In this document: positions 1 through 64,000 of the stretch, piece by piece
How positions within the stretch are numbered: position 1 is the stretch's first letter
Layout: every line of letters starts with the position of its first letter
From: Candidatus Latescibacterota bacterium
GTDB lineage: Bacteria; Latescibacterota; UBA2968; UBA8231
Reading direction: 5' to 3'
NCBI GenBank assembly: GCA_965261395.1
Contig: OZ253462.1
Coordinates: 4,224,001 to 4,288,000 of the forward strand
DNA length: 64,000 nt
Position numbers and translations under genes: made by a program
Notes under the pieces: model-generated
Seen by the model: only the letters and a program-made list of their open reading frames with translations
What the model was told of the DNA's origin: nothing
Database searches by the model: none

Positions 1-1977
1 TGGATCGGCCGCAGCGAAGGGGCGGAAGTGCTCTTCGATGTCCTCGATCCGCAAAGCGACGCGGTCGCCAGTCAGTTGCCCGTGTTCACGACCCGGCCCG
101 ACACGCTCTTTGGGGCGACCTTTATGGCCATTGCTCCGCAGCATCCGCTGGTGGATTCCGCCGAGGAATCCTACTTGGTTCCCAGCGCTTGGCCCGACGG
201 GACGCCTGAGCGGTGGAAGGGGGGAGGGCAGTCCATCCGGGAAGCCGTAGACCAGTACGTAGCGCAGGCTGCCGTCTCCACTGCGGATGAGACCAAGGGA
301 AAAACGGGCATCTTCTGCGGCATCTACGCCCGCAATCCAGTCAATGGACAAAAGATCCCCATTTTCGTCGCCGACTACGTCAGCATGGACTACGGCGAGG
401 GAGCGATTATGGCCGTACCGGCCCACGACGAACGCGATTTCGCCTTCGCCACGGCCTATAACTTGGATATCGTGCGGGTGGTTGACGGAGGGGAAAGGGA
501 GGCCGCAGGGTGGTATGCGGGGGAGGGAACCGCTATCAATTCACCTCCAGTACTGAAGGCGGACAGCGCGTCGGACGGCGGCGATAATCCATATGCCATC
601 ACCGGGTTGGCGACGGCCGCGGCCAAAGCCCAGATTGTCGCCGCACTTGCTGCTCAGGGGCGAGGTCAGGCGGCGATAAACTACAAACTGCGCGACTGGA
701 CCTTCGCTCGGCAGCGCTATTGGGGTGAACCTTTTCCGCTGGCCACGCATCCCGATGGATATTCTGTCGCGGTCGCCCCCCCGGTGGCGCTGCCGGATGT
801 AGAGGATTTCAGGCCGGATACCTCCGACGATCCCGCCCAACCCGTCTCACCGCCGCTGCACCGGGCCGGCCCGGAGTGGACGACGGTGGAAATTGATGGG
901 GTGGCCTGCCAGCGCGAACTCAACGTCATGCCCCAATGGGCCGGTTCTTGCTGGTACTATCTCCGCTTTATCGATCCCAACAACGAAGAAGCCTTCTGCG
1001 ACTCGGCTAAGGAGGGCTACTTCATGCCCGTTGATCTCTACATCGGTGGCGCTGAACACGCGGTGTTGCACTTGCTCTACGCCCGGTTTTGGCACAAGGC
1101 CCTCTACGACTTAGGCCACGTATCCACGCCCGAGCCGTTTAAGAAGCTGTTCAACCAAGGCATGATGACTGCGGATGCTTTTCAGGACGAGCGCGGCGTG
1201 TATATCGACATCCGCGAGGTCGAGTTCCGCGACGGGGAGCCTGTTGAGAAGGGGACGGGGAAGACGCTGCGCCGGTCTCCCGGCAAGATGGGCAAGCGCT
1301 ACAAAAACGGGTTGCCGCCCGAAGAAGTCGGCGAGGAATTTGGCGTGGATACCCTGCGGCTGTACGAAATGTACATGGGGCCGCTCGAAGCGAGTGCGCC
1401 GTGGAGCATGGAAGGCATTCGCGGGATGCAGCGCTTTTTGCAGCGCGTTTGGCGCAACTTTGTCGATTCGGATCGACATATAAAGATAGGGGAGAGTGCT
1501 GCGCTTGCGCTGGAGCTAGAACGCAAGCTGCATCAAACCATCCAAAAGGTAACCGATGACATAGAAGGGCTGCGGTTTAATACGGCTATTGCTGCCTTGA
1601 TCGAGCTAAACAACCAGTTGGTGCCCTTGGACGAGGTGCCGCAGGCTGTCGCCAAGCCCTCCTTGATCCTACTCGCGTCCTTTGCTCCGCATATTGCCGA
1701 GGAGCTATGGGATATGGCGGATTTTGGGAGGGGGGACCTCAGTCGCCAAAGCTGGCCGGAATGGGATGCAACCAAGGCCGCCGAGGACATGATCGTAGTG
1801 CCCATTCAGATCAATGGAAAAATGCGCGGACAAGTCGAAGTGCCGGTCCGCACTGGAGAGGACGCGATAAAGTCCTTGGTGCTCGACATGGAGAGCATCC
1901 AGAAATACGTGGCCGATGAGACGGCGATAAAGCGGTTTATATGGGTGCCGAATAAGATCGTCAATATTGTAGTGTAG
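1..1977 (+). CDS. leuS: Leucyl-tRNA synthetase (5' end outside window)
   Basis: Frame open from base 1 (WIGRSEG). Motifs FTTRPDTLFG, GAIMAVPAHDERD, RDW..RQRYWGEP, GGAEHAVLHLLYARFW, KMGKR (KMSKS-like), C-terminal VPNKIVNIVV. Confidence 0.97.
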   Translation, partial: WIGRSEGAEVLFDVLDPQSDAVASQLPVFTTRPDTLFGATFMAIAPQHPLVDSAEESYLVPSAWPDGTPERWKGGGQSIREAVDQYVAQAAVSTADETKGKTGIFCGIYARNPVNGQKIPIFVADYVSMDYGEGAIMAVPAHDERDFAFATAYNLDIVRVVDGGEREAAGWYAGEGTAINSPPVLKADSASDGGDNPYAITGLATAAAKAQIVAALAAQGRGQAAINYKLRDWTFARQRYWGEPFPLATHPDGYSVAVAPPVALPDVEDFRPDTSDDPAQPVSPPLHRAGPEWTTVEIDGVACQRELNVMPQWAGSCWYYLRFIDPNNEEAFCDSAKEGYFMPVDLYIGGAEHAVLHLLYARFWHKALYDLGHVSTPEPFKKLFNQGMMTADAFQDERGVYIDIREVEFRDGEPVEKGTGKTLRRSPGKMGKRYKNGLPPEEVGEEFGVDTLRLYEMYMGPLEASAPWSMEGIRGMQRFLQRVWRNFVDSDRHIKIGESAALALELERKLHQTIQKVTDDIEGLRFNTAIAALIELNNQLVPLDEVPQAVAKPSLILLASFAPHIAEELWDMADFGRGDLSRQSWPEWDATKAAEDMIVVPIQINGKMRGQVEVPVRTGEDAIKSLVLDMESIQKYVADETAIKRFIWVPNKIVNIVV

Positions 1978-1980
1978 GAA

Positions 1981-2007
1981 TCACGGACACTCATGAGGTG
2001 TCCGTGA
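1981..2007. terminator. Hairpin between convergent leuS and recombinase genes
   Basis: TCACGGACAC-N7-GTGTCCGTGA, perfect 10-bp stem. Confidence 0.6.
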
Positions 2008-2017
2008 AGAATCAAAA

Positions 2018-2046
2018 ATGTCTTATAAAATGTTAATATGTAAACA
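2018..2046 (+). repeat. dif-like site 1 (11-7-11)
   Basis: ATGTCTTATAA-AATGTTA-ATATGTAAACA; the same motif recurs at 5523, 11090 and 28547. Confidence 0.7.
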
Positions 2047-2081
2047 AAAGTAAAAAAGAATCAACAAACTAAAAAAAACCC

Positions 2082-3056
2082 TCAACTACCAATCCTAATA
2101 TAATCAGACGCATTATCGAGCAGCCTTTCGCGGTTCTCATAGTAGCGCATAGTCGTCTTTAGATCCTTGTGGCGCAAATGAGCTTGTACCTGTTGGGGCT
2201 TGGCTCCGCCTTCAATCGCCAGGGTGCAGCACGTGTGGCGGAACATGTGCGCGGTGACATTCTGGGGAAGGCCAGCGCGCAGGGCGTATTTCTTGACGAT
2301 GTGATTTACCGACTGGTCGGTCAGCGGCTGGCCGCGCGAATGGTTACGCGACAGGCTGATGAAGACCTTGCCGGTCGCCGGCAAACCCGCCACCTGTAGT
2401 TGTTGTTTGTATAGTTCGAGATGATGTAGGACGACGCTTTGTAGTTTGATCTCCTGCGCCACGCCCGATTTAGTCTGGGGCAGGTGCAGGATGTAAAAGA
2501 CGCCTTCTAAGGCTATATCCTCCCAGGCGACGCCCGCCACCTCGGAGCGGCGCAGCCCGCCGAAAGTGAGCAACTGAAAGATGGCCGCATCCCGCGTGCG
2601 GACCAAGTCGTCTTTTTCCTCGGCAATAGCTTGCTGCATCTTGTGCAACACCTGATTGGAAAGCGCTTTGCCGGCCAGCGTTTCGTCCACTTTGTAGCCG
2701 CGCACCAAGGTGGAGTCGGCGGGATTCTTCTCGATGTGGCCTAAGGCGACCAGCATCTTGAATAACGACTTCAGGCTGGACAATTTTCTGTTGATGCTGC
2801 TGCGCTTGTAGCCTTCGCTGGCGAGTTGGTTTCTAAAGGCGACCACGTGCTCAAAGGTGATTGACTGCAAGACGGCGAGCGACACGTCATTTAGTTCCAT
2901 GCCGATAGATGCAAAGAAATGCTGGAGATCGGCGTAATACGCACGTCGAGTGCGCTCGCTGAGCTGACCGCTGAGAAATTGTTCCAAAGGGTCGTCCGAG
3001 ACCAACGCTGGTGTTGGCGTCAGCCGGCGGACGACCGGATTGAGTGTTTCGCTCAT
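2082..3056 (-). CDS. Tyrosine recombinase, XerC/XerD-like
   Basis: N-terminal core-binding region (SERTRRAYYADL, SSINRKLSSLKSLF). Catalytic R (GLRRSE), K (TKSG), HxxR (HMFRH), H (LRH) and Y (TTMRY) all present. Confidence 0.93.
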   Translation of the reverse strand: MSETLNPVVRRLTPTPALVSDDPLEQFLSGQLSERTRRAYYADLQHFFASIGMELNDVSLAVLQSITFEHVVAFRNQLASEGYKRSSINRKLSSLKSLFKMLVALGHIEKNPADSTLVRGYKVDETLAGKALSNQVLHKMQQAIAEEKDDLVRTRDAAIFQLLTFGGLRRSEVAGVAWEDIALEGVFYILHLPQTKSGVAQEIKLQSVVLHHLELYKQQLQVAGLPATGKVFISLSRNHSRGQPLTDQSVNHIVKKYALRAGLPQNVTAHMFRHTCCTLAIEGGAKPQQVQAHLRHKDLKTTMRYYENRERLLDNASDYIRIGS

Positions 3057-3156
3057 AAATACTCGCTGGGGCTTAATTGGTATCTAATGTCCCAAATATA
3101 GCGAACATCGCGACATTTTGTTGCCGCATATCACAAGGGATTCGCCTAGTTTTTAG

Positions 3157-3184
3157 ACTATTGATAATGCCTGTTATCGTTAGT
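3157..3184. other. Near-palindromic 11-6-11 recombinase/dif-like site upstream of the recombinase
   Basis: ACTATTGATAA-TGCCTG-TTATCGTTAGT; arms 9/11 complementary, with ATAA-N6-TTAT core. Confidence 0.65.
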
Positions 3185-3207
3185 ATAATGACTAAATTAA
3201 TAAAGAA

Positions 3208-4974
3208 CTAGAATTTTCTCAATAGACGCTCCATATCGCTCAATTTCATCCTCGCCATGATCGGCTTGTCCGTCGGGCTTATGTGCGGCGAATCAACCTT
3301 TAGCAATTCGTTGATCAAGTGCTCCATTTCTTCGGCGTTCAGTTTCTGTCCCTTCTTGATGCTCGCTTTGCGCACGTAAGCCAAGACGAGTGCTTCGCGC
3401 CAAGATCGGCCCGAATGCTGGCCATCGCGCACATCGTTCAATAGTTGATAAAAAACATCGCCTTCGCCAAAGCGATCCAATTCCGCGGGCACCGCTTCCA
3501 CCAACACCGTCCGCACACCAAAATCCCGCACGGCAAAGCCCAGCTTGGCAATGTCAGCCCGCACTTGGTTGAAGATCGCAAAATCCGCTGCGCCCATTTC
3601 TAGCTGTATGGGAAAGAGCAACTGCTGACTTGTCTCGCCAAGGTGAGGTGAAGCGCCGGCCACGCCGGCCATTTGCGCCATCGCCCGATCGTAGTTGATG
3701 CGTTCGTGCGCGGCCTGCTGATCGACGAAGAGCAAGCCGTCGGCTACCTCGACGAGGATGTACTGGTTGTGGACCTGCCACATCGCGGCGTCTTCGGCTA
3801 AGGCGACTTTGGCCTCGGCCGAGGCCACGAAGGTCAGGGCAAGTTGGTCGTCTGCATCGTGGGTTGCTGTTACCTCGGGCTCGCTAGGCGTGGGCAAGCT
3901 GTGCAACGCCGGCGACGTCGGTTCGCCCACCCGGACCGGGACCGGCGCGACGCTCGCAGCACTGCTGTCATAGACAAAGGATTGCGTATCGGGCAGTCTG
4001 AGCTTCTGCCGGACGCTATTCTCAATGGCCGCGACAACCTGCCCTTCGTTGGCTAAGCGAATCTCCCGTTTTGTCGGATGGACGTTGACGTCGATTTTCT
4101 TGGGATCCATATCGATCCAGAGCATGAATACCGGATGATGGCCTTCGGGCAGCAGCCCCCCAAAGCAGCGCTGTACAGCACTGGCCATCAGCCGCGAATA
4201 AATGGGCCGCCCCTGAACGATGAGGTACTGCTTGCCCTTGCTCCGGCCGCAGTGCTCGGAGCCAGCCAAGACTCCTTCGATCTTGAGGCCCTCCTCCTCG
4301 TGAGCGAAATCCAACAGTTCGGTGACTGGAATGCCCAACAGCTCGGCCGCCCGCTCCCGACGAGATGCCGGGGCGTAGCTCAATACCTTGCGATCTTGGT
4401 GCTCTAATTCAAAGCTAAGGGCCGGATAGCTGGCGGCTAAATGGATAATGGTCTGTGCCACGTGGCGGGCTTCCGTATCAACGGGCCGGAGGAATTTTCG
4501 ACGGGCCGGCGTATTAAAGAACAGATTCTTCACCACGATGGTCGTGCCACGCGCTCGGCCCATACTGTGCATCTCTCGCTCTATCCCCCCTTCCACGACC
4601 AAGCGCGTCCCAACTTCGTCTTGCTGCGCACGCGATTCTATCGCCAAGTAGGCCACCGCCCCAATACTGGCTAGGGCCTCGCCGCGAAACCCCAGGGTCT
4701 GAATGTGAAACAGGTCGGCCACCGAGGCCATCTTGCTCGTGGCATGACGACGCGCGCACAGAGCAATATCCTCTCTGTTCATGCCCGAGCCATCGTCGGT
4801 TACGACAATTGACTGCTTGCCACCGGCCTTGATTTCTACGCGGATTTTAGCGGCACCCGCATCAATCGAGTTTTCGACCAATTCCTTCACGACCGAGGCT
4901 GGCCGTTCCACTACCTCACCGGCGGCAATTTTTCCAATGAGACTTTCGTCGAGAACGCGAATGGTACTCGTCAT
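3208..4974 (-). CDS. mutL: DNA mismatch repair protein MutL
   Basis: IAAGEVVERPASVVKELVENSIDAGA, HATSK, GFRGEAL, DVNVHPTKREI; C-terminal endonuclease motifs degenerate. Confidence 0.96.
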   Translation of the reverse strand: MTSTIRVLDESLIGKIAAGEVVERPASVVKELVENSIDAGAAKIRVEIKAGGKQSIVVTDDGSGMNREDIALCARRHATSKMASVADLFHIQTLGFRGEALASIGAVAYLAIESRAQQDEVGTRLVVEGGIEREMHSMGRARGTTIVVKNLFFNTPARRKFLRPVDTEARHVAQTIIHLAASYPALSFELEHQDRKVLSYAPASRRERAAELLGIPVTELLDFAHEEEGLKIEGVLAGSEHCGRSKGKQYLIVQGRPIYSRLMASAVQRCFGGLLPEGHHPVFMLWIDMDPKKIDVNVHPTKREIRLANEGQVVAAIENSVRQKLRLPDTQSFVYDSSAASVAPVPVRVGEPTSPALHSLPTPSEPEVTATHDADDQLALTFVASAEAKVALAEDAAMWQVHNQYILVEVADGLLFVDQQAAHERINYDRAMAQMAGVAGASPHLGETSQQLLFPIQLEMGAADFAIFNQVRADIAKLGFAVRDFGVRTVLVEAVPAELDRFGEGDVFYQLLNDVRDGQHSGRSWREALVLAYVRKASIKKGQKLNAEEMEHLINELLKVDSPHISPTDKPIMARMKLSDMERLLRKF

Positions 4975-4980
4975 TTATCC

Positions 4981-5505
4981 TCACAACTCGGCCCAGAGCC
5001 GCTCGGCCTGCTGCCGGAATTCGGCTTGGGTAATTTTGCCTTGTTTGAGCGCGGTTTCCAAGTCGCGCAAGCGGCGGCGCGGCCCTCCTCCCCCTTTGAC
5101 ATCCAGCCGTATTTGGGACCAGATGTGCCACCCCCCCACGCCGAGCAACAAGGCGATGAAGACCACCCCGCCCCACCACGAGTCATCTTGCTCTTGGTGT
5201 ACCGCTCCCCCCTTTTGTCGCCAATCTTCAGCCACGGCTGAGTCGGGCTCGGCTAGCGCGATCCGCTTGGCCATCGTCGCGCCGTTGGTCCCTTGGACGC
5301 GCACGGCCCTTTTGAGCTGCCAAGTAAATCCCCGGGGTTTCTCGATCAGATGCTCAATGAGATCGGCCTCTCTTATCTGATCGAACTGCTCTTTGGTAAC
5401 CGGCACGGCCATAGGGCCAAGCATATTGAACAGCAACACGATCGCCAATAAGAAAGATGCTAACGCAAGAGCGAAGTATGTGGGTGGAGTGGATGAGTTA
5501 TTCAT
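4981..5505 (-). CDS. Two-TM membrane protein with C-terminal SHOCT-like motif
   Basis: Two hydrophobic segments; LETALKQGKITQAEFRQQ resembles SHOCT. Confidence 0.65.
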   Translation of the reverse strand: MNNSSTPPTYFALALASFLLAIVLLFNMLGPMAVPVTKEQFDQIREADLIEHLIEKPRGFTWQLKRAVRVQGTNGATMAKRIALAEPDSAVAEDWRQKGGAVHQEQDDSWWGGVVFIALLLGVGGWHIWSQIRLDVKGGGGPRRRLRDLETALKQGKITQAEFRQQAERLWAEL

Positions 5506-5522
5506 TATTTGTTTTTTATTTT

Positions 5523-5550
5523 TATTTACATATTAAATTTTATAAGACAT
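5523..5550 (-). repeat. dif-like site 2 (11-6-11)
   Basis: Minus strand ATGTCTTATAA-AATTTA-ATATGTAAATA; inverted copy of site 1 with an identical left arm. Confidence 0.72.
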
Positions 5551-5551
5551 T

Positions 5552-6352
5552 TTATTTTACTTGCCTACGGTTCAAGACCGCGTCTTGTCTTGCCGACGTG
5601 CGCATCCATTCCAAGAGACGATAGCTTTCAGCGACTTGGTCCAAACCCACCAACGGTTGAGCACGTCCTTGGATACAGGCGACGAAATTGCGATAATACG
5701 CCGCCAGATCGTCCGCTTCCCATGCCCAAGGCCAAGACGTGTCGACTATCTCGTCCTGTGCATACGAGCTGATCCGCAAAGCTGGGGCCACAGCCGGAAA
5801 GTCCATGAGTGCGACCGAGCCTTCGACGCCGTTGCGCATTCTCAGCAACGCAACCGACACGTCCTCCATGCGCCCGGGGTGAAAGAAGTTGCGCATCCTG
5901 CTGTACAGCATATCTACCCGCCCCCAAGTGCTCAGCAACAGGTCGCATACGTCCAAGGCCGCTTGGTTACAGATCATCTCGCGGTCGATGGGATCGAATA
6001 GAGCAGAATCAAAAGAAAGCTCTAGTGAGTAATGCGCTACGCCCTGCTGAGCGGCCAAAGCCGTGCAAAAGTGCGTATGCCTCCCCCGTGAAAATACGCA
6101 CACATTGGGGTGGCTGTTTGCAAACGACTCCTGCACGGGATGGGTGGCCATGACGTGGAGACCGGCTGCCGTGGCAACGCCAATCCAATGCGACTTGTCC
6201 TCCACGTGTAACAGCACCAGCCCATCTATTTTTTGTTTTAAGATCGCGGCGCAATCGGCTTGGTGTACGAGTTGGATATTGCAGCAGCCCCGCAAGGCAT
6301 CCCGATGGACGGCTATCTCGCGGGCATGGCCTGCTACGCCGAGCGTCATCAT
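5552..6352 (-). CDS. Degenerate Gfo/Idh/MocA-like oxidoreductase
   Basis: AGLHVMATHP (cf. AGKHVLCEKP), EDVSVALLRMRNGVEGSV, NFVACIQG; coupled to hprK. Confidence 0.55.
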   Translation of the reverse strand: MMTLGVAGHAREIAVHRDALRGCCNIQLVHQADCAAILKQKIDGLVLLHVEDKSHWIGVATAAGLHVMATHPVQESFANSHPNVCVFSRGRHTHFCTALAAQQGVAHYSLELSFDSALFDPIDREMICNQAALDVCDLLLSTWGRVDMLYSRMRNFFHPGRMEDVSVALLRMRNGVEGSVALMDFPAVAPALRISSYAQDEIVDTSWPWAWEADDLAAYYRNFVACIQGRAQPLVGLDQVAESYRLLEWMRTSARQDAVLNRRQVK

Positions 6353-7290
6353 GGTTTTTTGCCCGTCTTAATTCGCTCCTGAAGCCTTTGGCTAAACGTC
6401 CGCGCTGCGTAATCCCCGTCCAAGCGCAAGAGATAATCTATCGCGATGGTCTCGGCGAGTACCGTAATATTTTTACCGGGAAACAGCGGTATGAAGACCT
6501 CGGGCACCTCAACGCCGAGGATTACCACCTTATTGTCTTCGATGCCAAGGCGTTCGTAGGCGTATTTTTCGTCCCAATCGACGAGGTTGACCAACACCTC
6601 CACTCGCTTCTGCCGCCGAGTCCTCCACGCACCAAACATCTTTTTTACATCTAGGATGCCGATGCCGCGAATTTCGATGTGGTCTTGGAGCATCTCCGAG
6701 CTGCGCCCCACCAAAATGCCTTGGGGCTTGCGATTGATGATGACCATATCGTCGGCCACCAACCGATGCCCGCGCTCGACCAAATCCAAGGCGACCTCGC
6801 TCTTGCCAATACCGCTGCGGCCGCGAAAGAGCAGCCCTACCCCAGAGACATCGACCAGCGTCCCATGTATGGACACTTGGGGCGCGAACACCTCGTCGAG
6901 ATAAAAGCGGATGAGATGAGTAAATTCGGCTGTGGTGAATCCGGACTTTAGCAGCGGGACTTCGCGCTCGTCGGCTAGCTCCCGCAGCTCGGAGTACAAG
7001 CGCCCCCGACCGGTCAAGACTACGCATGGAATATCGAATTGATACATGATTTCGAGCGCCTGCCGCCGTCGATCTGGGGATAAGCTGCGCAGGTACTCCG
7101 CTTCGGTATTGCCCAAAAGCTGCACTTGATCCAAGGTAAACAGCTCGACGAAGCCTGTCAGAGCCAAGCCGGGACGATGGATGTCGCTGCTGTTTATGGT
7201 CCGCTGTAGCCCCTCGGCACCGGCGATGAGCTTCAGCTGTAGTTGCTCCCCGTAGGTCGCTAGTAGATCCTTGATGGCCAGTTTACTCAT
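6349..7290 (-). CDS. hprK: HPr kinase/phosphorylase
   Basis: HRPGLALTG, HGTLVDV, GRSGIGKSEVALDLVERGHRLVADD, EIRGIGI. Confidence 0.96.
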   Translation of the reverse strand: MSKLAIKDLLATYGEQLQLKLIAGAEGLQRTINSSDIHRPGLALTGFVELFTLDQVQLLGNTEAEYLRSLSPDRRRQALEIMYQFDIPCVVLTGRGRLYSELRELADEREVPLLKSGFTTAEFTHLIRFYLDEVFAPQVSIHGTLVDVSGVGLLFRGRSGIGKSEVALDLVERGHRLVADDMVIINRKPQGILVGRSSEMLQDHIEIRGIGILDVKKMFGAWRTRRQKRVEVLVNLVDWDEKYAYERLGIEDNKVVILGVEVPEVFIPLFPGKNITVLAETIAIDYLLRLDGDYAARTFSQRLQERIKTGKKP

Positions 7291-8221
7291 CGCTACTCAA
7301 GCTTTCGAAAATGCGCCGGTATCCTTCGTAGCGCGCCGACGCCACTCGACCGGCTGCCACAGCCGCACGGACCGCGCAACCGGGTTCGTGCAAGTGGCTG
7401 CAATCGCCGAATTGGCACTGGCCATGCAGGGATTCTAGCTCGGGATAATACGCCGCTAGCTCAGCGGGTTTTACTCCCCACAAGCGGAGCTCTTTAACCC
7501 CTGGTGTATCAGCCACATAGCCGCCTTGTTGCAACTTGAACAAATGCACGACCGTCGTCGTGTGCCGGCCCCGGTCGTGGCGCTTCATTATTTCCCTTGT
7601 CTTGAGTCCCAACCCCGGCTCAATGCCGTTGAGCAAGGTCGATTTGCCGACCCCAGATTGGCCGACCACGGCCGTGCTGCGATTGATCAGGCCTTCTTTG
7701 AATGCACCCATGCCGTCGCCTCGTAGGGCACTGGTGCGATAGATTGGATAACCGAGGGCCTCATAGGGAGCGGTCAGGGTGTTCACGGCTGCTGGGGAGA
7801 CTAAATCGACCTTGTTGATGCAGACTACAGGCTGGAGATTTCCCTTTACGGCCATGACAATCGCTCGGTCGATAAAGCCTCGGCGAGGCTTCGGTTGGCA
7901 AGCGGCCACAACGACGACCAATTGCTCCATATTGACAAAGAGGATCTGCTCAAACGGGCGCCCCCCACTAGCTCCACGCGAGAACTTGGAAGATCGGGGA
8001 TGCACCGCTTCGATCACGCCCGTCCGTTCGGCTGTAGGCACCACCTCGACCCAGTCACCGGCGACAACCGGAGAGCTGGTCTTGCGGTAACCCGCCTTGA
8101 GACGGCCCCGAATCTCACATTGCCAGTGGATTCGCTCGACCTCGACGAGGCACTGTAGCCCAGAGACTCTGATGATGCGGCCCTGCATGCGCACCTGCTC
8201 TTGCCTACTCCCCTTTGGCAA
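7283..8221 (-). CDS. rsgA: Ribosome small subunit-dependent GTPase RsgA (true start may be 8188)
   Basis: NKVD, GQSGVGKST, GRHTTT, DTPG, and CQFGDCSHLHEPGC zinc site. Confidence 0.96.
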   Translation of the reverse strand: MPKGSRQEQVRMQGRIIRVSGLQCLVEVERIHWQCEIRGRLKAGYRKTSSPVVAGDWVEVVPTAERTGVIEAVHPRSSKFSRGASGGRPFEQILFVNMEQLVVVVAACQPKPRRGFIDRAIVMAVKGNLQPVVCINKVDLVSPAAVNTLTAPYEALGYPIYRTSALRGDGMGAFKEGLINRSTAVVGQSGVGKSTLLNGIEPGLGLKTREIMKRHDRGRHTTTVVHLFKLQQGGYVADTPGVKELRLWGVKPAELAAYYPELESLHGQCQFGDCSHLHEPGCAVRAAVAAGRVASARYEGYRRIFESLSSDE

Positions 8222-8927
8222 GGCGCTCGGCCAGGTAGTTGGGGTAGCCGAGGTTGTTAATCTTCTGTTGGGTTAGTTTGACTGGGTATTCGACACGCTG
8301 GAGTTCGACCCATTGCTCGTCTGTATCCCACAGGGTGTACGCCGACCGCCAGTCCCCATCGCGGGGTTGGCCGACACTGCCGACGGAGACCAAGTATTGG
8401 TGATCCCCTATGGCAGCCGTGGCCGAGGTCAGCAGCATGGGCTCGTCGTGCATCTTGCAGTAAATTCGTGCTTCGTGGGTGTGACCGACAAAAGCCAATG
8501 GCCACTTGAGATGGCTCATGCACCAAACGACGCGATCGTACATGAGGAGGGGTTCCCATTCTTCGGGCTTGAGGGGGTTGGCGTGGGACAGAGCCGCATT
8601 GCGCTCCACGCGCCGAAAGATCCCTTGCCGCAAAAAGTCGCATTCTTCCTCCCCCAATACCTCGCATGCCTGGTAGAGCGAAGGGCGGGCCAGCAGGTTA
8701 AAAGACTGGATGCGCACCGGCTCCAGCACAGCTTGGTCGTGGTTGCCCAGCACGATCTGCGCATCTACCTCCTTGAGCCGATAGATGCATCCCAACGGAT
8801 CGGGACCGTACCCCACGATATCCCCCAAGCAGATAATGCGCTCAGCACCGGCGTTGGCCGCAGCGATCAATACGGCCTCTAGCGCTTCGAGATTGGCGTG
8901 GATATCGGCGAGCACTGCGATCTTCAA
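8205..8927 (-). CDS. Metallophosphoesterase (calcineurin-like)
   Basis: DIHAN, GDIVGYG, GNHD, GHTH, GSVGQPRDG. Confidence 0.92.
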   Translation of the reverse strand: MKIAVLADIHANLEALEAVLIAAANAGAERIICLGDIVGYGPDPLGCIYRLKEVDAQIVLGNHDQAVLEPVRIQSFNLLARPSLYQACEVLGEEECDFLRQGIFRRVERNAALSHANPLKPEEWEPLLMYDRVVWCMSHLKWPLAFVGHTHEARIYCKMHDEPMLLTSATAAIGDHQYLVSVGSVGQPRDGDWRSAYTLWDTDEQWVELQRVEYPVKLTQQKINNLGYPNYLAERLAKGE

Positions 8928-8938
8928 AGGGCCCTGCC

Positions 8939-9865
8939 TCAGTTGAATAGTGCGCTAATGGAGGTTTCTTCGTGGATAGCCCGGATGGCGCTGGCAAAGA
9001 GAGGAGCCACGGAGCACACCTGCGTCATGGGTGTGCGGGCATCCGCCGGCAAGGGAATCGTATCAGTAATGGCGAGGGCTTGGAGGCTGGATTGATCCAG
9101 CCTCCCTATTGTCTCTTTGGTTAGGGTACCGTGGACGCAACCAGCGTAGATTTTGCGCGCCCCGCGCTCTTTGACGGCGGCGGCTCCCTTGAGGATGGAA
9201 GTGCCGGTAATGATCGCGTCGTCGAAGAATACGACATCGCGGTCAGATACATCGCCAATGACCCGGTTTTCCCCGGCACCCTGATCAACGACGACGAGGG
9301 GCAACCCCAACCGCTGGGCATAGGTCTCGGTGACCTTGGCGCGGCTGATGTCTGGAGCGGCCGCGACTAAGTTGTCGAGGTCGAGGTCGGCGTAATAAGC
9401 GCATATTGCCGGGACGCCACTTAGTTGATCAACTAGGATCCGGCTAAAGCCCATAGTCTGCGGGCTGTGTAAGGTCATGGTGAGAATGCGATCCGCCCCG
9501 GCTTCGGCGATCAGATCTGCCACTAAGCGGCCGGCCACGGAAATCCTCGGCTCGTCCTTGCTGTCGGCCAGAGCATACGGATAGTACGGCAGGACGGCGG
9601 TGATGCGGCCAGCCGAGGCGTATTTTAGGGCGTCGAGAGCTATGAGCAGCTCCATCAAATAGTCGCTAACGGGCGGACACGAGGTTTGAATAAAGAACAC
9701 ATCACGACCTCGCACGTTTTCACAGATCTTTACCTTTATATTTTCGTTGCTAAAGTCGATAAACTCGATGCGCCCCGGCTCAATGCCCAGCGACTCGTAA
9801 ATGCCCTTAGCCAGTGCGGGATTGCTCCGCCCGGCGAAAACCTTGAGATCCGTACTCCCCATCAA
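8939..9865 (-). CDS. prs: Ribose-phosphate pyrophosphokinase paralog (divergent)
   Basis: RITAVLPYYPY, LHSPQ, DDAIITGTS, CVHG, ITDTIP; lacks the conserved Arg and the KxR loop. Confidence 0.85.
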   Translation of the reverse strand: MMGSTDLKVFAGRSNPALAKGIYESLGIEPGRIEFIDFSNENIKVKICENVRGRDVFFIQTSCPPVSDYLMELLIALDALKYASAGRITAVLPYYPYALADSKDEPRISVAGRLVADLIAEAGADRILTMTLHSPQTMGFSRILVDQLSGVPAICAYYADLDLDNLVAAAPDISRAKVTETYAQRLGLPLVVVDQGAGENRVIGDVSDRDVVFFDDAIITGTSILKGAAAVKERGARKIYAGCVHGTLTKETIGRLDQSSLQALAITDTIPLPADARTPMTQVCSVAPLFASAIRAIHEETSISALFN

Positions 9866-9873
9866 TAGACCCC

Positions 9874-10542
9874 TTAAAACATAGCGAGTGCAGCTCGGGC
9901 TTGAGCGGCAATCGGGTACTGAGAAAATGTGCGACTGACCTCTTCGAGTAGGGCCTGTTGCTTGTTGCTCTCGCCGGCCAAACCATATATGCGGGCTGCT
10001 TCCATCCGCGCCATGGCCTCGCGGATCGTCCCTGCCTGTTGGGCCGCATAGGCTTCGTAGTGCCCGGCCGCGGCCAAGAGCTGCCCTTCGGCTTCGAGAC
10101 AGGCACCAAGACCGCTCTGGGCCGCATAGGCCAAAACATCCAAAGGCTCGTAGTTGTCCAAATAGCTCTGGTAATAGCCCCGGGCCTCGGCGTAGCGGCC
10201 CTGCGCGTAATGGAGATTGGCCAAGAGCACGACCCCTTGGGCTGCGGCCGGAGTCCCGGCATAGGAGGACACCAGCTCTTCGGCCAAGCGGATCGCCTCG
10301 GTCGGCTCTCCGCCCTGCTCGACCATCAGCACATCGCCGAGTAGGGCCGCGGCTTTGAGCCTATTGGCCTCGTTGGACTCGATGAAATAATTGATGGCCA
10401 TAATGACCACTATCACTGCGACGACCCCACCGCCAAAGAGGTTGGCGCGCTCTTTGACGTACTCGACCGCCTGCATGATCCATTCGATGAACTCGTCTTC
10501 GCGGAGTTCACTCTTGCTCAGTTTACGGCGTTCACTCGACAT
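9874..10542 (-). CDS. Membrane-anchored TPR protein (YfgM-like)
   Basis: N-terminal ELREDEF, one TM helix, then TPR-like helices. Confidence 0.75.
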   Translation of the reverse strand: MSSERRKLSKSELREDEFIEWIMQAVEYVKERANLFGGGVVAVIVVIMAINYFIESNEANRLKAAALLGDVLMVEQGGEPTEAIRLAEELVSSYAGTPAAAQGVVLLANLHYAQGRYAEARGYYQSYLDNYEPLDVLAYAAQSGLGACLEAEGQLLAAAGHYEAYAAQQAGTIREAMARMEAARIYGLAGESNKQQALLEEVSRTFSQYPIAAQARAALAMF

Positions 10543-10578
10543 GAAGGTATGGTGTCTCCATGGTTTTGGGTTCTGGTT

Positions 10579-11091
10579 TCAATAGACGATAGCACTTTCC
10601 AATTTGTACCCGTGCAAGAGGTCGCGGCCCGACAGAAAGCTCAACTCGGCCAAAACGCTGATGCCCGCCACAACGGCCCCTAGTTTTTCGAGCACTTGAC
10701 ACGTCGCCGCCAAGGTCCCCCCGGTGGCCAAAACGTCATCCACGACCAATACCTTTTGCCCTGGTGCGATGGCATCGGTGTGTATTTCTAAAGCCGTTTC
10801 GCCGTATTCGAGCGCGAAAGCACGGCGCAGCGTGGCCGCCGGTAGCTTACCCGGCTTGCGCACCGGCACAAAACCGCATCCCAATTCGAGTGCTATGGGC
10901 GTCGCGAACACAAATCCACGGGCCTCTATGCCGGCGACGAGGTCCACTTCGGCGTCTGCAAAGGGCGCGAGCATGGCTTGGACCGCGGCTGATAAACCAG
11001 CGGGGTCTTTGAGCAGCGGCGTGATGTCTTTGTATAAGACACCGTCTTGCGGGAAGTTGGGAATTTCGCGGATTAGATCTTTTATATTCAT
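10579..11091 (-). CDS. apt: Adenine phosphoribosyltransferase
   Basis: GIEARGF, RKPGKLP, LEYG, VDDVLATGGT. Confidence 0.97.
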   Translation of the reverse strand: MNIKDLIREIPNFPQDGVLYKDITPLLKDPAGLSAAVQAMLAPFADAEVDLVAGIEARGFVFATPIALELGCGFVPVRKPGKLPAATLRRAFALEYGETALEIHTDAIAPGQKVLVVDDVLATGGTLAATCQVLEKLGAVVAGISVLAELSFLSGRDLLHGYKLESAIVY

Positions 11092-11117
11092 TTTACATAT
11101 TATATTTTATGAGTCTT
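11090..11117 (-). repeat. dif-like site 3 (11-6-11)
   Basis: Minus strand AAGACTCATAA-AATATA-ATATGTAAAAT; fills the whole gap between the small upstream gene's stop and the apt ATG. Confidence 0.72.
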
Positions 11118-11277
11118 AAAACAGCGCGTAGATAAAGGGAGCCACGGCTGATCCTTGGGTTGTGACAATTAGTAGCCCTAACAGAATCAAAGTAGCGAAT
11201 ATAGGCCCCAACCACCACTTTTTGCGGACCTTCATAAAATCCCATAACTCAGAGAAAATACTCAATTTACTTAGCAT
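11116..11277 (-). CDS. Small membrane protein, DUF5989-like (53 aa; not in ORF track)
   Basis: Hand translation MLSKLSIFSELWDFMKVRKKWWLGPIFATLILLGLLIVTTQGSAVAPFIYALF; RKKWWLxP and APFIYxLF signature. Confidence 0.88.
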   Translation of the reverse strand: MLSKLSIFSELWDFMKVRKKWWLGPIFATLILLGLLIVTTQGSAVAPFIYALF

Positions 11278-11280
11278 TAC

Positions 11281-12231
11281 CTAGCCCTCCCATTCAATCA
11301 AGCGGCTCACTGATTCTCCGTGGTGGATGGCTTTGATCGCATCCCCCAACAACCGGGCGACGCTCAAAACGGCGATTTTACGCCTCGGCTTGCCCTCTGG
11401 TAAGGGAATGGTATTCGTGGTGGCGAACACTTCCACTGAGGAGGCATCGATCCTCTCTAGGGCGTGCCCGGAAAAAACGCCGTGCGTACAGCCGGCCAAT
11501 ATTCGGCGTACGCCCCTTTCTTTGAGGACCTGCATCGACTCCATCATGGACCCCCCCGTCAGCACCTCGTCGTCGAAGAGCAAGGCGTCGCGGCCTTCGA
11601 CCTCGCCGATCATATTTTTAATCTCGGCCTTTTCGTCGTCTGCGTGGCGGCGTTTGTCCATAATGGCCAGCGGCAAACCGAGCCAGCGTGCGTACGCACT
11701 GGCTTCGTCGGCACTCCCCACGTCGGGCGACACTACTACGGCGTTGCTGAGGTCTTTCATCCGCATAAAATTGCACAGTAGGCTCGTAGCCCATAGCTGG
11801 TCAACTGGAATGCGTGAGAACGCCACGATTTGTGGGCTGTGTAAGGTAATAGTCAAGATCCGGTCGGCCCCGGCCGCTTGGAGTAAGTCGGCGACGAGAC
11901 GGGCACTAATAGAAATGCGGGGTTCGTCCTTTTTATCGGAGCGCACATAAGGATAATAGGGCAACACGGCCGTAATCCGGCGCGACGAAGCGTACTTGAG
12001 CGCGTCGATTAGCAACAGCAGTTCAACGAAGTGATGGTTGACCGGCGATGCTGACGTCTGGACGACGAAGACGTCGTCTTCGCGCACGTTCTCCTCAATT
12101 TTAACCTTTATATTGTCGTTGGGCTCGCGGACGATCTGGCGGCGAGTGGGCACGATGGCCAAGTAATCACATATCTCCTGGGCCAGTTCTGGATTGCTCG
12201 AACCCGACAATATTTTTAGGTGATTTTTCAT
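11281..12231 (-). CDS. prs: Ribose-phosphate pyrophosphokinase
   Basis: PYYPYVRSDKK, SPDVGS, DKRR, DDEVLTGGS, THGVFSG, TNTIP. Confidence 0.93.
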   Translation of the reverse strand: MKNHLKILSGSSNPELAQEICDYLAIVPTRRQIVREPNDNIKVKIEENVREDDVFVVQTSASPVNHHFVELLLLIDALKYASSRRITAVLPYYPYVRSDKKDEPRISISARLVADLLQAAGADRILTITLHSPQIVAFSRIPVDQLWATSLLCNFMRMKDLSNAVVVSPDVGSADEASAYARWLGLPLAIMDKRRHADDEKAEIKNMIGEVEGRDALLFDDEVLTGGSMMESMQVLKERGVRRILAGCTHGVFSGHALERIDASSVEVFATTNTIPLPEGKPRRKIAVLSVARLLGDAIKAIHHGESVSRLIEWEG

Positions 12232-12288
12232 GCTCTAATCCCAATTGTAACATTAAAGATCGGCCCAAACTAAGGCAAGAGGACCGCC

Positions 12289-12317
12289 TTGACAGCCTGT
12301 TGGTCCAAAACTAACTT
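12289..12317 (+). promoter_or_regulatory. Sigma70-type promoter for the TA pair
   Basis: TTGACA-N17-TAACTT. Confidence 0.5.
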
Positions 12318-12388
12318 GGCAATTTTACGCCCGCTTGCTAGGCGAAATATCCTTCTCGCCTCCGTAGGCGGTGCAAGGAAAGGGGCTT

Positions 12389-12646
12389 ATGGCACGCGTA
12401 AATATCATGCTACCGGACGATCTGCTCGAACGCATCGATCAAGTTGCGCAGCAGGAGGGTGTAAGCCGCAGCAAACTCCTGCGCTTGGCCTTTATGGCCT
12501 ACTGCCAACAAAGGGAAGCAACATACGAGTACCAGCGGAAACAGGCGGCTATCGAACACGGAATGACGCTCCAAGACAGTCTGCGCAAAAAGGCTCTGCC
12601 TTGGGATCCGCTCAAGATACTGCGCGCGGAACGGCAAGCGCGGTGA
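12389..12646 (+). CDS. Ribbon-helix-helix (CopG-like) antitoxin
   Basis: MARVNIMLPDDLLERIDQVAQQEGVSRSKLLR; its stop overlaps the next start (GTGA). Confidence 0.85.
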   Translation: MARVNIMLPDDLLERIDQVAQQEGVSRSKLLRLAFMAYCQQREATYEYQRKQAAIEHGMTLQDSLRKKALPWDPLKILRAERQAR

Positions 12647-13071
12647 TACGCTACGCGCTAGATACCTCCGTTATGCTGAGGTGGTTTTCTCCAGTACACG
12701 ATGTGGACACCCACAAGGCCCTTGGACTTCGCCAAGAGCAGCTAGCGGAAAGGGTCGAGCTAACCGTGCTCGACCAATCTATATACGAGCTAGCCCATGT
12801 CCTCAAGGAAAGCCAACAATTCGATCGGACCCATATAGACGACGCGTTGGCCAGCTTGGAGTACATGCACTTAGATATCGTGTCCTACAACCCCGAAATT
12901 ACCCGCAAAGCCACGCAAATCGCCTTTGAGCATTCCATTAGCATGTACGCCGCCGGCTTCATTGCCTTAGGTGCCCATCTCCGCTGCCAAGCCGTGACCA
13001 GCGACAGCGACCTGTACCGCAAAGTCGCTTCCCTGCCTTGGACCGTGCTTTTGGCAGACTTGAACTTCTGA
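12643..13071 (+). CDS. PIN-domain VapC-like toxin
   Basis: ALDTSVMLRWF, IYELAHVL, ISMYAAGFIAL, VTSD. Confidence 0.85.
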   Translation: MIRYALDTSVMLRWFSPVHDVDTHKALGLRQEQLAERVELTVLDQSIYELAHVLKESQQFDRTHIDDALASLEYMHLDIVSYNPEITRKATQIAFEHSISMYAAGFIALGAHLRCQAVTSDSDLYRKVASLPWTVLLADLNF

Positions 13072-13081
13072 TCCCTCCCCC

Positions 13082-14269
13082 TCAGACCTCCGCAAGCGCT
13101 TTCTCTATATCGCCGATTAGCTCAGCGGCATCCTCAATGCCCACTGCATAGCGCACCAATTGGTCGGTGATGCCGATGGCCAGCCGCTCCTTCCGGCTCA
13201 AATCGTAATAGGAAACGGTCGCCGGATGCGAGACCAGCGTCTCCACCCCCCCCAAGCTCGGCGCGATATAAGGCACGGCTAGACGATGGACAAAATTCCG
13301 CGTCTGCTCGAGGGTGCCGTCGATCTCAAAGCTGATCAGCCCACCAAAACCGCGCATTTGCTCTTTGGCGACGCGGTGATCGACGTGGCTTTCGAGGCCT
13401 GGATAAAAGACTTGGCGAATCTTGGGATGATCAGCCAAGAACTGGGCCACCGTCATGGCTGTATCGTTTTGCCGCAGAACGCGTAATGCGAGCGTCTTTA
13501 TTCCCCGGATCAATAAATACGAAGTGTTGGGGTCAACGATACTGCCGGTGATTCGTTGGTATTCGCCGATGGCCTCGACTAAAGGAGCCTTGCCGCAGAC
13601 GACACCCGCCATCAGGTCGTTGTGCCCACCGAGGTATTTGGTGGCACTGTGGATGACCAGATCAACCCCGAAATCGAGCGGCCTTTGATTAACCGGCGTG
13701 GCCAAGGTGCTGTCGATGATAACCTTGAGACGCCGCTGTTTGGCAAAAGCGACGAGTTGTTCCAAGTCGAGGACATGCAGGTGGGGGTTGGTCGGGGACT
13801 CGGTAAAGATCAAGCGGGTCTCCGGGCGCACCGCAGCCGCCAACGCATCCATATCACCAGGTTTAACTATAGTAGATTCAACGCCGAATTTGGCCAAAAC
13901 TTCGCAGAACTTGGCCGTCATGCGGTAGCAATCTTCCATGAGCACCAAGTGTTGCCCACTGCGCAGCATTGCATAGAGCACCGAGGTGATCGCGCTCATG
14001 CCCGACGAAAAGAGCAAGGCGGCTTCGGCGTTTTCCAAGGCGGCTATTCTGCGCTCGGCTGCCCGCTGGGTCGGATTGCCATAGCGCCCGTATTCATAGA
14101 GCGACTTTTCTCCCGCCTTAAAGGCGGCAAATTCATCTAGATCGGCAAAGGTATAGGTGGCCGTCTGGGCAATCGGATCGATGAGGGACTGGGCAAACTT
14201 ATCTCGTTCCACTCCCCCGTGGACGGAACGGGTCGATTCTCCTACAAAACCATCGTCGGTGCGGTTCAT
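13082..14269 (-). CDS. metB: Cystathionine gamma-synthase family PLP enzyme
   Basis: YGRYGNPT, SSGMSA, ESPTNP, HSATKYLGGHNDL, PSLGGVETL. Confidence 0.85.
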   Translation of the reverse strand: MNRTDDGFVGESTRSVHGGVERDKFAQSLIDPIAQTATYTFADLDEFAAFKAGEKSLYEYGRYGNPTQRAAERRIAALENAEAALLFSSGMSAITSVLYAMLRSGQHLVLMEDCYRMTAKFCEVLAKFGVESTIVKPGDMDALAAAVRPETRLIFTESPTNPHLHVLDLEQLVAFAKQRRLKVIIDSTLATPVNQRPLDFGVDLVIHSATKYLGGHNDLMAGVVCGKAPLVEAIGEYQRITGSIVDPNTSYLLIRGIKTLALRVLRQNDTAMTVAQFLADHPKIRQVFYPGLESHVDHRVAKEQMRGFGGLISFEIDGTLEQTRNFVHRLAVPYIAPSLGGVETLVSHPATVSYYDLSRKERLAIGITDQLVRYAVGIEDAAELIGDIEKALAEV

Positions 14270-14282
14270 TGTGTTTGCTCTT

Positions 14283-15647
14283 TCAGTGGCGGGCAGTAGC
14301 CAGCGTCCGCTGCTCTACGGCCTCGAGGACGGCCCGATGCACGGCTTCGTATTCAGCCTCGACCTCAATGGGCAGATTGCGATGCTGTGGCTCGACGTGG
14401 AACTCTCGCAATTGGTCTTCGTGGTATTTCACTTTGAAATCCGGAAACTTCAGCCCATGCGCCGTAGATATTACGATCACCCGGCTCTTGGGGTCGATAT
14501 GCCCGGCGGCGATCATTTTGCTCAGTGCTGCTAAGGCGACGCCTGTGTGCGGACAAGTAAACAGCCCATTGCGATCGGCCCTTGCACAGGCATTGGCCAA
14601 TTCGTCTTCCGTAGCCTCTTCGACGATGCCGTCGAAGTGCTGCAAGGTGCGAATGGCCCGTTTCCTGCTTACGGGATTGCCGATCTTGATGGCACTGGCC
14701 AAGGTGTCGCGGGCCGTTTGCGGCTCAAAGGTGCGGAACCCGTCGAGATAACTGCGATAGAGCGGATTGGCCTGGGCTGCTTGGGCGACGGCAAGGCGCG
14801 GCAGCTTGTCTATAAGCCCCATTTTCAAGCCCTCGATAAACCCCTTCCCCAAGGCACTGACGTTGCCTAGGTTGCCGCCCGGGATAATGACCCAGTCGGG
14901 AACCTCCCAGTGAAATTGCTGTAACAGCTCAATCGCGATGGTCTTCTGACCTTCAATGCGGAGCGAATTCATCGAGTTGGCCAGATAGATGTGGTCGCGG
15001 CGGCAGATTTCCTGCACCAAGGCCATGCACCCGTCGAAATCGGTACGCAGGGCGAGCGTCAGCGCGCCGTTGGCTATGGGCTGGATGAGCTGGGCGGTGG
15101 AGATCATATTTTTAGGCAATAACACAATCGCCGGAATGCCGGCGGCGGCGCAATACGCAGCCAACGCCGCCGAAGTGTCCCCGGTTGAGGCGCAGGCTAC
15201 CGCGGGTATAAACTGGCCCTCGGCAATCATCTGGTTGACCATGGAAACCAATACGGTCATGCCCAGGTCCTTAAACGAACCCGTATGGCTATTGCCGCAC
15301 TGTTTGATCCACAGATCCTCTATGCCCAGTTCAGCACCCAAGCGCTCGGCCCACAGCAAATTGCTCCCCCCCTCGTACATGGAGACCACGTTCTCGTCTT
15401 CGACGAGGGGGCAAACTATCTCTTTCTTGCCCCAGACCGAACTCCCATATGGATGCACCGAACTCATGTAGCGCTGATCAAAGAGCGCTCGCCACTCGCC
15501 GCCCGAGCGCCGCTGTAAGGGTTCCATATCGTGGTGTACTTCGAGCAGCCCCCCACACTTTTGACAGTGATAGACTATCTCGTTTAGCGGATAGCGCTCG
15601 TCGTCGCAATTGATGCACTGGAACCAGGCATTATAGGAATAGGGCAT
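14283..15647 (-). CDS. thrC: Threonine synthase (plant-like type)
   Basis: [64 protein letters not shown]. Confidence 0.95.
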
Positions 15648-15682
15648 ACCAACTCGCTCTGTTGGGGTGAATCAGGGCTTGT

Positions 15683-16156
15683 TCAGCCAAAAAGGGCATC
15701 TATTTGGTCCTCGTTTTTTGACTCTTCTTCATCGTTCGTCGGTTGTCTTGCGTCCTCCCGCTCGTCGTCGAGCACGTCCTCAGTATTTTTCTCGGTGTCG
15801 GCGCTAGCGTCGTTCTGCTCCTCGGGCGCGACGATTTCCCCCACAACTTCCGCGTCGCGCTCTGCTGTGGGAAAACCCTCGCCTTCGATCTCTCGCTGTA
15901 GCAGTGCCTGGGCTAGCCCGGCAAAATTTTCTTGGACATCCTTGCCTGCAGCGAGTGCTTGGGCATTTTGGCGCACGAATTCGACGACGTGATCCATCCC
16001 AGGAAAGGCATCGTCAAAAACCGTCAGATAAGCTCTGATCTTCTCATCCTGTATCTGGCTTTTGACGTACTCAAGCCACGAATTTCCGAACAGTTTGGCC
16101 AGCGACTCCAAGGCTTCGAGCCGCTCGGCCACATCGCGCAAGTCGTCCGCGTTCAT
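15683..16156 (-). CDS. Hypothetical helical protein with acidic tail ending EDQIDALFG
   Basis: ATG at 16156 with GAGG/AAGG upstream; co-oriented with neighbours. Confidence 0.65.
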   Translation of the reverse strand: MNADDLRDVAERLEALESLAKLFGNSWLEYVKSQIQDEKIRAYLTVFDDAFPGMDHVVEFVRQNAQALAAGKDVQENFAGLAQALLQREIEGEGFPTAERDAEVVGEIVAPEEQNDASADTEKNTEDVLDDEREDARQPTNDEEESKNEDQIDALFG

Positions 16157-16320
16157 CCTTGCTGCCTCTGGAGGTATTGAACATTCAAAAAAATACAACG
16201 AACGTGGAACCCCGCTCTTCTCGGGGCGTTTAATCTATGCGAGCCATTCCAGTCATGGTTCGTATCCCTCCCGGCGGTCAGGTGCATCCAAGGATGCCCT
16301 GGCCGCTACTTTTTTATTTT
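16154..16320 (+). ncRNA. Candidate structured ncRNA, 6S-like
   Basis: Long-range pairings (GCTGCC/GGCGGT, GGAGG/CCTCC, TGAAC/GTTCG) enclose an A-rich bubble; apical CCCCG/CGGGG stem; terminator-like hairpin plus T-run at 16276-16320. Confidence 0.35.
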
Positions 16321-17322
16321 TTAGTTCAATCTCTGCACTACGATGTACCCCATGGGTAATTCCACGACTGGGCTCAGTTCCCCAACCTTCAGTTTCACTA
16401 CTACTTCCTCAATTTCGGGCATGAGTTCACCTGGGCCAAAAAACCCCAAATCCCCGCCTTGCTTGGCGTTGGGCGCTATGGAAAGCTGCTGTGCTAGCTG
16501 GAAGAAATCGGCTCCTTGGGCCATTTTTTCGAGAACTTTGAGTGCAGACGCTTCTGTTTCGACTAATATGTAGCGAGCCCGCATCTCACCGGCCATAATC
16601 GCCTGCACCTCTTCGATTTTGGCCGAGATCGCCTGGGCTAAGTAGGGATCCTGCGCCCGACCTTTAGCCAATTTGTAGTAATCGAGCGCTTCGGGATAGC
16701 GCCCGGCTCCGGCGAGGAGGAACGCAATATTGTTGTAGGCCTCGATATTCTCCGGCGATAACTCCGCTAGTTTTTGATAGTATTCAATGGCTCGATCAAC
16801 TGAGTCCTGTTGCGCGTAGTAATATCCATATAGGCGATAAGCTTCCGAGTTTTTGTCGTCCAAAGCCAAGGCTCGGTCGAGCTGTTCACGCGCCCGTTCG
16901 ATCTGCCCGGACTGCATATACAAAAAACCGAGGGCATTGTACACGGCCGCTGAGGAGGGGTTCAAAATCCGTGCCTGTTTCACATAAAAAAGGGCCGAAT
17001 CGACCTGACCTAGGGAAAGAAACGCCTTGCCGAGTTCTCTATATACGAGTGATTGCCTAGGGTCTTCAGCGAGCGATTGTTGCAGCGATTCAGCCGCCTG
17101 TTCATAGCCGCCGGTCTGCATATAGAGGCTGGCCAAGCGATTGAGAAACATCGCGCTGCCAGCACCCAGTTCGCGGGCCTTTTCGTATTCAGCTAACGCC
17201 AGCGTAGGCTGCCCTTGCTCCAATAGGGCATCTCCGCGCTGGACCGCCTCGACGATGTTTTGGCCGCTCGCCGGAATTGCTACTATCCCTATTACAGCGG
17301 CGATCAGTCCTATAAACCTCAT
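16321..17322 (-). CDS. Secreted TPR-repeat protein with C-terminal PpiC (parvulin) domain
   Basis: Signal peptide, TPR repeats, ARYILV..GADFFQLAQQLS..GGDLGFF. Confidence 0.88.
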   Translation of the reverse strand: MRFIGLIAAVIGIVAIPASGQNIVEAVQRGDALLEQGQPTLALAEYEKARELGAGSAMFLNRLASLYMQTGGYEQAAESLQQSLAEDPRQSLVYRELGKAFLSLGQVDSALFYVKQARILNPSSAAVYNALGFLYMQSGQIERAREQLDRALALDDKNSEAYRLYGYYYAQQDSVDRAIEYYQKLAELSPENIEAYNNIAFLLAGAGRYPEALDYYKLAKGRAQDPYLAQAISAKIEEVQAIMAGEMRARYILVETEASALKVLEKMAQGADFFQLAQQLSIAPNAKQGGDLGFFGPGELMPEIEEVVVKLKVGELSPVVELPMGYIVVQRLN

Positions 17323-17345
17323 ACTCCCTCACATCGCGTACTGAG

Positions 17346-18068
17346 CTAGCGCAGTTGGCGCAGGACTTCCGCGGTAATCCGTTCGACTAGATCGCTTTCT
17401 CCGACCGGCTCACAGGACGGTCGATCCTCAATTCCAAAGCGCTTCCTCAGATTCGTGAGATCTTCCACATCTTTACCCCCGAGTGTGCGTATCCCGCCGA
17501 GTTGGTGCGCCACCAAGGCGATTTGGGCAAAGTGTTCGACGGTCTCCATCTTGAAATGGGCGTCCATGACGTTTTGGCCCACGGTTACTACCCCGTGATT
17601 GGCCATTAGAACGGCGTCGTATTGCCGCAAAAGCGGTTTCATCGGCTCGACGATATCAGGGCCGCCAGGCGTGCCGTAGTCCGCTAGTGGAATACCCCCG
17701 AGGCTGACGATGACTTCGGGCAATACGCACTGAGTCAGCTCAATGCCAGCGACGGCAAAACCGGTCGCGGTCGGCGGATGCGCATGGACGACTGCGCGGA
17801 CATCAGGCCGCAACTTGTAGATTTCGAGGTGCATGCGGATTTCCGACGATATTTTCATCGCGCCCGCTACTTGCCGGCCCTCCATATCGCAGGTGGCCAG
17901 CATGTCTGCGCTCAGATAGCCCTTGCTCACCCCGGTCGGCGTACACAACACTAGGTGGTCCTCTATACGGACGCTAATATTGCCGTCATTGGCCGCTACG
18001 TACCCTCGTTGATAGACTCTGTGCCCTACTTCGCATATCTCTTTTTTTATCGCATACGCCGAATTCAT
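17346..18068 (-). CDS. Class II aldolase (fuculose/rhamnulose-phosphate aldolase-like) with BMC encapsulation peptide
   Basis: DGNIS, PTGVSKG, SSEIRMH, VHAHPP, NHG; C-terminal DLVERITAEVLRQL. Confidence 0.9.
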   Translation of the reverse strand: MNSAYAIKKEICEVGHRVYQRGYVAANDGNISVRIEDHLVLCTPTGVSKGYLSADMLATCDMEGRQVAGAMKISSEIRMHLEIYKLRPDVRAVVHAHPPTATGFAVAGIELTQCVLPEVIVSLGGIPLADYGTPGGPDIVEPMKPLLRQYDAVLMANHGVVTVGQNVMDAHFKMETVEHFAQIALVAHQLGGIRTLGGKDVEDLTNLRKRFGIEDRPSCEPVGESDLVERITAEVLRQLR

Positions 18069-18895
18069 AAGGCAACCTTTCTCATCGTCCGCAGTCGGCG
18101 GCTACCAATCCACAGCCACCCCAAACCAGCCGGCAAGCACACATTAGAAGCAAAAATCAGGATGCTGGCCACAAAAGCGGGTTGCGGCTCTAAGCCGAGG
18201 CTGCTAAATACCAAGATGGCCGCTGCCTCGCGGACCCCTAGATCCAAAAACCCCAAGGGCAACAAGGTTTTCAGGGCAAATACCACTGGTACCGCCAACA
18301 CAACCTCTGAGTCGGCCCCTACGCTGGAAGTGACCAAATAGAAAAATTGCGCCATGAATACCATGTTGAACAAGACAGATAACCCGGCGATGGCCCCCCA
18401 TGCAACCGGCCCGCTTGCTTCTCGGCGGCACCAGCCCCAATAGAGCAGCGCACCGAGAATGCAAAATAGCACCAGCAAAAAGCCCCTGAGATGAGGCCAT
18501 AAAATCCATGCAGCTGCAGCCCCCAATCCCAACGTGACCGCGGCCGAACTCAACTTGTCCACGGCCGTCAGTAACGCGGCCTTGGTCCGGCTCCGCCCCA
18601 AGAAAACGCCGCGCCCCAACTCACCTAAACGGCTGGGTGTCACCAAACCGAGGGCTGCACCGCCCAGCAATGAATAGAGCGCATCCCGGCCATTGACTTC
18701 AGGGATTTGGTTGCGCAACAACAACTGCCACTTAATCCACTGTACGCCGATGCCTACTAGGGCAATCGCCCCGCAGATGAGCACTTTGTCCCTACCGACC
18801 TGCCCGGCGGCCGCAAGCAGCTCAGCCGGTTCGAGGTACCATGCGGCCCAGCCGAGCAGGGCCGTTGCCAAGATGATTTTTACCCAAATTACCAT
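18065..18895 (-). CDS. Lysylphosphatidylglycerol synthase TM / flippase-like membrane protein
   Basis: KWQLLL, TPSRLGELGR, LGVRE. Confidence 0.8.
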   Translation of the reverse strand: MVIWVKIILATALLGWAAWYLEPAELLAAAGQVGRDKVLICGAIALVGIGVQWIKWQLLLRNQIPEVNGRDALYSLLGGAALGLVTPSRLGELGRGVFLGRSRTKAALLTAVDKLSSAAVTLGLGAAAAWILWPHLRGFLLVLFCILGALLYWGWCRREASGPVAWGAIAGLSVLFNMVFMAQFFYLVTSSVGADSEVVLAVPVVFALKTLLPLGFLDLGVREAAAILVFSSLGLEPQPAFVASILIFASNVCLPAGLGWLWIGSRRLRTMRKVAL

Positions 18896-18900
18896 GTAAT

Positions 18901-19188
18901 CTAAGCTGCCGGGGGTCGTATTAGGGGCAACGCAGCTTCTGTGCTCTCATGTGGCCGGGGAATGATACTGAGCGCAACTATTTCACCCGCACTCGCCGCG
19001 GCCACGGCACCAGCCTCAGTAGCCGCACGCACAGCGGCCACGTCTCCGCGGACGATGACCGAGACCAGCCCGCCGCCTACTTGCTGACAGCCGACCACCT
19101 CGACCTCAGCGGCTTTGACCATCGCGTCTGCCGCTTCGACCAGAGCTACCCAGCCGCGGGTTTCAATCATGCCCAGGGAGCGTCCCAT
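18901..19188 (-). CDS. Bacterial microcompartment hexamer shell protein (BMC-H)
   Basis: [35 protein letters not shown]. Confidence 0.95.
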
Positions 19189-19218
19189 TGGTCTGTTTTG
19201 CCCTTGTTTAGACGGCAG

Positions 19219-19247
19219 AAGATAGGCGACCTAACTCCTTCCGTCAA
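19219..19247 (-). promoter_or_regulatory. Sigma70-type promoter for the BMC-H operon
   Basis: TTGACG-N17-TATCTT on minus strand. Confidence 0.5.
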
Positions 19248-19327
19248 AGCACAAAAAAGCGTCCCCCAAGACGGTCTGGGCAACGCCGCTGTGTTGGGCC
19301 CTAGTGCTCGGCTCTTTCTTCTCAGCC

Positions 19328-20419
19328 TCAAGCCTTAAAAAGGAAGGTGATGACGTCCCCATCGGCTACGGCATAATCCCGGCCTTCACTCCGCAATTGC
19401 CCGGCCGCTTTCAGTGGTGCCCATCCACCCATGGCGATTAGCTGGTTGCAAGAAGCCAATTCGGCGCGGATAAACCCTTTTTCCATGTCCGTGTGGATCC
19501 GCCCGGCCGCTCGTGGTGCCTTTTCCCCACGCGGCAACTGCCAAGCCTGCAACTTGCCGTTGGCGAGCGTGTAGAAGGTAATCAGTTCCAGCAGTTTGTA
19601 TCCGGCTTGGACTAAGCGCTCTATCCCCCCATGCTCCAGCCCCAATTCTCGGATGAACTCCACTCGCTCCTCCTGGCTCAGACCGGCCATCTCTGCTTCG
19701 AGCTGCGCCGAGACGATCAGCACTTGATCCGCTCCATAGCGCTCGACCAACCGATCCACCCATGGCCCCGGCGCGTCGGCCTCTACTTCCCCGACATTAG
19801 CCGCATAAAGCACTGGCCTTGCCGTCAGCAAGCTATACGGAGCGAGCGCGTCCCTTTCTTCGGTGGCTAACCCCAGCGCTGCTGCCCCCGTTCCGCGCTG
19901 CAATCCCGCTAAGACCTTGGCGCAAGCCGCCAGCTCTTGCGCCCGTGTGCTGCGCGGCTCAGAGCGGACCACCTTGTCTAGATGGGGCACAGCCTTTTCC
20001 ATCACCGCCAAATCAGCAAGCAGCAACTCCGTCTCAATGGTCCCAATATCACGCAAGGGGTCAATCGCCCCATCTACATGGCTTATTTGCGCGTCGTCAA
20101 AACAGCGCACCACGTGGACTAGGGCATCGACATCTCTGATGTGGGCGAGAAATTGATTGCCCAACCCGGCACCTTGGTTGGCACCCCGTACCAGCCCGGC
20201 AATATCGACAAAGTGGATGCTCGTAGGCGTTGTGGATTCCGGCTGAATGACCTCGCTCAGCCGCTCCAAGCGCTGATCCGGGATTTCGACTGTACCCACA
20301 TTGGGTGCCACTGTACAAAATGGGTAATTAGATACCTCAACCCCATCTCCTGTTAGCGCGTTGAAGAGCGTTGATTTGCCTACATTGGGCAAGCCGATTA
20401 TGCCGATGGAGAGAGCCAT
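19328..20419 (-). CDS. ychF: Redox-regulated ATPase YchF
   Basis: [38 protein letters not shown]. Confidence 0.97.
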
Positions 20420-20437
20420 ACCTTACATAGAAAATAA

Positions 20438-20476
20438 ATTAAGTCCCTGTAAGTTACTGTCTCACAGGGACTTAAT
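20438..20476 (-). terminator. Intrinsic terminator after the tRNA cluster
   Basis: ATTAAGTCCCTGT...ACAGGGACTTAAT stem followed by T-rich tract on minus strand. Confidence 0.65.
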
Positions 20477-20479
20477 CAG

Positions 20480-20557
20480 TGGTCGGGGTGGCCGGATTTG
20501 AACCGGCGACCCCCTGCTCCCGAAGCAGGTGCGCTAGCCGGGCTGCGCTACACCCCG
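20480..20557 (-). tRNA. tRNA-Pro(CGG)
   Basis: CGGGGTG acceptor, CCTGC-TTCGGGA-GCAGG anticodon arm, GGTTCAAATCC, encoded CCA. Confidence 0.96.
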
Positions 20558-20603
20558 ACATGGATGAGCGAAAGCTGTGATCTCTATACTGTAGCAATAA
20601 AAA

Positions 20604-20681
20604 TGGTCGGGGTGACTGGATTTGAACCAGCGACCTCTTCCACCCCAAGGAAGCGCGCTAGCCGGGCTGCGCCACACCCCG
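20604..20681 (-). tRNA. tRNA-Pro(GGG)
   Basis: CTTCC-TTGGGGT-GGAAG anticodon arm, GGTTCAAATCC, encoded CCA. Confidence 0.96.
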
Positions 20682-20714
20682 ATTCAATTATCCGACCGTA
20701 CTCTGGCGACAAAA

Positions 20715-20791
20715 TGGTGAGCTAACCAGGATTCGAACCTGGGACCTCCGGTTCCGGAGACCGGCGCTCTATCCAACTGAGCTATTAGCCC
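20715..20791 (-). tRNA. tRNA-Arg(CCG)
   Basis: CCGGT-CTCCGGA-ACCGG anticodon arm, GGTTCGAATCC, encoded CCA. Confidence 0.96.
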
Positions 20792-20797
20792 CTTAGC

Positions 20798-20893
20798 CTA
20801 GATATTCTTCTTCTTGTGTCGATTTTTGCGCAGTCTCTTCTTGCGCTTGTGCGTAGCGATCTTATGCCGCTTTCTCTTCCTGCCACAGGGCAT
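20798..20893 (-). CDS. Small ribosomal protein bS22 (mS38/COX24-like), 31 aa; not in ORF track
   Basis: Hand translation MPCGRKRKRHKIATHKRKKRLRKNRHKKKNI; overlaps the 3' end of hup. Confidence 0.9.
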   Translation of the reverse strand: MPCGRKRKRHKIATHKRKKRLRKNRHKKKNI

Positions 20894-21203
20894 CTTTTTT
20901 GTCTCCTGGATCTTTGTCCTCTACGTTTTCCCCATTGACGCGCGCCCGCAATTCCTTTGAAGGCTTAAACGTCGGGGCCTTGCGACCGGCGATTTTTACT
21001 TCGGCACCCGTACGCGGATTGCGGCCTGTGCGCGGCGCCCGCTCGACGACTTTGAAGGTGCCAAAACCGCGAATTTCAATGTGATTTTCCCGTTCCAAAG
21101 CCTCGACTACGGATTCAATAAAGCCATCGACAATAGCTGCAGTATCCGTCTTGGTAAGCCCTGTTCCTTCGGCGATTAGACGCACGATATCAGCTTTTGT
21201 CAA
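20862..21203 (-). CDS. hup: HU/IHF family DNA-binding protein
   Basis: MTKADIV, IEIRGFGTF, GRNPRTG, PTFKPSKELR. Confidence 0.93.
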   Translation of the reverse strand: MTKADIVRLIAEGTGLTKTDTAAIVDGFIESVVEALERENHIEIRGFGTFKVVERAPRTGRNPRTGAEVKIAGRKAPTFKPSKELRARVNGENVEDKDPGDKKDALWQEEKAA

Positions 21204-21267
21204 GACCGTAATCTCTATTCGGGTGGGTTGAAACCGCGTTAACTATCACGCCAACAAATAGTTTTAT

Positions 21268-21296
21268 AGGATATAGCACGATCCATGTTCTGTCAA
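21268..21296 (-). promoter_or_regulatory. Sigma70-type promoter for hup-bS22-tRNA unit
   Basis: TTGACA-N17-TATCCT on minus strand. Confidence 0.55.
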
Positions 21297-21312
21297 GATA
21301 AGCAGTGCCCTC

Positions 21313-22086
21313 TTAGCCCGAGTCGAGGTCTTTGCCAAGTACGAAAACCTCTTCGAGTACTGAGAAATCCACGATCGACTTGAGGATGACCCGCAAAAAG
21401 ACCGGGGCCCGTTTCTCCTGATTCACCTCCACCACCGTGCCAATCGGTATGCCCTTGGGGTAGCGCCCGCCCAACCCCGACGACACGACCAGATCGCCCT
21501 CCCGCACCAAGTTGCTCGCTTCGACGAATCGCAACTGGAACCGGCCGTCGACCCACGAGACAATGCCTTGGGCACGCGTCGCTTGGATCAAAGCACTAAC
21601 CCTCGTGCGCATCAACAACTGCACGACCGAGTCCGATGCGCCAACTTGGGTAATGTGCCCGACGAGCCCTTTGGGCGTCACCACGGGCATATCCTTGTCT
21701 ACGCCAAGGTCGCGACCAGCGTTGATGACGATCGTGTCGTAAATGTGATCGGGGTCTCGGCCGATCACCTCGGCAGAAATAACGCGCGTACCTCCATCTA
21801 TAGGCCGAAAGGACAAGGCCTTGCGCAGGCGCACATTTTCCCATCCAGCTTCCTGCAGCTGCATGTTGTCGAGGGCTAGGGCTACGTTTTGGGTCAGGAG
21901 AAAACGGCTCTTTTCCTCGTTGCGGGCAGAGTGGGTGACTCGCGAAAACAGTGCTTGACCTGATGCCAATAAACCTACTTGGCACCGCTCGGCGATGTAG
22001 GTCTTATAGGATCGAGGTAAGCTCATCAGGATCAAGGCGCAGGCAATGGCCAGCCCAATGACGAAGAACTCCCGGGTATTAGCCAT
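21313..22086 (-). CDS. mreC: Rod shape-determining protein MreC
   Basis: ENVRLRKAL, AEVIGRDP, GLVG, SSGLGGRYPKGIPIG; follows mreB. Confidence 0.93.
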   Translation of the reverse strand: MANTREFFVIGLAIACALILMSLPRSYKTYIAERCQVGLLASGQALFSRVTHSARNEEKSRFLLTQNVALALDNMQLQEAGWENVRLRKALSFRPIDGGTRVISAEVIGRDPDHIYDTIVINAGRDLGVDKDMPVVTPKGLVGHITQVGASDSVVQLLMRTRVSALIQATRAQGIVSWVDGRFQLRFVEASNLVREGDLVVSSGLGGRYPKGIPIGTVVEVNQEKRAPVFLRVILKSIVDFSVLEEVFVLGKDLDSG

Positions 22087-22092
22087 AGTCGA

Positions 22093-23112
22093 TTAGAGCA
22101 GAACTTGGCGGTAGTTATCAAACTCTTCGAGAATGCGGGCATTGCCCCGCACCACGGCCGAAAGCGGGTCTTCACTATCGACATAAGTAGGCAAATTCGT
22201 CGCCTCAAGCAGGTGCTCCTTCAGCCCCCGCAGCATGCTCCCACCACCGCAGAGCACCATGCCCCTATCGAGGATATCAGCCGCCAATTCGGGCGGCATC
22301 CTCTCCAACACTCTGCGCACGCTGGCGACAATTTGAGCTACGGAACCGGATAGGGCTTCTCGTATCTGAGCTGAGTCCACCTGCAAGACTTTGGGTAGCC
22401 CAGCTATGGTATCGCGACCGCGCACCGCGATACTCTCTTCTGTATCCAATTCCGTCGCCGACCCGATTTTCCACTTGATGGTCTCAGCACCTTGGATGCC
22501 AATAAGCAGGTTGTGCTTTCTACGCATCCACTCGGTAATTGACTGGTCCATGGCCTCTCCAGCCACCCGCAGCGACTCGTGTTCGACTAGACCTGAAAGG
22601 GCGATTACGGCGACCTCCGTCGTCCCGCCGCCAACATCAATAACCATTGAACCGACGGCTTGGTCAACCGGCAATCCCATGCCGATGGCTGCAGCCATCG
22701 GCTCGCTGACTAGATGAACTTCTCTAGCCCCCACGCGCTCGCAGGAGTTTCGCACGGCCCGTTTCTCTACTTCCGTGCTGCCTGCCGGGACCGCGACCAC
22801 AATCTTAGGCCGCACGAAAAGCTTGTTCTTTTTTACTTTGCGGATAAAGCTGCGAATCATCTCTTCGGTAACTTCAAAATCGGCGATGACGCCGTCCTTC
22901 AGGGGGCGAATTATTTGAATGCCGGCGTTTTCACGCCCCATCATCTCCTTGGCCTCTGCGCCGACGGCAATGATTTTTTGGGTGGCGACTTGGCGGGCTA
23001 CAACCGAGGGCTCGTTGAGGACGATTCCCTTGCCTTTGACAAATACCAAGGTATTGGCGGTGCCCAAGTCTATGCCTATTTCATGCGAAAAGAAACGCGA
23101 TAAAACACTCAT
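22093..23112 (-). CDS. mreB: Rod shape-determining protein MreB
   Basis: IDLGTANT, NEPSVVA, RPLKDGVIADF, EPMAAAIG, DVGGGTTEVAVI. Confidence 0.97.
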   Translation of the reverse strand: MSVLSRFFSHEIGIDLGTANTLVFVKGKGIVLNEPSVVARQVATQKIIAVGAEAKEMMGRENAGIQIIRPLKDGVIADFEVTEEMIRSFIRKVKKNKLFVRPKIVVAVPAGSTEVEKRAVRNSCERVGAREVHLVSEPMAAAIGMGLPVDQAVGSMVIDVGGGTTEVAVIALSGLVEHESLRVAGEAMDQSITEWMRRKHNLLIGIQGAETIKWKIGSATELDTEESIAVRGRDTIAGLPKVLQVDSAQIREALSGSVAQIVASVRRVLERMPPELAADILDRGMVLCGGGSMLRGLKEHLLEATNLPTYVDSEDPLSAVVRGNARILEEFDNYRQVLL

Positions 23113-23313
23113 TCTGTATCTCCATCCAAAAAGTTAAATCTAGACTCTGTAGCCTTGGTCTGAACACCCCGGCATCAAGAGCATCCGCTACTACTTAATC
23201 TATAATAACCAAGGTGATTTGGATTTGCCAAATCACCTGCCCTCTCATATCTTTTAGCGCTAGTTAATTCTGGACACAACTAACGCAAATTTCAAGGAGG
23301 CAGCGCATTCGCT

Positions 23314-23799
23314 ATGAACAAGGCTGCGCGGCATGTACTGCGGAGATTAGGCACTGATACTAGCTTGGACCACGAGCGCCAACAGCGCCTTTCACGCGAG
23401 GTCCAAGAAGAGCAGCAAAAACGCCGGGAACAAGGGGGCGATCAAGATACCAGCTTCGAGGCCATTCCCGAGGAAATGCTGACGGAGTCGGAAAAGCGCC
23501 ACGAGAAGTATCGCCGCCAACAGGCCATGGCCGGCCGGTTTACCCCCGCTGCCGAGCGCCTGCCCATTATGACGGCTGAAGAGCGGGCCGCCCACAACAA
23601 GGATCGTCCCAAGTGGCAGCAGACTTCGTTTGAGGGGCCGATTGAAAAGCTAATCGAGAAATACCAAGACCTAGAGGAAGTACAACGCCATCTGACCTTG
23701 GGTCAATCCATGAAGTACGAGTTTACCAGCGACGGCCGCGTCCTCGACAAAGAAGGCAATGTGATCTTCGATGGAGAAAAGCTCGTCGGCAAACTCTAG
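23314..23799 (+). CDS. Hypothetical charged protein
   Basis: AGGAGG upstream of ATG; 161-aa ORF divergent from mreB. Confidence 0.7.
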   Translation: MNKAARHVLRRLGTDTSLDHERQQRLSREVQEEQQKRREQGGDQDTSFEAIPEEMLTESEKRHEKYRRQQAMAGRFTPAAERLPIMTAEERAAHNKDRPKWQQTSFEGPIEKLIEKYQDLEEVQRHLTLGQSMKYEFTSDGRVLDKEGNVIFDGEKLVGKL

Positions 23800-23852
23800 G
23801 TTAGCTTGCTCCCCTCTTAAGACGCACAAGTGGCCGCTGGCCACAATCCGAC

Positions 23853-24917
23853 TTGATGCCTCGTCTTTATCGACTTCTCATCGGGCTTGGCCTGTTGAGC
23901 GTCTGTGGCTGCAATCTCAATTACTATTGGCATCTGGCTCGCGGCCAAAGTCGCGTGGTATACAAGCGCATACCAGTCCAAAACCTCCTCGCCCGCCCCG
24001 ACTTGGCCGAGCAAACTCGGACGCAACTAGAGCTGATCCAAGCCATTCTTCGCTACGCCGAAAGCGTGGGGCTGAAAACAGACGATCATTACACGACCTT
24101 CTACGATACGGGTGGCGACCCGATCAGTTGGAATGTTAGCGCTTCTCCGCCCGACCACTTCTCGCCCTATACTTGGGATTTTCCGTTCGTCGGCGAGGTC
24201 CCCTACAAAGGTTTCTTTTGCCGCGACTTGGCCGACGAGCAGCGCGATGCCCTCGCCGCTGCTGGGTATGACGCAATCGTTCGCCCGGTCAGTGCCTACA
24301 GCACCTTGGGCATTTTCTCCGATCCAATCCTCAGCTCAATGCTCGGCTACGCGCCCGACCAGCTAGCCGATTTGATCCTCCACGAACTGACTCACGCCCT
24401 CGTCTATGCCCCGGGGCAGACCGATTACAACGAGAGCTTGGCGACCTTCGTCGGCCGCCAAGGATCCCTGCTCTTCTTGGTGCAGCACTTCGGCACCGAG
24501 ACTCCTCTCTTGCAACAGGCCGAGGCGCGACGAGCGGACGCGGCCCTCTTTCGGCACTTCATGGCCGAGACCGTTGCAGCACTCGACAGCCTCTACTCAT
24601 TGGACTTGCCCCGCAGCGTTGTACTGCGCGACCGGCAGGTCGTTTTTGCTCAGCGCCAGCGCGATTTCGCCCTCATTAGAACGCAGTTTACCAACAACCA
24701 GTACGATGGGTTCCTCCAGTGGGAACTAAACAATGCACGGCTTCTGTCTTATCGTCGCTACAACGCCAATCTAGCGCTTTTTTCCGCTGTTTATCTCGCC
24801 CGTGACGAGGACTTGGCCAGTGCCTTGGAGATTTTTGCGGCCTGCGCTGAAGACGGGGACCCCTGGCAGTGCCTACGCGTCACAATAGAGGCGAAGGAAG
24901 CGAGGAACTCGTTCTAG
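23853..24917 (+). CDS. Putative zinc aminopeptidase lipoprotein
   Basis: Lipobox-like VCGC, YYWHLARGQ, W.FPFVGEVPYKGFF, AYSTLG.FSDP, HELTH...NESLA. Confidence 0.85.
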   Translation: MMPRLYRLLIGLGLLSVCGCNLNYYWHLARGQSRVVYKRIPVQNLLARPDLAEQTRTQLELIQAILRYAESVGLKTDDHYTTFYDTGGDPISWNVSASPPDHFSPYTWDFPFVGEVPYKGFFCRDLADEQRDALAAAGYDAIVRPVSAYSTLGIFSDPILSSMLGYAPDQLADLILHELTHALVYAPGQTDYNESLATFVGRQGSLLFLVQHFGTETPLLQQAEARRADAALFRHFMAETVAALDSLYSLDLPRSVVLRDRQVVFAQRQRDFALIRTQFTNNQYDGFLQWELNNARLLSYRRYNANLALFSAVYLARDEDLASALEIFAACAEDGDPWQCLRVTIEAKEARNSF

Positions 24918-24946
24918 CATTCTCTTCGCTAAACTCTTGGGTCCGA

Positions 24947-25816
24947 ATGGTAGCTAAACACATTTTGACAACGGTCTTGCTGGCGACCCTCGCCTTTGGG
25001 CCGCTGGGGTGCGCCGCGAGGTTGCAGTCCGCGCTAGTGGGGTCGCTGATAGAAGACGTCAGTGCGGCCACCGCCCGCCACGACGACTTGGATTTGGTCA
25101 CTTCGGGTGTACCTACCTTCCTGCTCTTATTAGAGGGACTGCTGGTAGCCAATCCCCAAGACCAGCAATTGCTCTTAAGCGCTGCTGAGACCTATACTTC
25201 CTACGCTACTTTGGTCGAAGTCGATGATCCTCAACGAGCCAAGCACCTGTACCACCGGGCCAAGGTGTACGGTCTCAAAGCCCTCTCTCAGCGCCTTCGT
25301 CAACCAAGCTTACTCCGAGCACCGTATGCTGAGTTTACCCACGTCATCGACGACTTAGAGACCTCAGATCTGCCGGTCGTGTTCTGGGCCGCTTCGAGTT
25401 GGGGTGCTTGGATCAGTGCCAATATTGAATCCATGGCGGCACTGGCCGAACTGCCCAAAGTCATTAAACTCATGCAGTGGATCGTGGCCCAAGACGAGAC
25501 CTTTCAATACGGGAGTCCTCATGTCTTCTTAGGGTCTTATTACGCAGCTCTGCCGCCGATGTTGGGCGGCGACCCGGAAAAGGCCACCGAGCACTTCGAC
25601 CGAGCAGTCGCCATCAGCAAAGGGCAGGTACTCATGGTGTACGTAGCCAAGGCCAAATTCTATGCGCGGAACACTTTTGACCGGGTGCTATACGAATCCC
25701 TGCTCAACCAAGCCCTAACCAGCCCAGCGGACGCCGTACCGGAGCTTACCTTGCAAAACATCGCCGCCCAAAAACAGGCGCAGATCCTGCTAGACCAAGC
25801 CGATGACTTCTTTTAA
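24947..25816 (+). CDS. TRAP transporter TatT (TPAT T) component
   Basis: Lipoprotein signal, PPMLGGDPEKA..HF, TLQN..AQKQA..LL...DDFF. Confidence 0.88.
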   Translation: MVAKHILTTVLLATLAFGPLGCAARLQSALVGSLIEDVSAATARHDDLDLVTSGVPTFLLLLEGLLVANPQDQQLLLSAAETYTSYATLVEVDDPQRAKHLYHRAKVYGLKALSQRLRQPSLLRAPYAEFTHVIDDLETSDLPVVFWAASSWGAWISANIESMAALAELPKVIKLMQWIVAQDETFQYGSPHVFLGSYYAALPPMLGGDPEKATEHFDRAVAISKGQVLMVYVAKAKFYARNTFDRVLYESLLNQALTSPADAVPELTLQNIAAQKQAQILLDQADDFF

Positions 25817-26807
25817 GGGATTTCTTGCGGTCGTTGCCGCTCTCATAGCCAGCTCTGTCGCGGCCCAACCCAATCACCTCCTCAAAATTGCGACCCTCGC
25901 CCCAGCAGGCAGCAGCTGGGCCAAGGTCCTCCGCACCATTGATGCGGACGTGCGGCGGGAGACGGGCGGCAACGTGGGGTTCAAAATCTATCCCGGCGGC
26001 GTCCAAGGCGACGAGAAGGTCATCTTGCGCAAGATGCGCATCGGCCAGCTCCACGGCGCTAATTTTGGCGGCCTAGGCATCAGCCAGACCTTTCCCGATG
26101 TCCTCGCGCTGGAAATGCCCTTCCTCTTCGACAGCTATGCCGAAATAGATTACGTGCTCGAGAAAATGGATGCCTTTTATCGGCAAGGATACGAGGAACG
26201 AGGCTATGTCTTTCTCGGTTGGGTCGACATTGGCTTTGTCCACATCCTCTCGCAGCAACCCGTAGCTACCGTCGCGGACATGCGCACTCAAAAGGTATGG
26301 CAGCTACCCGATGAACCGATTACCTCCGTGCTTTTCCGTATAGCCGGCGTTACCTCAGTTCCCCTGAACATCCCGGATGTCCTCCTCGGGTTGCAGACCA
26401 ACCTAATTGATGTAGTGTACGCCTCGCCGTCCGTGACCATCATTCTCCAATGGTTTACCCGCGCAAAATACGTCACCCAACTTCCCATCAACTACACCCT
26501 AGGCGCTCTCTTGCTCGACAAGCGAATTTTTGACAAAATTCCCGCCGCCGATCGCGAACACATCCACCGCATAGCGCAGCAGCACCTAGCCGCCTTGGGA
26601 CAGCGCAACCGCCGAGAAAACGACGAGGCCATGGCCGTGTTGCAGGCCAATGGCCTGTCGCTGGTCGAGGTTGGCCCTAACGATGTAGAGACCTTCAAGG
26701 GCCTCGTCGTCAGCGCCGAAGCCGAGCTCGTAGGTCGGGCCTTTTCCCGTGCGGCCTACGAGCAAATAGCGCGACACCTCCAGGAATTTCGCCAGGCTTC
26801 CCCTTGA
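25803..26807 (+). CDS. dctP: TRAP substrate-binding protein DctP
   Basis: KIATLAPAGSSW, YPGGVQGDE, KMRIGQL, LQTNLID. Confidence 0.92.
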   Translation: MTSFKGFLAVVAALIASSVAAQPNHLLKIATLAPAGSSWAKVLRTIDADVRRETGGNVGFKIYPGGVQGDEKVILRKMRIGQLHGANFGGLGISQTFPDVLALEMPFLFDSYAEIDYVLEKMDAFYRQGYEERGYVFLGWVDIGFVHILSQQPVATVADMRTQKVWQLPDEPITSVLFRIAGVTSVPLNIPDVLLGLQTNLIDVVYASPSVTIILQWFTRAKYVTQLPINYTLGALLLDKRIFDKIPAADREHIHRIAQQHLAALGQRNRRENDEAMAVLQANGLSLVEVGPNDVETFKGLVVSAEAELVGRAFSRAAYEQIARHLQEFRQASP

Positions 26808-27280
26808 GCGGTCAGCACTTCCTCCACCGACTCGAGACCGGCTTCCTCGTCCTTTTGGTCGCCTGCTTGCTGGTGCTGACCTGCGGGCAGATCATCGTGC
26901 GCAATCTGTTCTCCATCACCTTCTTGGGCACCGAAAGTCTCGTGCGGCACCTCGTGTTGTGGATTGGGCTAGCCGGCGCTTTGGTCGCCACCCGACTCGA
27001 CAAGCACATTCGCATTGACGCTGCGTTGCGCCTGCTACCTTTCCGAGTGCGAGCTATTGTCTTGAGCTGTGCAGACTTTTTTGCCGCTGCCCTTTGCGCC
27101 TATTTAGCCTATATCGCCGGGCGCTTCGTGCTCGACGAACGCGCATTCGGCACGGAGGCTTTCTTTGCCGTCCCCGCTTGGATTGCCCAACTCTGCTTTC
27201 CCCTCGTCTTTGGCCTGATGGGGCTGCGCTTCCTCTTGCAGGGCGGGCGACGCCTCCGCGCCCCCGCAGATCGCTCGTGA
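26804..27280 (+). CDS. dctQ: TRAP small permease DctQ
   Basis: QIIVRN, LVLWIGLAGA, HIRID. Confidence 0.9.
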   Translation: MSGQHFLHRLETGFLVLLVACLLVLTCGQIIVRNLFSITFLGTESLVRHLVLWIGLAGALVATRLDKHIRIDAALRLLPFRVRAIVLSCADFFAAALCAYLAYIAGRFVLDERAFGTEAFFAVPAWIAQLCFPLVFGLMGLRFLLQGGRRLRAPADRS

Positions 27281-28530
27281 GCAGCCTCCTAGCCACCCTA
27301 GCCGCCCTAGCCGGGGTCCCGCTCTTTGTGGTCATCAGTGCGATGGCCCTTTTGCACTTCTCCTTCGCCGAGATCGATTTAACCGTCGTCTTCATCGAGA
27401 TGTATCGGATAGCCGAAACCCCGACCTTAACGGCTATTCCGCTCTTCGCTCTCACGGGTTTCATCCTCGCCGAAAGCGGCGCACCGACTCGTCTGGTGCG
27501 CTTCTCCCAAGCCTTGCTCGGCTGGCTGCCAGGGGGTCTGGCCATTATGGCCATTATCGTCTGCGCCCTCTTTACTGCTTTGACCGGGGCTTCGGGAATG
27601 ACGATTGTCGCGCTCGGCGGGCTGCTCTTGCCCGCTCTACGGCAACAGCGCCTGCCCGATTCCTTTTCCCTCGGGCTGATTACCACTTCGGGCAGCTTGG
27701 GCTTGCTCTTTCCGCCGAGCCTGCCGCTGATCATCTACGGCATCGTATCCGAGACGCCAGTAGATCAGCTTTTCATCGCGGGCATCGCCCCCGGCTTGCT
27801 CTTGGTCGGTGCTCTGTCCTGCTACAGCTTGTTCCAAGGCCGGCGCAGTGCCGCGCCCGAGCGCCCTACCGGATGGCGCGAATTGCCGCAGGCCTTTGTC
27901 GCTTGTAGTTGGGAGCTTCTATTGCCGGTGGTGATCTTCGGGGGGATCTACGGGGGGATAATCGCCGTCAGCGAGGCTGCGGCTTTGAGCGCCCTATACG
28001 CTCTGGTAGTGGTGGTGTTAATCCGCCGCGAGGTCTCCATCGGGCAACTGCCGAAGATCATCTGCGAAAGCATGGTGCTAGTCGGCGGCATTTTCGTCGT
28101 CTTGGCCGCGGCCATGGCCTATACCAACTACCTCGTCGATGCGGAAGTCCCAACGCGCTTACTCGCCTATATAGAGACTCACATCAGCAGCCGCTTGCTG
28201 TTCTTGATTCTCCTCAATGTGTTTCTGCTAGCTGTTGGCTGTATGATCGACATGTTCTCCGCCCTCCTCATCGTCGTGCCCTTGATTCTGCCCATCGCCG
28301 AAGCATACGATGTTCATCCCATTCACCTTGGGATCATTTTTTTGACGAACTTGGAAATCGGCTACTCGACGCCGCCGGTTGGGCTTAACCTCTTTATTGC
28401 CAGCATTCGCTTTGAACAGCCCGTACATCGGCTCTACCGAGTCTCTTTGCCTTTTCTGTTGATTCTGTTGGCTTGTTTAGTTGTGATTACTTACTGGGCT
28501 GATTTGAGTTTGTTTCTCGTTGAGTCTTAA
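27277..28530 (+). CDS. dctM: TRAP large permease DctM
   Basis: AIPLF, GSLGLLFPPS, HPIHLGIIF..NLEIG..TPPVGLNLF; GTG start overlaps the dctQ stop. Confidence 0.93.
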   Translation: MSSLLATLAALAGVPLFVVISAMALLHFSFAEIDLTVVFIEMYRIAETPTLTAIPLFALTGFILAESGAPTRLVRFSQALLGWLPGGLAIMAIIVCALFTALTGASGMTIVALGGLLLPALRQQRLPDSFSLGLITTSGSLGLLFPPSLPLIIYGIVSETPVDQLFIAGIAPGLLLVGALSCYSLFQGRRSAAPERPTGWRELPQAFVACSWELLLPVVIFGGIYGGIIAVSEAAALSALYALVVVVLIRREVSIGQLPKIICESMVLVGGIFVVLAAAMAYTNYLVDAEVPTRLLAYIETHISSRLLFLILLNVFLLAVGCMIDMFSALLIVVPLILPIAEAYDVHPIHLGIIFLTNLEIGYSTPPVGLNLFIASIRFEQPVHRLYRVSLPFLLILLACLVVITYWADLSLFLVES

Positions 28531-28546
28531 ATTTTTTTATTGAGTG

Positions 28547-28574
28547 AATTTACATATTAATTTTTATATGGCAT
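28547..28574 (-). repeat. dif-like site 4 (11-6-11)
   Basis: Minus strand ATGCCATATAA-AAATTA-ATATGTAAATT; contains the mcrC stop codon; lies between convergent genes. Confidence 0.7.
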
Positions 28575-29724
28575 TTTCTATTTTGCGGATCACACGTTGG
28601 CCCGCTCTCTCTAGGTCCTCGGCTTCGAGATCGTACCCGAGCGCTTGCACAGCCACTGGGCCGACCTCGAACTGCTCGTCCACATCGCTGCTGGGATAGA
28701 GCAAAAAGGCCCGACGTGCCCCTAGCTGCACCGCATAGGCAACCACCTGCTGCACATCGCTTTCCACGGGGCCATCGGCTTTGTACTTTGCATCAATTAC
28801 CGCCAACGGCTGCCCGGTTATCGCTGAAAACAGGGCCATATCCAAGCGAAAGGAAAGCCGCTCTGTTCCCTTGAGTCGCGTGTGATACTGGGCTTTTAGT
28901 TCGACCTTGTGATTTAGCTTGTGGTCGATAAACGCCGTGCAAAACCGCTCGAATAAGGTGGGCATGTGCAGCAGGTACGCCGGCCCTTCCTCGGCCCCTA
29001 GCCCCCAAGCTGGGCTTCGCTGTTGAAGCAAGGGATAACACAAGGCATGCATGGGGCGGTAATCCTCGTTTAGCCGGTGGTACGCTACGCCGAGGCAATC
29101 TGCGGGGCGAATGTGGCGGTAATTTAGCTCGCTCAGCGCCCACCAAGCTCGGCCGACCATTTGCCGAATGCTTTCGCGGCGAAAGGCAAAGCGTCTCAGG
29201 CCGTACAGCGCGTTGGCCAAGATGCGGTTGTCGAGGATATCTGGCGTGTGCTCTGCAAATCGACAGTAAGGGCGAACTCCCCGATAGCTGCGCTCGGGGT
29301 ACATGCGCCCCCGCACCCACCGACTGGGACCTTCGCGGGTTTGGTAATCCCAAAACAGCCCTCGCCGCACTCGTTGCAAGACCTTGCGCGCGAGCACCTC
29401 GGCCCAAAACTCGTAGATATCCCCCATAGTGGCCGGGGCCTTGTGATCGCTGATCTTGGGCAACTGATAGGCGTACTCTAGCATGGGCATGAGCAGTGAG
29501 CAGCGTATTTTGGGATTGATTTCCAAGGCGGCATCCGCGCCGAAAGGCACGACACCGACATAGCCCCGCGACCTGAGCTGATAACACTGGCCATTGAGCG
29601 GGCTGGGGAAGCCGAACTCCAACTCTTTTGGATATTGGGCGTGCAGATGCAGGGCCTGTTCGACCCCAAGCTCGGTAGCCGGAATCGCGGCTACTTCCTC
29701 TTCGATCAGCTCGTAGCGTCGCAC
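28564..29724 (-). CDS. mcrC: McrC-like restriction endonuclease subunit
   Basis: YVGVV..LEINPKI, DILDNRIL, RLNEDY, MPTLFERF, RLD..VIDAKYK, DVQQVVAY. Confidence 0.9.
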   Translation of the reverse strand: MRRYELIEEEVAAIPATELGVEQALHLHAQYPKELEFGFPSPLNGQCYQLRSRGYVGVVPFGADAALEINPKIRCSLLMPMLEYAYQLPKISDHKAPATMGDIYEFWAEVLARKVLQRVRRGLFWDYQTREGPSRWVRGRMYPERSYRGVRPYCRFAEHTPDILDNRILANALYGLRRFAFRRESIRQMVGRAWWALSELNYRHIRPADCLGVAYHRLNEDYRPMHALCYPLLQQRSPAWGLGAEEGPAYLLHMPTLFERFCTAFIDHKLNHKVELKAQYHTRLKGTERLSFRLDMALFSAITGQPLAVIDAKYKADGPVESDVQQVVAYAVQLGARRAFLLYPSSDVDEQFEVGPVAVQALGYDLEAEDLERAGQRVIRKIENAI

Positions 29725-29726
29725 GC

Positions 29727-31166
29727 CTAATCCTGCAACCGCCCGGCGACCTTAGACCAGCGAAAGCGTGCCATCTGGTCCGGGCGATCAAAAAACACCT
29801 CCTCCAGATAAGGCTCGACCTCGCCTTGCCAAACATGTACCAGTGCCGTTGCGATATCGGCGATCATAAAAAAAGAAATGCCCAGCTCGCAGTCCTCATC
29901 CCCAATGGCTTGATTTACTTCTTTTAGTAAAGCGACCAATTTCTCCGCGGGTAAGCCCCTGTTCTCGAGATAATTTGCCAAAAGCTGGTAGTTGGGCCGC
30001 AGGCGGACAAAGCTGAATCGCCGCCGCATGGCTTGGTCAACCAAGGCGATTGATCGGTCGGCCGTGTTCATCGTGCCGATGAGATAGACGTTGGCGGGGA
30101 TCGAAAACTCAGAGCCGCCACCGGCCAGCGCGATCGGGCGCTGGCGGTATTCCAACAGGTACATTAGTTCGCCGAAAACGCGCGCGAGATTTGCGCGGTT
30201 GATTTCGTCGATGATCAGCACACAGGGTTTTCCTCCGATTTGTCGCACTTTGTCGCAAAACCGCAGAAAGTGCCCGGCAGCCAATTCGTAGTGCAATGCG
30301 CCCCCTACCACCTGTGGTCGAATCCCCTGGACGAAATCCTCATACGCGTACGAGGCGTGGAATTGCACGAGTTCGCTAAAACCGCCGCCATCCACCAAAT
30401 AGCGCGCCAAGCGCTCAGCCAAGTACGTCTTGCCGGTGCCGGGCGGGCCATATAGGATGAGTTGCTGCTTGCGCCGTAGTTGGGCAACCCAGCCGTTTAG
30501 CTGGTCGGCACTGTAGCCGGTCTCCGCGGCGAGGGCTTGATCGTCGTAGCTCGCGCCCACAGGGGGAGCTACGACGCGGCCGCGGTCATGCCGCTCTACG
30601 GCCTCTTGTATCTGCTCCATTCGTCGCTTGAATTCGCTTTCTAAAATGACTGGCCGCAATTGCTCGACTTCAAAGGGCCTGACGCGCAGGTGCAGGCCCA
30701 TCTGACGCAAGAAGTTCGGCTGGACGGGCGCACAGCGATACACCCTCAGCACCGTCAGCCAAATATCCCGCTCAATCCCCGCCCGCCATGCTTCGACTGC
30801 TTGAGCCGTCCACGGCGTCAGTTCGGCCGCCAGCGCGCCGATCCAGGCGGCATTGGGCAGCTTGAAGTAGCCTACGGGCACGACCAGCGAATTTACCAGC
30901 CCATTCTCTGCCCAGCGCTCGGCTTGCTCTATGTCCCTAAAATCTTCCGGTGACCACCCGGTGCCCGCCGTGCCCGTGGCGTAATAACACGTGGCCGCGC
31001 TTTCCCACAAGGGCATGGCTTTCAGCAGCCGCGTGCCGCGGATGATCACCATAGCTTCGCCTGCTACCAGTGCGGCCACTTCGGGACCGGGGCGGCGCAA
31101 AAGCCGGTCGTACGGCCCGGTCAAAGGCTTGTCTAAGCGCAGGCGGATCGACTTCAATTGAGCCAT
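29727..31166 (-). CDS. mcrB: McrB-like AAA+ GTPase with non-E. coli-type N-terminal domain
   Basis: GPPGTGKT, VQFHASYAYEDFVQG, IIDEINRAN, GTMNTADRS, RRRF. Confidence 0.93.
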   Translation of the reverse strand: MAQLKSIRLRLDKPLTGPYDRLLRRPGPEVAALVAGEAMVIIRGTRLLKAMPLWESAATCYYATGTAGTGWSPEDFRDIEQAERWAENGLVNSLVVPVGYFKLPNAAWIGALAAELTPWTAQAVEAWRAGIERDIWLTVLRVYRCAPVQPNFLRQMGLHLRVRPFEVEQLRPVILESEFKRRMEQIQEAVERHDRGRVVAPPVGASYDDQALAAETGYSADQLNGWVAQLRRKQQLILYGPPGTGKTYLAERLARYLVDGGGFSELVQFHASYAYEDFVQGIRPQVVGGALHYELAAGHFLRFCDKVRQIGGKPCVLIIDEINRANLARVFGELMYLLEYRQRPIALAGGGSEFSIPANVYLIGTMNTADRSIALVDQAMRRRFSFVRLRPNYQLLANYLENRGLPAEKLVALLKEVNQAIGDEDCELGISFFMIADIATALVHVWQGEVEPYLEEVFFDRPDQMARFRWSKVAGRLQD

Positions 31167-31265
31167 TGCATATATCCTCTATGCAAAATAATAGGCTTGT
31201 ACCGCTCTTTTCAAAATCTGGGGCTTTTTTATTTTCTGCTCCACCTCAATCCCCACAAGGTTCCC

Positions 31266-32672
31266 TTGCCTCGCCGACTCTCTCCAACCAAGCTAGCGCC
31301 CAAACAATGGGTGGGCTTGCTACTAGGTATCACGGCCCTCCTTTTGGGCTTTGCCGCTCCATTGACTGCGCTGCCTAGTCCTGTTCAAAACGCCCTTGGC
31401 ATCGCCCTCTTTGCTCTGTTTTTTTGGACTACTGAACCCATACCTATCGCGCTGAGTTCGGCGGGGGTACTCGTCCTGATCCCGGCCGTTGGCCTGCTGA
31501 GCTTCGAGCAGAGCCTAGCCCCTTTCGCCTCCAAGACGGTCTGGCTCGTCCTCGCCGGCATGGCCCTGAGCTTGGGGGTGGCCAAAACGGGCCTCGGAGA
31601 CGCGCTGGCGTCTTGGCTTCAGTCCAGCCTGTCGCAACGCCCCTTCTTCCTACTCTGCCAATTGCACCTGCTCGGGCTGGGGACGGCCTTCCTGATCCCG
31701 TCCGGGGTAATCCGCGTCCTGTTCTTGATGCCGATTGGCATCGCCCTCGTCGAGCGCCTGCACGTTCGCCCATCGCTGCATCTCAAAGCCGCCGTGCTGC
31801 TCTCCCTGCTTTGCAGCACGTATTTTGGTGGTTGTGGGCTTTTGACCGGTTCCGTGCCTAACTTGGTCCTGGCCGGCCAATACGAAAAAATCCAAGGTGC
31901 ACCCATATTTTGGGCCACTTGGCTGTATTGGATGTTTCCGGTCATCGGCTTTTTGCGAACTCTAGTATCGCTCGGTGTGATCTGGATGCTTTTCGGCCGC
32001 CACCTCGACGGCCATGTCATCCAACAGACCCCTTCCCCGAGCAGCGCGCCACTGACCCGCATCCAGCGACGCGCCCTATATATTCTTCTTGCGGGAGTGT
32101 GCTTGTGGGCCACCGATCTCTTGCACCACGTCCAACCCGCCTATGTTGGCTTGGGTCTAGTGGTGTTGTTCGTCTGGCCGCGTTGGGGACCGCTCCGTTT
32201 TGGCGACTTGGTCAAGGTGCGGTTCGCGCTCCTAGCCTACATTGTCGCTCTGCTCACGTTGGGCCACGCCTTGGACGAGGCCGGATTTAACCACCTGTTC
32301 ATCGCGGCTTTCGGTGAGTATCTGGCGTTGGAGGAGTACGGCTGGCTGGGCAAGCATCTATCGCTTTGTTTGATCGCCTTGCCGCTCGATTTCCTGATGG
32401 ATATCGCCGCAGTAGCCGGCGTGGCGACCATCCCCCTGATGGAGTTGGGTGCCCAGCACGGTATCGCGCCGCTGCCGGCGGCATTCAGCGTGGCCATGGC
32501 CACGACCTTGGCCTTCTTGCCCTACCAGTCGGCACCTTTCATGGTGGCCTATGGTTTTCGGCAGCTCTCCATGCAGCAGCTCGTCCTCACCCAAGGCCTT
32601 ATTTCTATGGCATCCTTGGTCCTGATCTGTCCGCTCAATCTGCTCTATTGGCGGTGGCTAGGGCTCATTTGA
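31266..32672 (+). CDS. SLC13/DASS family anion transporter (start uncertain)
   Basis: WTTEPIP, KTGLG, LIPS...R, TGSVPN, many TM helices. Confidence 0.85.
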   Translation: MPRRLSPTKLAPKQWVGLLLGITALLLGFAAPLTALPSPVQNALGIALFALFFWTTEPIPIALSSAGVLVLIPAVGLLSFEQSLAPFASKTVWLVLAGMALSLGVAKTGLGDALASWLQSSLSQRPFFLLCQLHLLGLGTAFLIPSGVIRVLFLMPIGIALVERLHVRPSLHLKAAVLLSLLCSTYFGGCGLLTGSVPNLVLAGQYEKIQGAPIFWATWLYWMFPVIGFLRTLVSLGVIWMLFGRHLDGHVIQQTPSPSSAPLTRIQRRALYILLAGVCLWATDLLHHVQPAYVGLGLVVLFVWPRWGPLRFGDLVKVRFALLAYIVALLTLGHALDEAGFNHLFIAAFGEYLALEEYGWLGKHLSLCLIALPLDFLMDIAAVAGVATIPLMELGAQHGIAPLPAAFSVAMATTLAFLPYQSAPFMVAYGFRQLSMQQLVLTQGLISMASLVLICPLNLLYWRWLGLI

Positions 32673-32698
32673 CGCGCCAGTGGCGTTTATGATGCGCA

Positions 32699-34147
32699 AT
32701 GCTTATGATAAATCGCGTCATGCCTACAGCCATTGCCAATGTCCTCGCCCAGCGCTACGCCAGCCGAGCAATCCAAGATCTGTGGTCTGAACGTGGTCGC
32801 ATCGTCCTCGAGCGCGAGCTCTGGATTGCCATCCTCAAAGCTCAGCACGACCTAAAGCTCGATGTGCCCTCCGCAGCCATACGTGCCTACGAGCGCGTCA
32901 AGGATCAAGTTGACCTAGAATCCATCGCGCGCCGCGAAGCCGTTTTGCGGCACGATGTCAAGGCGCGCATCGAAGAATTTTGCAGCTTGGCCGGCTGCGA
33001 GCACATTCACAAGGGGATGACCAGCCGCGATCTGACCGACAATGTCGAGCAGTACCAGATCCTCCGCTCCTTGCAGCACATGCAGGTCAAGTACGTGGCC
33101 CTCCTCCTACGCCTAGGCCAGCGGGCACTGCAATGGAAGGATCTCGCGGTCGCCGGCCGGACCCACTACGCGGCCGCGCAACCCACGACGCTCGGTAAGC
33201 GCCTCGCCATGTTCGGCGAGGAAATGCTAGTCGCCTTTAACCGGCTCGACGAGCTCGTCCAACGCTATCCCCTGCGGGGCCTAAAGGGCGCAGTCGGCAC
33301 AGCCGTCGACCAACTGACTTTGCTCGCTGGCGACGCCGACAAGCTAAGCCAACTCCAAACCCGCGTGCGGCACCACCTCGGCTTCCAACGGGAGCTAGGG
33401 GCCGTCGGCCAGATCTATCCCCGTAGTCTCGACTTTGAGGTGCTGAGCTGCCTCTACCAGTTAGGGGCTGGCATTGCCAATCTGGCCCGTGCAATCCGCC
33501 TAATGGCCGGCCACGACATGCTAACCGAGGGCTTTGCTGCCGGGCAGGTCGGCTCTTCGGCCATGCCGCACAAAATGAACAGCCGCAGCAGCGAGCGGGT
33601 CAATGGGTTGCAGATCGTCCTCGGCGGCTATGTCCACATGCTGGGCGCACTGGCCGGCGATCAGTGGTTTGAAGGGGACGTCTCCTGCTCGGTCGTGCGC
33701 CGCGTAGCCCTCCCCGATGGGTTCTTCGCCTTTGATGGCATGCTCGAGACCACGCTCCACATCCTCGACGATATGGGCGTCTATGAAGCGGTAATTGCCC
33801 GCGATCTAGACCGCTATCTGCCCTTTCTCGCCACCACGACGCTGCTGATGGAAGCCATCCAACGCGGTGCCGGCCGCGAACAGGCCCACACCGCACTTAG
33901 AGAGCACTCCCTAGCCGCGGCTATCGATATGCGCGAACAAGGCCGGAGCACCAGCGAGTTGGCGCGTCGCTTGGGTGCAGATTCTCGCTTTCCACTCAGC
34001 GAAGAGGAAATCGCCGCCACGATCTCCCGCAGTCGTTGCTTCACAGGCGCGGCCACCCAGCAAGTCGAGCTTTTCGTCGGCCGGGTAGAGGAGTTGGCTG
34101 CAGCCCACCCAGAAGCACACGCAATCGAAAAGGGGCGACTGCTCTGA
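32699..34147 (+). CDS. purB: Adenylosuccinate lyase
   Basis: RHDVKAR, HKGMTSRD, QPTTLGKR, GSSAMPHKMN. Confidence 0.96.
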   Translation: MLMINRVMPTAIANVLAQRYASRAIQDLWSERGRIVLERELWIAILKAQHDLKLDVPSAAIRAYERVKDQVDLESIARREAVLRHDVKARIEEFCSLAGCEHIHKGMTSRDLTDNVEQYQILRSLQHMQVKYVALLLRLGQRALQWKDLAVAGRTHYAAAQPTTLGKRLAMFGEEMLVAFNRLDELVQRYPLRGLKGAVGTAVDQLTLLAGDADKLSQLQTRVRHHLGFQRELGAVGQIYPRSLDFEVLSCLYQLGAGIANLARAIRLMAGHDMLTEGFAAGQVGSSAMPHKMNSRSSERVNGLQIVLGGYVHMLGALAGDQWFEGDVSCSVVRRVALPDGFFAFDGMLETTLHILDDMGVYEAVIARDLDRYLPFLATTTLLMEAIQRGAGREQAHTALREHSLAAAIDMREQGRSTSELARRLGADSRFPLSEEEIAATISRSRCFTGAATQQVELFVGRVEELAAAHPEAHAIEKGRLL

Positions 34148-34152
34148 CCTCC

Positions 34153-34887
34153 ATGCGATACCAGCGAGTCCTGCTCAAGCTGAGCGGGGAAGCCATCTCC
34201 GGCCCCCACGACGTGGGATTCGACCCCGATTCCCTAGAACACATTGCCGACGAAGTCCTCAACTTGCACTCCTGTGGGGTCGAAATATCCATCGTCATTG
34301 GCGGCGGCAATATATTCCGCGGCACGCTCGCCAGTCAGTGGGGTATTGAACGGGCCGAAGCCGACAACATCGGCATGGTGGGGACGGTGATCAACAGCCT
34401 GATGCTGCGCGGGGTCCTCACCTCTAAATCCAATGTCGAAGTCCGGGTAATGAGTGCCATTCCCATCAACACGGTAGCCGAGCCTTTTATTCGGCTGCGC
34501 GCGATTCACCATCTAGAGAAGCACTACATCGTCATCTTTGCCGCCGGTATTGGCAACCCGTACGTCACTACGGACTACACCGCGGCCCAGCGCGCGATTG
34601 AGACGCGGTCCCAAGCCCTGCTTTTTGCTAAAAATCAAGTCGGCGGCATCTTTACCTCCGACCCTCACGCCGATCCCCACGCGAGGCTGTACCGGCGGAT
34701 GCACTACAACACGATCATCCAAGAAAACCTCACCATCGCCGATCAATCCTCGGTCCTGTTGGCGCGCGATCACAAGATGCCCATGCACTTTTTTGACTTC
34801 TCTGACAAGGGAACCATATTGCGCATCTGCCGCGGCCAAGATCCGGGCACCTTGGTGACGGATGCAGACGAAGACATCGTAGAATAG
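34153..34887 (+). CDS. pyrH: UMP kinase
   Basis: LKLSGEA, GGGNIFRG, ADNIGM, GNPYVTTD. Confidence 0.9.
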   Translation: MRYQRVLLKLSGEAISGPHDVGFDPDSLEHIADEVLNLHSCGVEISIVIGGGNIFRGTLASQWGIERAEADNIGMVGTVINSLMLRGVLTSKSNVEVRVMSAIPINTVAEPFIRLRAIHHLEKHYIVIFAAGIGNPYVTTDYTAAQRAIETRSQALLFAKNQVGGIFTSDPHADPHARLYRRMHYNTIIQENLTIADQSSVLLARDHKMPMHFFDFSDKGTILRICRGQDPGTLVTDADEDIVE

Positions 34888-34889
34888 AC

Positions 34890-34923
34890 AAAAAGGCCGT
34901 CCCCAAAGCGGGACGGCCTTTTC
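34890..34923. terminator. Bidirectional intrinsic terminator
   Basis: AAAAAGGCCGTCCC-loop-GGGACGGCCTTTTT between convergent genes. Confidence 0.85.
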
Positions 34924-34943
34924 TCATACAGGGCTTTTTTGGT

Positions 34944-35870
34944 TTAGAATTCGTATGCAAAGGAGAACCGGTGCGCGCCATTGGTCTCGGTCAGATCCAA
35001 GCCAATGTCATACGCATAGTCGAACACCAACTGGTTCCACTGATAGCCCAACCCCGCATTCAATCCTCCACCGGCGTCCTCCGTCAGCAAACGGCGACCC
35101 CCCGCCCGCAACAACAACCCCTCCACCAACTGCGTCTCCCCACCAACAACCATCCCGTGATCCGAGCCCTCCCCCGTCAAATCGCGACGCACGTATTGCA
35201 CCGACACCAACGACTGACTGCTCAGACGATACCCCACCCCCACATGCACGTCCATGGGCAACGTACCCGCATTCGCGTCCCCTTCCACCTCACCATACGC
35301 CACATTCGGCTGATTGATATTCTTCAACAACACCCCCACCTGCGCCCCTTGCATCGGACTCTGCCACATCAAGCCCAAATCCAAACCGACATTGCCCGCG
35401 CTCTGGTTCGACAGCGGGTCGGGACGACCCTCATCGTCGGGAATCGATCCCACGCTCCAAAACAAATACTTGGCCGACACCCCCACCTGCAGCCGACGCT
35501 GCACCTGATACGACAGCGACACAAACGCCCCGTTCTCGCTCATCAGCGACGAGCCAATCCGCTCATAGCCCAAGCCCAAGCCGAGCTTGTCGCCCAAAGG
35601 CTGCGCATAGGAAACCACGTGCTGACCCAAGTCGTCGCCTTCGATGCCCGCATACAAAAGCGACACATTGGTGTAGGCTACCTGACGACTAGACACCTGA
35701 CCCAACCCAGCCGGATTGGCAAACACGGCATCCGAATTGTCGGCCACCGCCACAAAGCTGTTGCCCAACCCCTGCGCACGAGCACCCGAACCCACATTCT
35801 GGATGTTGACAACCCCGTCGCTGGCAGTTGCCAGCAGGACCGCACAGGTGATGCTAATTGCAATTTTCAT
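34944..35870 (-). CDS. PorV/PorQ-like (UPF0164) outer membrane beta-barrel
   Basis: Signal peptide, GARAQGLGNSFVAVAD..A.F.NPAGL, LRAG, C-terminal HRFSFAYEF. Confidence 0.85.
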   Translation of the reverse strand: MKIAISITCAVLLATASDGVVNIQNVGSGARAQGLGNSFVAVADNSDAVFANPAGLGQVSSRQVAYTNVSLLYAGIEGDDLGQHVVSYAQPLGDKLGLGLGYERIGSSLMSENGAFVSLSYQVQRRLQVGVSAKYLFWSVGSIPDDEGRPDPLSNQSAGNVGLDLGLMWQSPMQGAQVGVLLKNINQPNVAYGEVEGDANAGTLPMDVHVGVGYRLSSQSLVSVQYVRRDLTGEGSDHGMVVGGETQLVEGLLLRAGGRRLLTEDAGGGLNAGLGYQWNQLVFDYAYDIGLDLTETNGAHRFSFAYEF

Positions 35871-36064
35871 ACGCTTGCCTCCTCCACTTGGTGAGATGCG
35901 CTGTGAGATGCGCTTGTACTGTATGTCATTTAGTATAAATATATAAACTATTAACCGTCAATTAAAAATAGCCCCGCTCGCGCGCTGCCACTTCCTTGAC
36001 CAATCAAGGCCGTATGGTCGTTATTATTTTTATAAAATTTATCTCTAAGCTCACGAGGTGAACT

Positions 36065-36685
36065 TTGACCGCTATCAAAGCGACCAATATCGTCCGACAC
36101 GAGGGCCATGTCAGCCGCGAGAAACGCGAAAGCCTGTTGCACCAACAAGGGGTACTACTCTGGCTGACGGGCCTGCCAAGTTCGGGCAAAAGCACGATTG
36201 CTTATACTGTCGAACACGCCCTAGCCGCCCGCGGCCATTTGGCCTATGTGCTAGACGGCGACAACATCCGCTTCGGGCTCAATAAAAATTTAGGCTTTTC
36301 TGCTGACGATCGAGCGGAAAATATCCGTCGGATCGGCGAGGTAGGAAAGCTCTTTGTCGATGGGGGCTTTTTGACCCTCGCCAGCTTTGTCAGTCCCTAT
36401 CGATCCGACCGCGATGGAGTGCGGGCCCTTATGGCTGAGGGCGATTTCGTCGAAATTTTCATCAGCACCCCGGTTGAAGTATGCGCCGAGCGCGATCCCA
36501 AGGGCCTCTACAAAAAAGCACTAGCCGGTGAAATACCTAATTTTACCGGTGTTTCAGACCCTTATGAGGATCCAGAAAATCCCGAACTGGTCATCGAAAC
36601 TGACACATCAACGCCCTCGGAGGCGGCCGCGCAGATCATCGGTCTACTAGAGCAGATGGGCAAAATTCGACCCACACAGGCTTGA
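36065..36685 (+). CDS. cysC: Adenylyl-sulfate kinase
   Basis: WLTGLPSSGKST, LDGDNIR, RDPKGLYKKA, FTGVSDPYE. Confidence 0.96.
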   Translation: MTAIKATNIVRHEGHVSREKRESLLHQQGVLLWLTGLPSSGKSTIAYTVEHALAARGHLAYVLDGDNIRFGLNKNLGFSADDRAENIRRIGEVGKLFVDGGFLTLASFVSPYRSDRDGVRALMAEGDFVEIFISTPVEVCAERDPKGLYKKALAGEIPNFTGVSDPYEDPENPELVIETDTSTPSEAAAQIIGLLEQMGKIRPTQA

Positions 36686-36761
36686 ACAAACCTACCCAGC
36701 CTCTTCCTTCCGTCATACACCAGGGGATCGCCAAATCCCCTGTTTTACGTTTGCCAGCGCG

Positions 36762-37775
36762 ATGCATAAGATACTGAAACAAGCCCTCCAGTACGGGCTG
36801 AGCCTAGGCTTGATGGGGCTTTTTATCTATTGGGCCTTTGAGGGGATAAACCGGGGGGAACTCTGGGCTGCCATGACCGGCATTTCGCCGGTTTGGGCCG
36901 CTGTTATGTGCGTCGTAACGCTGGGGACCTTGGTATTGCGAGCTTGGCGCTGGCAAGTCCTCATGCGGCCCTTTGCGCCGCAAGTGAGCAACCTCAACGC
37001 GTCGCTCGCCTTGGCTATATGCTATGCGGCCAATGTGGTGGTGCCGCGTTCGGGCGAGGTGATGCGGTGCGTCAGCCTCAAGTGGACCGCTGGGGCGAGC
37101 ATCAGCGCCTTGATGGCTACGATAGTGGTGGAGCGCATTCTCGATCTGTTTTGGCTCATTGTCTTGTTCTGGCTCATCGTCTATATAGATATTGCCCTGC
37201 CCGTGCTTTGGATGCCGGTCGGCGCAGATCGGGATACCATTGGCCTGTTGGCCCTAGCCGGCTGCTTGATCGCGCTGGGTGCCTTGGTCTTGGTATCGGT
37301 TTATCGGGGGGAAATTTTAGCTGGAATGCGCGCGCTGCTCGCGCGGCTCGGTTGGGGGCGCGGCGAGCGGTCCCTCGAAATCCTCGAAACCTTCATCGGC
37401 GGGCTTTCCGCCCTGCGGCAACAGCCGACGGCGTACTTCGAAATCCTCGTCAGCTCGATCCTGCTCAACACGGCCTACGTGTTTATTGTTTACGCGGCTT
37501 TTATCGGTATGGGTTTGCACCAAACATACGACCTCGACGCAGCAGCGGCGCTGGTAATCATGGCCATATCGTCCATAGGAGTGATCATTCCGACGCCTGG
37601 GGCGATCGGCTCGTATCACCTCTTCTTCAGCGAGGCTCTACACCGCCTCTACACCGTGCCCCTCCCCACCGCTTTGGCCTGCGCCACCTTGACCCATGCT
37701 TTGGCGAACCTGACCTACGTCCTCCTCGGCGGCCCGACGCTGCTGTGGCAGTGGCATCGGAGCCGGCGGGGGTAG
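36762..37775 (+). CDS. Lysylphosphatidylglycerol synthase TM / flippase-like protein
   Basis: RAWRW, ANVVVPRSGE, ERILD, PTPGAIGSYH. Confidence 0.88.
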   Translation: MHKILKQALQYGLSLGLMGLFIYWAFEGINRGELWAAMTGISPVWAAVMCVVTLGTLVLRAWRWQVLMRPFAPQVSNLNASLALAICYAANVVVPRSGEVMRCVSLKWTAGASISALMATIVVERILDLFWLIVLFWLIVYIDIALPVLWMPVGADRDTIGLLALAGCLIALGALVLVSVYRGEILAGMRALLARLGWGRGERSLEILETFIGGLSALRQQPTAYFEILVSSILLNTAYVFIVYAAFIGMGLHQTYDLDAAAALVIMAISSIGVIIPTPGAIGSYHLFFSEALHRLYTVPLPTALACATLTHALANLTYVLLGGPTLLWQWHRSRRG

Positions 37776-37776
37776 T

Positions 37777-38619
37777 TCAGAAGATCCAAACGATTAGGAT
37801 CGATCCGCCCACGTAGCCGAAAGCCTCTATCAGCCCGGCCCCCACATTCGGCTGCTCCTCGACCTGTTCAGCACCCAAGCGCACACCGGGTGCCAAGAGC
37901 ACATCGGTCAACTTGTGGATGGCGTAGAGCGCCACAAAGCCAAAGACCACGTCCATGCCAAAAATTTTGAGGCTTTCGATCCACCCAGTGTAGTCGCCGG
38001 CCACGGCGATGCTGACGATGTTGCCCATACCCACCAGCACGCCGCCAAACGCCAAGCCGACCGCGGCATTGTCGCGCTCTAGTTCGCGGTGAACCGAATG
38101 TGGGGTAATCCACTCGTAGAGCAACCCGGCCACCACCAACACTACTTGGGCCAAAAGCCAGAAGGCCACGCCGCTCCACAGCGGCCCCTCGCCCTGCACG
38201 ATAGCCAGGATAATCAAGCCATTGGCGATGTGCATCCCCGCCTCGACAAAGGCCGTCCCCACATTCTGATCCTCGACGACCTCCTTGCGGTTGTCGAAGT
38301 GGGGCAGGAGCACCCGCTCGCAGAGCACGCCGGCGACGAGCATCAAGACAATCGCCAAGAGGCCGTACTGGGCAATGCCAATTAGGTCGGCTTGCCAGCC
38401 GAGCGAAGGACCGCTCAACGCCCCTCCCAACGCCAGACAGATCCCAAAGAAATAACCACCCACCGCAACAGCCATCGCGTGGTTGTTGCGGCCGTAGAGT
38501 TCGTCCTTGAGATTGACCCGGCGAAAAACCCGGGCATAGACCTGCTTGGCGATAAAGAGCAGGACGAAAGCCTCTAAGAGATAGACTAAGGTCTGGGCCA
38601 TATGCACTATATTGTCCAC
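37777..38619 (-). CDS. Tandem DUF350 (YjfL-like) membrane protein
   Basis: Repeated EL...N.A.[AG] motifs (ELYGRNNHAMA, EVVEDQNVGTA, ELERDNAAVG, EEQPNVGAG); GTG start after GGGGGA. Confidence 0.85.
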   Translation of the reverse strand: MDNIVHMAQTLVYLLEAFVLLFIAKQVYARVFRRVNLKDELYGRNNHAMAVAVGGYFFGICLALGGALSGPSLGWQADLIGIAQYGLLAIVLMLVAGVLCERVLLPHFDNRKEVVEDQNVGTAFVEAGMHIANGLIILAIVQGEGPLWSGVAFWLLAQVVLVVAGLLYEWITPHSVHRELERDNAAVGLAFGGVLVGMGNIVSIAVAGDYTGWIESLKIFGMDVVFGFVALYAIHKLTDVLLAPGVRLGAEQVEEQPNVGAGLIEAFGYVGGSILIVWIF

Positions 38620-38629
38620 TGCGTTCCCC

Positions 38630-39340
38630 CTATTTTCCGAAGCGCGAGGTACCGCGTCCCCAACCGGACGTGGTGCGCCCCATGCGGTTTTTGGCCTGAT
38701 TACTAAAGGCCTGACGGCGGCTTTGCTGACGCTGGTAGAATTGCGGTCGCGTCTTTTGAGTTTGCGAGCCGCGCGACCCAAAAGCAGTGCGCCCGCCTTG
38801 CACCGGCCCATAGTACGGGCGGCCCCCTGCCCGGTTGCGGCGGTAGCCCTCCCAATCGCCGCGCCCGACCCGCCAGCCCCCCCCCATTAAGTTGCTCATC
38901 AGCGCGTACTGGCCGTAGAATTGCCAAAACCCGCCCCCGCCCCAAGACCCGTACTGGGGATTGCCGACGTATTGATAGCCGGGTGGGTGCGCTTGGTTAG
39001 TGCCGGTGCGACGGCCGTCTAGCGACTTGGAGGCCACGACCATGCCGACGTAGTTCTCATAGCGGTAGAAGGTCTTTTCGCCGACTTCCATCCAATCGGT
39101 GCGGCGCTCCTGATAGACCATGGTATCGCGCCCGGCGACGCGCTGTCCCGAAGCGGTCAACACCTGAAAGCGGAGGGCGTAATCGGGGAAAAACGAGTGA
39201 TCTTCGATGCGGGTATCGTCGACGATCAGGGAATACTCGGGGTAGCGATCAAGGTTGCGCACCAGCTCCTTCACCGGGTCTTTGGAACCCCCACAGGCCG
39301 CGAGTGCGAATAGGAGCAGTGAGGCCATACGCCGAAGCAT
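38630..39340 (-). CDS. Lipoprotein with Gly/Arg/aromatic-rich C-terminal tail
   Basis: Lipobox LAAC; PPGYQYVGNPQYGSW..FWQFYGQYALM; RG-rich tail. Confidence 0.8.
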   Translation of the reverse strand: MLRRMASLLLFALAACGGSKDPVKELVRNLDRYPEYSLIVDDTRIEDHSFFPDYALRFQVLTASGQRVAGRDTMVYQERRTDWMEVGEKTFYRYENYVGMVVASKSLDGRRTGTNQAHPPGYQYVGNPQYGSWGGGGFWQFYGQYALMSNLMGGGWRVGRGDWEGYRRNRAGGRPYYGPVQGGRTAFGSRGSQTQKTRPQFYQRQQSRRQAFSNQAKNRMGRTTSGWGRGTSRFGK

Positions 39341-39341
39341 T

Positions 39342-39890
39342 TTAGGTTCCCTCCTCCACCGGCAGGATGTCGGTGAATTGGTATTCTTCTACCTCCAAGC
39401 CCGCGTACGCGGCAAAGTCGCGCTCGCCCCACTGGCTGATGAAGAGCACTTTGCCTTCTGCTGCTTTGAACGACCAATTGACAAATTCGCGTTCCGCATC
39501 GGTGCCGTCTTTGCGGTACAGGCCCGCTTCGCTCGTGCTCCCCATGTACTCATCGCCCGCAAACTGCACCACTTCAGGCGGGTCGCCGTCGGCGACAATC
39601 GCCGCCGCAACATCGCCGTCGATCTCGTCGATGCCAATCGCCCGCGTCAAGGTCCAATAGGCTTGGCCATCCTCGACCGCGCGCTCGAGAAAATTCACCT
39701 CTTCATCGGCTCGCAACTCCCACTCCTCGGTCACATAGCCGTCGTAATCATAGGTCCCATAGCCCGTGACTTGCCAGGTTTTGAGATCGTAATCGACCAA
39801 AAACCCCACTTTCATGGTGCTAAGCGAGTACTCTTGATAGGTCGGTTCTTCCTCGTCTCGGCGGCCACCGAACCACTTTTTAAACCCCAT
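39342..39890 (-). CDS. DUF4178-like protein
   Basis: GFLVDYDLKTWQV, EWEL, SQWGERDF; operon context. Confidence 0.75.
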   Translation of the reverse strand: MGFKKWFGGRRDEEEPTYQEYSLSTMKVGFLVDYDLKTWQVTGYGTYDYDGYVTEEWELRADEEVNFLERAVEDGQAYWTLTRAIGIDEIDGDVAAAIVADGDPPEVVQFAGDEYMGSTSEAGLYRKDGTDAEREFVNWSFKAAEGKVLFISQWGERDFAAYAGLEVEEYQFTDILPVEEGT

Positions 39891-39902
39891 TTCGTCTTCC
39901 TT

Positions 39903-41423
39903 TCAAAACTGAGTACTCCAACCCCGTCGATAATAACGCGCCAGCACCGGCCTATCAAGTCGGTTGGCCTGCACGGGCAAGCGGGCCATATCGCCGTCGA
40001 AGACCGCGAGGGCACCCCAGACTTGTTGGTCAATATAGCGCGTGGGGACCGCGAAGGCGACAGCCGTCGGATCCAGCCCGGCGGATCCCGCCAAGTGGAA
40101 CCCCCACTCGCCAAAAGAGGGCACGTGCAAGTGATAGGAGTGGACGGCAAAGCCCGCTTCCTCCAAGGCGGCGGCAATGCTCCAGTACGCCTCGCGGACG
40201 TGGTACGGGCTGGAAGCCTGGGTCGCCAAGACGCCTTGTGGGCTGAGCAACTTGCGACACAGCCGATAGGCTTCGACCGAATAGAGCTTGGCCAAGCTCT
40301 CCTCACGGGGGTCGGGTAGGTCGATTAGTATCGCGCCATACGGCACGTGCTCGCGCTGCAAAAAGACAAAGCCATCTTCGTTGACCACGCGCACTCGGCG
40401 ACGATTTAAGGCATTGTCGTTGAGCTGGGTCAGGTAGATGTTGCGCTGGGCCAACCGGGTCACTGCTGGGTCGAGATCGACTAAATCGACGTGCTGGACC
40501 CCCTCGTATTTGAGCACTTCCCGCGCCGTCAGGCCGTCCCCTCCTCCGATGATGAGCACCCTTTCGCGGGAGGGGGCCAGCGCCATAGCTGGATGGACTA
40601 GCGCCTCGTGGTAACGATGCTCGTCAATGGAGGCGAATTGTAAATGCCCGTTGAGATAGAGCCGCAGGTGTTCGTCGCGCTGGGTCAGGACGATTTGCTG
40701 GTAGGCCGATTGCTCGCTGTGGACGATGCGGTCTTCGTACAGGTCGCTTTCCCACCGCGCCCGCAGTTCCTCCCCCTGCCAAGCCAGCACCCCTAGCGCC
40801 GCAACAACTACAATCGCTTGCGCCCCTAGCGAGCGGAAGGCACGCTGCTCTAACAACGTCCCCTTAAACGCAAGCACCACGCCGAGACCGATGCCGGCGT
40901 TGACCAAGCCGGCGACCAACGCCGTATGCAGGCTACCGAGGAAGGGCAACAGGATGTACGGGAAGAGCAACGAGGCCAGCAAGGCCCCCAGATAATCGAG
41001 GGACAAAACATTAGATAACGCCGCGCGTAGCGTACCGTGACCGCGCAAAAGCCGGGTGATCAGCGGCACTTCCAAGCCGATCAACACGCCAATCGACGTG
41101 CTCAAAGCCAACATGCCGACCCTAAAGTGGTCGGTGTATCCGTAGAGCACGTAGAGCACGCCAACCGAAACCCCACCCAAAAGCCCCAGCCAAATCTCTA
41201 GCTGGGCTAGCCTCGTCAACAGCAAGTGGTCGGCGACAAAGCGCGAAAGCCAAGAGCCAAGCCCCATCGCGGCGAGGAAAAAGCCGATCGTCAGAGAAAA
41301 CTGTTCGACGCTATTGCCGAGGAAATAGGACGACACGCTGCCGATGAGTAGCTGATAGACGATGGCGCAGACTGCGGCTGAGAAAATGGCCACCAGCAAC
41401 AGCAGCGGACCCAGCCTAGGCAT
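39903..41423 (-). CDS. speE: Membrane-anchored polyamine aminopropyltransferase (spermidine synthase family)
   Basis: About 7 N-terminal TM helices; LNGHLQF...DE..YHE, LIIGGGDG, VDLDP, IDLPDP. Confidence 0.92.
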   Translation of the reverse strand: MPRLGPLLLLVAIFSAAVCAIVYQLLIGSVSSYFLGNSVEQFSLTIGFFLAAMGLGSWLSRFVADHLLLTRLAQLEIWLGLLGGVSVGVLYVLYGYTDHFRVGMLALSTSIGVLIGLEVPLITRLLRGHGTLRAALSNVLSLDYLGALLASLLFPYILLPFLGSLHTALVAGLVNAGIGLGVVLAFKGTLLEQRAFRSLGAQAIVVVAALGVLAWQGEELRARWESDLYEDRIVHSEQSAYQQIVLTQRDEHLRLYLNGHLQFASIDEHRYHEALVHPAMALAPSRERVLIIGGGDGLTAREVLKYEGVQHVDLVDLDPAVTRLAQRNIYLTQLNDNALNRRRVRVVNEDGFVFLQREHVPYGAILIDLPDPREESLAKLYSVEAYRLCRKLLSPQGVLATQASSPYHVREAYWSIAAALEEAGFAVHSYHLHVPSFGEWGFHLAGSAGLDPTAVAFAVPTRYIDQQVWGALAVFDGDMARLPVQANRLDRPVLARYYRRGWSTQF

Positions 41424-43080
41424 CCTCAAGCCCTCCCAGTGAGGAGGAATACGCCACGCCGAGGCGGTCCATAGCTCGCTCCGCCGCCAGAATACCGGAA
41501 AATATCGCTTCTTCGCACAGGGGCAGCCCACTCGCATCGCACGAAGCAAAAAATATCCGCTCCATAGGCTGCTGCCGCCAACTGGCCGTCGGCCCCCACA
41601 GCGACCCAGGACTGGGCCGCATCATCCCGTGCCCCCAGCGGTACAGATCGATGCGCTCTACGAGGTCGTCCAACTCCGGGTGGACTCGGCGCAGGTCGGC
41701 CATGATCTGTTCGGTCCAAAATGAATGGTCCTGCGTGAGCAAGGTGTGCCGGGCGTCCTCAAGTTGGTCGACAAAGGGCCAATAGTACAGCAATACGCGG
41801 CCTCCCCCACCCTGTTGGTGATCGGCGACCACATAGCCCAGCGACGGGCTGTCGTACAAGACATTGTCCCAAGTAGTCTGCTGAGCAGCGAGCGGCTCTT
41901 TGAGAAAAATCGCCGCCACCAACCAAGGGCTATACTCGATGGCCGCCATAGCCTTGGCCTGTGCATCCGGCAGGCCCGCAATCGCGTAGGGAGCCGTGTG
42001 GAGCTTGCCGGCGTACACCACTGCCCGGGCGGTCAGTTGCCGTTTTTTCCCGGTGGCCAAGTCGATGTACCCCAACCGCACCTGCGACCGCTCCTCGGCT
42101 AGACGAGCCACTAGAGCTTGTCGCTTTATCTCGTTCTTCCCCAACCTATTAGCGAGTTCCGCAACTAGGTGTCCATTGCCCTCGGGCCACGTCAGCGTGT
42201 GGGCTGGATACGCCTCCTCGATCCGGTAGTCGTAGAACCTACAGGCATAGTAGTGAATCCCGGCCCAAGCCGAGACTTGGGCTGCCGTGCTGCCGTAGTC
42301 GTCGCGGCAGGCGTAATCGACCAGCCAGCGGAGCCGCTCGTCGTGCCATCCCTCTTCGCGGAGGTACTGGGCCATACTGATCTGGTCCAAACGCCGCACC
42401 CGGACATCGGCCGTGCTGTAGCGCAAAGGCATGGCAAAGGCCCGGCGACCATCGCGGCCGCGATGCAAGGCCCAGCCGAGCATCGCGTCTTCAAAGCGCA
42501 ACAACGCTTCGCGCTCTCGGCCCGATGCGTCGACAAACGGGTCCAGTCCGGCGACCCAGCGACCCCGGTAGAAGAGCCGCTCGTGTGGCCAGCGCAGCAT
42601 GGCCCCAGCGGCGACCAGCGGCTTATTCGCTGCGTCGTAGCCGTCAATGACGCCGATATCTTGCAGTATTTCGTGGATGCAGTCGGCTTCGGCAGGAGGG
42701 ATGTTGATGTAGTGAGCACCCCAGGGAAATACCTGGTCGCCCCATTGGCCACTGCGACTGGTGCCCCCTAGCTGGTCTTCGAGGTCGAGGAGGACGATTC
42801 GCTCCACCCCCGACCGACGCAACTTCCACGCCGCCGCCAAGCCGGATATCCCACCGCCGACAATGGCGATATCGCACGCGTGCTCAGCCGCGGCAAAGTC
42901 TGCCCAAGAATGCACATCGCGCAGCAGGTGCCCACGCGGTGGTCCCTCGTTGACGATCCGCCCGGGGATCGGCCGCCGCTGCTGGTCGGACGAGCAACCG
43001 CTCCAGGCGGCCCAGCCACCACCGGCGGCGAGTGCGCCGAAAAATTGCCTGCGGCTAAGGGCCTTCATCCCATCGGCCAC
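41416..43080 (-). CDS. Tat-exported FAD-dependent amine oxidase-like protein
   Basis: SRRQFF twin-arginine signal, WSGC possible lipobox, IVGGGISGL, GGTS, PWGAHY, RWGHGM. Confidence 0.85.
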   Translation of the reverse strand: MADGMKALSRRQFFGALAAGGGWAAWSGCSSDQQRRPIPGRIVNEGPPRGHLLRDVHSWADFAAAEHACDIAIVGGGISGLAAAWKLRRSGVERIVLLDLEDQLGGTSRSGQWGDQVFPWGAHYINIPPAEADCIHEILQDIGVIDGYDAANKPLVAAGAMLRWPHERLFYRGRWVAGLDPFVDASGREREALLRFEDAMLGWALHRGRDGRRAFAMPLRYSTADVRVRRLDQISMAQYLREEGWHDERLRWLVDYACRDDYGSTAAQVSAWAGIHYYACRFYDYRIEEAYPAHTLTWPEGNGHLVAELANRLGKNEIKRQALVARLAEERSQVRLGYIDLATGKKRQLTARAVVYAGKLHTAPYAIAGLPDAQAKAMAAIEYSPWLVAAIFLKEPLAAQQTTWDNVLYDSPSLGYVVADHQQGGGGRVLLYYWPFVDQLEDARHTLLTQDHSFWTEQIMADLRRVHPELDDLVERIDLYRWGHGMMRPSPGSLWGPTASWRQQPMERIFFASCDASGLPLCEEAIFSGILAAERAMDRLGVAYSSSLGGLEDA

Positions 43081-43091
43081 CGACGGTAGCC

Positions 43092-43802
43092 CTATTTTGC
43101 CACCTTCATTCTGGCCTTGAGCTGGGCCAGCGAATCATCGACCTTGACTCCCTTGCTGTCGGCGAGGGCCTTGTCGATCTCGTCGTCAACGGCCGTCGCA
43201 GCGTCTCCCATATCGCCGTAGGCCTCGGCGAGGGCTTCCTGCTCCTCGGCCTTTTCCTTCATCCGTTCGAGCAGGGCCGTGGTGCCCTTTGAGTCGATGT
43301 TGGCCAAGTGCTGGTTGATCTTGCGAGTGGCATTGGCGGTTTTGGTGCGCGCCTTGAGAGTTACCAGATCGTTTTCGTACGAGGCGATTTTCGACTTCAG
43401 GTCGTTGACATTGCTCTGTAGCTTGGTGGCCATCGCCTGTTGGGCTTGGGCCTGTTGGGAAGTTTCTGCGTGCCGACTCTGGGCCTCCTCGACTCGAGCC
43501 AGGGATTCGCGCGCCAAGCGGTCAGCTTCGGCTTCCTCCATCTGGCCGGACTCGGCCTTTTGCAACAGCAGCATGGCCTTGCGCTCGTAGTCTTCGGCGC
43601 GCCGCCGGTGGTCTTCGGACTCGCGGCTGAGCCTTATGGAGATCGCCTTGACCTCGGCGAGGGCCTTGAGGCTCTCCTGCAAGTCATTTTTTAAGTCGCG
43701 GACCGCTTGCTCACTCATCTTGATTGGATCTTCGAGCTTATCCACTATGGAGTGGGCCTCGGCCTGCCCAGTTTTAAACAAGCGTTGAAATATACCTGCC
43801 AT
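43092..43802 (-). CDS. PspA/IM30 (ESCRT-III-like) protein
   Basis: IFQRL, LEDPIKMSEQAVRDL, LKAR, ERMKEK, DDEID, LAQLKARM. Confidence 0.93.
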   Translation of the reverse strand: MAGIFQRLFKTGQAEAHSIVDKLEDPIKMSEQAVRDLKNDLQESLKALAEVKAISIRLSRESEDHRRRAEDYERKAMLLLQKAESGQMEEAEADRLARESLARVEEAQSRHAETSQQAQAQQAMATKLQSNVNDLKSKIASYENDLVTLKARTKTANATRKINQHLANIDSKGTTALLERMKEKAEEQEALAEAYGDMGDAATAVDDEIDKALADSKGVKVDDSLAQLKARMKVAK

Positions 43803-43805
43803 GTC

Positions 43806-44207
43806 TTATCCTCCCTCTTTGGCGGCAAACCCCAGTAATTCCTCCCCATGCTCGACTAAGCCGAGACCGAGGGAGTTGATCGTGCTTTCCAGTTCGTTTA
43901 AGTCCAAATTCTCCAGCGCCAGCGTATTGCGATAGAGCAGCGAATCGCCTTCCTCATTAAGGACGAAGGCACCAAAGACCAAGTCGCGGTTCATCTGTAA
44001 AATCCGCTTATACGTCTCGGCGGCTCCAGCGGCGACCTTGATGATAAGCTGCTCGATCACCAACACCGTATCCTCGCAATCAACGACCAAGTTTTGCACC
44101 CCCCGCTCCTCGTCGTTGATAATAATGATTTCCTCTTCGGGAATCTCCTCGGCGATGGCAAAGCCCAGCTCGAGGACGTATTCCTTTACTGTGGTAAAAT
44201 CAGCCAT
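43806..44207 (-). CDS. YbjN/CesT-like chaperone-fold protein
   Basis: LVVDCED..LVIEQ, LQMNRDLVFGAFVL, LENLDLNELE; directly upstream of pspA-like gene. Confidence 0.75.
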   Translation of the reverse strand: MADFTTVKEYVLELGFAIAEEIPEEEIIIINDEERGVQNLVVDCEDTVLVIEQLIIKVAAGAAETYKRILQMNRDLVFGAFVLNEEGDSLLYRNTLALENLDLNELESTINSLGLGLVEHGEELLGFAAKEGG

Positions 44208-44227
44208 AAGCTTCCTCCAATGCTAGT

Positions 44228-44533
44228 TTAATGGGTCGTCAGGAACTTCTCCAGCTCTTTATAGGCATGCGTCAACTGGGCGCACAACGCGTTGGCAACC
44301 TCGCGCTTGGCCGGATCCTGTGCGTGGCGGTCGGGGTGGTACTGCTTCATCAACCGCTTCCACGCCGCCTTCACCTCCTCCATATTCGCTCCATAGGGGA
44401 GCTCCAGATTGGCGTAATATCCAGCGAGGACCGGGTCTTCGGCAGGGGCAGGGGCTGGCGGCGGGGGCTGCCAATGCTCGTAGGCCGCAGTATGCGCCCG
44501 CACGACGCGGAATATGCGCGCAAACAAATCCAT
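44228..44533 (-). CDS. Small J-domain protein
   Basis: YYANLEL..EEVKAAWKRLMKQYHPD. Confidence 0.88.
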   Translation of the reverse strand: MDLFARIFRVVRAHTAAYEHWQPPPPAPAPAEDPVLAGYYANLELPYGANMEEVKAAWKRLMKQYHPDRHAQDPAKREVANALCAQLTHAYKELEKFLTTH

Positions 44534-44575
44534 AAATGGCGAAAATACAAGGGATAGTGGACCTTGTCCACCCCC

Positions 44576-47500
44576 TCAATAGGCCAGAGAAGAGACGGCC
44601 TTTTTGATCATTGCTAGGGCGGCGCTGAACATACCGATCAGTGACATGCCAACCCCGAAACCCACGCTCAGAACCATGGCGTAGCGTCGCCATTCTTGCT
44701 TGCCGTACTGCTTCCAAAAATAATGCCTACCCAGCAGGGCACCGATGATTTGCGGAATGAGAAAATGCGGAATGCCGTTGACGCTTTGGACGTATCCCCA
44801 GACCAGAAAAATCGGCATTCCCAGAAAGGCCAAAGTGAAATACGCCGTCAGACCGAATCCCGCGCCGCCGAGGATGATGGGCCACTTCTTGCCGTCGAGG
44901 GGATGGTGCGTATCCTCGTCTATCAGACCGTCGCCGTCGTCGTCTTTGTTGTTGACTAGTTCTTCGTCAAGGCCCTCAATGGCTCCCGCCCGATAGGTCA
45001 ACCCCGGCTGGACGGGCGGCGCGGCGGCCACCCAGCCTTGGTGTCGGCCCTCGTCCCGTTCCCACTCGACTAGCACCGCTGCCGCCGTCTCTTCCACAAC
45101 CGCGGCAAAGGCGGCAACCACCTCCTCGCTGCGCCACGTATCTTGGTCGATACTCCGGCCATTGACCGTCATAAGATGGTCCCCTGCTTGCAATCCCAAG
45201 CGGTGCCCCAGCCCCTCCCCGGCCACGATGGCGACGCGCACTGCGTCGTATTCGGTCCACCCCTCGACAAATGAAGTGTCCGCCGCAAACTCAAGTCCCA
45301 GTCCTTCCCCCGGCCGACGCACCAAGGATCGACGCATGGTTTTCTCATCCCGTTCCCAAGCGACAAACACGGAGTCCGCGCCCTGGGTAAAATACCTGCC
45401 GATCCGCCCGGTATCCCACTCGGGCACGCGGAGTTCGACGCCGTTTACTGCGAGCAGGCGGTCGCCTTCCGCCAGCCCGAGCTGGCCACCTACCCCCTCC
45501 GGCTCCACGCCAGCGACGATGGCCGCGATATTGAGATCGCCGTCGTCGTCCTTGCGGTCGCCTGTAAAGCGCATATCCCGCCACAGGACCTCAAAGAGCA
45601 AGGGCCGGTCCGAGGAGCGCTGCAAAAACTCGCCGTCAAAGCTGGGCAGGCGATCCACTTCAAAATAGAAGTCAAGCGAATCGCCCGGAGCCAGATCAAC
45701 CGAGACCCGGAAGTTGGGGTTCGGCGTGGCAAGGGCCATGCCGTTGGGAGGCCAAAGTAGCTGGGGGCCAGCCGACGGCTCGGCGGCGGTCTGCTCGGCG
45801 GCTTCCGGGGGTGGCGGAGCGCCCTCGCCGCCGAAGTTGGTGTAGAAGTACCCAGTCTGCGACCAAGGGCCATAGGTGCGCTTTACCGGATCGGGCACGC
45901 CTAAATCTCTGGTGGTGCTCGCCCGCCAGTACCACCAGCGGCCGTCCTGCAAATTGCTCGGGCTCCACACGGCTTGGCCACCGGGCACAACATCCCCTTC
46001 CAACTCCTCCCCGGCACGCCACATTTTGCTGTACATCGTGCTGGATAAGTAGAGCGCTTGGTCAAAGGCCCGCAGCGGCCACATTAGCTGCGCGTACGGG
46101 TAGCTCTCCGAGGGGATGGGGGCCAAGCGCCAGAGGAAAGTCCAGTACATCAGACTCACCGCAAAGACGATGGGCAACATAAAGAGTTCGGCCTTGAGCA
46201 GGCTGGTAAACTTCATTCCGGTCAGCTCGACGACCCTAAACCCCTCGGCGTGCCCGCCGAAGTTGCGGGCCGGAAAGGGCACGAACCAGATTTCGACCCC
46301 GCGAAAGCCAGTCATAAAGCGAATGGCTTCATCGACATAGGGAATCGAAATCTCCTTGCCGACTAAGCCATCGAGCCGGGCGCTGACAAAGGACATGATC
46401 GGCGCATAGACAAAGGCGATGAGCACGAACATTACCAGCAGGCCGGTGCTGACCAAGGTGGGAAACAGGGTCTTGGCCAAGACGATCGGATAGATCGCCG
46501 CCACGCAAAACAGCGAAGCGCAAATCCACAGATTGAAATCGCCGCGGCCGAGGTGCTTTAAGCAGTACCCCTTCACTTCGGCCGGGTGGTTGCAGTCCGA
46601 GTGCTTGCACACCGTGGGCTGGCCGGCCCCTTGGAGCTGGAGCTTCTCCCGCAGCTCGGCCTGCTTCTCGCGGCCAGTAGAAAAAAGCTGGTAGAAGCTA
46701 ACTATGGTAACGGCGATGGTGATGCCAATGGAAAAGGCGCGCCAAAAATCGATCCCGGTGGCGATCTGAGTGCGGATGGTGTCCATGCCGACTTCCCAGC
46801 GCGGCATATAGCCCAATTCGTAGAGAAAGGGGCTGACGGCCGTGTGCAGCACCACCCCAGAAAAGGAGCCAACCACCGACCAGAAGGGCATGAGCAACCC
46901 GGTGAATATCGGCCCCAAGTGCACGGCGATCCCCAGCGGCGTGGCAGGGAGGATGTTGCCGAAATAGGGCGTCAGATCCCAGAAGGGAATCGGCAAGATC
47001 TCCACTTTGGACCCCCAGAGCTGGGTGACCACCGGCACCCCTACGTAGATGGCCCCGAATGACGCACCGATAGCCGCGCCGATGCTGAACACCGGCCACT
47101 TCCACGTCTCCTGCTCAGCCCCGGAATCCTCGGCCAGCGCCATGGCGGCCAGCGCCGACATCGGCGCGGTCGGAAAGGGCAATTGCTCGCGGTCGGAGGT
47201 GAGCCGAAAGAGCATGTAGCCGGAAGTAAACCAGGCGATGCGGCCCATGATCGTCCCGATCACCAACAGCAGGATCGGGGCCAGCCAGTCGCGGTGGATA
47301 AAGGTCCGCTCGGCAATGGCCTCCGAGTCGGGCGGGGGTGCCCACCACCACGGCAAAATGCGCGAGATCCCGAATTGCTCGGCTTCGGCCGAACGCACGA
47401 AATACTGACGCCAGAGCAAGTCGAGGAACGCGCCTTCCTCGCGGGCGACCAAGGCGGAGGCCACGTACACCAGCAGGTAGATTTCCTGGCGCTTGAGCGA

Positions 47501-47767
47501 GGTAAACGAGCGTTTGGAGACTTCTAAAAAGAGAATCACCGTCACCCATTGCGCTGCCGCGCCCACACCGCCACCCGTGTACAGCCCGAGGAACATCTCG
47601 CCGGGGGTCATAATCAGCGAGATAAAGAGCACGCCGATAATGGTGCGGATCGTAAAGCCCTCGTCAAAGCGGTCGGGGGCTTCGAGCAAGGCACGGTACT
47701 CTTCGACCTCTGCCCACTGGCGCTGCCTTTTTTCTTCTTGACGCCTTTTCTTTTTGTCGTCGTTCAT
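44576..47767 (-). CDS. OPT-like polytopic membrane protein with FN3-like, PDZ and Asp-rich insert
   Basis: Many TM helices, EQLPFPTAP; two PDZ-like repeats (GLAEGDRLLAVNG, GLQAGDHLMTVNG); DDDGDGLIDED. Confidence 0.7.
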   Translation of the reverse strand: MNDDKKKRRQEEKRQRQWAEVEEYRALLEAPDRFDEGFTIRTIIGVLFISLIMTPGEMFLGLYTGGGVGAAAQWVTVILFLEVSKRSFTSLKRQEIYLLVYVASALVAREEGAFLDLLWRQYFVRSAEAEQFGISRILPWWWAPPPDSEAIAERTFIHRDWLAPILLLVIGTIMGRIAWFTSGYMLFRLTSDREQLPFPTAPMSALAAMALAEDSGAEQETWKWPVFSIGAAIGASFGAIYVGVPVVTQLWGSKVEILPIPFWDLTPYFGNILPATPLGIAVHLGPIFTGLLMPFWSVVGSFSGVVLHTAVSPFLYELGYMPRWEVGMDTIRTQIATGIDFWRAFSIGITIAVTIVSFYQLFSTGREKQAELREKLQLQGAGQPTVCKHSDCNHPAEVKGYCLKHLGRGDFNLWICASLFCVAAIYPIVLAKTLFPTLVSTGLLVMFVLIAFVYAPIMSFVSARLDGLVGKEISIPYVDEAIRFMTGFRGVEIWFVPFPARNFGGHAEGFRVVELTGMKFTSLLKAELFMLPIVFAVSLMYWTFLWRLAPIPSESYPYAQLMWPLRAFDQALYLSSTMYSKMWRAGEELEGDVVPGGQAVWSPSNLQDGRWWYWRASTTRDLGVPDPVKRTYGPWSQTGYFYTNFGGEGAPPPPEAAEQTAAEPSAGPQLLWPPNGMALATPNPNFRVSVDLAPGDSLDFYFEVDRLPSFDGEFLQRSSDRPLLFEVLWRDMRFTGDRKDDDGDLNIAAIVAGVEPEGVGGQLGLAEGDRLLAVNGVELRVPEWDTGRIGRYFTQGADSVFVAWERDEKTMRRSLVRRPGEGLGLEFAADTSFVEGWTEYDAVRVAIVAGEGLGHRLGLQAGDHLMTVNGRSIDQDTWRSEEVVAAFAAVVEETAAAVLVEWERDEGRHQGWVAAAPPVQPGLTYRAGAIEGLDEELVNNKDDDGDGLIDEDTHHPLDGKKWPIILGGAGFGLTAYFTLAFLGMPIFLVWGYVQSVNGIPHFLIPQIIGALLGRHYFWKQYGKQEWRRYAMVLSVGFGVGMSLIGMFSAALAMIKKAVSSLAY

Positions 47768-50700
47768 CAGCTGTGCTCAGTTTCTGCGGGTGCAGCCAGC
47801 ATCTTCTCTGCGACCCCGAGGTGGTGGGCCCTAGACTCCGCAGCGAGGGTGTGCCAGAGTAGGAACTCTTTCCGCAACCCATTGATAAAGCGGTGGTTGA
47901 CCCGCTGCCAGAAGGTGTCCTGACCACTGATCCGCTGAATGTAAATCTCTACAGTATAGACGGATTTGACCTCAGAGGGCAAAAATTCGAGCTGCATAAA
48001 CTGGCTCACTCCCATGTCGAACGGCGCCAGCCAGAGCAGGAGCTGCACTGCGTACTCCGGACCGCGCTCGCCGTCTTCTTGGACTAATTGGACCTTTTCG
48101 GCGTAGAAGTCGCCGATGGACTCTTCGCTATAGGCGCTGAAGTAACCGGCCAAGAATCCGCACAGACCCCGCACTTCCCCCTTGCTGACCATAAAGGGGA
48201 ATTCCATTTCCCAGCGGTCTCCGCTAGGGGCCGGCGGTACCCAGCGACGGACCGTATCGGGCACGGCCATACGGGCGGCTACCCTAGCCGGATATATAGT
48301 CGAAAGCAGGACTATGGCCATCACGATCAGCGACGAGACAATCGCCGCCATAGACGAGTAATTGAGGCTCAGTCCCTGCAGCAGGTCCAACGCAATGAGT
48401 GCTTTGCCCAGACTCTGGCCGAGAATATAGCCCAAGGTAACGCCAATGATCGCATAGACACATGCCTCGGCCACAAAGAGCAAGGCGATATGCAGCGGTG
48501 CCAACCCCACTGATGAGTAAATGCCGATCTCGCGGAAGCGCTCGTAGACGGCCCCCATCATCGCGTTGAGCACAATCAGCGCAGCGATAAACATCGGTAT
48601 CACCAAGGCCCCCAAGCCCTCGACATTGGTCAACCCAATTGAGGTATAGGAAAACACCTTGGTGGCGGCTTCGCCCGGATCTTTTAGGCCGGCAAAGAGC
48701 GTAATGGCCAGGCGCAGGAGAAAATCCTCGATCAACTCCTGCCCGAGCCCTCCATCCTCCAGCCGCACCGCCACCGAGCGCAACATGCCCCCCGACTCCC
48801 GCAGCGTCCCATAGGGCAAGACCAGCACGTTTTCGGATTCTAGGTGGATGAAGGGACGAATATCGAGCGCCGACTCCTCTAGGGCGATGCTCATATTGTC
48901 CTGGGTTACCGGCCCCAGTGCTTGGCCACTCGACATCTGGAAATCCGCCGGCGTCAGCGACTCGTCGTCGAGGTCGCGGATCGCCTCAAAGAGGTCGGGG
49001 TCGAACACGCCCCGCACCACCAAGTCCCGGCCGAATACCCGCACCCTCGCCGTGCCCAGTTCCGCCGGCCCTATGCCCAGCGCCTCGGCCATGCCCTCGG
49101 CCATCAGGCAGGACACCTCGTCCTCGCGCGTGAAGAAGCTGCCTGCCACCAGCGCTTGGTCAATGCCGGTGACGCGCACTTCCTCCGGCATCAGCCCCAG
49201 CATTCCAGTCGCCCGCACCACCGAAGTATCGCCGAAGACCTCGATGTACTTTTTCTGCTCGTCGTCAAAGGCGACATACCAGTTCCGCGGCACGACCACT
49301 CCTTCGGTGGCGAAGTGGGAACGGGCATAGTCGAGCGTCGGGCGATTCAGCACGTTCCAATTGCGGTCGCGGATCAGCACCCCTTCGTAGGTCCCCTCGT
49401 GGTCCATCGCAAAGGCCATATAGCGGATCTGGGTATTGAACGAGGTGAAGGAAAGCACCGTAAAGGTGAGCAGGACCAAGGTCAGCAAGGTCAGCCCGGT
49501 GCGCAGCTTGCGCCGACGCATATTGGAAATGCCGAGCATAAAGGCCGCGTAGCTGGCGCTGGCGCGGCTGATATCGGTCTCGTGAACGTGGGCTTCCCTC
49601 GCCTGATACGCCTTCATATAGCTATTGAAGCGAGTGCTAATCATCGCCATGACAAAGGCCGCCATCGCCATGATTGCAAAGGCCAGCAAGATCACCAGCG
49701 GATGGGCGATGGCAAAGGCCGGGTGAACCTGGGAAATGGCGATCCAGATCAAAAGCAACAACCCCCCAAACCCCGCTAGCTGCCTGCGAATATCGGCTGC
49801 CGCAAACAGCAACCGCTCCCCCAGAAAGGCCGTTGGGATGACCAAGGCGAGAAAAAATACCATGCCGCTGATGACGTCGTTGAGCGTCTGTAGCACTTCT
49901 GGGTACGCGCGGGCCGTCACCCCCAGCGCGGCCCGGACGTGCTCGACATAGCGCTCCCAATCCCTGGCCTCTTCGGCCTGTCGCGCCTGTTCGATCAGCC
50001 CCTTGCCGCGTTGGTGCAACCGGGCTAGGCGCTGGTTTTCAATGGCGTGCTCGCGCAAGGTGTGCAGCCGCGCCTCGTTGAGCCGCCACATGTCCTCGAC
50101 GGCCAGCATTCCGGTGCGGACCAGTGAGTCCCGCCTTAGCGAGTAGCCCCGCCCGCGCGCCTGCGCCACGCTTTCTGTGCCATCGCTGTTGAGTAAGAGC
50201 AGGCGGTTGTCGATGATCATCTTGATGCCCTCGTCCTCGTCGGCATCCTGTGGCCCAAAGACCACGCCAACGGCCTCGCCCTCGTCAAACCCCCGCGCCA
50301 ACCCGAACTGCCGCGGTTCCACCCCGTTCTGATCGACGATCTTGATCCCCTTGAACGACCGGAGATAGCGCGGGTCGATCATGCTGTAAAAGGGCCGCGA
50401 GATACTGGGAAAGACGACGATGATCTTTTCGTTGGTATTCCAGCGAATTTTGCTGTCGATCATCCACCCATTCACGATCCCGCCGCTGAACTTTGTCGCC
50501 CTTTCCGAAAGGTCAGGCGCAAATCCAATATCTCCGGTGGTTGGATCGACTTGGTAAGCCGCCACCGGATAGGCTCCAGTCCGCAAGCCGTCGATATCGG
50601 CGACGCCTTGGCCGTCCGTGAGGTGGTACTGAGCCCAGCGCACGCTCTTGTGAGATTTGAACCAGGGATCGATTACGACAAGGGCGTCGGCGATCGGACG

Positions 50701-52167
50701 GTCCGGCACTTGGCTACGGCGCGGGAACGTGCGCACCTTGACCCGCAGGGAGCGCAATTTGTCCTTGAGTACGGGACCAAAGTCTTCGAGATCGGCAAAC
50801 AGGGCCTCGTCGTTTACTGCCCGCGCCAGCATGGCGTTGAGCAGGCGGCTTTGGCGGGACAAATTTTCGATATTCATCCGCTCAGGCGTATCGAGCGGGG
50901 TATCGACGATATAGCGAGCGTCGTTGACAGTAACAAACGACAGCGAGACGATCCCAGCGGTCAGCGCATGCTCCCCACTGACCGAGACCCCGCCCGGCAC
51001 GAAGGTCGACCAGTCCATGCCGCGAATCGGGCTAATCCCATTGGCCAGCGGTCGCTCTTGCTCTAGGCCCAACCGAGCGGCCTCCTCCTCGGCATAGGCC
51101 GTAAAACGCCGCCCAAAGGGCACGAAGAATCGCTTGAGATCATAGCTAAAGGTATTGTTCCAGATCCCCAGCCCAGCGGACTGGCTCGTCAGATCAATGC
51201 AGATGAAGAGCTTGGGCTTGAGTGGTTCTTCCATCCGCTCGGCGTAGTGGGGATGGAGGCGGGCATGGCGCTCGAGGAAGTGGACAATCCCCTGCTGAGC
51301 TTGGAAATGCGCGCCCGTGGCCACCAACACGACCGGCCGTCGCGGAGGATGGCGCACTAGATGCTCGGCCAGCGCCAACAACGCGGCGATGCCGCTGGTC
51401 GTTTCGGCCGCCGGGGCCAAGGCTGGCACCACCGACATGCCATCGTAATAGCTTTCGATGACAATGGTCTCGTCGGCCAGGTCTGGATCGGTGCCGGGAA
51501 GCCGGCCCCAGATATTCCAAGCCGTCTCGCGCTGCCAGTCCATCCGCCCCTTGAGCACTACGGAAGTCGGTTGCTGGAGCAGCCGCTCTTTTAGCCGCAG
51601 CCCGGCCGCTCTTGCGATCCAGAAGCGCGGGATGTCCAGCGGCGCGGTGGAGTACTTGGCCGTGGCTTGATTGCGCGTAGTCTCCTCTGGGGCGATAAAG
51701 ACGATGGCGCGCGCACCCAGCGAAGCGGCCTGCAACCAGCGGCTCCAGCTATTGAACTCCATCAGCACCACCCGGCCGTCGAGTTCGAGCCCCGCGTAAT
51801 TCTCCCACTCGCCGTCCCCGCCGTAAATCATCTCGCCCGCGTACTCGGGCAGGGTCGAGGTGCGGACTAAGTTCGGCCACAGGCTGTAGAGGCCATAGCG
51901 CTCCCCGCTCTCTGTGAGGAGTAACTCGCCCCCGTGGTCGATGGGCACGGTGACCTCAAAGGATTCGCGCGCGACCTGTGCAAGCCCAATCTCGCGCAGG
52001 CGTTGCTCGACGTAATCCGCGGCCGCGGCCGCTCCGGGATAGCCGCTCACCCTAGAGCCGAGCGACGACAAATAAGCGACGGTTTCGCGCACTCCGTCCT
52101 CGCGTGCCCAACCGCAGTTTGCGGTCAGCACGAGGGCGCAGAGGATGTAGTAAGTCGAGCGCTTCAT
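47767..52167 (-). CDS. M28-peptidase-like / FtsX-MacB permease fusion
   Basis: Signal peptide, GSRVSGYPG, PA-like region, ESYYD, LGISNMRRRKLRTGLT, ERFREIGIYSSVGL.P..I..LF.AEA. Confidence 0.8.
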   Translation of the reverse strand: MKRSTYYILCALVLTANCGWAREDGVRETVAYLSSLGSRVSGYPGAAAAADYVEQRLREIGLAQVARESFEVTVPIDHGGELLLTESGERYGLYSLWPNLVRTSTLPEYAGEMIYGGDGEWENYAGLELDGRVVLMEFNSWSRWLQAASLGARAIVFIAPEETTRNQATAKYSTAPLDIPRFWIARAAGLRLKERLLQQPTSVVLKGRMDWQRETAWNIWGRLPGTDPDLADETIVIESYYDGMSVVPALAPAAETTSGIAALLALAEHLVRHPPRRPVVLVATGAHFQAQQGIVHFLERHARLHPHYAERMEEPLKPKLFICIDLTSQSAGLGIWNNTFSYDLKRFFVPFGRRFTAYAEEEAARLGLEQERPLANGISPIRGMDWSTFVPGGVSVSGEHALTAGIVSLSFVTVNDARYIVDTPLDTPERMNIENLSRQSRLLNAMLARAVNDEALFADLEDFGPVLKDKLRSLRVKVRTFPRRSQVPDRPIADALVVIDPWFKSHKSVRWAQYHLTDGQGVADIDGLRTGAYPVAAYQVDPTTGDIGFAPDLSERATKFSGGIVNGWMIDSKIRWNTNEKIIVVFPSISRPFYSMIDPRYLRSFKGIKIVDQNGVEPRQFGLARGFDEGEAVGVVFGPQDADEDEGIKMIIDNRLLLLNSDGTESVAQARGRGYSLRRDSLVRTGMLAVEDMWRLNEARLHTLREHAIENQRLARLHQRGKGLIEQARQAEEARDWERYVEHVRAALGVTARAYPEVLQTLNDVISGMVFFLALVIPTAFLGERLLFAAADIRRQLAGFGGLLLLIWIAISQVHPAFAIAHPLVILLAFAIMAMAAFVMAMISTRFNSYMKAYQAREAHVHETDISRASASYAAFMLGISNMRRRKLRTGLTLLTLVLLTFTVLSFTSFNTQIRYMAFAMDHEGTYEGVLIRDRNWNVLNRPTLDYARSHFATEGVVVPRNWYVAFDDEQKKYIEVFGDTSVVRATGMLGLMPEEVRVTGIDQALVAGSFFTREDEVSCLMAEGMAEALGIGPAELGTARVRVFGRDLVVRGVFDPDLFEAIRDLDDESLTPADFQMSSGQALGPVTQDNMSIALEESALDIRPFIHLESENVLVLPYGTLRESGGMLRSVAVRLEDGGLGQELIEDFLLRLAITLFAGLKDPGEAATKVFSYTSIGLTNVEGLGALVIPMFIAALIVLNAMMGAVYERFREIGIYSSVGLAPLHIALLFVAEACVYAIIGVTLGYILGQSLGKALIALDLLQGLSLNYSSMAAIVSSLIVMAIVLLSTIYPARVAARMAVPDTVRRWVPPAPSGDRWEMEFPFMVSKGEVRGLCGFLAGYFSAYSEESIGDFYAEKVQLVQEDGERGPEYAVQLLLWLAPFDMGVSQFMQLEFLPSEVKSVYTVEIYIQRISGQDTFWQRVNHRFINGLRKEFLLWHTLAAESRAHHLGVAEKMLAAPAETEHS

Positions 52168-54320
52168 GCCCAAAAAATGGAGTTCCCCACTTTTCCCGTG
52201 AAGTAATCTATGACCAACCAGAGTCCATTACACGAAACCTGCCCGCAGATCAGCCCTAGAAAGAACATCTGACTGCGGCGGTACAAAGCCACCCCGCCGA
52301 AACGCATGATCATCCTCTTGATAAACCAAGCCAAGAACACGCTAAACCACACGTGGTTGAGCATGCCGTTGGCCCCAATGGGAAAGCCGATGGGATGCAC
52401 CGGCCACCAAGGCAGGCGCTGTCGCGCCCACATCATCGCCCCCATCACCAGCGCGCCGCCGGACAAAAACCCTACCCCCGGCCAGTGCACGCCCGCCGGC
52501 TCTATGTTGCGGAGCGCGTTGTTGTAGGCGGTTTCGGGCGCGCCTTTGAAAAACCAACTGTTGAGGTTCACTCCGCCGTGCTGATAGGCCATGTGGAAAA
52601 TCATCCAAAATGCACCGAGGGCACCGATGAACAGCGCGAGAATAATAGCCCAAAACACCAGCCGCCGCAGCCGCGGCTCCATCTCCTCGATTAGCTTGAG
52701 GGCATTGGTGCAGGTTGCCATGACGAACACCCGCACATCCGCGCCCCACATATAGGCCAACGACAAGTTCCACACCCCAGTCTGGCTTACTAGATCGGTC
52801 CCCAACCCCAAGATTACCAAGTCGGGCGCCGTCATCGGGGCGCGCACCGCTGCCAAGCCGGCTTCGGCGACGATCCGCGTAATCCCTAAAAAGACGAGCA
52901 GGGCCAAGACGACAAAAACAAACGCCACCCACAGCGGCGTCCCCATGATCCACAGCCACCACGACATGACCAAGACCCCGCCCACTGCACCGAAAAAAGA
53001 CCAGCGATAGGACATGATCTCATCCCCATCCTCCACCTCTGGTGCCCATCCGAGGGCCTTTTTACACACATTGCGAAAGTGTTCCCTCCCCACCCACAGG
53101 CCAACCCCGACCATGGCCAGCAAGGCACCGACTCCTTGGTAGGCCATCAGAGAAACGTCGGCTACACCGAAGACGACCTTCTGCTCGGACGTCACGCCGG
53201 CCAGCGCGAAAAGCTCTTTTTCAAACTTGGCCAAGAGATGGAAGAACCAAATACCAGCGGCGATATTGGCATTGATGAAGTACGAAAACCCGATCATGGC
53301 AAAGCTGACGGTCAGTTGCAAGGTCTGCTTGCCCACCAAGGAGATCGACGAAGTCAGGGAGAAGACCGGAAAAGCCGCGTCGTAGCGGTGCAGGGCCTTC
53401 AAGCTGCCAAAAAAGAGCGGTAAAATAAAACCGGCCCACATGGCTGGCTGGCGAAAAAAGGTATTGATCTTAAGCCCGCGCTCCTCGCCGCGCACCATCG
53501 CCAGCCCTACCTGAGTAAGCGGATAGGGCAGCCGCTCGCGCTCCATCCACTGCCGACGGACTATCACCGCGACCGACACCATGGTCACGTATAGCGCCAA
53601 GAGAAAAACTGCCCACCAGCACAACGGCTCAGCCCACGCCGCGTAGGGAATCACCTCCCCAGGTGCCAACCCTTCGTAAAAGGATTGGCTGTCCCGACCA
53701 TCGATGACGAGGATCTCGCGCTCGGAAAAATGGGGAAAGAGCACTTCCCGCCACTTGTTTTCCGGCGAGGCAAAGTAAAACACTGCCGTGATCATCGGCA
53801 GAATTTGTTCGCTCAGGCCCATAGTGCAAAGAGCCGAGACGATCAACAGCATGACGTATACGAGAATCAGCTCGGCCCGGTTGAGGACCAAACTCCGCCC
53901 GGAGAAGATCAAGGCCATGTTGAGCAGGGATGAGGCGAGGATGAAGGTGGCAAAGAAAAAACCCGGGGCAAAGGGATTGAGGGGAGCCACCCACCCATAG
54001 TAGAAGCTGTAAAGCGCACAGGAGATCAAGGCCCAAACCACTGCGCCCGGCGGGCTAGCGGCAACCTTGAACAGCACATTGAGCAGTCCGATGAGCACTA
54101 GAAACAAAAAAATGGCCCCTGGCGTACTGAAATCCAAGGCCATGTAGGAACCGCGTATGATCATGTTGCCGTACGGAGCGCCGACGGCTAGGAAAAAGCT
54201 GAGGAACGCCCCCACCCAAAACGCACGCATGGTTAGCTGCTGGGTACCAGGCGGCGCAAGAAGGGCTTGGTCGCGCCCGGCGAGGTGGTTTAGGTAGTGG
54301 GTCGGCAAGCGTCTTAACAA
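52164..54320 (-). CDS. DUF6785/DUF6784-like polytopic membrane protein
   Basis: RRQWMERERLPYPL, RIVAEAG, WWPVHPIG, FFLGLICG. Confidence 0.75.
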   Translation of the reverse strand: MLRRLPTHYLNHLAGRDQALLAPPGTQQLTMRAFWVGAFLSFFLAVGAPYGNMIIRGSYMALDFSTPGAIFLFLVLIGLLNVLFKVAASPPGAVVWALISCALYSFYYGWVAPLNPFAPGFFFATFILASSLLNMALIFSGRSLVLNRAELILVYVMLLIVSALCTMGLSEQILPMITAVFYFASPENKWREVLFPHFSEREILVIDGRDSQSFYEGLAPGEVIPYAAWAEPLCWWAVFLLALYVTMVSVAVIVRRQWMERERLPYPLTQVGLAMVRGEERGLKINTFFRQPAMWAGFILPLFFGSLKALHRYDAAFPVFSLTSSISLVGKQTLQLTVSFAMIGFSYFINANIAAGIWFFHLLAKFEKELFALAGVTSEQKVVFGVADVSLMAYQGVGALLAMVGVGLWVGREHFRNVCKKALGWAPEVEDGDEIMSYRWSFFGAVGGVLVMSWWLWIMGTPLWVAFVFVVLALLVFLGITRIVAEAGLAAVRAPMTAPDLVILGLGTDLVSQTGVWNLSLAYMWGADVRVFVMATCTNALKLIEEMEPRLRRLVFWAIILALFIGALGAFWMIFHMAYQHGGVNLNSWFFKGAPETAYNNALRNIEPAGVHWPGVGFLSGGALVMGAMMWARQRLPWWPVHPIGFPIGANGMLNHVWFSVFLAWFIKRMIMRFGGVALYRRSQMFFLGLICGQVSCNGLWLVIDYFTGKVGNSIFWA

Positions 54321-54424
54321 ATGGAGCCCCCTGCTGTATAGCGATGACTTGTTATAATAAGTCGCTTAACCGATTGGGACAACGCGAGTTGACGGCATTG
54401 GTATTTAGGGGTTTTTTCCTAGAT

Positions 54425-55552
54425 ATGGAACTCGACTTCCTCCAATTCGCCAAGCCGCTCATCCGCGCCCCCACAGCCCCTTTCCACGAGCATTTTGCCC
54501 TCGGCATTGCGCGCTCGTTCGCAGCCGAGCGGCCTCCAATCCAAATGCGCTACGACCGCTGTGGCAACAGCTTGCTGCTCTACGACGGCGGGGGCCAACA
54601 GGAGGAGGAGGAATTTCTCATCTTAACCGCCCACCTCGACCATCCCGGCTTAGTGTGGAGGGCCTCGCAGGGGCCAGACCGAGCGCTGTTTGAGATCCTC
54701 GGCGGCGTCGAGTTGGAGCAGGCCCTAGCGACGGGCGTGCGCATATTCGACCTGAATCGTCCGGTTACCCAGCGCGGCACTCCCGGGACCATCGTCCGAA
54801 CGGTGGAGGAGAAAGGGTCGCGCTATCCCCTAGTTGAAGTGACCGCAGTACCCGACAGTCCCCAAGGCCCGGGGACCTTTGCGATGTGGGATTTGCCGGC
54901 CTTTCGGGTGCGGGGTCGGCGCTTGAGCGGGCGGGCGATCGACGATTTGGCCGGTGCGGCCGTGGCTTTGTGCGTCTTGGATTCTTTGGTGCGCCAGCAA
55001 GCGTCGGCCCGCGTCGGCGTCTTGCTCACCCGCGCTGAAGAGGTGGGTTTCGTCGGCATGCTGGCTGCGCTAGAGGCCAAGTTCTTGCCTCGCCGCGCAC
55101 TCTACATCAACATCGAGTGCTCCAGCGTGGCGGCTGGGGCCGTGCTGGGCGCGGGGCCGATCTTGCGAGTCGGCGATCGGCTCTGGGTTTTCGACCCGGA
55201 CATCAGCGGCGGACTGGCGGCGCTGGCCGATGAATTGGCCTCCCAACAGCCATCTTTCCGCTATCAGCGCAAACTGATGGACAGCGGTGCTTGCGAAGCC
55301 ACCCCGCTGATGCAGGCCGATTATCGCACGGGCGCGGTTGCGCTACCCCTCGGCAACTATCACAACTCGGGGCCGGGCACGCAATTGGCCCCAGAATACA
55401 TTGACCTCGACGACGCCAACAGACTGGTACGCCTCCTCGTCCACGTGGCCCAGCGCGGCATTGGCACAGGGCTGGCGCATTCGGCCGCTACGCTCGACTC
55501 GATGCTCGCCGGCCGCCTAGCGCAATACCGCGACCGCCTGTACCCCGTGTAG
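54425..55552 (+). CDS. M42/M20-family metallopeptidase-like protein
   Basis: AHLDHPG, RAIDDLAG, RAEEVG, GACEA, LGNYHN. Confidence 0.8.
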   Translation: MELDFLQFAKPLIRAPTAPFHEHFALGIARSFAAERPPIQMRYDRCGNSLLLYDGGGQQEEEEFLILTAHLDHPGLVWRASQGPDRALFEILGGVELEQALATGVRIFDLNRPVTQRGTPGTIVRTVEEKGSRYPLVEVTAVPDSPQGPGTFAMWDLPAFRVRGRRLSGRAIDDLAGAAVALCVLDSLVRQQASARVGVLLTRAEEVGFVGMLAALEAKFLPRRALYINIECSSVAAGAVLGAGPILRVGDRLWVFDPDISGGLAALADELASQQPSFRYQRKLMDSGACEATPLMQADYRTGAVALPLGNYHNSGPGTQLAPEYIDLDDANRLVRLLVHVAQRGIGTGLAHSAATLDSMLAGRLAQYRDRLYPV

Positions 55553-55675
55553 AAGGGGTAGGCACTCAATAGCGACAGCTAATTTTGGTGTTTGGTGTTT
55601 TAAAGGCGGTCTGCAGCTCTTGGTAAATTGCACAGGTCCATCCAGCAACTTGTTGCCACTCAATGCAATAGCTAG

Positions 55676-56452
55676 CTAAACGATGGTCCATCCCCCATCC
55701 ACCACGAGCGTGTGCCCGGTGATCATGGCCGCGGCATCCGACGCCAAAAAGATCACCGGTGCCGACATTTCCTCCGGCTCGGCCAAGGCACCGCGCAGCA
55801 GGTTTTTGGTCTTTACCGCATCGGCAAAGGCTTGGCTTTCCCGCATCGCGGTTTCGGCCAGCGGCGAGCGGGTCACGGTTGGGGCAACTGCATTGACCCG
55901 TATCTGATACTCGGCCCATTCGGCGGCCATGGTCCGCGTAAGGTTGTTGACGCCACCCTTGGCACCTGAGTACGGGCCGCGCTCCGGTGCGCCGACCACG
56001 CCTGCTTGGGACGAGATATTGACGATATTGCCCCCTTCTCCCTGAGCGATCATCTGCCGCGCGGCGATCTGGCTACAGAAAAACACATTTTTTAGGTTGG
56101 CATCGACGATCAGGTCGTAGAGCTCTTCGTCGTAGTCGAGGATTTTGCCGACCTTGTTGTAGCCGGCGTTATTGACCAGCACGTCAATTCGCCCGAAGTG
56201 GGCTACGACCGCGGCCATAAAACGCTCGATAGAGCTTACGTCCGTCACGTCGAGCCGGTGATAAAAGCACATCCCGCCCGCAGCCTCAATCTCCGCAGCT
56301 AGCGTTTCCAATTCGGCCGTGGTGCGACTGCCAACGGCGACGCGCGCGCCCGACTGGACGCATTCTAAAGCAATCGTCCGACCAATTCCCCGGCCAGCCC
56401 CGGTGACAATGACCGTTTTTCCCTCTAGACCAAAACGCGCTAGCGGTGGCAT
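55676..56452 (-). CDS. SDR family oxidoreductase
   Basis: TGAGRGIG, NNAG, NISS, YSGAK. Confidence 0.95.
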   Translation of the reverse strand: MPPLARFGLEGKTVIVTGAGRGIGRTIALECVQSGARVAVGSRTTAELETLAAEIEAAGGMCFYHRLDVTDVSSIERFMAAVVAHFGRIDVLVNNAGYNKVGKILDYDEELYDLIVDANLKNVFFCSQIAARQMIAQGEGGNIVNISSQAGVVGAPERGPYSGAKGGVNNLTRTMAAEWAEYQIRVNAVAPTVTRSPLAETAMRESQAFADAVKTKNLLRGALAEPEEMSAPVIFLASDAAAMITGHTLVVDGGWTIV

Positions 56453-56464
56453 TTTTTCTCCTCT

Positions 56465-57646
56465 TTAATAATCGGCGTCGGCTGCCCGTTGCAGCGCACC
56501 AGCCGGAAAGACCGACACTTTAGCGCCAGCCTCGTGGTGTTTTTCCAATTCGCTCAATACGGCCTCCCAAGTTTTGCAAAAAATAACCCCCTCGCTAAAG
56601 AGCGAGGCCGCATCCCACTTGTTGATCCCAGGCGAAAATAAAATGGTGCGCCGGGCCGGCCGGCTAGGCTTTCCCCGCAGTGCCGTGCCTGGCCCTAATA
56701 CCGAGTGCCAACCCAGCCCCTCCGGGCTAGCCGAGCACATGACGGTAGTCGCGTTTTCGTTGAAGGGTTTTTTCTTGGTTCCGCCCAACGGCGTCATAGC
56801 CAACCCGGCTTGGCAGAGTTCCGTATCCTTGGGGAAGGCGTTGAATACCCCAATGTCGAAGGCGTCGGGCACTTGGGTGGCGTACTGTTCGCGCCCCAAC
56901 TCGCAGCCCCGCTCAAAGGCCGCGTCCGTGTCGCCAGCGACCAAGGCCGAGATCTCCAAGTCCTCGTTGAGCAGCGGATTGACGATATAACGGACCCCAG
57001 CCATCTTCGCCACCTCGGACAGGTGTTCGCGAAAATTTTCGTGTACGTGGCGGTGGTTGAGCATGATCGTCTGCTGCCCACAAGCACCGGGGATGAGCAA
57101 TTTGGCTCCGCCACCGAACATCCCCCCGCGCGGCGTGATCATCCCCAAGGCGATGCGGACCTCGCAGGAGGTCATATCGCGGTTGACCCAGATCGGCACC
57201 CCCCGGCTGGAGTAGCCGAGAAATTCCAAGTTCTCGTAGGCATTGTGGTTGAGCACCTGCATGGTATCGACGAGGTCCAACCCGACCTTCTTGACCAAGT
57301 CGTCGCGGGTCATCGGGCGGTGGGCCGCCAGCGCGCAGATGATCTTTACCGCGTCGGCCCCAATCCCGGCCGCAGCCAGTTCCTCAAGGACATAGGGCAA
57401 GAGCCGAAAAGCCGGCGTCGGGCGCGAGAGGTCGTCAACCAAAATGGCCGCCGAAGACCGGCCGCGGGCGAACTCGCGCAGGGGCGGAGCACCGATGGTC
57501 TCCTGCAGGGCCCGGCGAATACCGGCGTCGCCGATGTCCGGCCCGCCCCGCATGTGGTGAACCGCTACTTCCCAGTGATCGGGAAACTCCATTTTGAACG
57601 GAGCCTTGCCGTACCAAACGGCCCAAGGAACGAGAATTTCCTGCAT
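56465..57646 (-). CDS. LarA (lactate racemase) superfamily protein
   Basis: DDLSRPTP, AAHRPM, G.SSRGVPIWVN, GGGAKLLIPG. Confidence 0.85.
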   Translation of the reverse strand: MQEILVPWAVWYGKAPFKMEFPDHWEVAVHHMRGGPDIGDAGIRRALQETIGAPPLREFARGRSSAAILVDDLSRPTPAFRLLPYVLEELAAAGIGADAVKIICALAAHRPMTRDDLVKKVGLDLVDTMQVLNHNAYENLEFLGYSSRGVPIWVNRDMTSCEVRIALGMITPRGGMFGGGAKLLIPGACGQQTIMLNHRHVHENFREHLSEVAKMAGVRYIVNPLLNEDLEISALVAGDTDAAFERGCELGREQYATQVPDAFDIGVFNAFPKDTELCQAGLAMTPLGGTKKKPFNENATTVMCSASPEGLGWHSVLGPGTALRGKPSRPARRTILFSPGINKWDAASLFSEGVIFCKTWEAVLSELEKHHEAGAKVSVFPAGALQRAADADY

Positions 57647-57656
57647 GATTTTCCTC

Positions 57657-58421
57657 CTAGTCCAAGCCCATAGCCCGCAGGTTGCGCAGGCTCAGACCCA
57701 AGCTGTCAAAGGGGTCGCCCGGGCAGGTGTCTTGCTCGATCAAGTACCATTCGATCTGTGCTCTTTTACAGGCCGCGAGAATAGGCTCCCACTCCAAGTT
57801 CCCTTCCCCTACTTCGGCGAAGCATTGCTTAGAGCCGTCCATGCTCAGGTCTTTCAGATGGACGATGTGCATGCGGTCGCGGAACTTGTCCAACCACGAG
57901 ACCGGGTTGCCGCCGCCGTGTTGGATCCAATAGGTATCTATTTCAAAGGAAAAAACGGCTGGGTCGCTCTCCTCGCGGAGGATGTCCAGCCCCGTGCGCC
58001 CATCAAAGCGCTCCAGTTCGAAGCTGTGGTTGTGGTAGCTAAAGGTCAGGCTCGCGTTAATAAGGGGACGCGCCTCCTCCGAAGCATCTGCTGCAAAGCG
58101 GACAAAGCCCTCGCGGTTGCGGTATTCCTGGGGCAAGCCGCCGATAGCCACGTGGCGGCATCCCCACATCTGGTGCTCCTCGACGACGGCTTGCGGCTCG
58201 TCGCAGATGCGCTGATAGTTGGTGTGCGTGGCAGCGATCTGTATTCCCTCGGCCTTGCTTATCCCGGCCAGTTCAGCCGGTGAGATCGCCCCTAGAGCCG
58301 AAGCTTGCACGGCCTCGTAGCCGAGTGCTCGCACCTTGGCGAAGGTCTGGCGAATATCATCCGGGGTTTTGGTATAATCGCGCACTGTAAACAACTGTGC
58401 GCCAATCGCTGAAGTAGGCAT
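57657..58421 (-). CDS. Sugar phosphate isomerase/epimerase (IolE/xylose isomerase-like TIM barrel)
   Basis: QLFTVRD, YHNHSFE, EIDTYW, HLKD, EVGEG, IEQD. Confidence 0.9.
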   Translation of the reverse strand: MPTSAIGAQLFTVRDYTKTPDDIRQTFAKVRALGYEAVQASALGAISPAELAGISKAEGIQIAATHTNYQRICDEPQAVVEEHQMWGCRHVAIGGLPQEYRNREGFVRFAADASEEARPLINASLTFSYHNHSFELERFDGRTGLDILREESDPAVFSFEIDTYWIQHGGGNPVSWLDKFRDRMHIVHLKDLSMDGSKQCFAEVGEGNLEWEPILAACKRAQIEWYLIEQDTCPGDPFDSLGLSLRNLRAMGLD

Positions 58422-58474
58422 GTGGTCTCCTGTGTCCGCACTGGAGAGGAAGAGATACTTTCTGAACTCTGCGC

Positions 58475-58503
58475 AATATAGCCGCCGTCTCTCCTAGCGT
58501 CAA
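58475..58503 (-). promoter_or_regulatory. Sigma70-type promoter
   Basis: TTGACG-N17-TATATT on minus strand. Confidence 0.55.
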
Positions 58504-58537
58504 TTCAGCAGTAGCTAAAGTCTATGGTCAGCTTGTC

Positions 58538-58850
58538 GTGCCTACTCCCCACCCTACAAACGTTGGGCTTCTCGCCGATATTCTGGCTGAGATTGTAGTC
58601 CCAATCTCAAGATGTTACGCGCTGCGTTTTCATCTCCGTTGAGGATGAGTCCACAACACGGACAATGATGTATTCGTTGCGCCAGCGTTTTTCGGCATCA
58701 GTGTCCACACTAAGAGCAATCTTGCAAGGTATAGGCCAGGCTGACGGCGACCAGGATTCTACCAGCTTCTTCCGCTTTGTAGGACAGGCTCTGCCGGAAC
58801 TGCGACCAAGCGGCATCCTGAATAGATTTAGCGAGGCAGTGATTGTGTAA
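58538..58850 (-). mobile_element. tnpB: IS200/IS605-family remnant: 3' part of tnpB pseudogene plus right end
   Basis: HCLAKSIQDAAWSQFRQSLSYKAEEAG..AYTLQDCS*CGH*..CPCCG..DENAARNIL, then AGAAGCCC...GGGGAGTAGGCAC right-end-like motif. Confidence 0.88.
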
Positions 58851-58905
58851 AAGGCCATTTGATTTGGTAAGAGGATTGACAAAGTCGTCGAAGCGGGAAC
58901 AGAAG

Positions 58906-60081
58906 ATGGTAGTAAACTTATTTTTGTCGGTGTACGCGCCGGCCCTGATCCTGTCGGTTTGCCGGGGCCTGCTATTGCCCGTCCTGCCTTTGTTCGCCCG
59001 CTCTTTCGATGTATCGTACAGTCTGGTGGGCGCGGTGTTGGCCGCGGATGGGATCGGCACTTTGCTGGGCGATGTACCCGCGGGGGTAGTAGTGCGGCGA
59101 GTGGGCGAAAAGCGCGCCATGCTATTGGGGGTGGGGTGCGTCATGGCGGGGATTTTCGGTCTGCTGGTGGCCGCTGATCTGTGGCAGGTGAGCGCCTGCC
59201 GCCTGGTGTCGGGGATCGGTACGGCCCTGTGGAATATTTCGCGCCATACGTACCTGGCCGGGGCCATTCGACCGGCACTCCGGGGACGGGCCATTGCCGC
59301 GTTCGGGGGCATAGGACGCATCGGCTATTTTGCCGGACCGCTGCTCGGCGGCCTAATGGCCGGGGCGTACGGCTTTCGAGCTGCCTTCCTGTTGTACGGG
59401 GGGTTGGCGACGGTGGCCTTGCTGACGGTCTCGCTCTGGGTGGAGGACCGCGAGATCTCCCCGGGAAAAAGCCACCGGTCCAGAGGACGGGTCGGCGATG
59501 TTTTGCGCGGCCACTACCGCATCCTGCTCACCGCTGGCTCGGCCCAGTTGTGCGCCCAAATGGTGCGCACGGCCCGCATGGTCATCGCGCCGCTCTACGC
59601 CGCCGACGTCCTGGGTCTAGGGGTCGAGGAGGTGGGGGTGCTCATATCCATTGCCGCGGCCGTGGACATGCTCATGTTCTACCCGGCGGGCATGATCATG
59701 GACCACTGGGGGCGCAAGTACGCCTCGGTGCCCAGTTTCTTCGTCCAGAGCATGGGCATGGCCGCCATTCCCCTGGCACAGGATTTCTCGGGCCTGCTCC
59801 TGGCCCTGGTAGTAGTGGGCTTGGGCAACGGCATAGGGTCGGGGACCATGATGACTCTGGGCGCCGATCTGGCTCCGGATGACGGGCAGGGGGTGTTTTT
59901 GGGCCTGTGGCGCTTTGTCGGCGATCTGGGCGGGGCGGGCAGCCCCTTGGCCATGGGCTATATCGCCGATTGGGTCGGCCTGACCGAAACTCCATTGGCA
60001 GCCGCGGGCATTGGCCTAGCCGCGGCCCTCACTTTGTGGTTGGGGGTGCCCGAAACCCTGAAAAAGGAAGACCGTCTGTAG
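58906..60081 (+). CDS. MFS transporter
   Basis: About 12 TM helices, RRVGEKR, RGRA, DHWGRK. Confidence 0.92.
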   Translation: MVVNLFLSVYAPALILSVCRGLLLPVLPLFARSFDVSYSLVGAVLAADGIGTLLGDVPAGVVVRRVGEKRAMLLGVGCVMAGIFGLLVAADLWQVSACRLVSGIGTALWNISRHTYLAGAIRPALRGRAIAAFGGIGRIGYFAGPLLGGLMAGAYGFRAAFLLYGGLATVALLTVSLWVEDREISPGKSHRSRGRVGDVLRGHYRILLTAGSAQLCAQMVRTARMVIAPLYAADVLGLGVEEVGVLISIAAAVDMLMFYPAGMIMDHWGRKYASVPSFFVQSMGMAAIPLAQDFSGLLLALVVVGLGNGIGSGTMMTLGADLAPDDGQGVFLGLWRFVGDLGGAGSPLAMGYIADWVGLTETPLAAAGIGLAAALTLWLGVPETLKKEDRL

Positions 60082-60170
60082 ACTGCGGGCGGCGATGCTG
60101 GCGTGAATCCCTCTATTGATTGCAAGGTTGTCTCTCGGCATTGCACTCGGGAGCGGGCCAGCGAGTGTCG

Positions 60171-61466
60171 TCATTGCCCATCGGTGAAATAAGCTTTGGT
60201 GCCCTTGGCTTGAACTGCGTCGCCGATCCGGTTCAAGGCGTGGACGTACGCCGCGGTGCGCGGCGATATGCCCTGCTCTTGAGCAATGGCCCAAATGCGC
60301 TCGGTCTCCTCGACCATCATCTTCTTGAGCCGCTGGTTGACCTCTTCTAGGGTCCAATACAGACCCTGGCGATTCTGCACCCATTCGAAATAGCTCACGG
60401 TCACGCCGCCGGCGTTGACCAAGATGTCGGGAAATACGACCACGTCCCGCTGGCGCAGGATCTCGTCGGCGCCCGGAGTGGTGGGACCGTTGGCCAGTTC
60501 GTACACCGCCTTGGCCTTAATGTCGTGGGCGTTGGATTCCGTGATCTGGTTTTCCAAGGCCGCCGGGGCTAGAATATCGACGTCGAGCGCGAGCAATTCC
60601 TCGTTGGTGATGGTCTCGTGCTCGACGATGTTGCATACCGTGTCTTCGCAGTACACCGCCTTGAGGGTGCGGGTCGAATCCTTGAACTGGCGCACGCTGG
60701 GAATGTCAAGCCCTTCGAGCCTATAAATGCCTCCCTTAGAGTCGCTTACGGCCACGACCTTGTAACCAGCATTGAAGAGCAATTCGGCGATGATGGCTCC
60801 GGCATTGCCAAAGCCTTGCACGGCCACGGTCGTGGAGGAGGGCGATCCGCTGAAGCCGAGCTTGGGCCAGGTCGCCTCGATGGTGAAAAAGGCTCCCATC
60901 GCGGTCGCCGTATCGCGCCCTAGACTGCCCCCCATGGTCAAGGGCTTGCCGGTGATGACCGCGGGGGTGAACTGCCGATTGATAATGCTATACTCATCCA
61001 CCATCCAGCCCATGATCATCTGATTGGTATAGACGTCCGGTGCCGGAATGTCGATGTCAGGGCCGATGAAGTCGGCTACGGCGTCGATGTAGCCCCGGCT
61101 GAGTCGTTCTAGTTCAAAAGGGGACAGCTCCTTGGGGTTGACCGTGATGCCGCCTTTGCCACCACCGAAGGGCAAATTGGCCACCGCGCATTTGAAGGTC
61201 ATCCAAAAGGCCAGAGACTGGACCTCGTCGCTGGACACGTTTTGGTGGTAGCGAATGCCGCCTTTGGTGGGGCCTCGGGTGTCGTCGTAGCGCACCCGGT
61301 AGCCCGGAAAAATGCGCAACTCGCCGTTGTCCATGCGCACTGGGATGGAAACTTTCAGACTCGACTTGGGCAACTTGAGCCGCTCGATGGCATCCTCGGA
61401 AATGGACGCGTACTCAAGCGCTTCATCCAGCCGTTGGCTGGCGTCACTAAACAAAGACTGGGACAT
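60171..61466 (-). CDS. gdhA: Glutamate dehydrogenase (Glu/Leu/Phe/Val DH)
   Basis: GPTKGGIRY, GGGKGG, DIPAPDV, QGFGNAG, ELANGPTT, NAGGVTVSYFEWVQN. Confidence 0.95.
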   Translation of the reverse strand: MSQSLFSDASQRLDEALEYASISEDAIERLKLPKSSLKVSIPVRMDNGELRIFPGYRVRYDDTRGPTKGGIRYHQNVSSDEVQSLAFWMTFKCAVANLPFGGGKGGITVNPKELSPFELERLSRGYIDAVADFIGPDIDIPAPDVYTNQMIMGWMVDEYSIINRQFTPAVITGKPLTMGGSLGRDTATAMGAFFTIEATWPKLGFSGSPSSTTVAVQGFGNAGAIIAELLFNAGYKVVAVSDSKGGIYRLEGLDIPSVRQFKDSTRTLKAVYCEDTVCNIVEHETITNEELLALDVDILAPAALENQITESNAHDIKAKAVYELANGPTTPGADEILRQRDVVVFPDILVNAGGVTVSYFEWVQNRQGLYWTLEEVNQRLKKMMVEETERIWAIAQEQGISPRTAAYVHALNRIGDAVQAKGTKAYFTDGQ

Positions 61467-61553
61467 GGAACATTCTCCTTTAATTAGGTTGGATCAACGC
61501 ATGTGCAAGGTAGATAGGCTAGACGAGCCGTGCAATTGGGAATCCGTCTAGAC

Positions 61554-62780
61554 CTACTTCTTACCTAGAAACCCCCGCACCAAGACCGCCGTTCCCACAG
61601 TCCCCAACCCCGCCAGCAGCGCCATGACGCCCACGGCTCCTTGTGCTCCCCAAGCCTCGGCCAACGCCCCGCTCTGCAAGCGGCCAAAGGGGCCGACGCC
61701 AATGGCCACGACCAAGGTGCTCATCGCACGGCTCCGCATCTCGTCCGAGGATTCGACCAAGATGATGCTGCTCTGCATAATGCTAAAGCCCGCCTGTCCC
61801 AACCCAGAGCAAAACAGCATCAGCAAGGCCAGACCAAAGGTCCCGCTCAAGGCAAAGGCGGCGATTCCCATGCACGAAAGCAACGAGCCGGTGACAAAAA
61901 GCCATTCGTTGCTCAGCTTGCTGCGGCTTAGCTGGACCGCGGCCAAGCCCACAATCGCCCCGCTCCCACTAGCCGCGCCCAACCACCCCATGGCCTCTGG
62001 GCCGCGGCCGAATACGTCGCGCGCGAAAACCGGCAGCAGGTTCATATAGGGAAAAGCCCAGACATTCATAGAGATCGTGATGAGAAAGACGCCGAATATC
62101 GGGGCAGAAGCCCGCATACTGGCCCACCCCTGTCGCCCGGCCCACCCCGCCGCCCACGTGCCCGCGCTGGGTGCCTTGGAGTCAGTCTTAAGGCCCGCCA
62201 ATAAGAATAGCGCCAAGGTACCCAGCCCGACCAACACCAACAGGGCACCCAAGCTGCCATAGGCCGCGGTGACATAGCCCGCTGACAAAGGACCAGCAAT
62301 GCGCGTAAATCCCTGGATGACGTTCTCCAGCACCATGGCATCAACCGTGCGGGCCTTGCCAACTAGATCGGGCACCATGCTGCGCCGAGTCGGCCAATCC
62401 AATGCCCAACAGGCCCCCAATACCAGCGACACCACGGACAAATGCCACAACTCGAGCCGCCCTAAAAAGAGTAAGAGCGCCAACATCCCTATCCCTAGCA
62501 CATTGACCAACTGCAGGGTCCAAACGATGTAGCGCCGCTTAAAGCGATCGGTAATCACCGAGCCGAACAAACCCATAATCAGCAGGGGGATGGCTCGGTA
62601 GAAGCCGATGACCTGGACCCACCAGGGGGAATTAGTCAGCTCCAGGGCCAACCACCCCAACGCCAGCATCTCCATCCACATAGCCTGCCACCAAAGGCCG
62701 TTGGCCAACCACAGGCGCACAAAATCGCCATTGGCCAAGGGTTCGAGGACGCTTCCTCTGACGGATCTCACGCTCTGCAT
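61554..62780 (-). CDS. MFS transporter (DHA3/EntS-like)
   Basis: DFVRLW, DRFKRR, DWPTRRSMVPDLV, RIAGP, EMRSRAMS. Confidence 0.9.
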   Translation of the reverse strand: MQSVRSVRGSVLEPLANGDFVRLWLANGLWWQAMWMEMLALGWLALELTNSPWWVQVIGFYRAIPLLIMGLFGSVITDRFKRRYIVWTLQLVNVLGIGMLALLLFLGRLELWHLSVVSLVLGACWALDWPTRRSMVPDLVGKARTVDAMVLENVIQGFTRIAGPLSAGYVTAAYGSLGALLVLVGLGTLALFLLAGLKTDSKAPSAGTWAAGWAGRQGWASMRASAPIFGVFLITISMNVWAFPYMNLLPVFARDVFGRGPEAMGWLGAASGSGAIVGLAAVQLSRSKLSNEWLFVTGSLLSCMGIAAFALSGTFGLALLMLFCSGLGQAGFSIMQSSIILVESSDEMRSRAMSTLVVAIGVGPFGRLQSGALAEAWGAQGAVGVMALLAGLGTVGTAVLVRGFLGKK

Positions 62781-62853
62781 CGCTCTCTTGCTGGAGGCAT
62801 TAGGTGCCCTATATTACTCGCGCCAACTAGCCCTAAGCCATGGGAGATTTAAC

Positions 62854-63309
62854 GTGTCTGTAGAGGAAAAACTAAGAGACCTAAACCTACAACTGCCCCC
62901 TCCGCCTCAACCAGCCGGCAGCTATACCCGCGCCGTGCAAAGCGGCCCTTTGATCTTCGTCTCAGGTCAGTTGCCCCTACTAGCCGGTCGGATTCAATAC
63001 GCGGGAATCGTGGGCGAGGATTTGGACGTCGAAGCGGGATATGCCGCCGCCAAGTTGTGTGCCCTCAACGCCCTGAGCATTCTCAAGGCCGAAACCGGCG
63101 ACCTCAACCAAGTCTCCATTGTCCGCTTGGGAGGATATGTAGCTGCGACACCCGGTTTTTCGGCACACGCCAACGTAGTCAATGGCGCTTCCGATCTGCT
63201 GGCCTCAGTTCTCGGAGATAAGGGGATACACGCGCGCTTAGCCGTCGGCGTCGCCAGCTTGCCACTGGGAGCGGCCGTCGAGTTGGAAGTCATCGCCGCC
63301 GTGGGCTAG
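62854..63309 (+). CDS. RidA/YjgF family protein
   Basis: SGQLP, NGASDLL, HARLAVGVASLPLGAAVELE; GTG start after GGGAG. Confidence 0.9.
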   Translation: MSVEEKLRDLNLQLPPPPQPAGSYTRAVQSGPLIFVSGQLPLLAGRIQYAGIVGEDLDVEAGYAAAKLCALNALSILKAETGDLNQVSIVRLGGYVAATPGFSAHANVVNGASDLLASVLGDKGIHARLAVGVASLPLGAAVELEVIAAVG

Positions 63310-64000
63310 GGAGCCTCGCGCCCTTCCGACTGCGGAGCATTGCCGTTGGCCTGCGGCTTGGCGGGGCTGCTGGGCGAAGTCTCTTGATTGGGTCTAGGCG
63401 GCAGCTCTATCCCGTGCTCTGCGAGCAAGTTGCGCAGTTGGTCGCCGTCCATCACCTCTTTCTCAAAGAGTATTTCGACGACATCCTCCAGCGCTTGCCG
63501 ATGCTGGGTGAGCAGGGCCTTGGCTCGCGTGTACCCTGAGCCGATGATGTCCTTGATTTCCTCGTCGATGAGCCTAGCCGTCTCGTCGCTGTACGCGCGA
63601 TCGGCCGGGGGCATGCCCAGTAACTGTTGCGAGCGGTCCGTTCGGTGAGCAACCAAGCCAATCCGCTGGCTCATGCCGAACTCTTTGACCATCCGCTCGG
63701 CCATTTGCGTGGCCTGCTGCAAGTCGTTGGCCGCGCCGGTGGATATTTCGCTAAAGACGATCTCCTCGGCCGCCCGGCCGCCCAAAATCGCGGCCAAGGT
63801 ATCCTGCAGCTCCTCCTTGGTCATTAAATAGCGGTCCTCCAGCGGCATATTCAGCGTGTAGCCCAAGGCGGCGATGCCCCGCGATACGATAGAGATCTTC
63901 TGCACGGGATTGGCCTCGGGCAAAACCTCGCCGACTATGGCGTGACCCGCCTCGTGGTACGCGACGATCCGGCGTTCCTTCTCGTTGAGCACGCGGCTTT
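63306..64000 (-). CDS. ftsH: FtsH ATP-dependent zinc metalloprotease (C-terminal part)
   Basis: AYHEAGHA, LGGRAAEE, STGAANDL, FGMS. Confidence 0.95.
   Translation of the reverse strand, partial: SRVLNEKERRIVAYHEAGHAIVGEVLPEANPVQKISIVSRGIAALGYTLNMPLEDRYLMTKEELQDTLAAILGGRAAEEIVFSEISTGAANDLQQATQMAERMVKEFGMSQRIGLVAHRTDRSQQLLGMPPADRAYSDETARLIDEEIKDIIGSGYTRAKALLTQHRQALEDVVEILFEKEVMDGDQLRNLLAEHGIELPPRPNQETSPSSPAKPQANGNAPQSEGREAP

Follow-up and report, generated by a model that had tools for sequence, protein, structure and literature searches.

Opposed groups of dif-type sites flank a third Xer-like recombinase gene at the replication terminus of a Candidatus Latescibacterota chromosome

The terminus of the Candidatus Latescibacterota chromosome described here carries six dif-type sites, three in each orientation, on either side of a gene for a third Xer-like recombinase, and we consider it probable that the chromosome's dif locus has here been expanded to a conserved polar Xer-type array. 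Chromosomes nearly always have just one dif, and the extra dif-like sites that are known are scars of phages or islands, plasmid modules, or XerD-only sites for unloading SMC. In the present case a recombinase gene is maintained between two inverted copies of dif throughout a bacterial family, and one genus has six strictly polar sites between which exchange appears still to occur. We rate the array as a variant of the Xer/dif system that was not previously known. Its hosts are uncultured, sponge-associated bacteria.

Results

Sequence and gene context of the sites

The DNA analysed (the window) is a stretch of 64,000 nucleotides of contig OZ253462.1 (positions 4,224,001 to 4,288,000). A first-pass annotation had described in it four copies of a dif-like motif with 11-6-11 geometry, two between convergent genes and two in operon gaps, and these sequences, positions and gene contexts all held. 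The 9-mer ATATGTAAA is present four times in the window against 0.14 expected, a count of at least four being reached by none of 100 shuffles, and nine times in the 6.55-Mb genome; of these nine copies, only those in S1 to S4 have the full motif. A genome search for ATAA-N5-8-TATGTAA gave five matches, consisting of S1 to S4 and one at 3,408,997 with an 8-nt spacer. The four are not the full set, however, as two further sites on the plus strand, S0 and S(-1), lie to the left of the window. The sites and the genes around them are as follows (window positions unless stated).

S(-1), genome 4,208,482-509, + strand: site 15.5 kb left of the window
S0, genome 4,223,052-79, + strand: site 0.9 kb left of the window
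28-1977, + strand: leuS, 3' part (Pfam LeuRS editing and anticodon domains)
S1, 2018-2046, + strand: inner-left dif-type site, ATGTCTTATAA-AATGTTA-ATATGTAAACA (motif count, alignment with relatives)
2082-3056, - strand: Xer-like tyrosine recombinase, third in the genome, family-specific, 324 aa (PF00589 and SAM-like N domain)
3208-4974, - strand: mutL, in the invertible core in this genus (Pfam, gene order)
4981-5505, - strand: 174-aa ORF, first gene of the invertible core (ORF and gene-order comparison)
S2, 5523-5550, - strand: inner-right dif-type site, ATGTCTTATAA-AATTTA-ATATGTAAATA (motif count, alignment with relatives)
5552-11091, - strand: operon-like block from S3 to S2 (hpt, TPR, prs-like, phosphoesterase, rsgA, hprK, 266-aa ORF)
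S3, 11090-11117, - strand: outer-right site, AAGACTCATAA-AATATA-ATATGTAAAAT (motif count, alignment with relatives)
S4, 28547-28574, - strand: outermost-right site, ATGCCATATAA-AAATTA-ATATGTAAATT (motif count, comparison with relatives)
28564-31166, - strand: McrC-like and McrB-like genes, outer flank of S4

The 28-bp sites are made up of two imperfect inverted 11-bp arms and a 6-bp centre; the central regions of S2, S3 and S4 are 6 nt each, and that of S1 is 7 nt in this genome compared to 6 nt in relatives. Within 44 kb the order is S(-1), S0 and S1 (+), the recombinase, then S2, S3 and S4 (-), with all of the TATGTAAA arms (the TATGT side) directed at the central recombinase, and the polarity switch noticed across this gene in the window extends to the two added sites.

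S1 lies between the convergent leuS and recombinase genes, 36 bp from the recombinase stop codon, and S4 between the convergent dctM and McrC-like genes. Across the family, too, the recombinase gene has a site next to it at the terminus. S2 is flanked by the stop of the 266-aa ORF and the start of the 174-aa ORF, whereas the hpt ATG comes immediately after S3, which abuts that gene. The right arm of S0 includes the start codon of leuS and that of S(-1) the start codon of miaA, and the central region of S0, GGATAA, resembles the leuS ribosome-binding site. Gene starts are abutted or contained by four of the six sites, and the operon-internal sites are all co-oriented with transcription. The cargo between the sites is composed of housekeeping genes (leuS, mutL, hprK, rsgA, prs, hpt and mreBC), in a block order that is fixed throughout the genus, the order mutL-recombinase-leuS being fixed throughout the family. 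The McrC-like and McrB-like genes adjoin S4 in 15 of 16 relatives.

Location of the replication terminus

The centre of the array is the replication terminus, where such sites had been expected to cluster. The cumulative GC skew has its maximum at genome position 4,227,080-90 (window ~3080), and dnaA, at 913,056, is opposite the array, giving replichores of 3.31 and 3.24 Mb. G-rich polar (skewed) octamers switch strand between window positions 1726 and 4586, and in 33 of 34 related loci (flanks of ~10 kb) the skew was positive to the left and negative to the right of the recombinase.

Xer-related proteins encoded by the genome

The recombinase was initially taken to stand alone, a description that had to be abandoned since a canonical XerD (344.1 bits; cut-off 329.6) and an XerC-like protein (315.2 bits against a cut-off of 335.15, although passing the subfamily model PRK00283) are encoded elsewhere in the genome. 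An FtsK gamma domain and ScpA are also encoded, and the genome, which is 95% complete, gave no match to PF05472 or PF02334 as Tus or RTP homologues. The third recombinase falls under the cut-offs of the XerC, XerD, XerA and XerS models (XerS, 86.3 bits, cut-off 267; XerA, 110.7 bits, cut-off 220) and is 25-26% identical to the genome's own XerD and XerC, and the aligned apparent catalytic Arg, His-x-x-Arg, His and Tyr residues are all kept. It was found in 59 of the 75 genomes of its family and in 0 of 93 elsewhere in the phylum. In each of five genomes without it, one place matched the dif-type pattern; on reading the DNA of one of them (G197), a second, inverted dif-like site was seen beside the match. 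Judged by their sequences, the array sites appear to be of the same type as the ordinary dif of the phylum.

Conservation of the array in relatives

The four-site cluster was present in all 22 sister genomes, with 0-3 stray matches per genome (a reversed-pattern control gave 0-1 matches per strand); the motif is conserved among relatives and is not scattered genome-wide. S0 was found in 22 and S(-1) in 17 of these 22 genomes, neither being matched elsewhere in them. Column identity in the arms was 92-95% (S1; 21-22 genomes) compared to 52-67% in the flanks, such that the arms form conserved islands amid fast-evolving intergenic DNA, and both arms are kept, not just the XerD-type one. At the sites the DNA motif is retained although the N-terminal codons differ (TTA or TCA). 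S4 was kept in all 16 genomes examined, including where the flank differs, and S(-1) was lost, replaced or degenerate in three of 16 (G012, G020 and G015), two of which (G012 and G020) have inserts of 0.67 and 3.6 kb at precisely this site. In many orthologous sites the right arm has T as its inner base, so that the T-to-A change is not fixed, and the sites also recombine (see below); the earlier suggestion that a shared T-to-A change at this base makes them bind-only sites therefore fails.

Equivalents of S0 and S3 were present in other genera, at recombinase identities of 63-79%, the S3 equivalent of one such locus (L025) being at hpt. In at least 10 of 29 loci from distant genera the recombinase alone lies between inverted sites, and in L025 it is flipped. 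The position of the inner-right site varies by lineage.

Inversions and exchange at the sites

Between the inner sites S1 and S2 is a 3.5-kb core (p174-mutL-recombinase), and gene order was found in two forms, form A in 14 loci and the window and form B in 10 loci. When core orientation is mapped on a maximum likelihood tree of 23 genomes, six changes are needed, five of them required by branches with good support, giving at least 5-6 flips, and the members of sister pairs have opposite orientations. Flank sequences exchange exactly at the sites. In one genome (G014) the whole 44-kb block is inverted, with the homology breakpoints inside S(-1) and S4 and reciprocal hybrid sites at both junctions. 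Comparison of the genomes indicates that, over evolutionary time, the sites have been active in recombination. Rare events that are not site-specific could, in principle, also have fixed the changes of orientation; homologous recombination is excluded only by the hybrid sites of G014. The Logan contigs showed only that the assembly graph branches at the core-facing end of S2.

The central regions of the inner sites are often unlike, being identical in six of 21 genomes compared to 1.5 expected. Left-arm variants (TCC, TTG) travel with the core in both orientations, which would not be expected of a classical crossover within the central region. No deletion by exchange between direct repeats was seen among the genomes compared. 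As central regions are identical between direct repeats in five genomes (G005, G015, G018, G019 and G022), private central regions are not the full explanation for the absent deletions. In the genome analysed here S1 x S2 exchange may be blocked because the central region of S1 is 7 nt.

Discussion

The left replichore carries three (+) and the right three (-) dif-type sites, each with its XerD-type arm (TATGTnAA) facing the centre, and the inner pair brackets the lineage-specific third recombinase and, in this genus, also mutL and the small ORF. The comparison of genomes indicates site-specific exchange across the terminus, which between the inner sites produced the repeated flips of the 3.5-kb core and between the outermost sites the 44-kb flip of one species. 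In the explanation that we favour, the inner pair would be the working dimer-resolution sites, the one at the polarity switch being set by core orientation. Selection would maintain the outer four as auxiliary sites for Xer binding or recombination, in an orientation by which machines heading to the terminus would pass the XerC-arm first. The acting enzyme may be XerC/XerD, the third recombinase, or both. The unlike inner central regions and the left-arm variants moving with the core suggest a single strand exchange, giving a Holliday junction that would migrate outward through the identical left arm and then be resolved by replication or a host resolvase. Terminus-centred inversions would be tolerated because genes, G-rich polar words and sites stay co-oriented with replication; exchange between direct repeats would delete essential genes. 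Against such a role for the outer sites, FtsK of E. coli halts at XerCD-dif from either side (PMC2800217), so that fully occupied outer sites would hinder, rather than help, access to the inner sites; and with four of the six sites at gene starts, polarity could follow gene direction instead of replication.

The array offers a natural system in which to ask how multiple live Xer sites avoid deleting essential genes, whether Xer-site polarity organises termination, FtsK or SMC traffic, and what a third Xer paralogue adds to XerCD. That dif-type sites can apparently drive terminus-centred inversions is relevant to synteny and skew in metagenome-assembled genomes.

The outer four sites may serve as backups of dif, or they may form a polar barrier to FtsK, SMC or replication forks. 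In Tus-Ter and RTP-Ter, as here, opposed polar groups of sites bracket the terminus and the gene for a DNA-binding protein is central, rtp being located beside its inner Ter sites. On the barrier reading, the outer sites, perhaps all six, would be one-way barriers built from Xer sites, which strikes us as possible but unlikely. A recombinase bound mainly to the TATGT arm would let replisomes, FtsK, SMC and RNA polymerase pass terminus-ward, from the XerC-arm side, and block traffic coming from the centre. It is similarly doubtful, though conceivable, that dif paralogues and the third Xer protein make up a trap confining replisomes, FtsK and/or SMC to the 3.5-kb core; as the core is invertible, either inner site may then act as the active dif. 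If true, terminus trapping would have been solved independently a third time, beside Tus-Ter and RTP-Ter, by reuse of the dimer-resolution machinery. The opposed 3 + 3 geometry with the recombinase gene in the middle, as in a fork trap, the co-orientation of operon-internal sites with transcription, the FtsK gamma domain and ScpA, and the lack of a Tus or RTP homologue in the 95%-complete genome are consistent with one-way barriers, as is the description in PMC2800217 of XerD on a dif half-site stopping FtsK in vitro ~5-fold better from the outer face. However, for the full XerCD-dif complex the same source describes FtsK arrest that is equal from the two sides (79% and 83%). Both arms are conserved, not the XerD-type arm alone, and the sites recombine, which is unnecessary for a pure barrier. 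Gene direction accounts for the polarity equally well. The sites also differ from those of Tus-Ter and RTP-Ter in being of dif type and in being associated with an apparently catalytically intact tyrosine recombinase, no homologue of Tus or RTP having been detected by sequence searches. The XDS of Bacillus subtilis, described as XerD-specific binding sites that unload SMC (PMC11894783, PMC12322038), are likewise extra Xer-type sites near the terminus beside dif, in a host with Smc-ScpAB, but the sites described here keep both arms, have strict polarity, are all located within 44 kb and appear to recombine.

Rather less plausible is that the outer sites are functionless copies of dif from past Xer-mediated rearrangements or insertions, persisting through overlap with essential-gene start codons, stop codons and ribosome-binding sites. 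The placing of the leuS and miaA starts in S0 and S(-1), the likeness of the S0 centre to the leuS ribosome-binding site, the loss or replacement of S(-1) in three genomes and the lineage-dependent position of the inner-right site would fit such relics. They would not explain the conservation, in 16 of 16 genomes, of non-coding left arms and of S4, which lies between convergent genes and is kept even with a different flank, the equivalents of S0 and S3 in other genera, or a DNA motif that is kept while the N-terminal codons differ.

The possibility of chromosomal pdif-like modules, that is, Xer-bounded blocks that move or shuffle, was raised in the first-pass annotation and now seems improbable; it survives for the inverted inner pair only, as in the outer blocks the syntenic housekeeping genes are enclosed by direct repeats. 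Inverted sites bound the core, which inverts, as the segment between inverted XerC/D-type sites of Acinetobacter dif modules can, insertions are found exactly at S(-1) in two genomes, and chromosomal dif-module islands have been described in Acinetobacter (PMC12907356). However, the sites do not take alternating orientations, block order is fixed in the genus, no copies were found elsewhere in the genomes scanned, accessory or resistance cargo and signs of mobility are lacking, and the array, which is at the terminus, is vertically inherited. The reading in which an Xer-like protein controls neighbouring operons, by preventing read-through or the start of translation, draws on the start codons at four of the six sites and is very improbable, as S1 and S4, being flanked by convergent genes, have no downstream target for regulation, the sites are terminus-confined and match the phylum's dif, and the recombinase keeps its apparent catalytic residues and exchange has occurred.

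An expanded dif locus shares with XerCD/dif the 28-bp, 11-6-11 sites with an ATAA-N6-(T/A)TATG core at the skew switch, and the XerD, XerC-like and FtsK gamma domain proteins; it differs in having six sites in two opposed groups instead of one site per replicon, an extra recombinase gene between the inner pair and recurrent terminus-centred inversions. As in the fim switch and the R64 shufflon with Rci, inverted sites lead to inversions only (asymmetric sites disfavour deletion in the shufflon), but no promoter or coding end is apparently switched here, the core being read from the upstream flank either way. In XerS/difSL, XerH/difH and archaeal XerA a recombinase gene likewise shows linkage to the terminus site on which its product presumably acts, and such gene-site linkage in single-recombinase systems is described in PMC2731167 and PMC1914069; in contrast, XerC/XerD are here retained and not replaced, the third recombinase scores below the XerS and XerA cut-offs, and inverted sites flank its gene on both sides. 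Finally, unlike IMEX arrays at dif, the blocks are syntenic essential genes and not integrated mobile DNA, G012 and G020, with their small insertions at S(-1), giving the only hint of IMEX-like use.

Six polar dif-type sites at the recombinase locus

The first-pass annotation had described four polar dif-like sites around a stand-alone Xer-type recombinase, and re-reading of the sequence showed that the positions of these sites (S1 to S4) were exact. All four sites were confirmed, but the array was found to be bigger than described, with two more sites, S0 and S(-1), lying to the left of the window.

Sites of the array and the recombinase gene (window coordinates unless marked as genome)
Genome 4,208,482-509, (+): S(-1), TAGTCATATAA-TGTATA-ATATGTTAAAC, looser dif template
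Genome 4,223,052-79, (+): S0, ATGTCTTATAA-GGATAA-TTATGTCAACC, looser dif template
2018-2046, (+): S1, ATGTCTTATAA-AATGTTA-ATATGTAAACA
2082-3056, (-): recombinase gene
5523-5550, (-): S2, ATGTCTTATAA-AATTTA-ATATGTAAATA
11090-11117, (-): S3, AAGACTCATAA-AATATA-ATATGTAAAAT
28547-28574, (-): S4, ATGCCATATAA-AAATTA-ATATGTAAATT

The order is thus S(-1), S0 and S1 on the (+) strand, then the recombinase, then S2, S3 and S4 on the (-) strand, with the TATGT arm of all six sites pointing to the array centre. A 9-mer common to S1-S4 occurs four times in the window against 0.14 expected, a count reached in none of 100 shuffles, and was found only nine times in the whole genome (6,549,484 bp). S0 has a stop codon upstream and leuS downstream, and its right arm contains the leuS ATG, just as that of S(-1) contains the ATG of miaA. 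Candidates at genome 4,299,881 (-), 4,188,842/7 and 4,159,518 were not AT-rich and were without the common left arm, and so were not counted. A 28-mer whose dif-like core is weak was also seen in two identical copies, at genome 4,191,880 and 4,192,012 (locus L059), 132 bp apart, and is probably a coding or tandem repeat.

Conservation in relatives

The pattern ATAA-N6-W-TATGTAA matched the same cluster in all 22 same-genus genomes, with three sites in one orientation and a single site in the opposite one, spaced by about 3.5, 5.6 and 17 kb, except that in three genomes the site beside the 3' end of the recombinase gene does not satisfy the strict pattern and in one S4 lies off the contig. Stray matches numbered 0-3 per genome in this set, and a reversed-pattern control gave 0-1 per strand. 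Using ATAA-N6-W-TATGTYAA, S0 was found in 22/22 and S(-1) in 17/22, with no other match in those genomes. Column identity at the inner sites, S1 and S2, was 92-95% in the arms, 69-81% in the central regions and 52-67% in the flanking intergenic DNA.

S4 was kept in 16/16 genomes examined and S(-1) was intact and collinear in 13/16, being degenerate in G015 and replaced by insertions of 0.67 kb in G020 and 3.6 kb in G012. The insertions lie at the exact place of S(-1) (L095 4891-5557 and L098 1960-5542, respectively), only the right half of the site remaining in G020, and S(-1) may act as a hot spot for insertions. In two sister genomes, G019 and G022 (loci L019 and L048), the core, i.e. the 3.5-kb segment between S1 and S2 that carries the 174-aa ORF p174, mutL and the recombinase gene, is longer by 1.9-2.6 kb and contains additional DNA between mutL and the recombinase gene; G022 also has one central sequence common to its three direct sites.

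Site type and Xer enzymes

Five genomes without the local recombinase (three of the same family and two of other families) each had one matching place for the pattern, with right arm TTATGTAAA, and the window's sites are therefore of the phylum's ordinary dif type. In G197, one of these five genomes and a member of the same family, leuS is in fact followed by two inverted dif-like sites ~25 bp apart and then by a 319-aa tyrosine integrase that is unrelated (23% identity; locus L064, G197:C1:1056160-1059178, at ~1450-1530 and 1624-2583). This arrangement may have arisen by integration of an element at dif or by replacement of a module.

A canonical XerD (344 bits, above the cut-off) and an XerC-like protein (315 bits, passing the subfamily model) are encoded in the window's genome, at 3.61 and 5.76 Mb, as are an FtsK gamma domain and ScpA; Tus and RTP were sought in the genome and none was found. 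The recombinase of the array is a third, family-specific protein of 324 aa with tyrosine-recombinase fold domains, which matched the XerC, XerD and XerA models best, at scores far under their cut-offs, and shares 25-26% identity with the XerD and XerC of the same genome. When aligned with these two proteins it keeps the Arg, His-x-x-Arg, His and Tyr residues, and its closest solved structure is E. coli XerD. It was present in single copy in 59/75 genomes of its family and in 0/93 of 13 other families of the phylum (E <= 1e-40). In more distant genera the recombinase gene alone is bracketed, with a (+) site 220-725 bp upstream of it and a (-) site at most ~135 bp downstream; with up to 2 mismatches allowed, this layout was found in at least 10/29 loci, several of which are truncated contigs.

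The array lies at the predicted replication terminus

Cumulative GC skew of this single-contig genome, of which the window covers 4,224,001-4,288,000, has its maximum at genome 4,227,080 (4,227,090 when detrended), equivalent to window ~3080, between S1 and S2; the skew is clearly positive for ~0.8 Mb before the peak and negative for ~1.4 Mb after it. Since dnaA lies at genome 913,056, this peak gives replichores of 3.31 and 3.24 Mb. Among G-rich strand-skewed octamers, the switch of strand falls between window 1726 (last (+) word) and 4586 (first (-) word), a test that is partly circular because the octamers were taken from the two arms themselves. In 33/34 related loci with ~10-kb flanks, a count that takes in genera at only 58-68% recombinase identity, GC skew changed from positive on the left of the recombinase gene to negative on its right. 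Judged by skew, the recombinase locus is the replication terminus throughout the family.

The skew of the window's genome is clean only over ~3.4-5.6 Mb, the origin-side half being patchy and the net G-C of the chromosome -34,593; estimated contamination is 8%. The patchiness could come from rearrangements or from MAG mis-joins.

Exchange between opposed sites

Two gene orders were found around the inner sites. In form A (14 loci and the window) hpt..hprK, p266 (a 266-aa ORF), p174, mutL and the recombinase gene are followed by convergent leuS, and in form B (10 loci) leuS, p174, mutL and the recombinase gene are followed by convergent p266-hprK..hpt; the core has therefore been inverted between S1 and S2. 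Mapped onto a maximum-likelihood tree built from the core (23 rows), its orientation requires 6 changes, with 5 of them forced by well-supported branches (shuffled mean 6.8), and very close sisters are opposite in orientation (e.g. L016/L013 and L003/L005). Assembly error is unlikely, because both forms are found among complete long-read chromosomes. Comparison of sister pairs showed the two outer-flank types to be exchanged exactly at the sites, and in L025, from another genus, a recombinase-only module is flipped relative to mutL..hpt.

The central 6+1 nt of the inner sites were identical in 6/21 genomes against 1.5 after shuffling (P about 0.001, kin not being independent), and, as the matching sequence varies between genomes, concerted evolution of the inner sites is indicated. 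The central region, the right arm and variants of the left arm (TCC in L003, L005, L010 and L012; TTG in L009 and L017) travel with the core in both orientations, so that the point of S1 x S2 exchange falls at the left arm's outer edge. Each of four public runs yielded, among its short Logan contigs, one that begins precisely at the inner edge of S2 (5525), a start point marking a branch in the assembly graph; no joint with a change of strand was listed among these contigs. The S1 central region (2029-2035) has 7 nt in the window's genome and 6 nt in all orthologous sites, with no indel reported there in the same contigs, and given this length the core orientation may be locked in the window's strain.

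The entire S(-1)-S4 block is inverted in G014. Homology to the window stops within S4 and restarts in reverse at the flank outside S(-1), the reciprocal junction joining the mcrBC flank to miaA, and the junction sites are reciprocal hybrids, TAGTCATATAA-TCTTTA-ATATGTAAATC and ACGACATATAA-TATATA-ATATGTTAAAT. Homologous recombination is not a credible source of this inversion, because identity between S(-1) and S4 runs for only 7-8 nt. At the level of sequence, these comparisons show a conserved polar array of dif-type sites at the terminus, opposed members of which exchange.

Proposed working of the array

Every cross-terminus exchange would invert a terminus-centred segment, and as such an inversion keeps genes, polar words and sites co-oriented with replication, it should be near-neutral. 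If direct repeats exchanged, leuS or the hprK-hpt block would be lost and the products would be purged. The idea that private central regions alone prevent deletions was rejected, since 5 genomes have direct repeats that share the same central region. Dimer resolution probably takes place at the inner pair, and core orientation would set which of the two lies exactly at the polarity switch (S1 in the window's genome). We conjecture that a single strand exchange at the left boundary produces a Holliday junction, which would migrate outward through the identical left arm and be resolved by replication or a host resolvase; this reading also copes with the often unlike central regions of the inner sites.

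The strict polarity and conservation of the outer four sites would fit a one-way gate for FtsK, SMC or replication forks. In PMC2800217, XerD bound to a half-site blocks FtsK ~5-fold better from its outer face, but full XerCD-dif halts FtsK from both sides. Alternatively, the polarity could simply follow gene direction, because 4/6 sites abut start codons.

Relation to known systems

No description of a polar multi-dif array, or of a terminus recombinase gene flanked by inverted dif sites, was found in the main texts of the open-access literature searched. The array has the site type, location and enzymes of Xer/dif but differs from it in its multiplicity, strict 3 + 3 polarity, embedded third recombinase and recurrent terminus-centred inversions. 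Linkage of gene and site is common to the array and to single-recombinase Xer systems, although in the latter XerCD is replaced. Extra sites at the terminus are a likeness to the XDS sites, which are discussed in PMC11894783 and PMC12322038. An inverted pair that inverts is common to the array and to pdif and chromosomal dif modules (PMC12907356), but the array does not have their type of cargo, their alternating orientation or their mobility.

Gene setting

The genes around the sites are housekeeping genes (leuS, mutL, hprK, rsgA, two prs-like genes, hpt, those for Cys/Met enzymes, ychF, HU, mreBC and a TRAP transporter), with an McrBC pair beyond S4. A mobile island was rejected on account of their housekeeping, syntenic nature, and a general promoter or translation element on account of the occurrence of the motif nowhere else in 23 genomes. 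A scan for promoters and terminators gave counts no better than shuffles. One sigma-70-like promoter (TTGATA, 17 nt, TATAAT; 11/12) lies at 3161-3189 (+) in the 150-bp gap between the recombinase gene and mutL, directed antisense into the mutL 3' end; such sites were overall no commoner than in shuffles. The ribose-phosphate pyrophosphokinase-like genes, at 8939-9865 and 11281-12231, both (-), lie on either side of S3.
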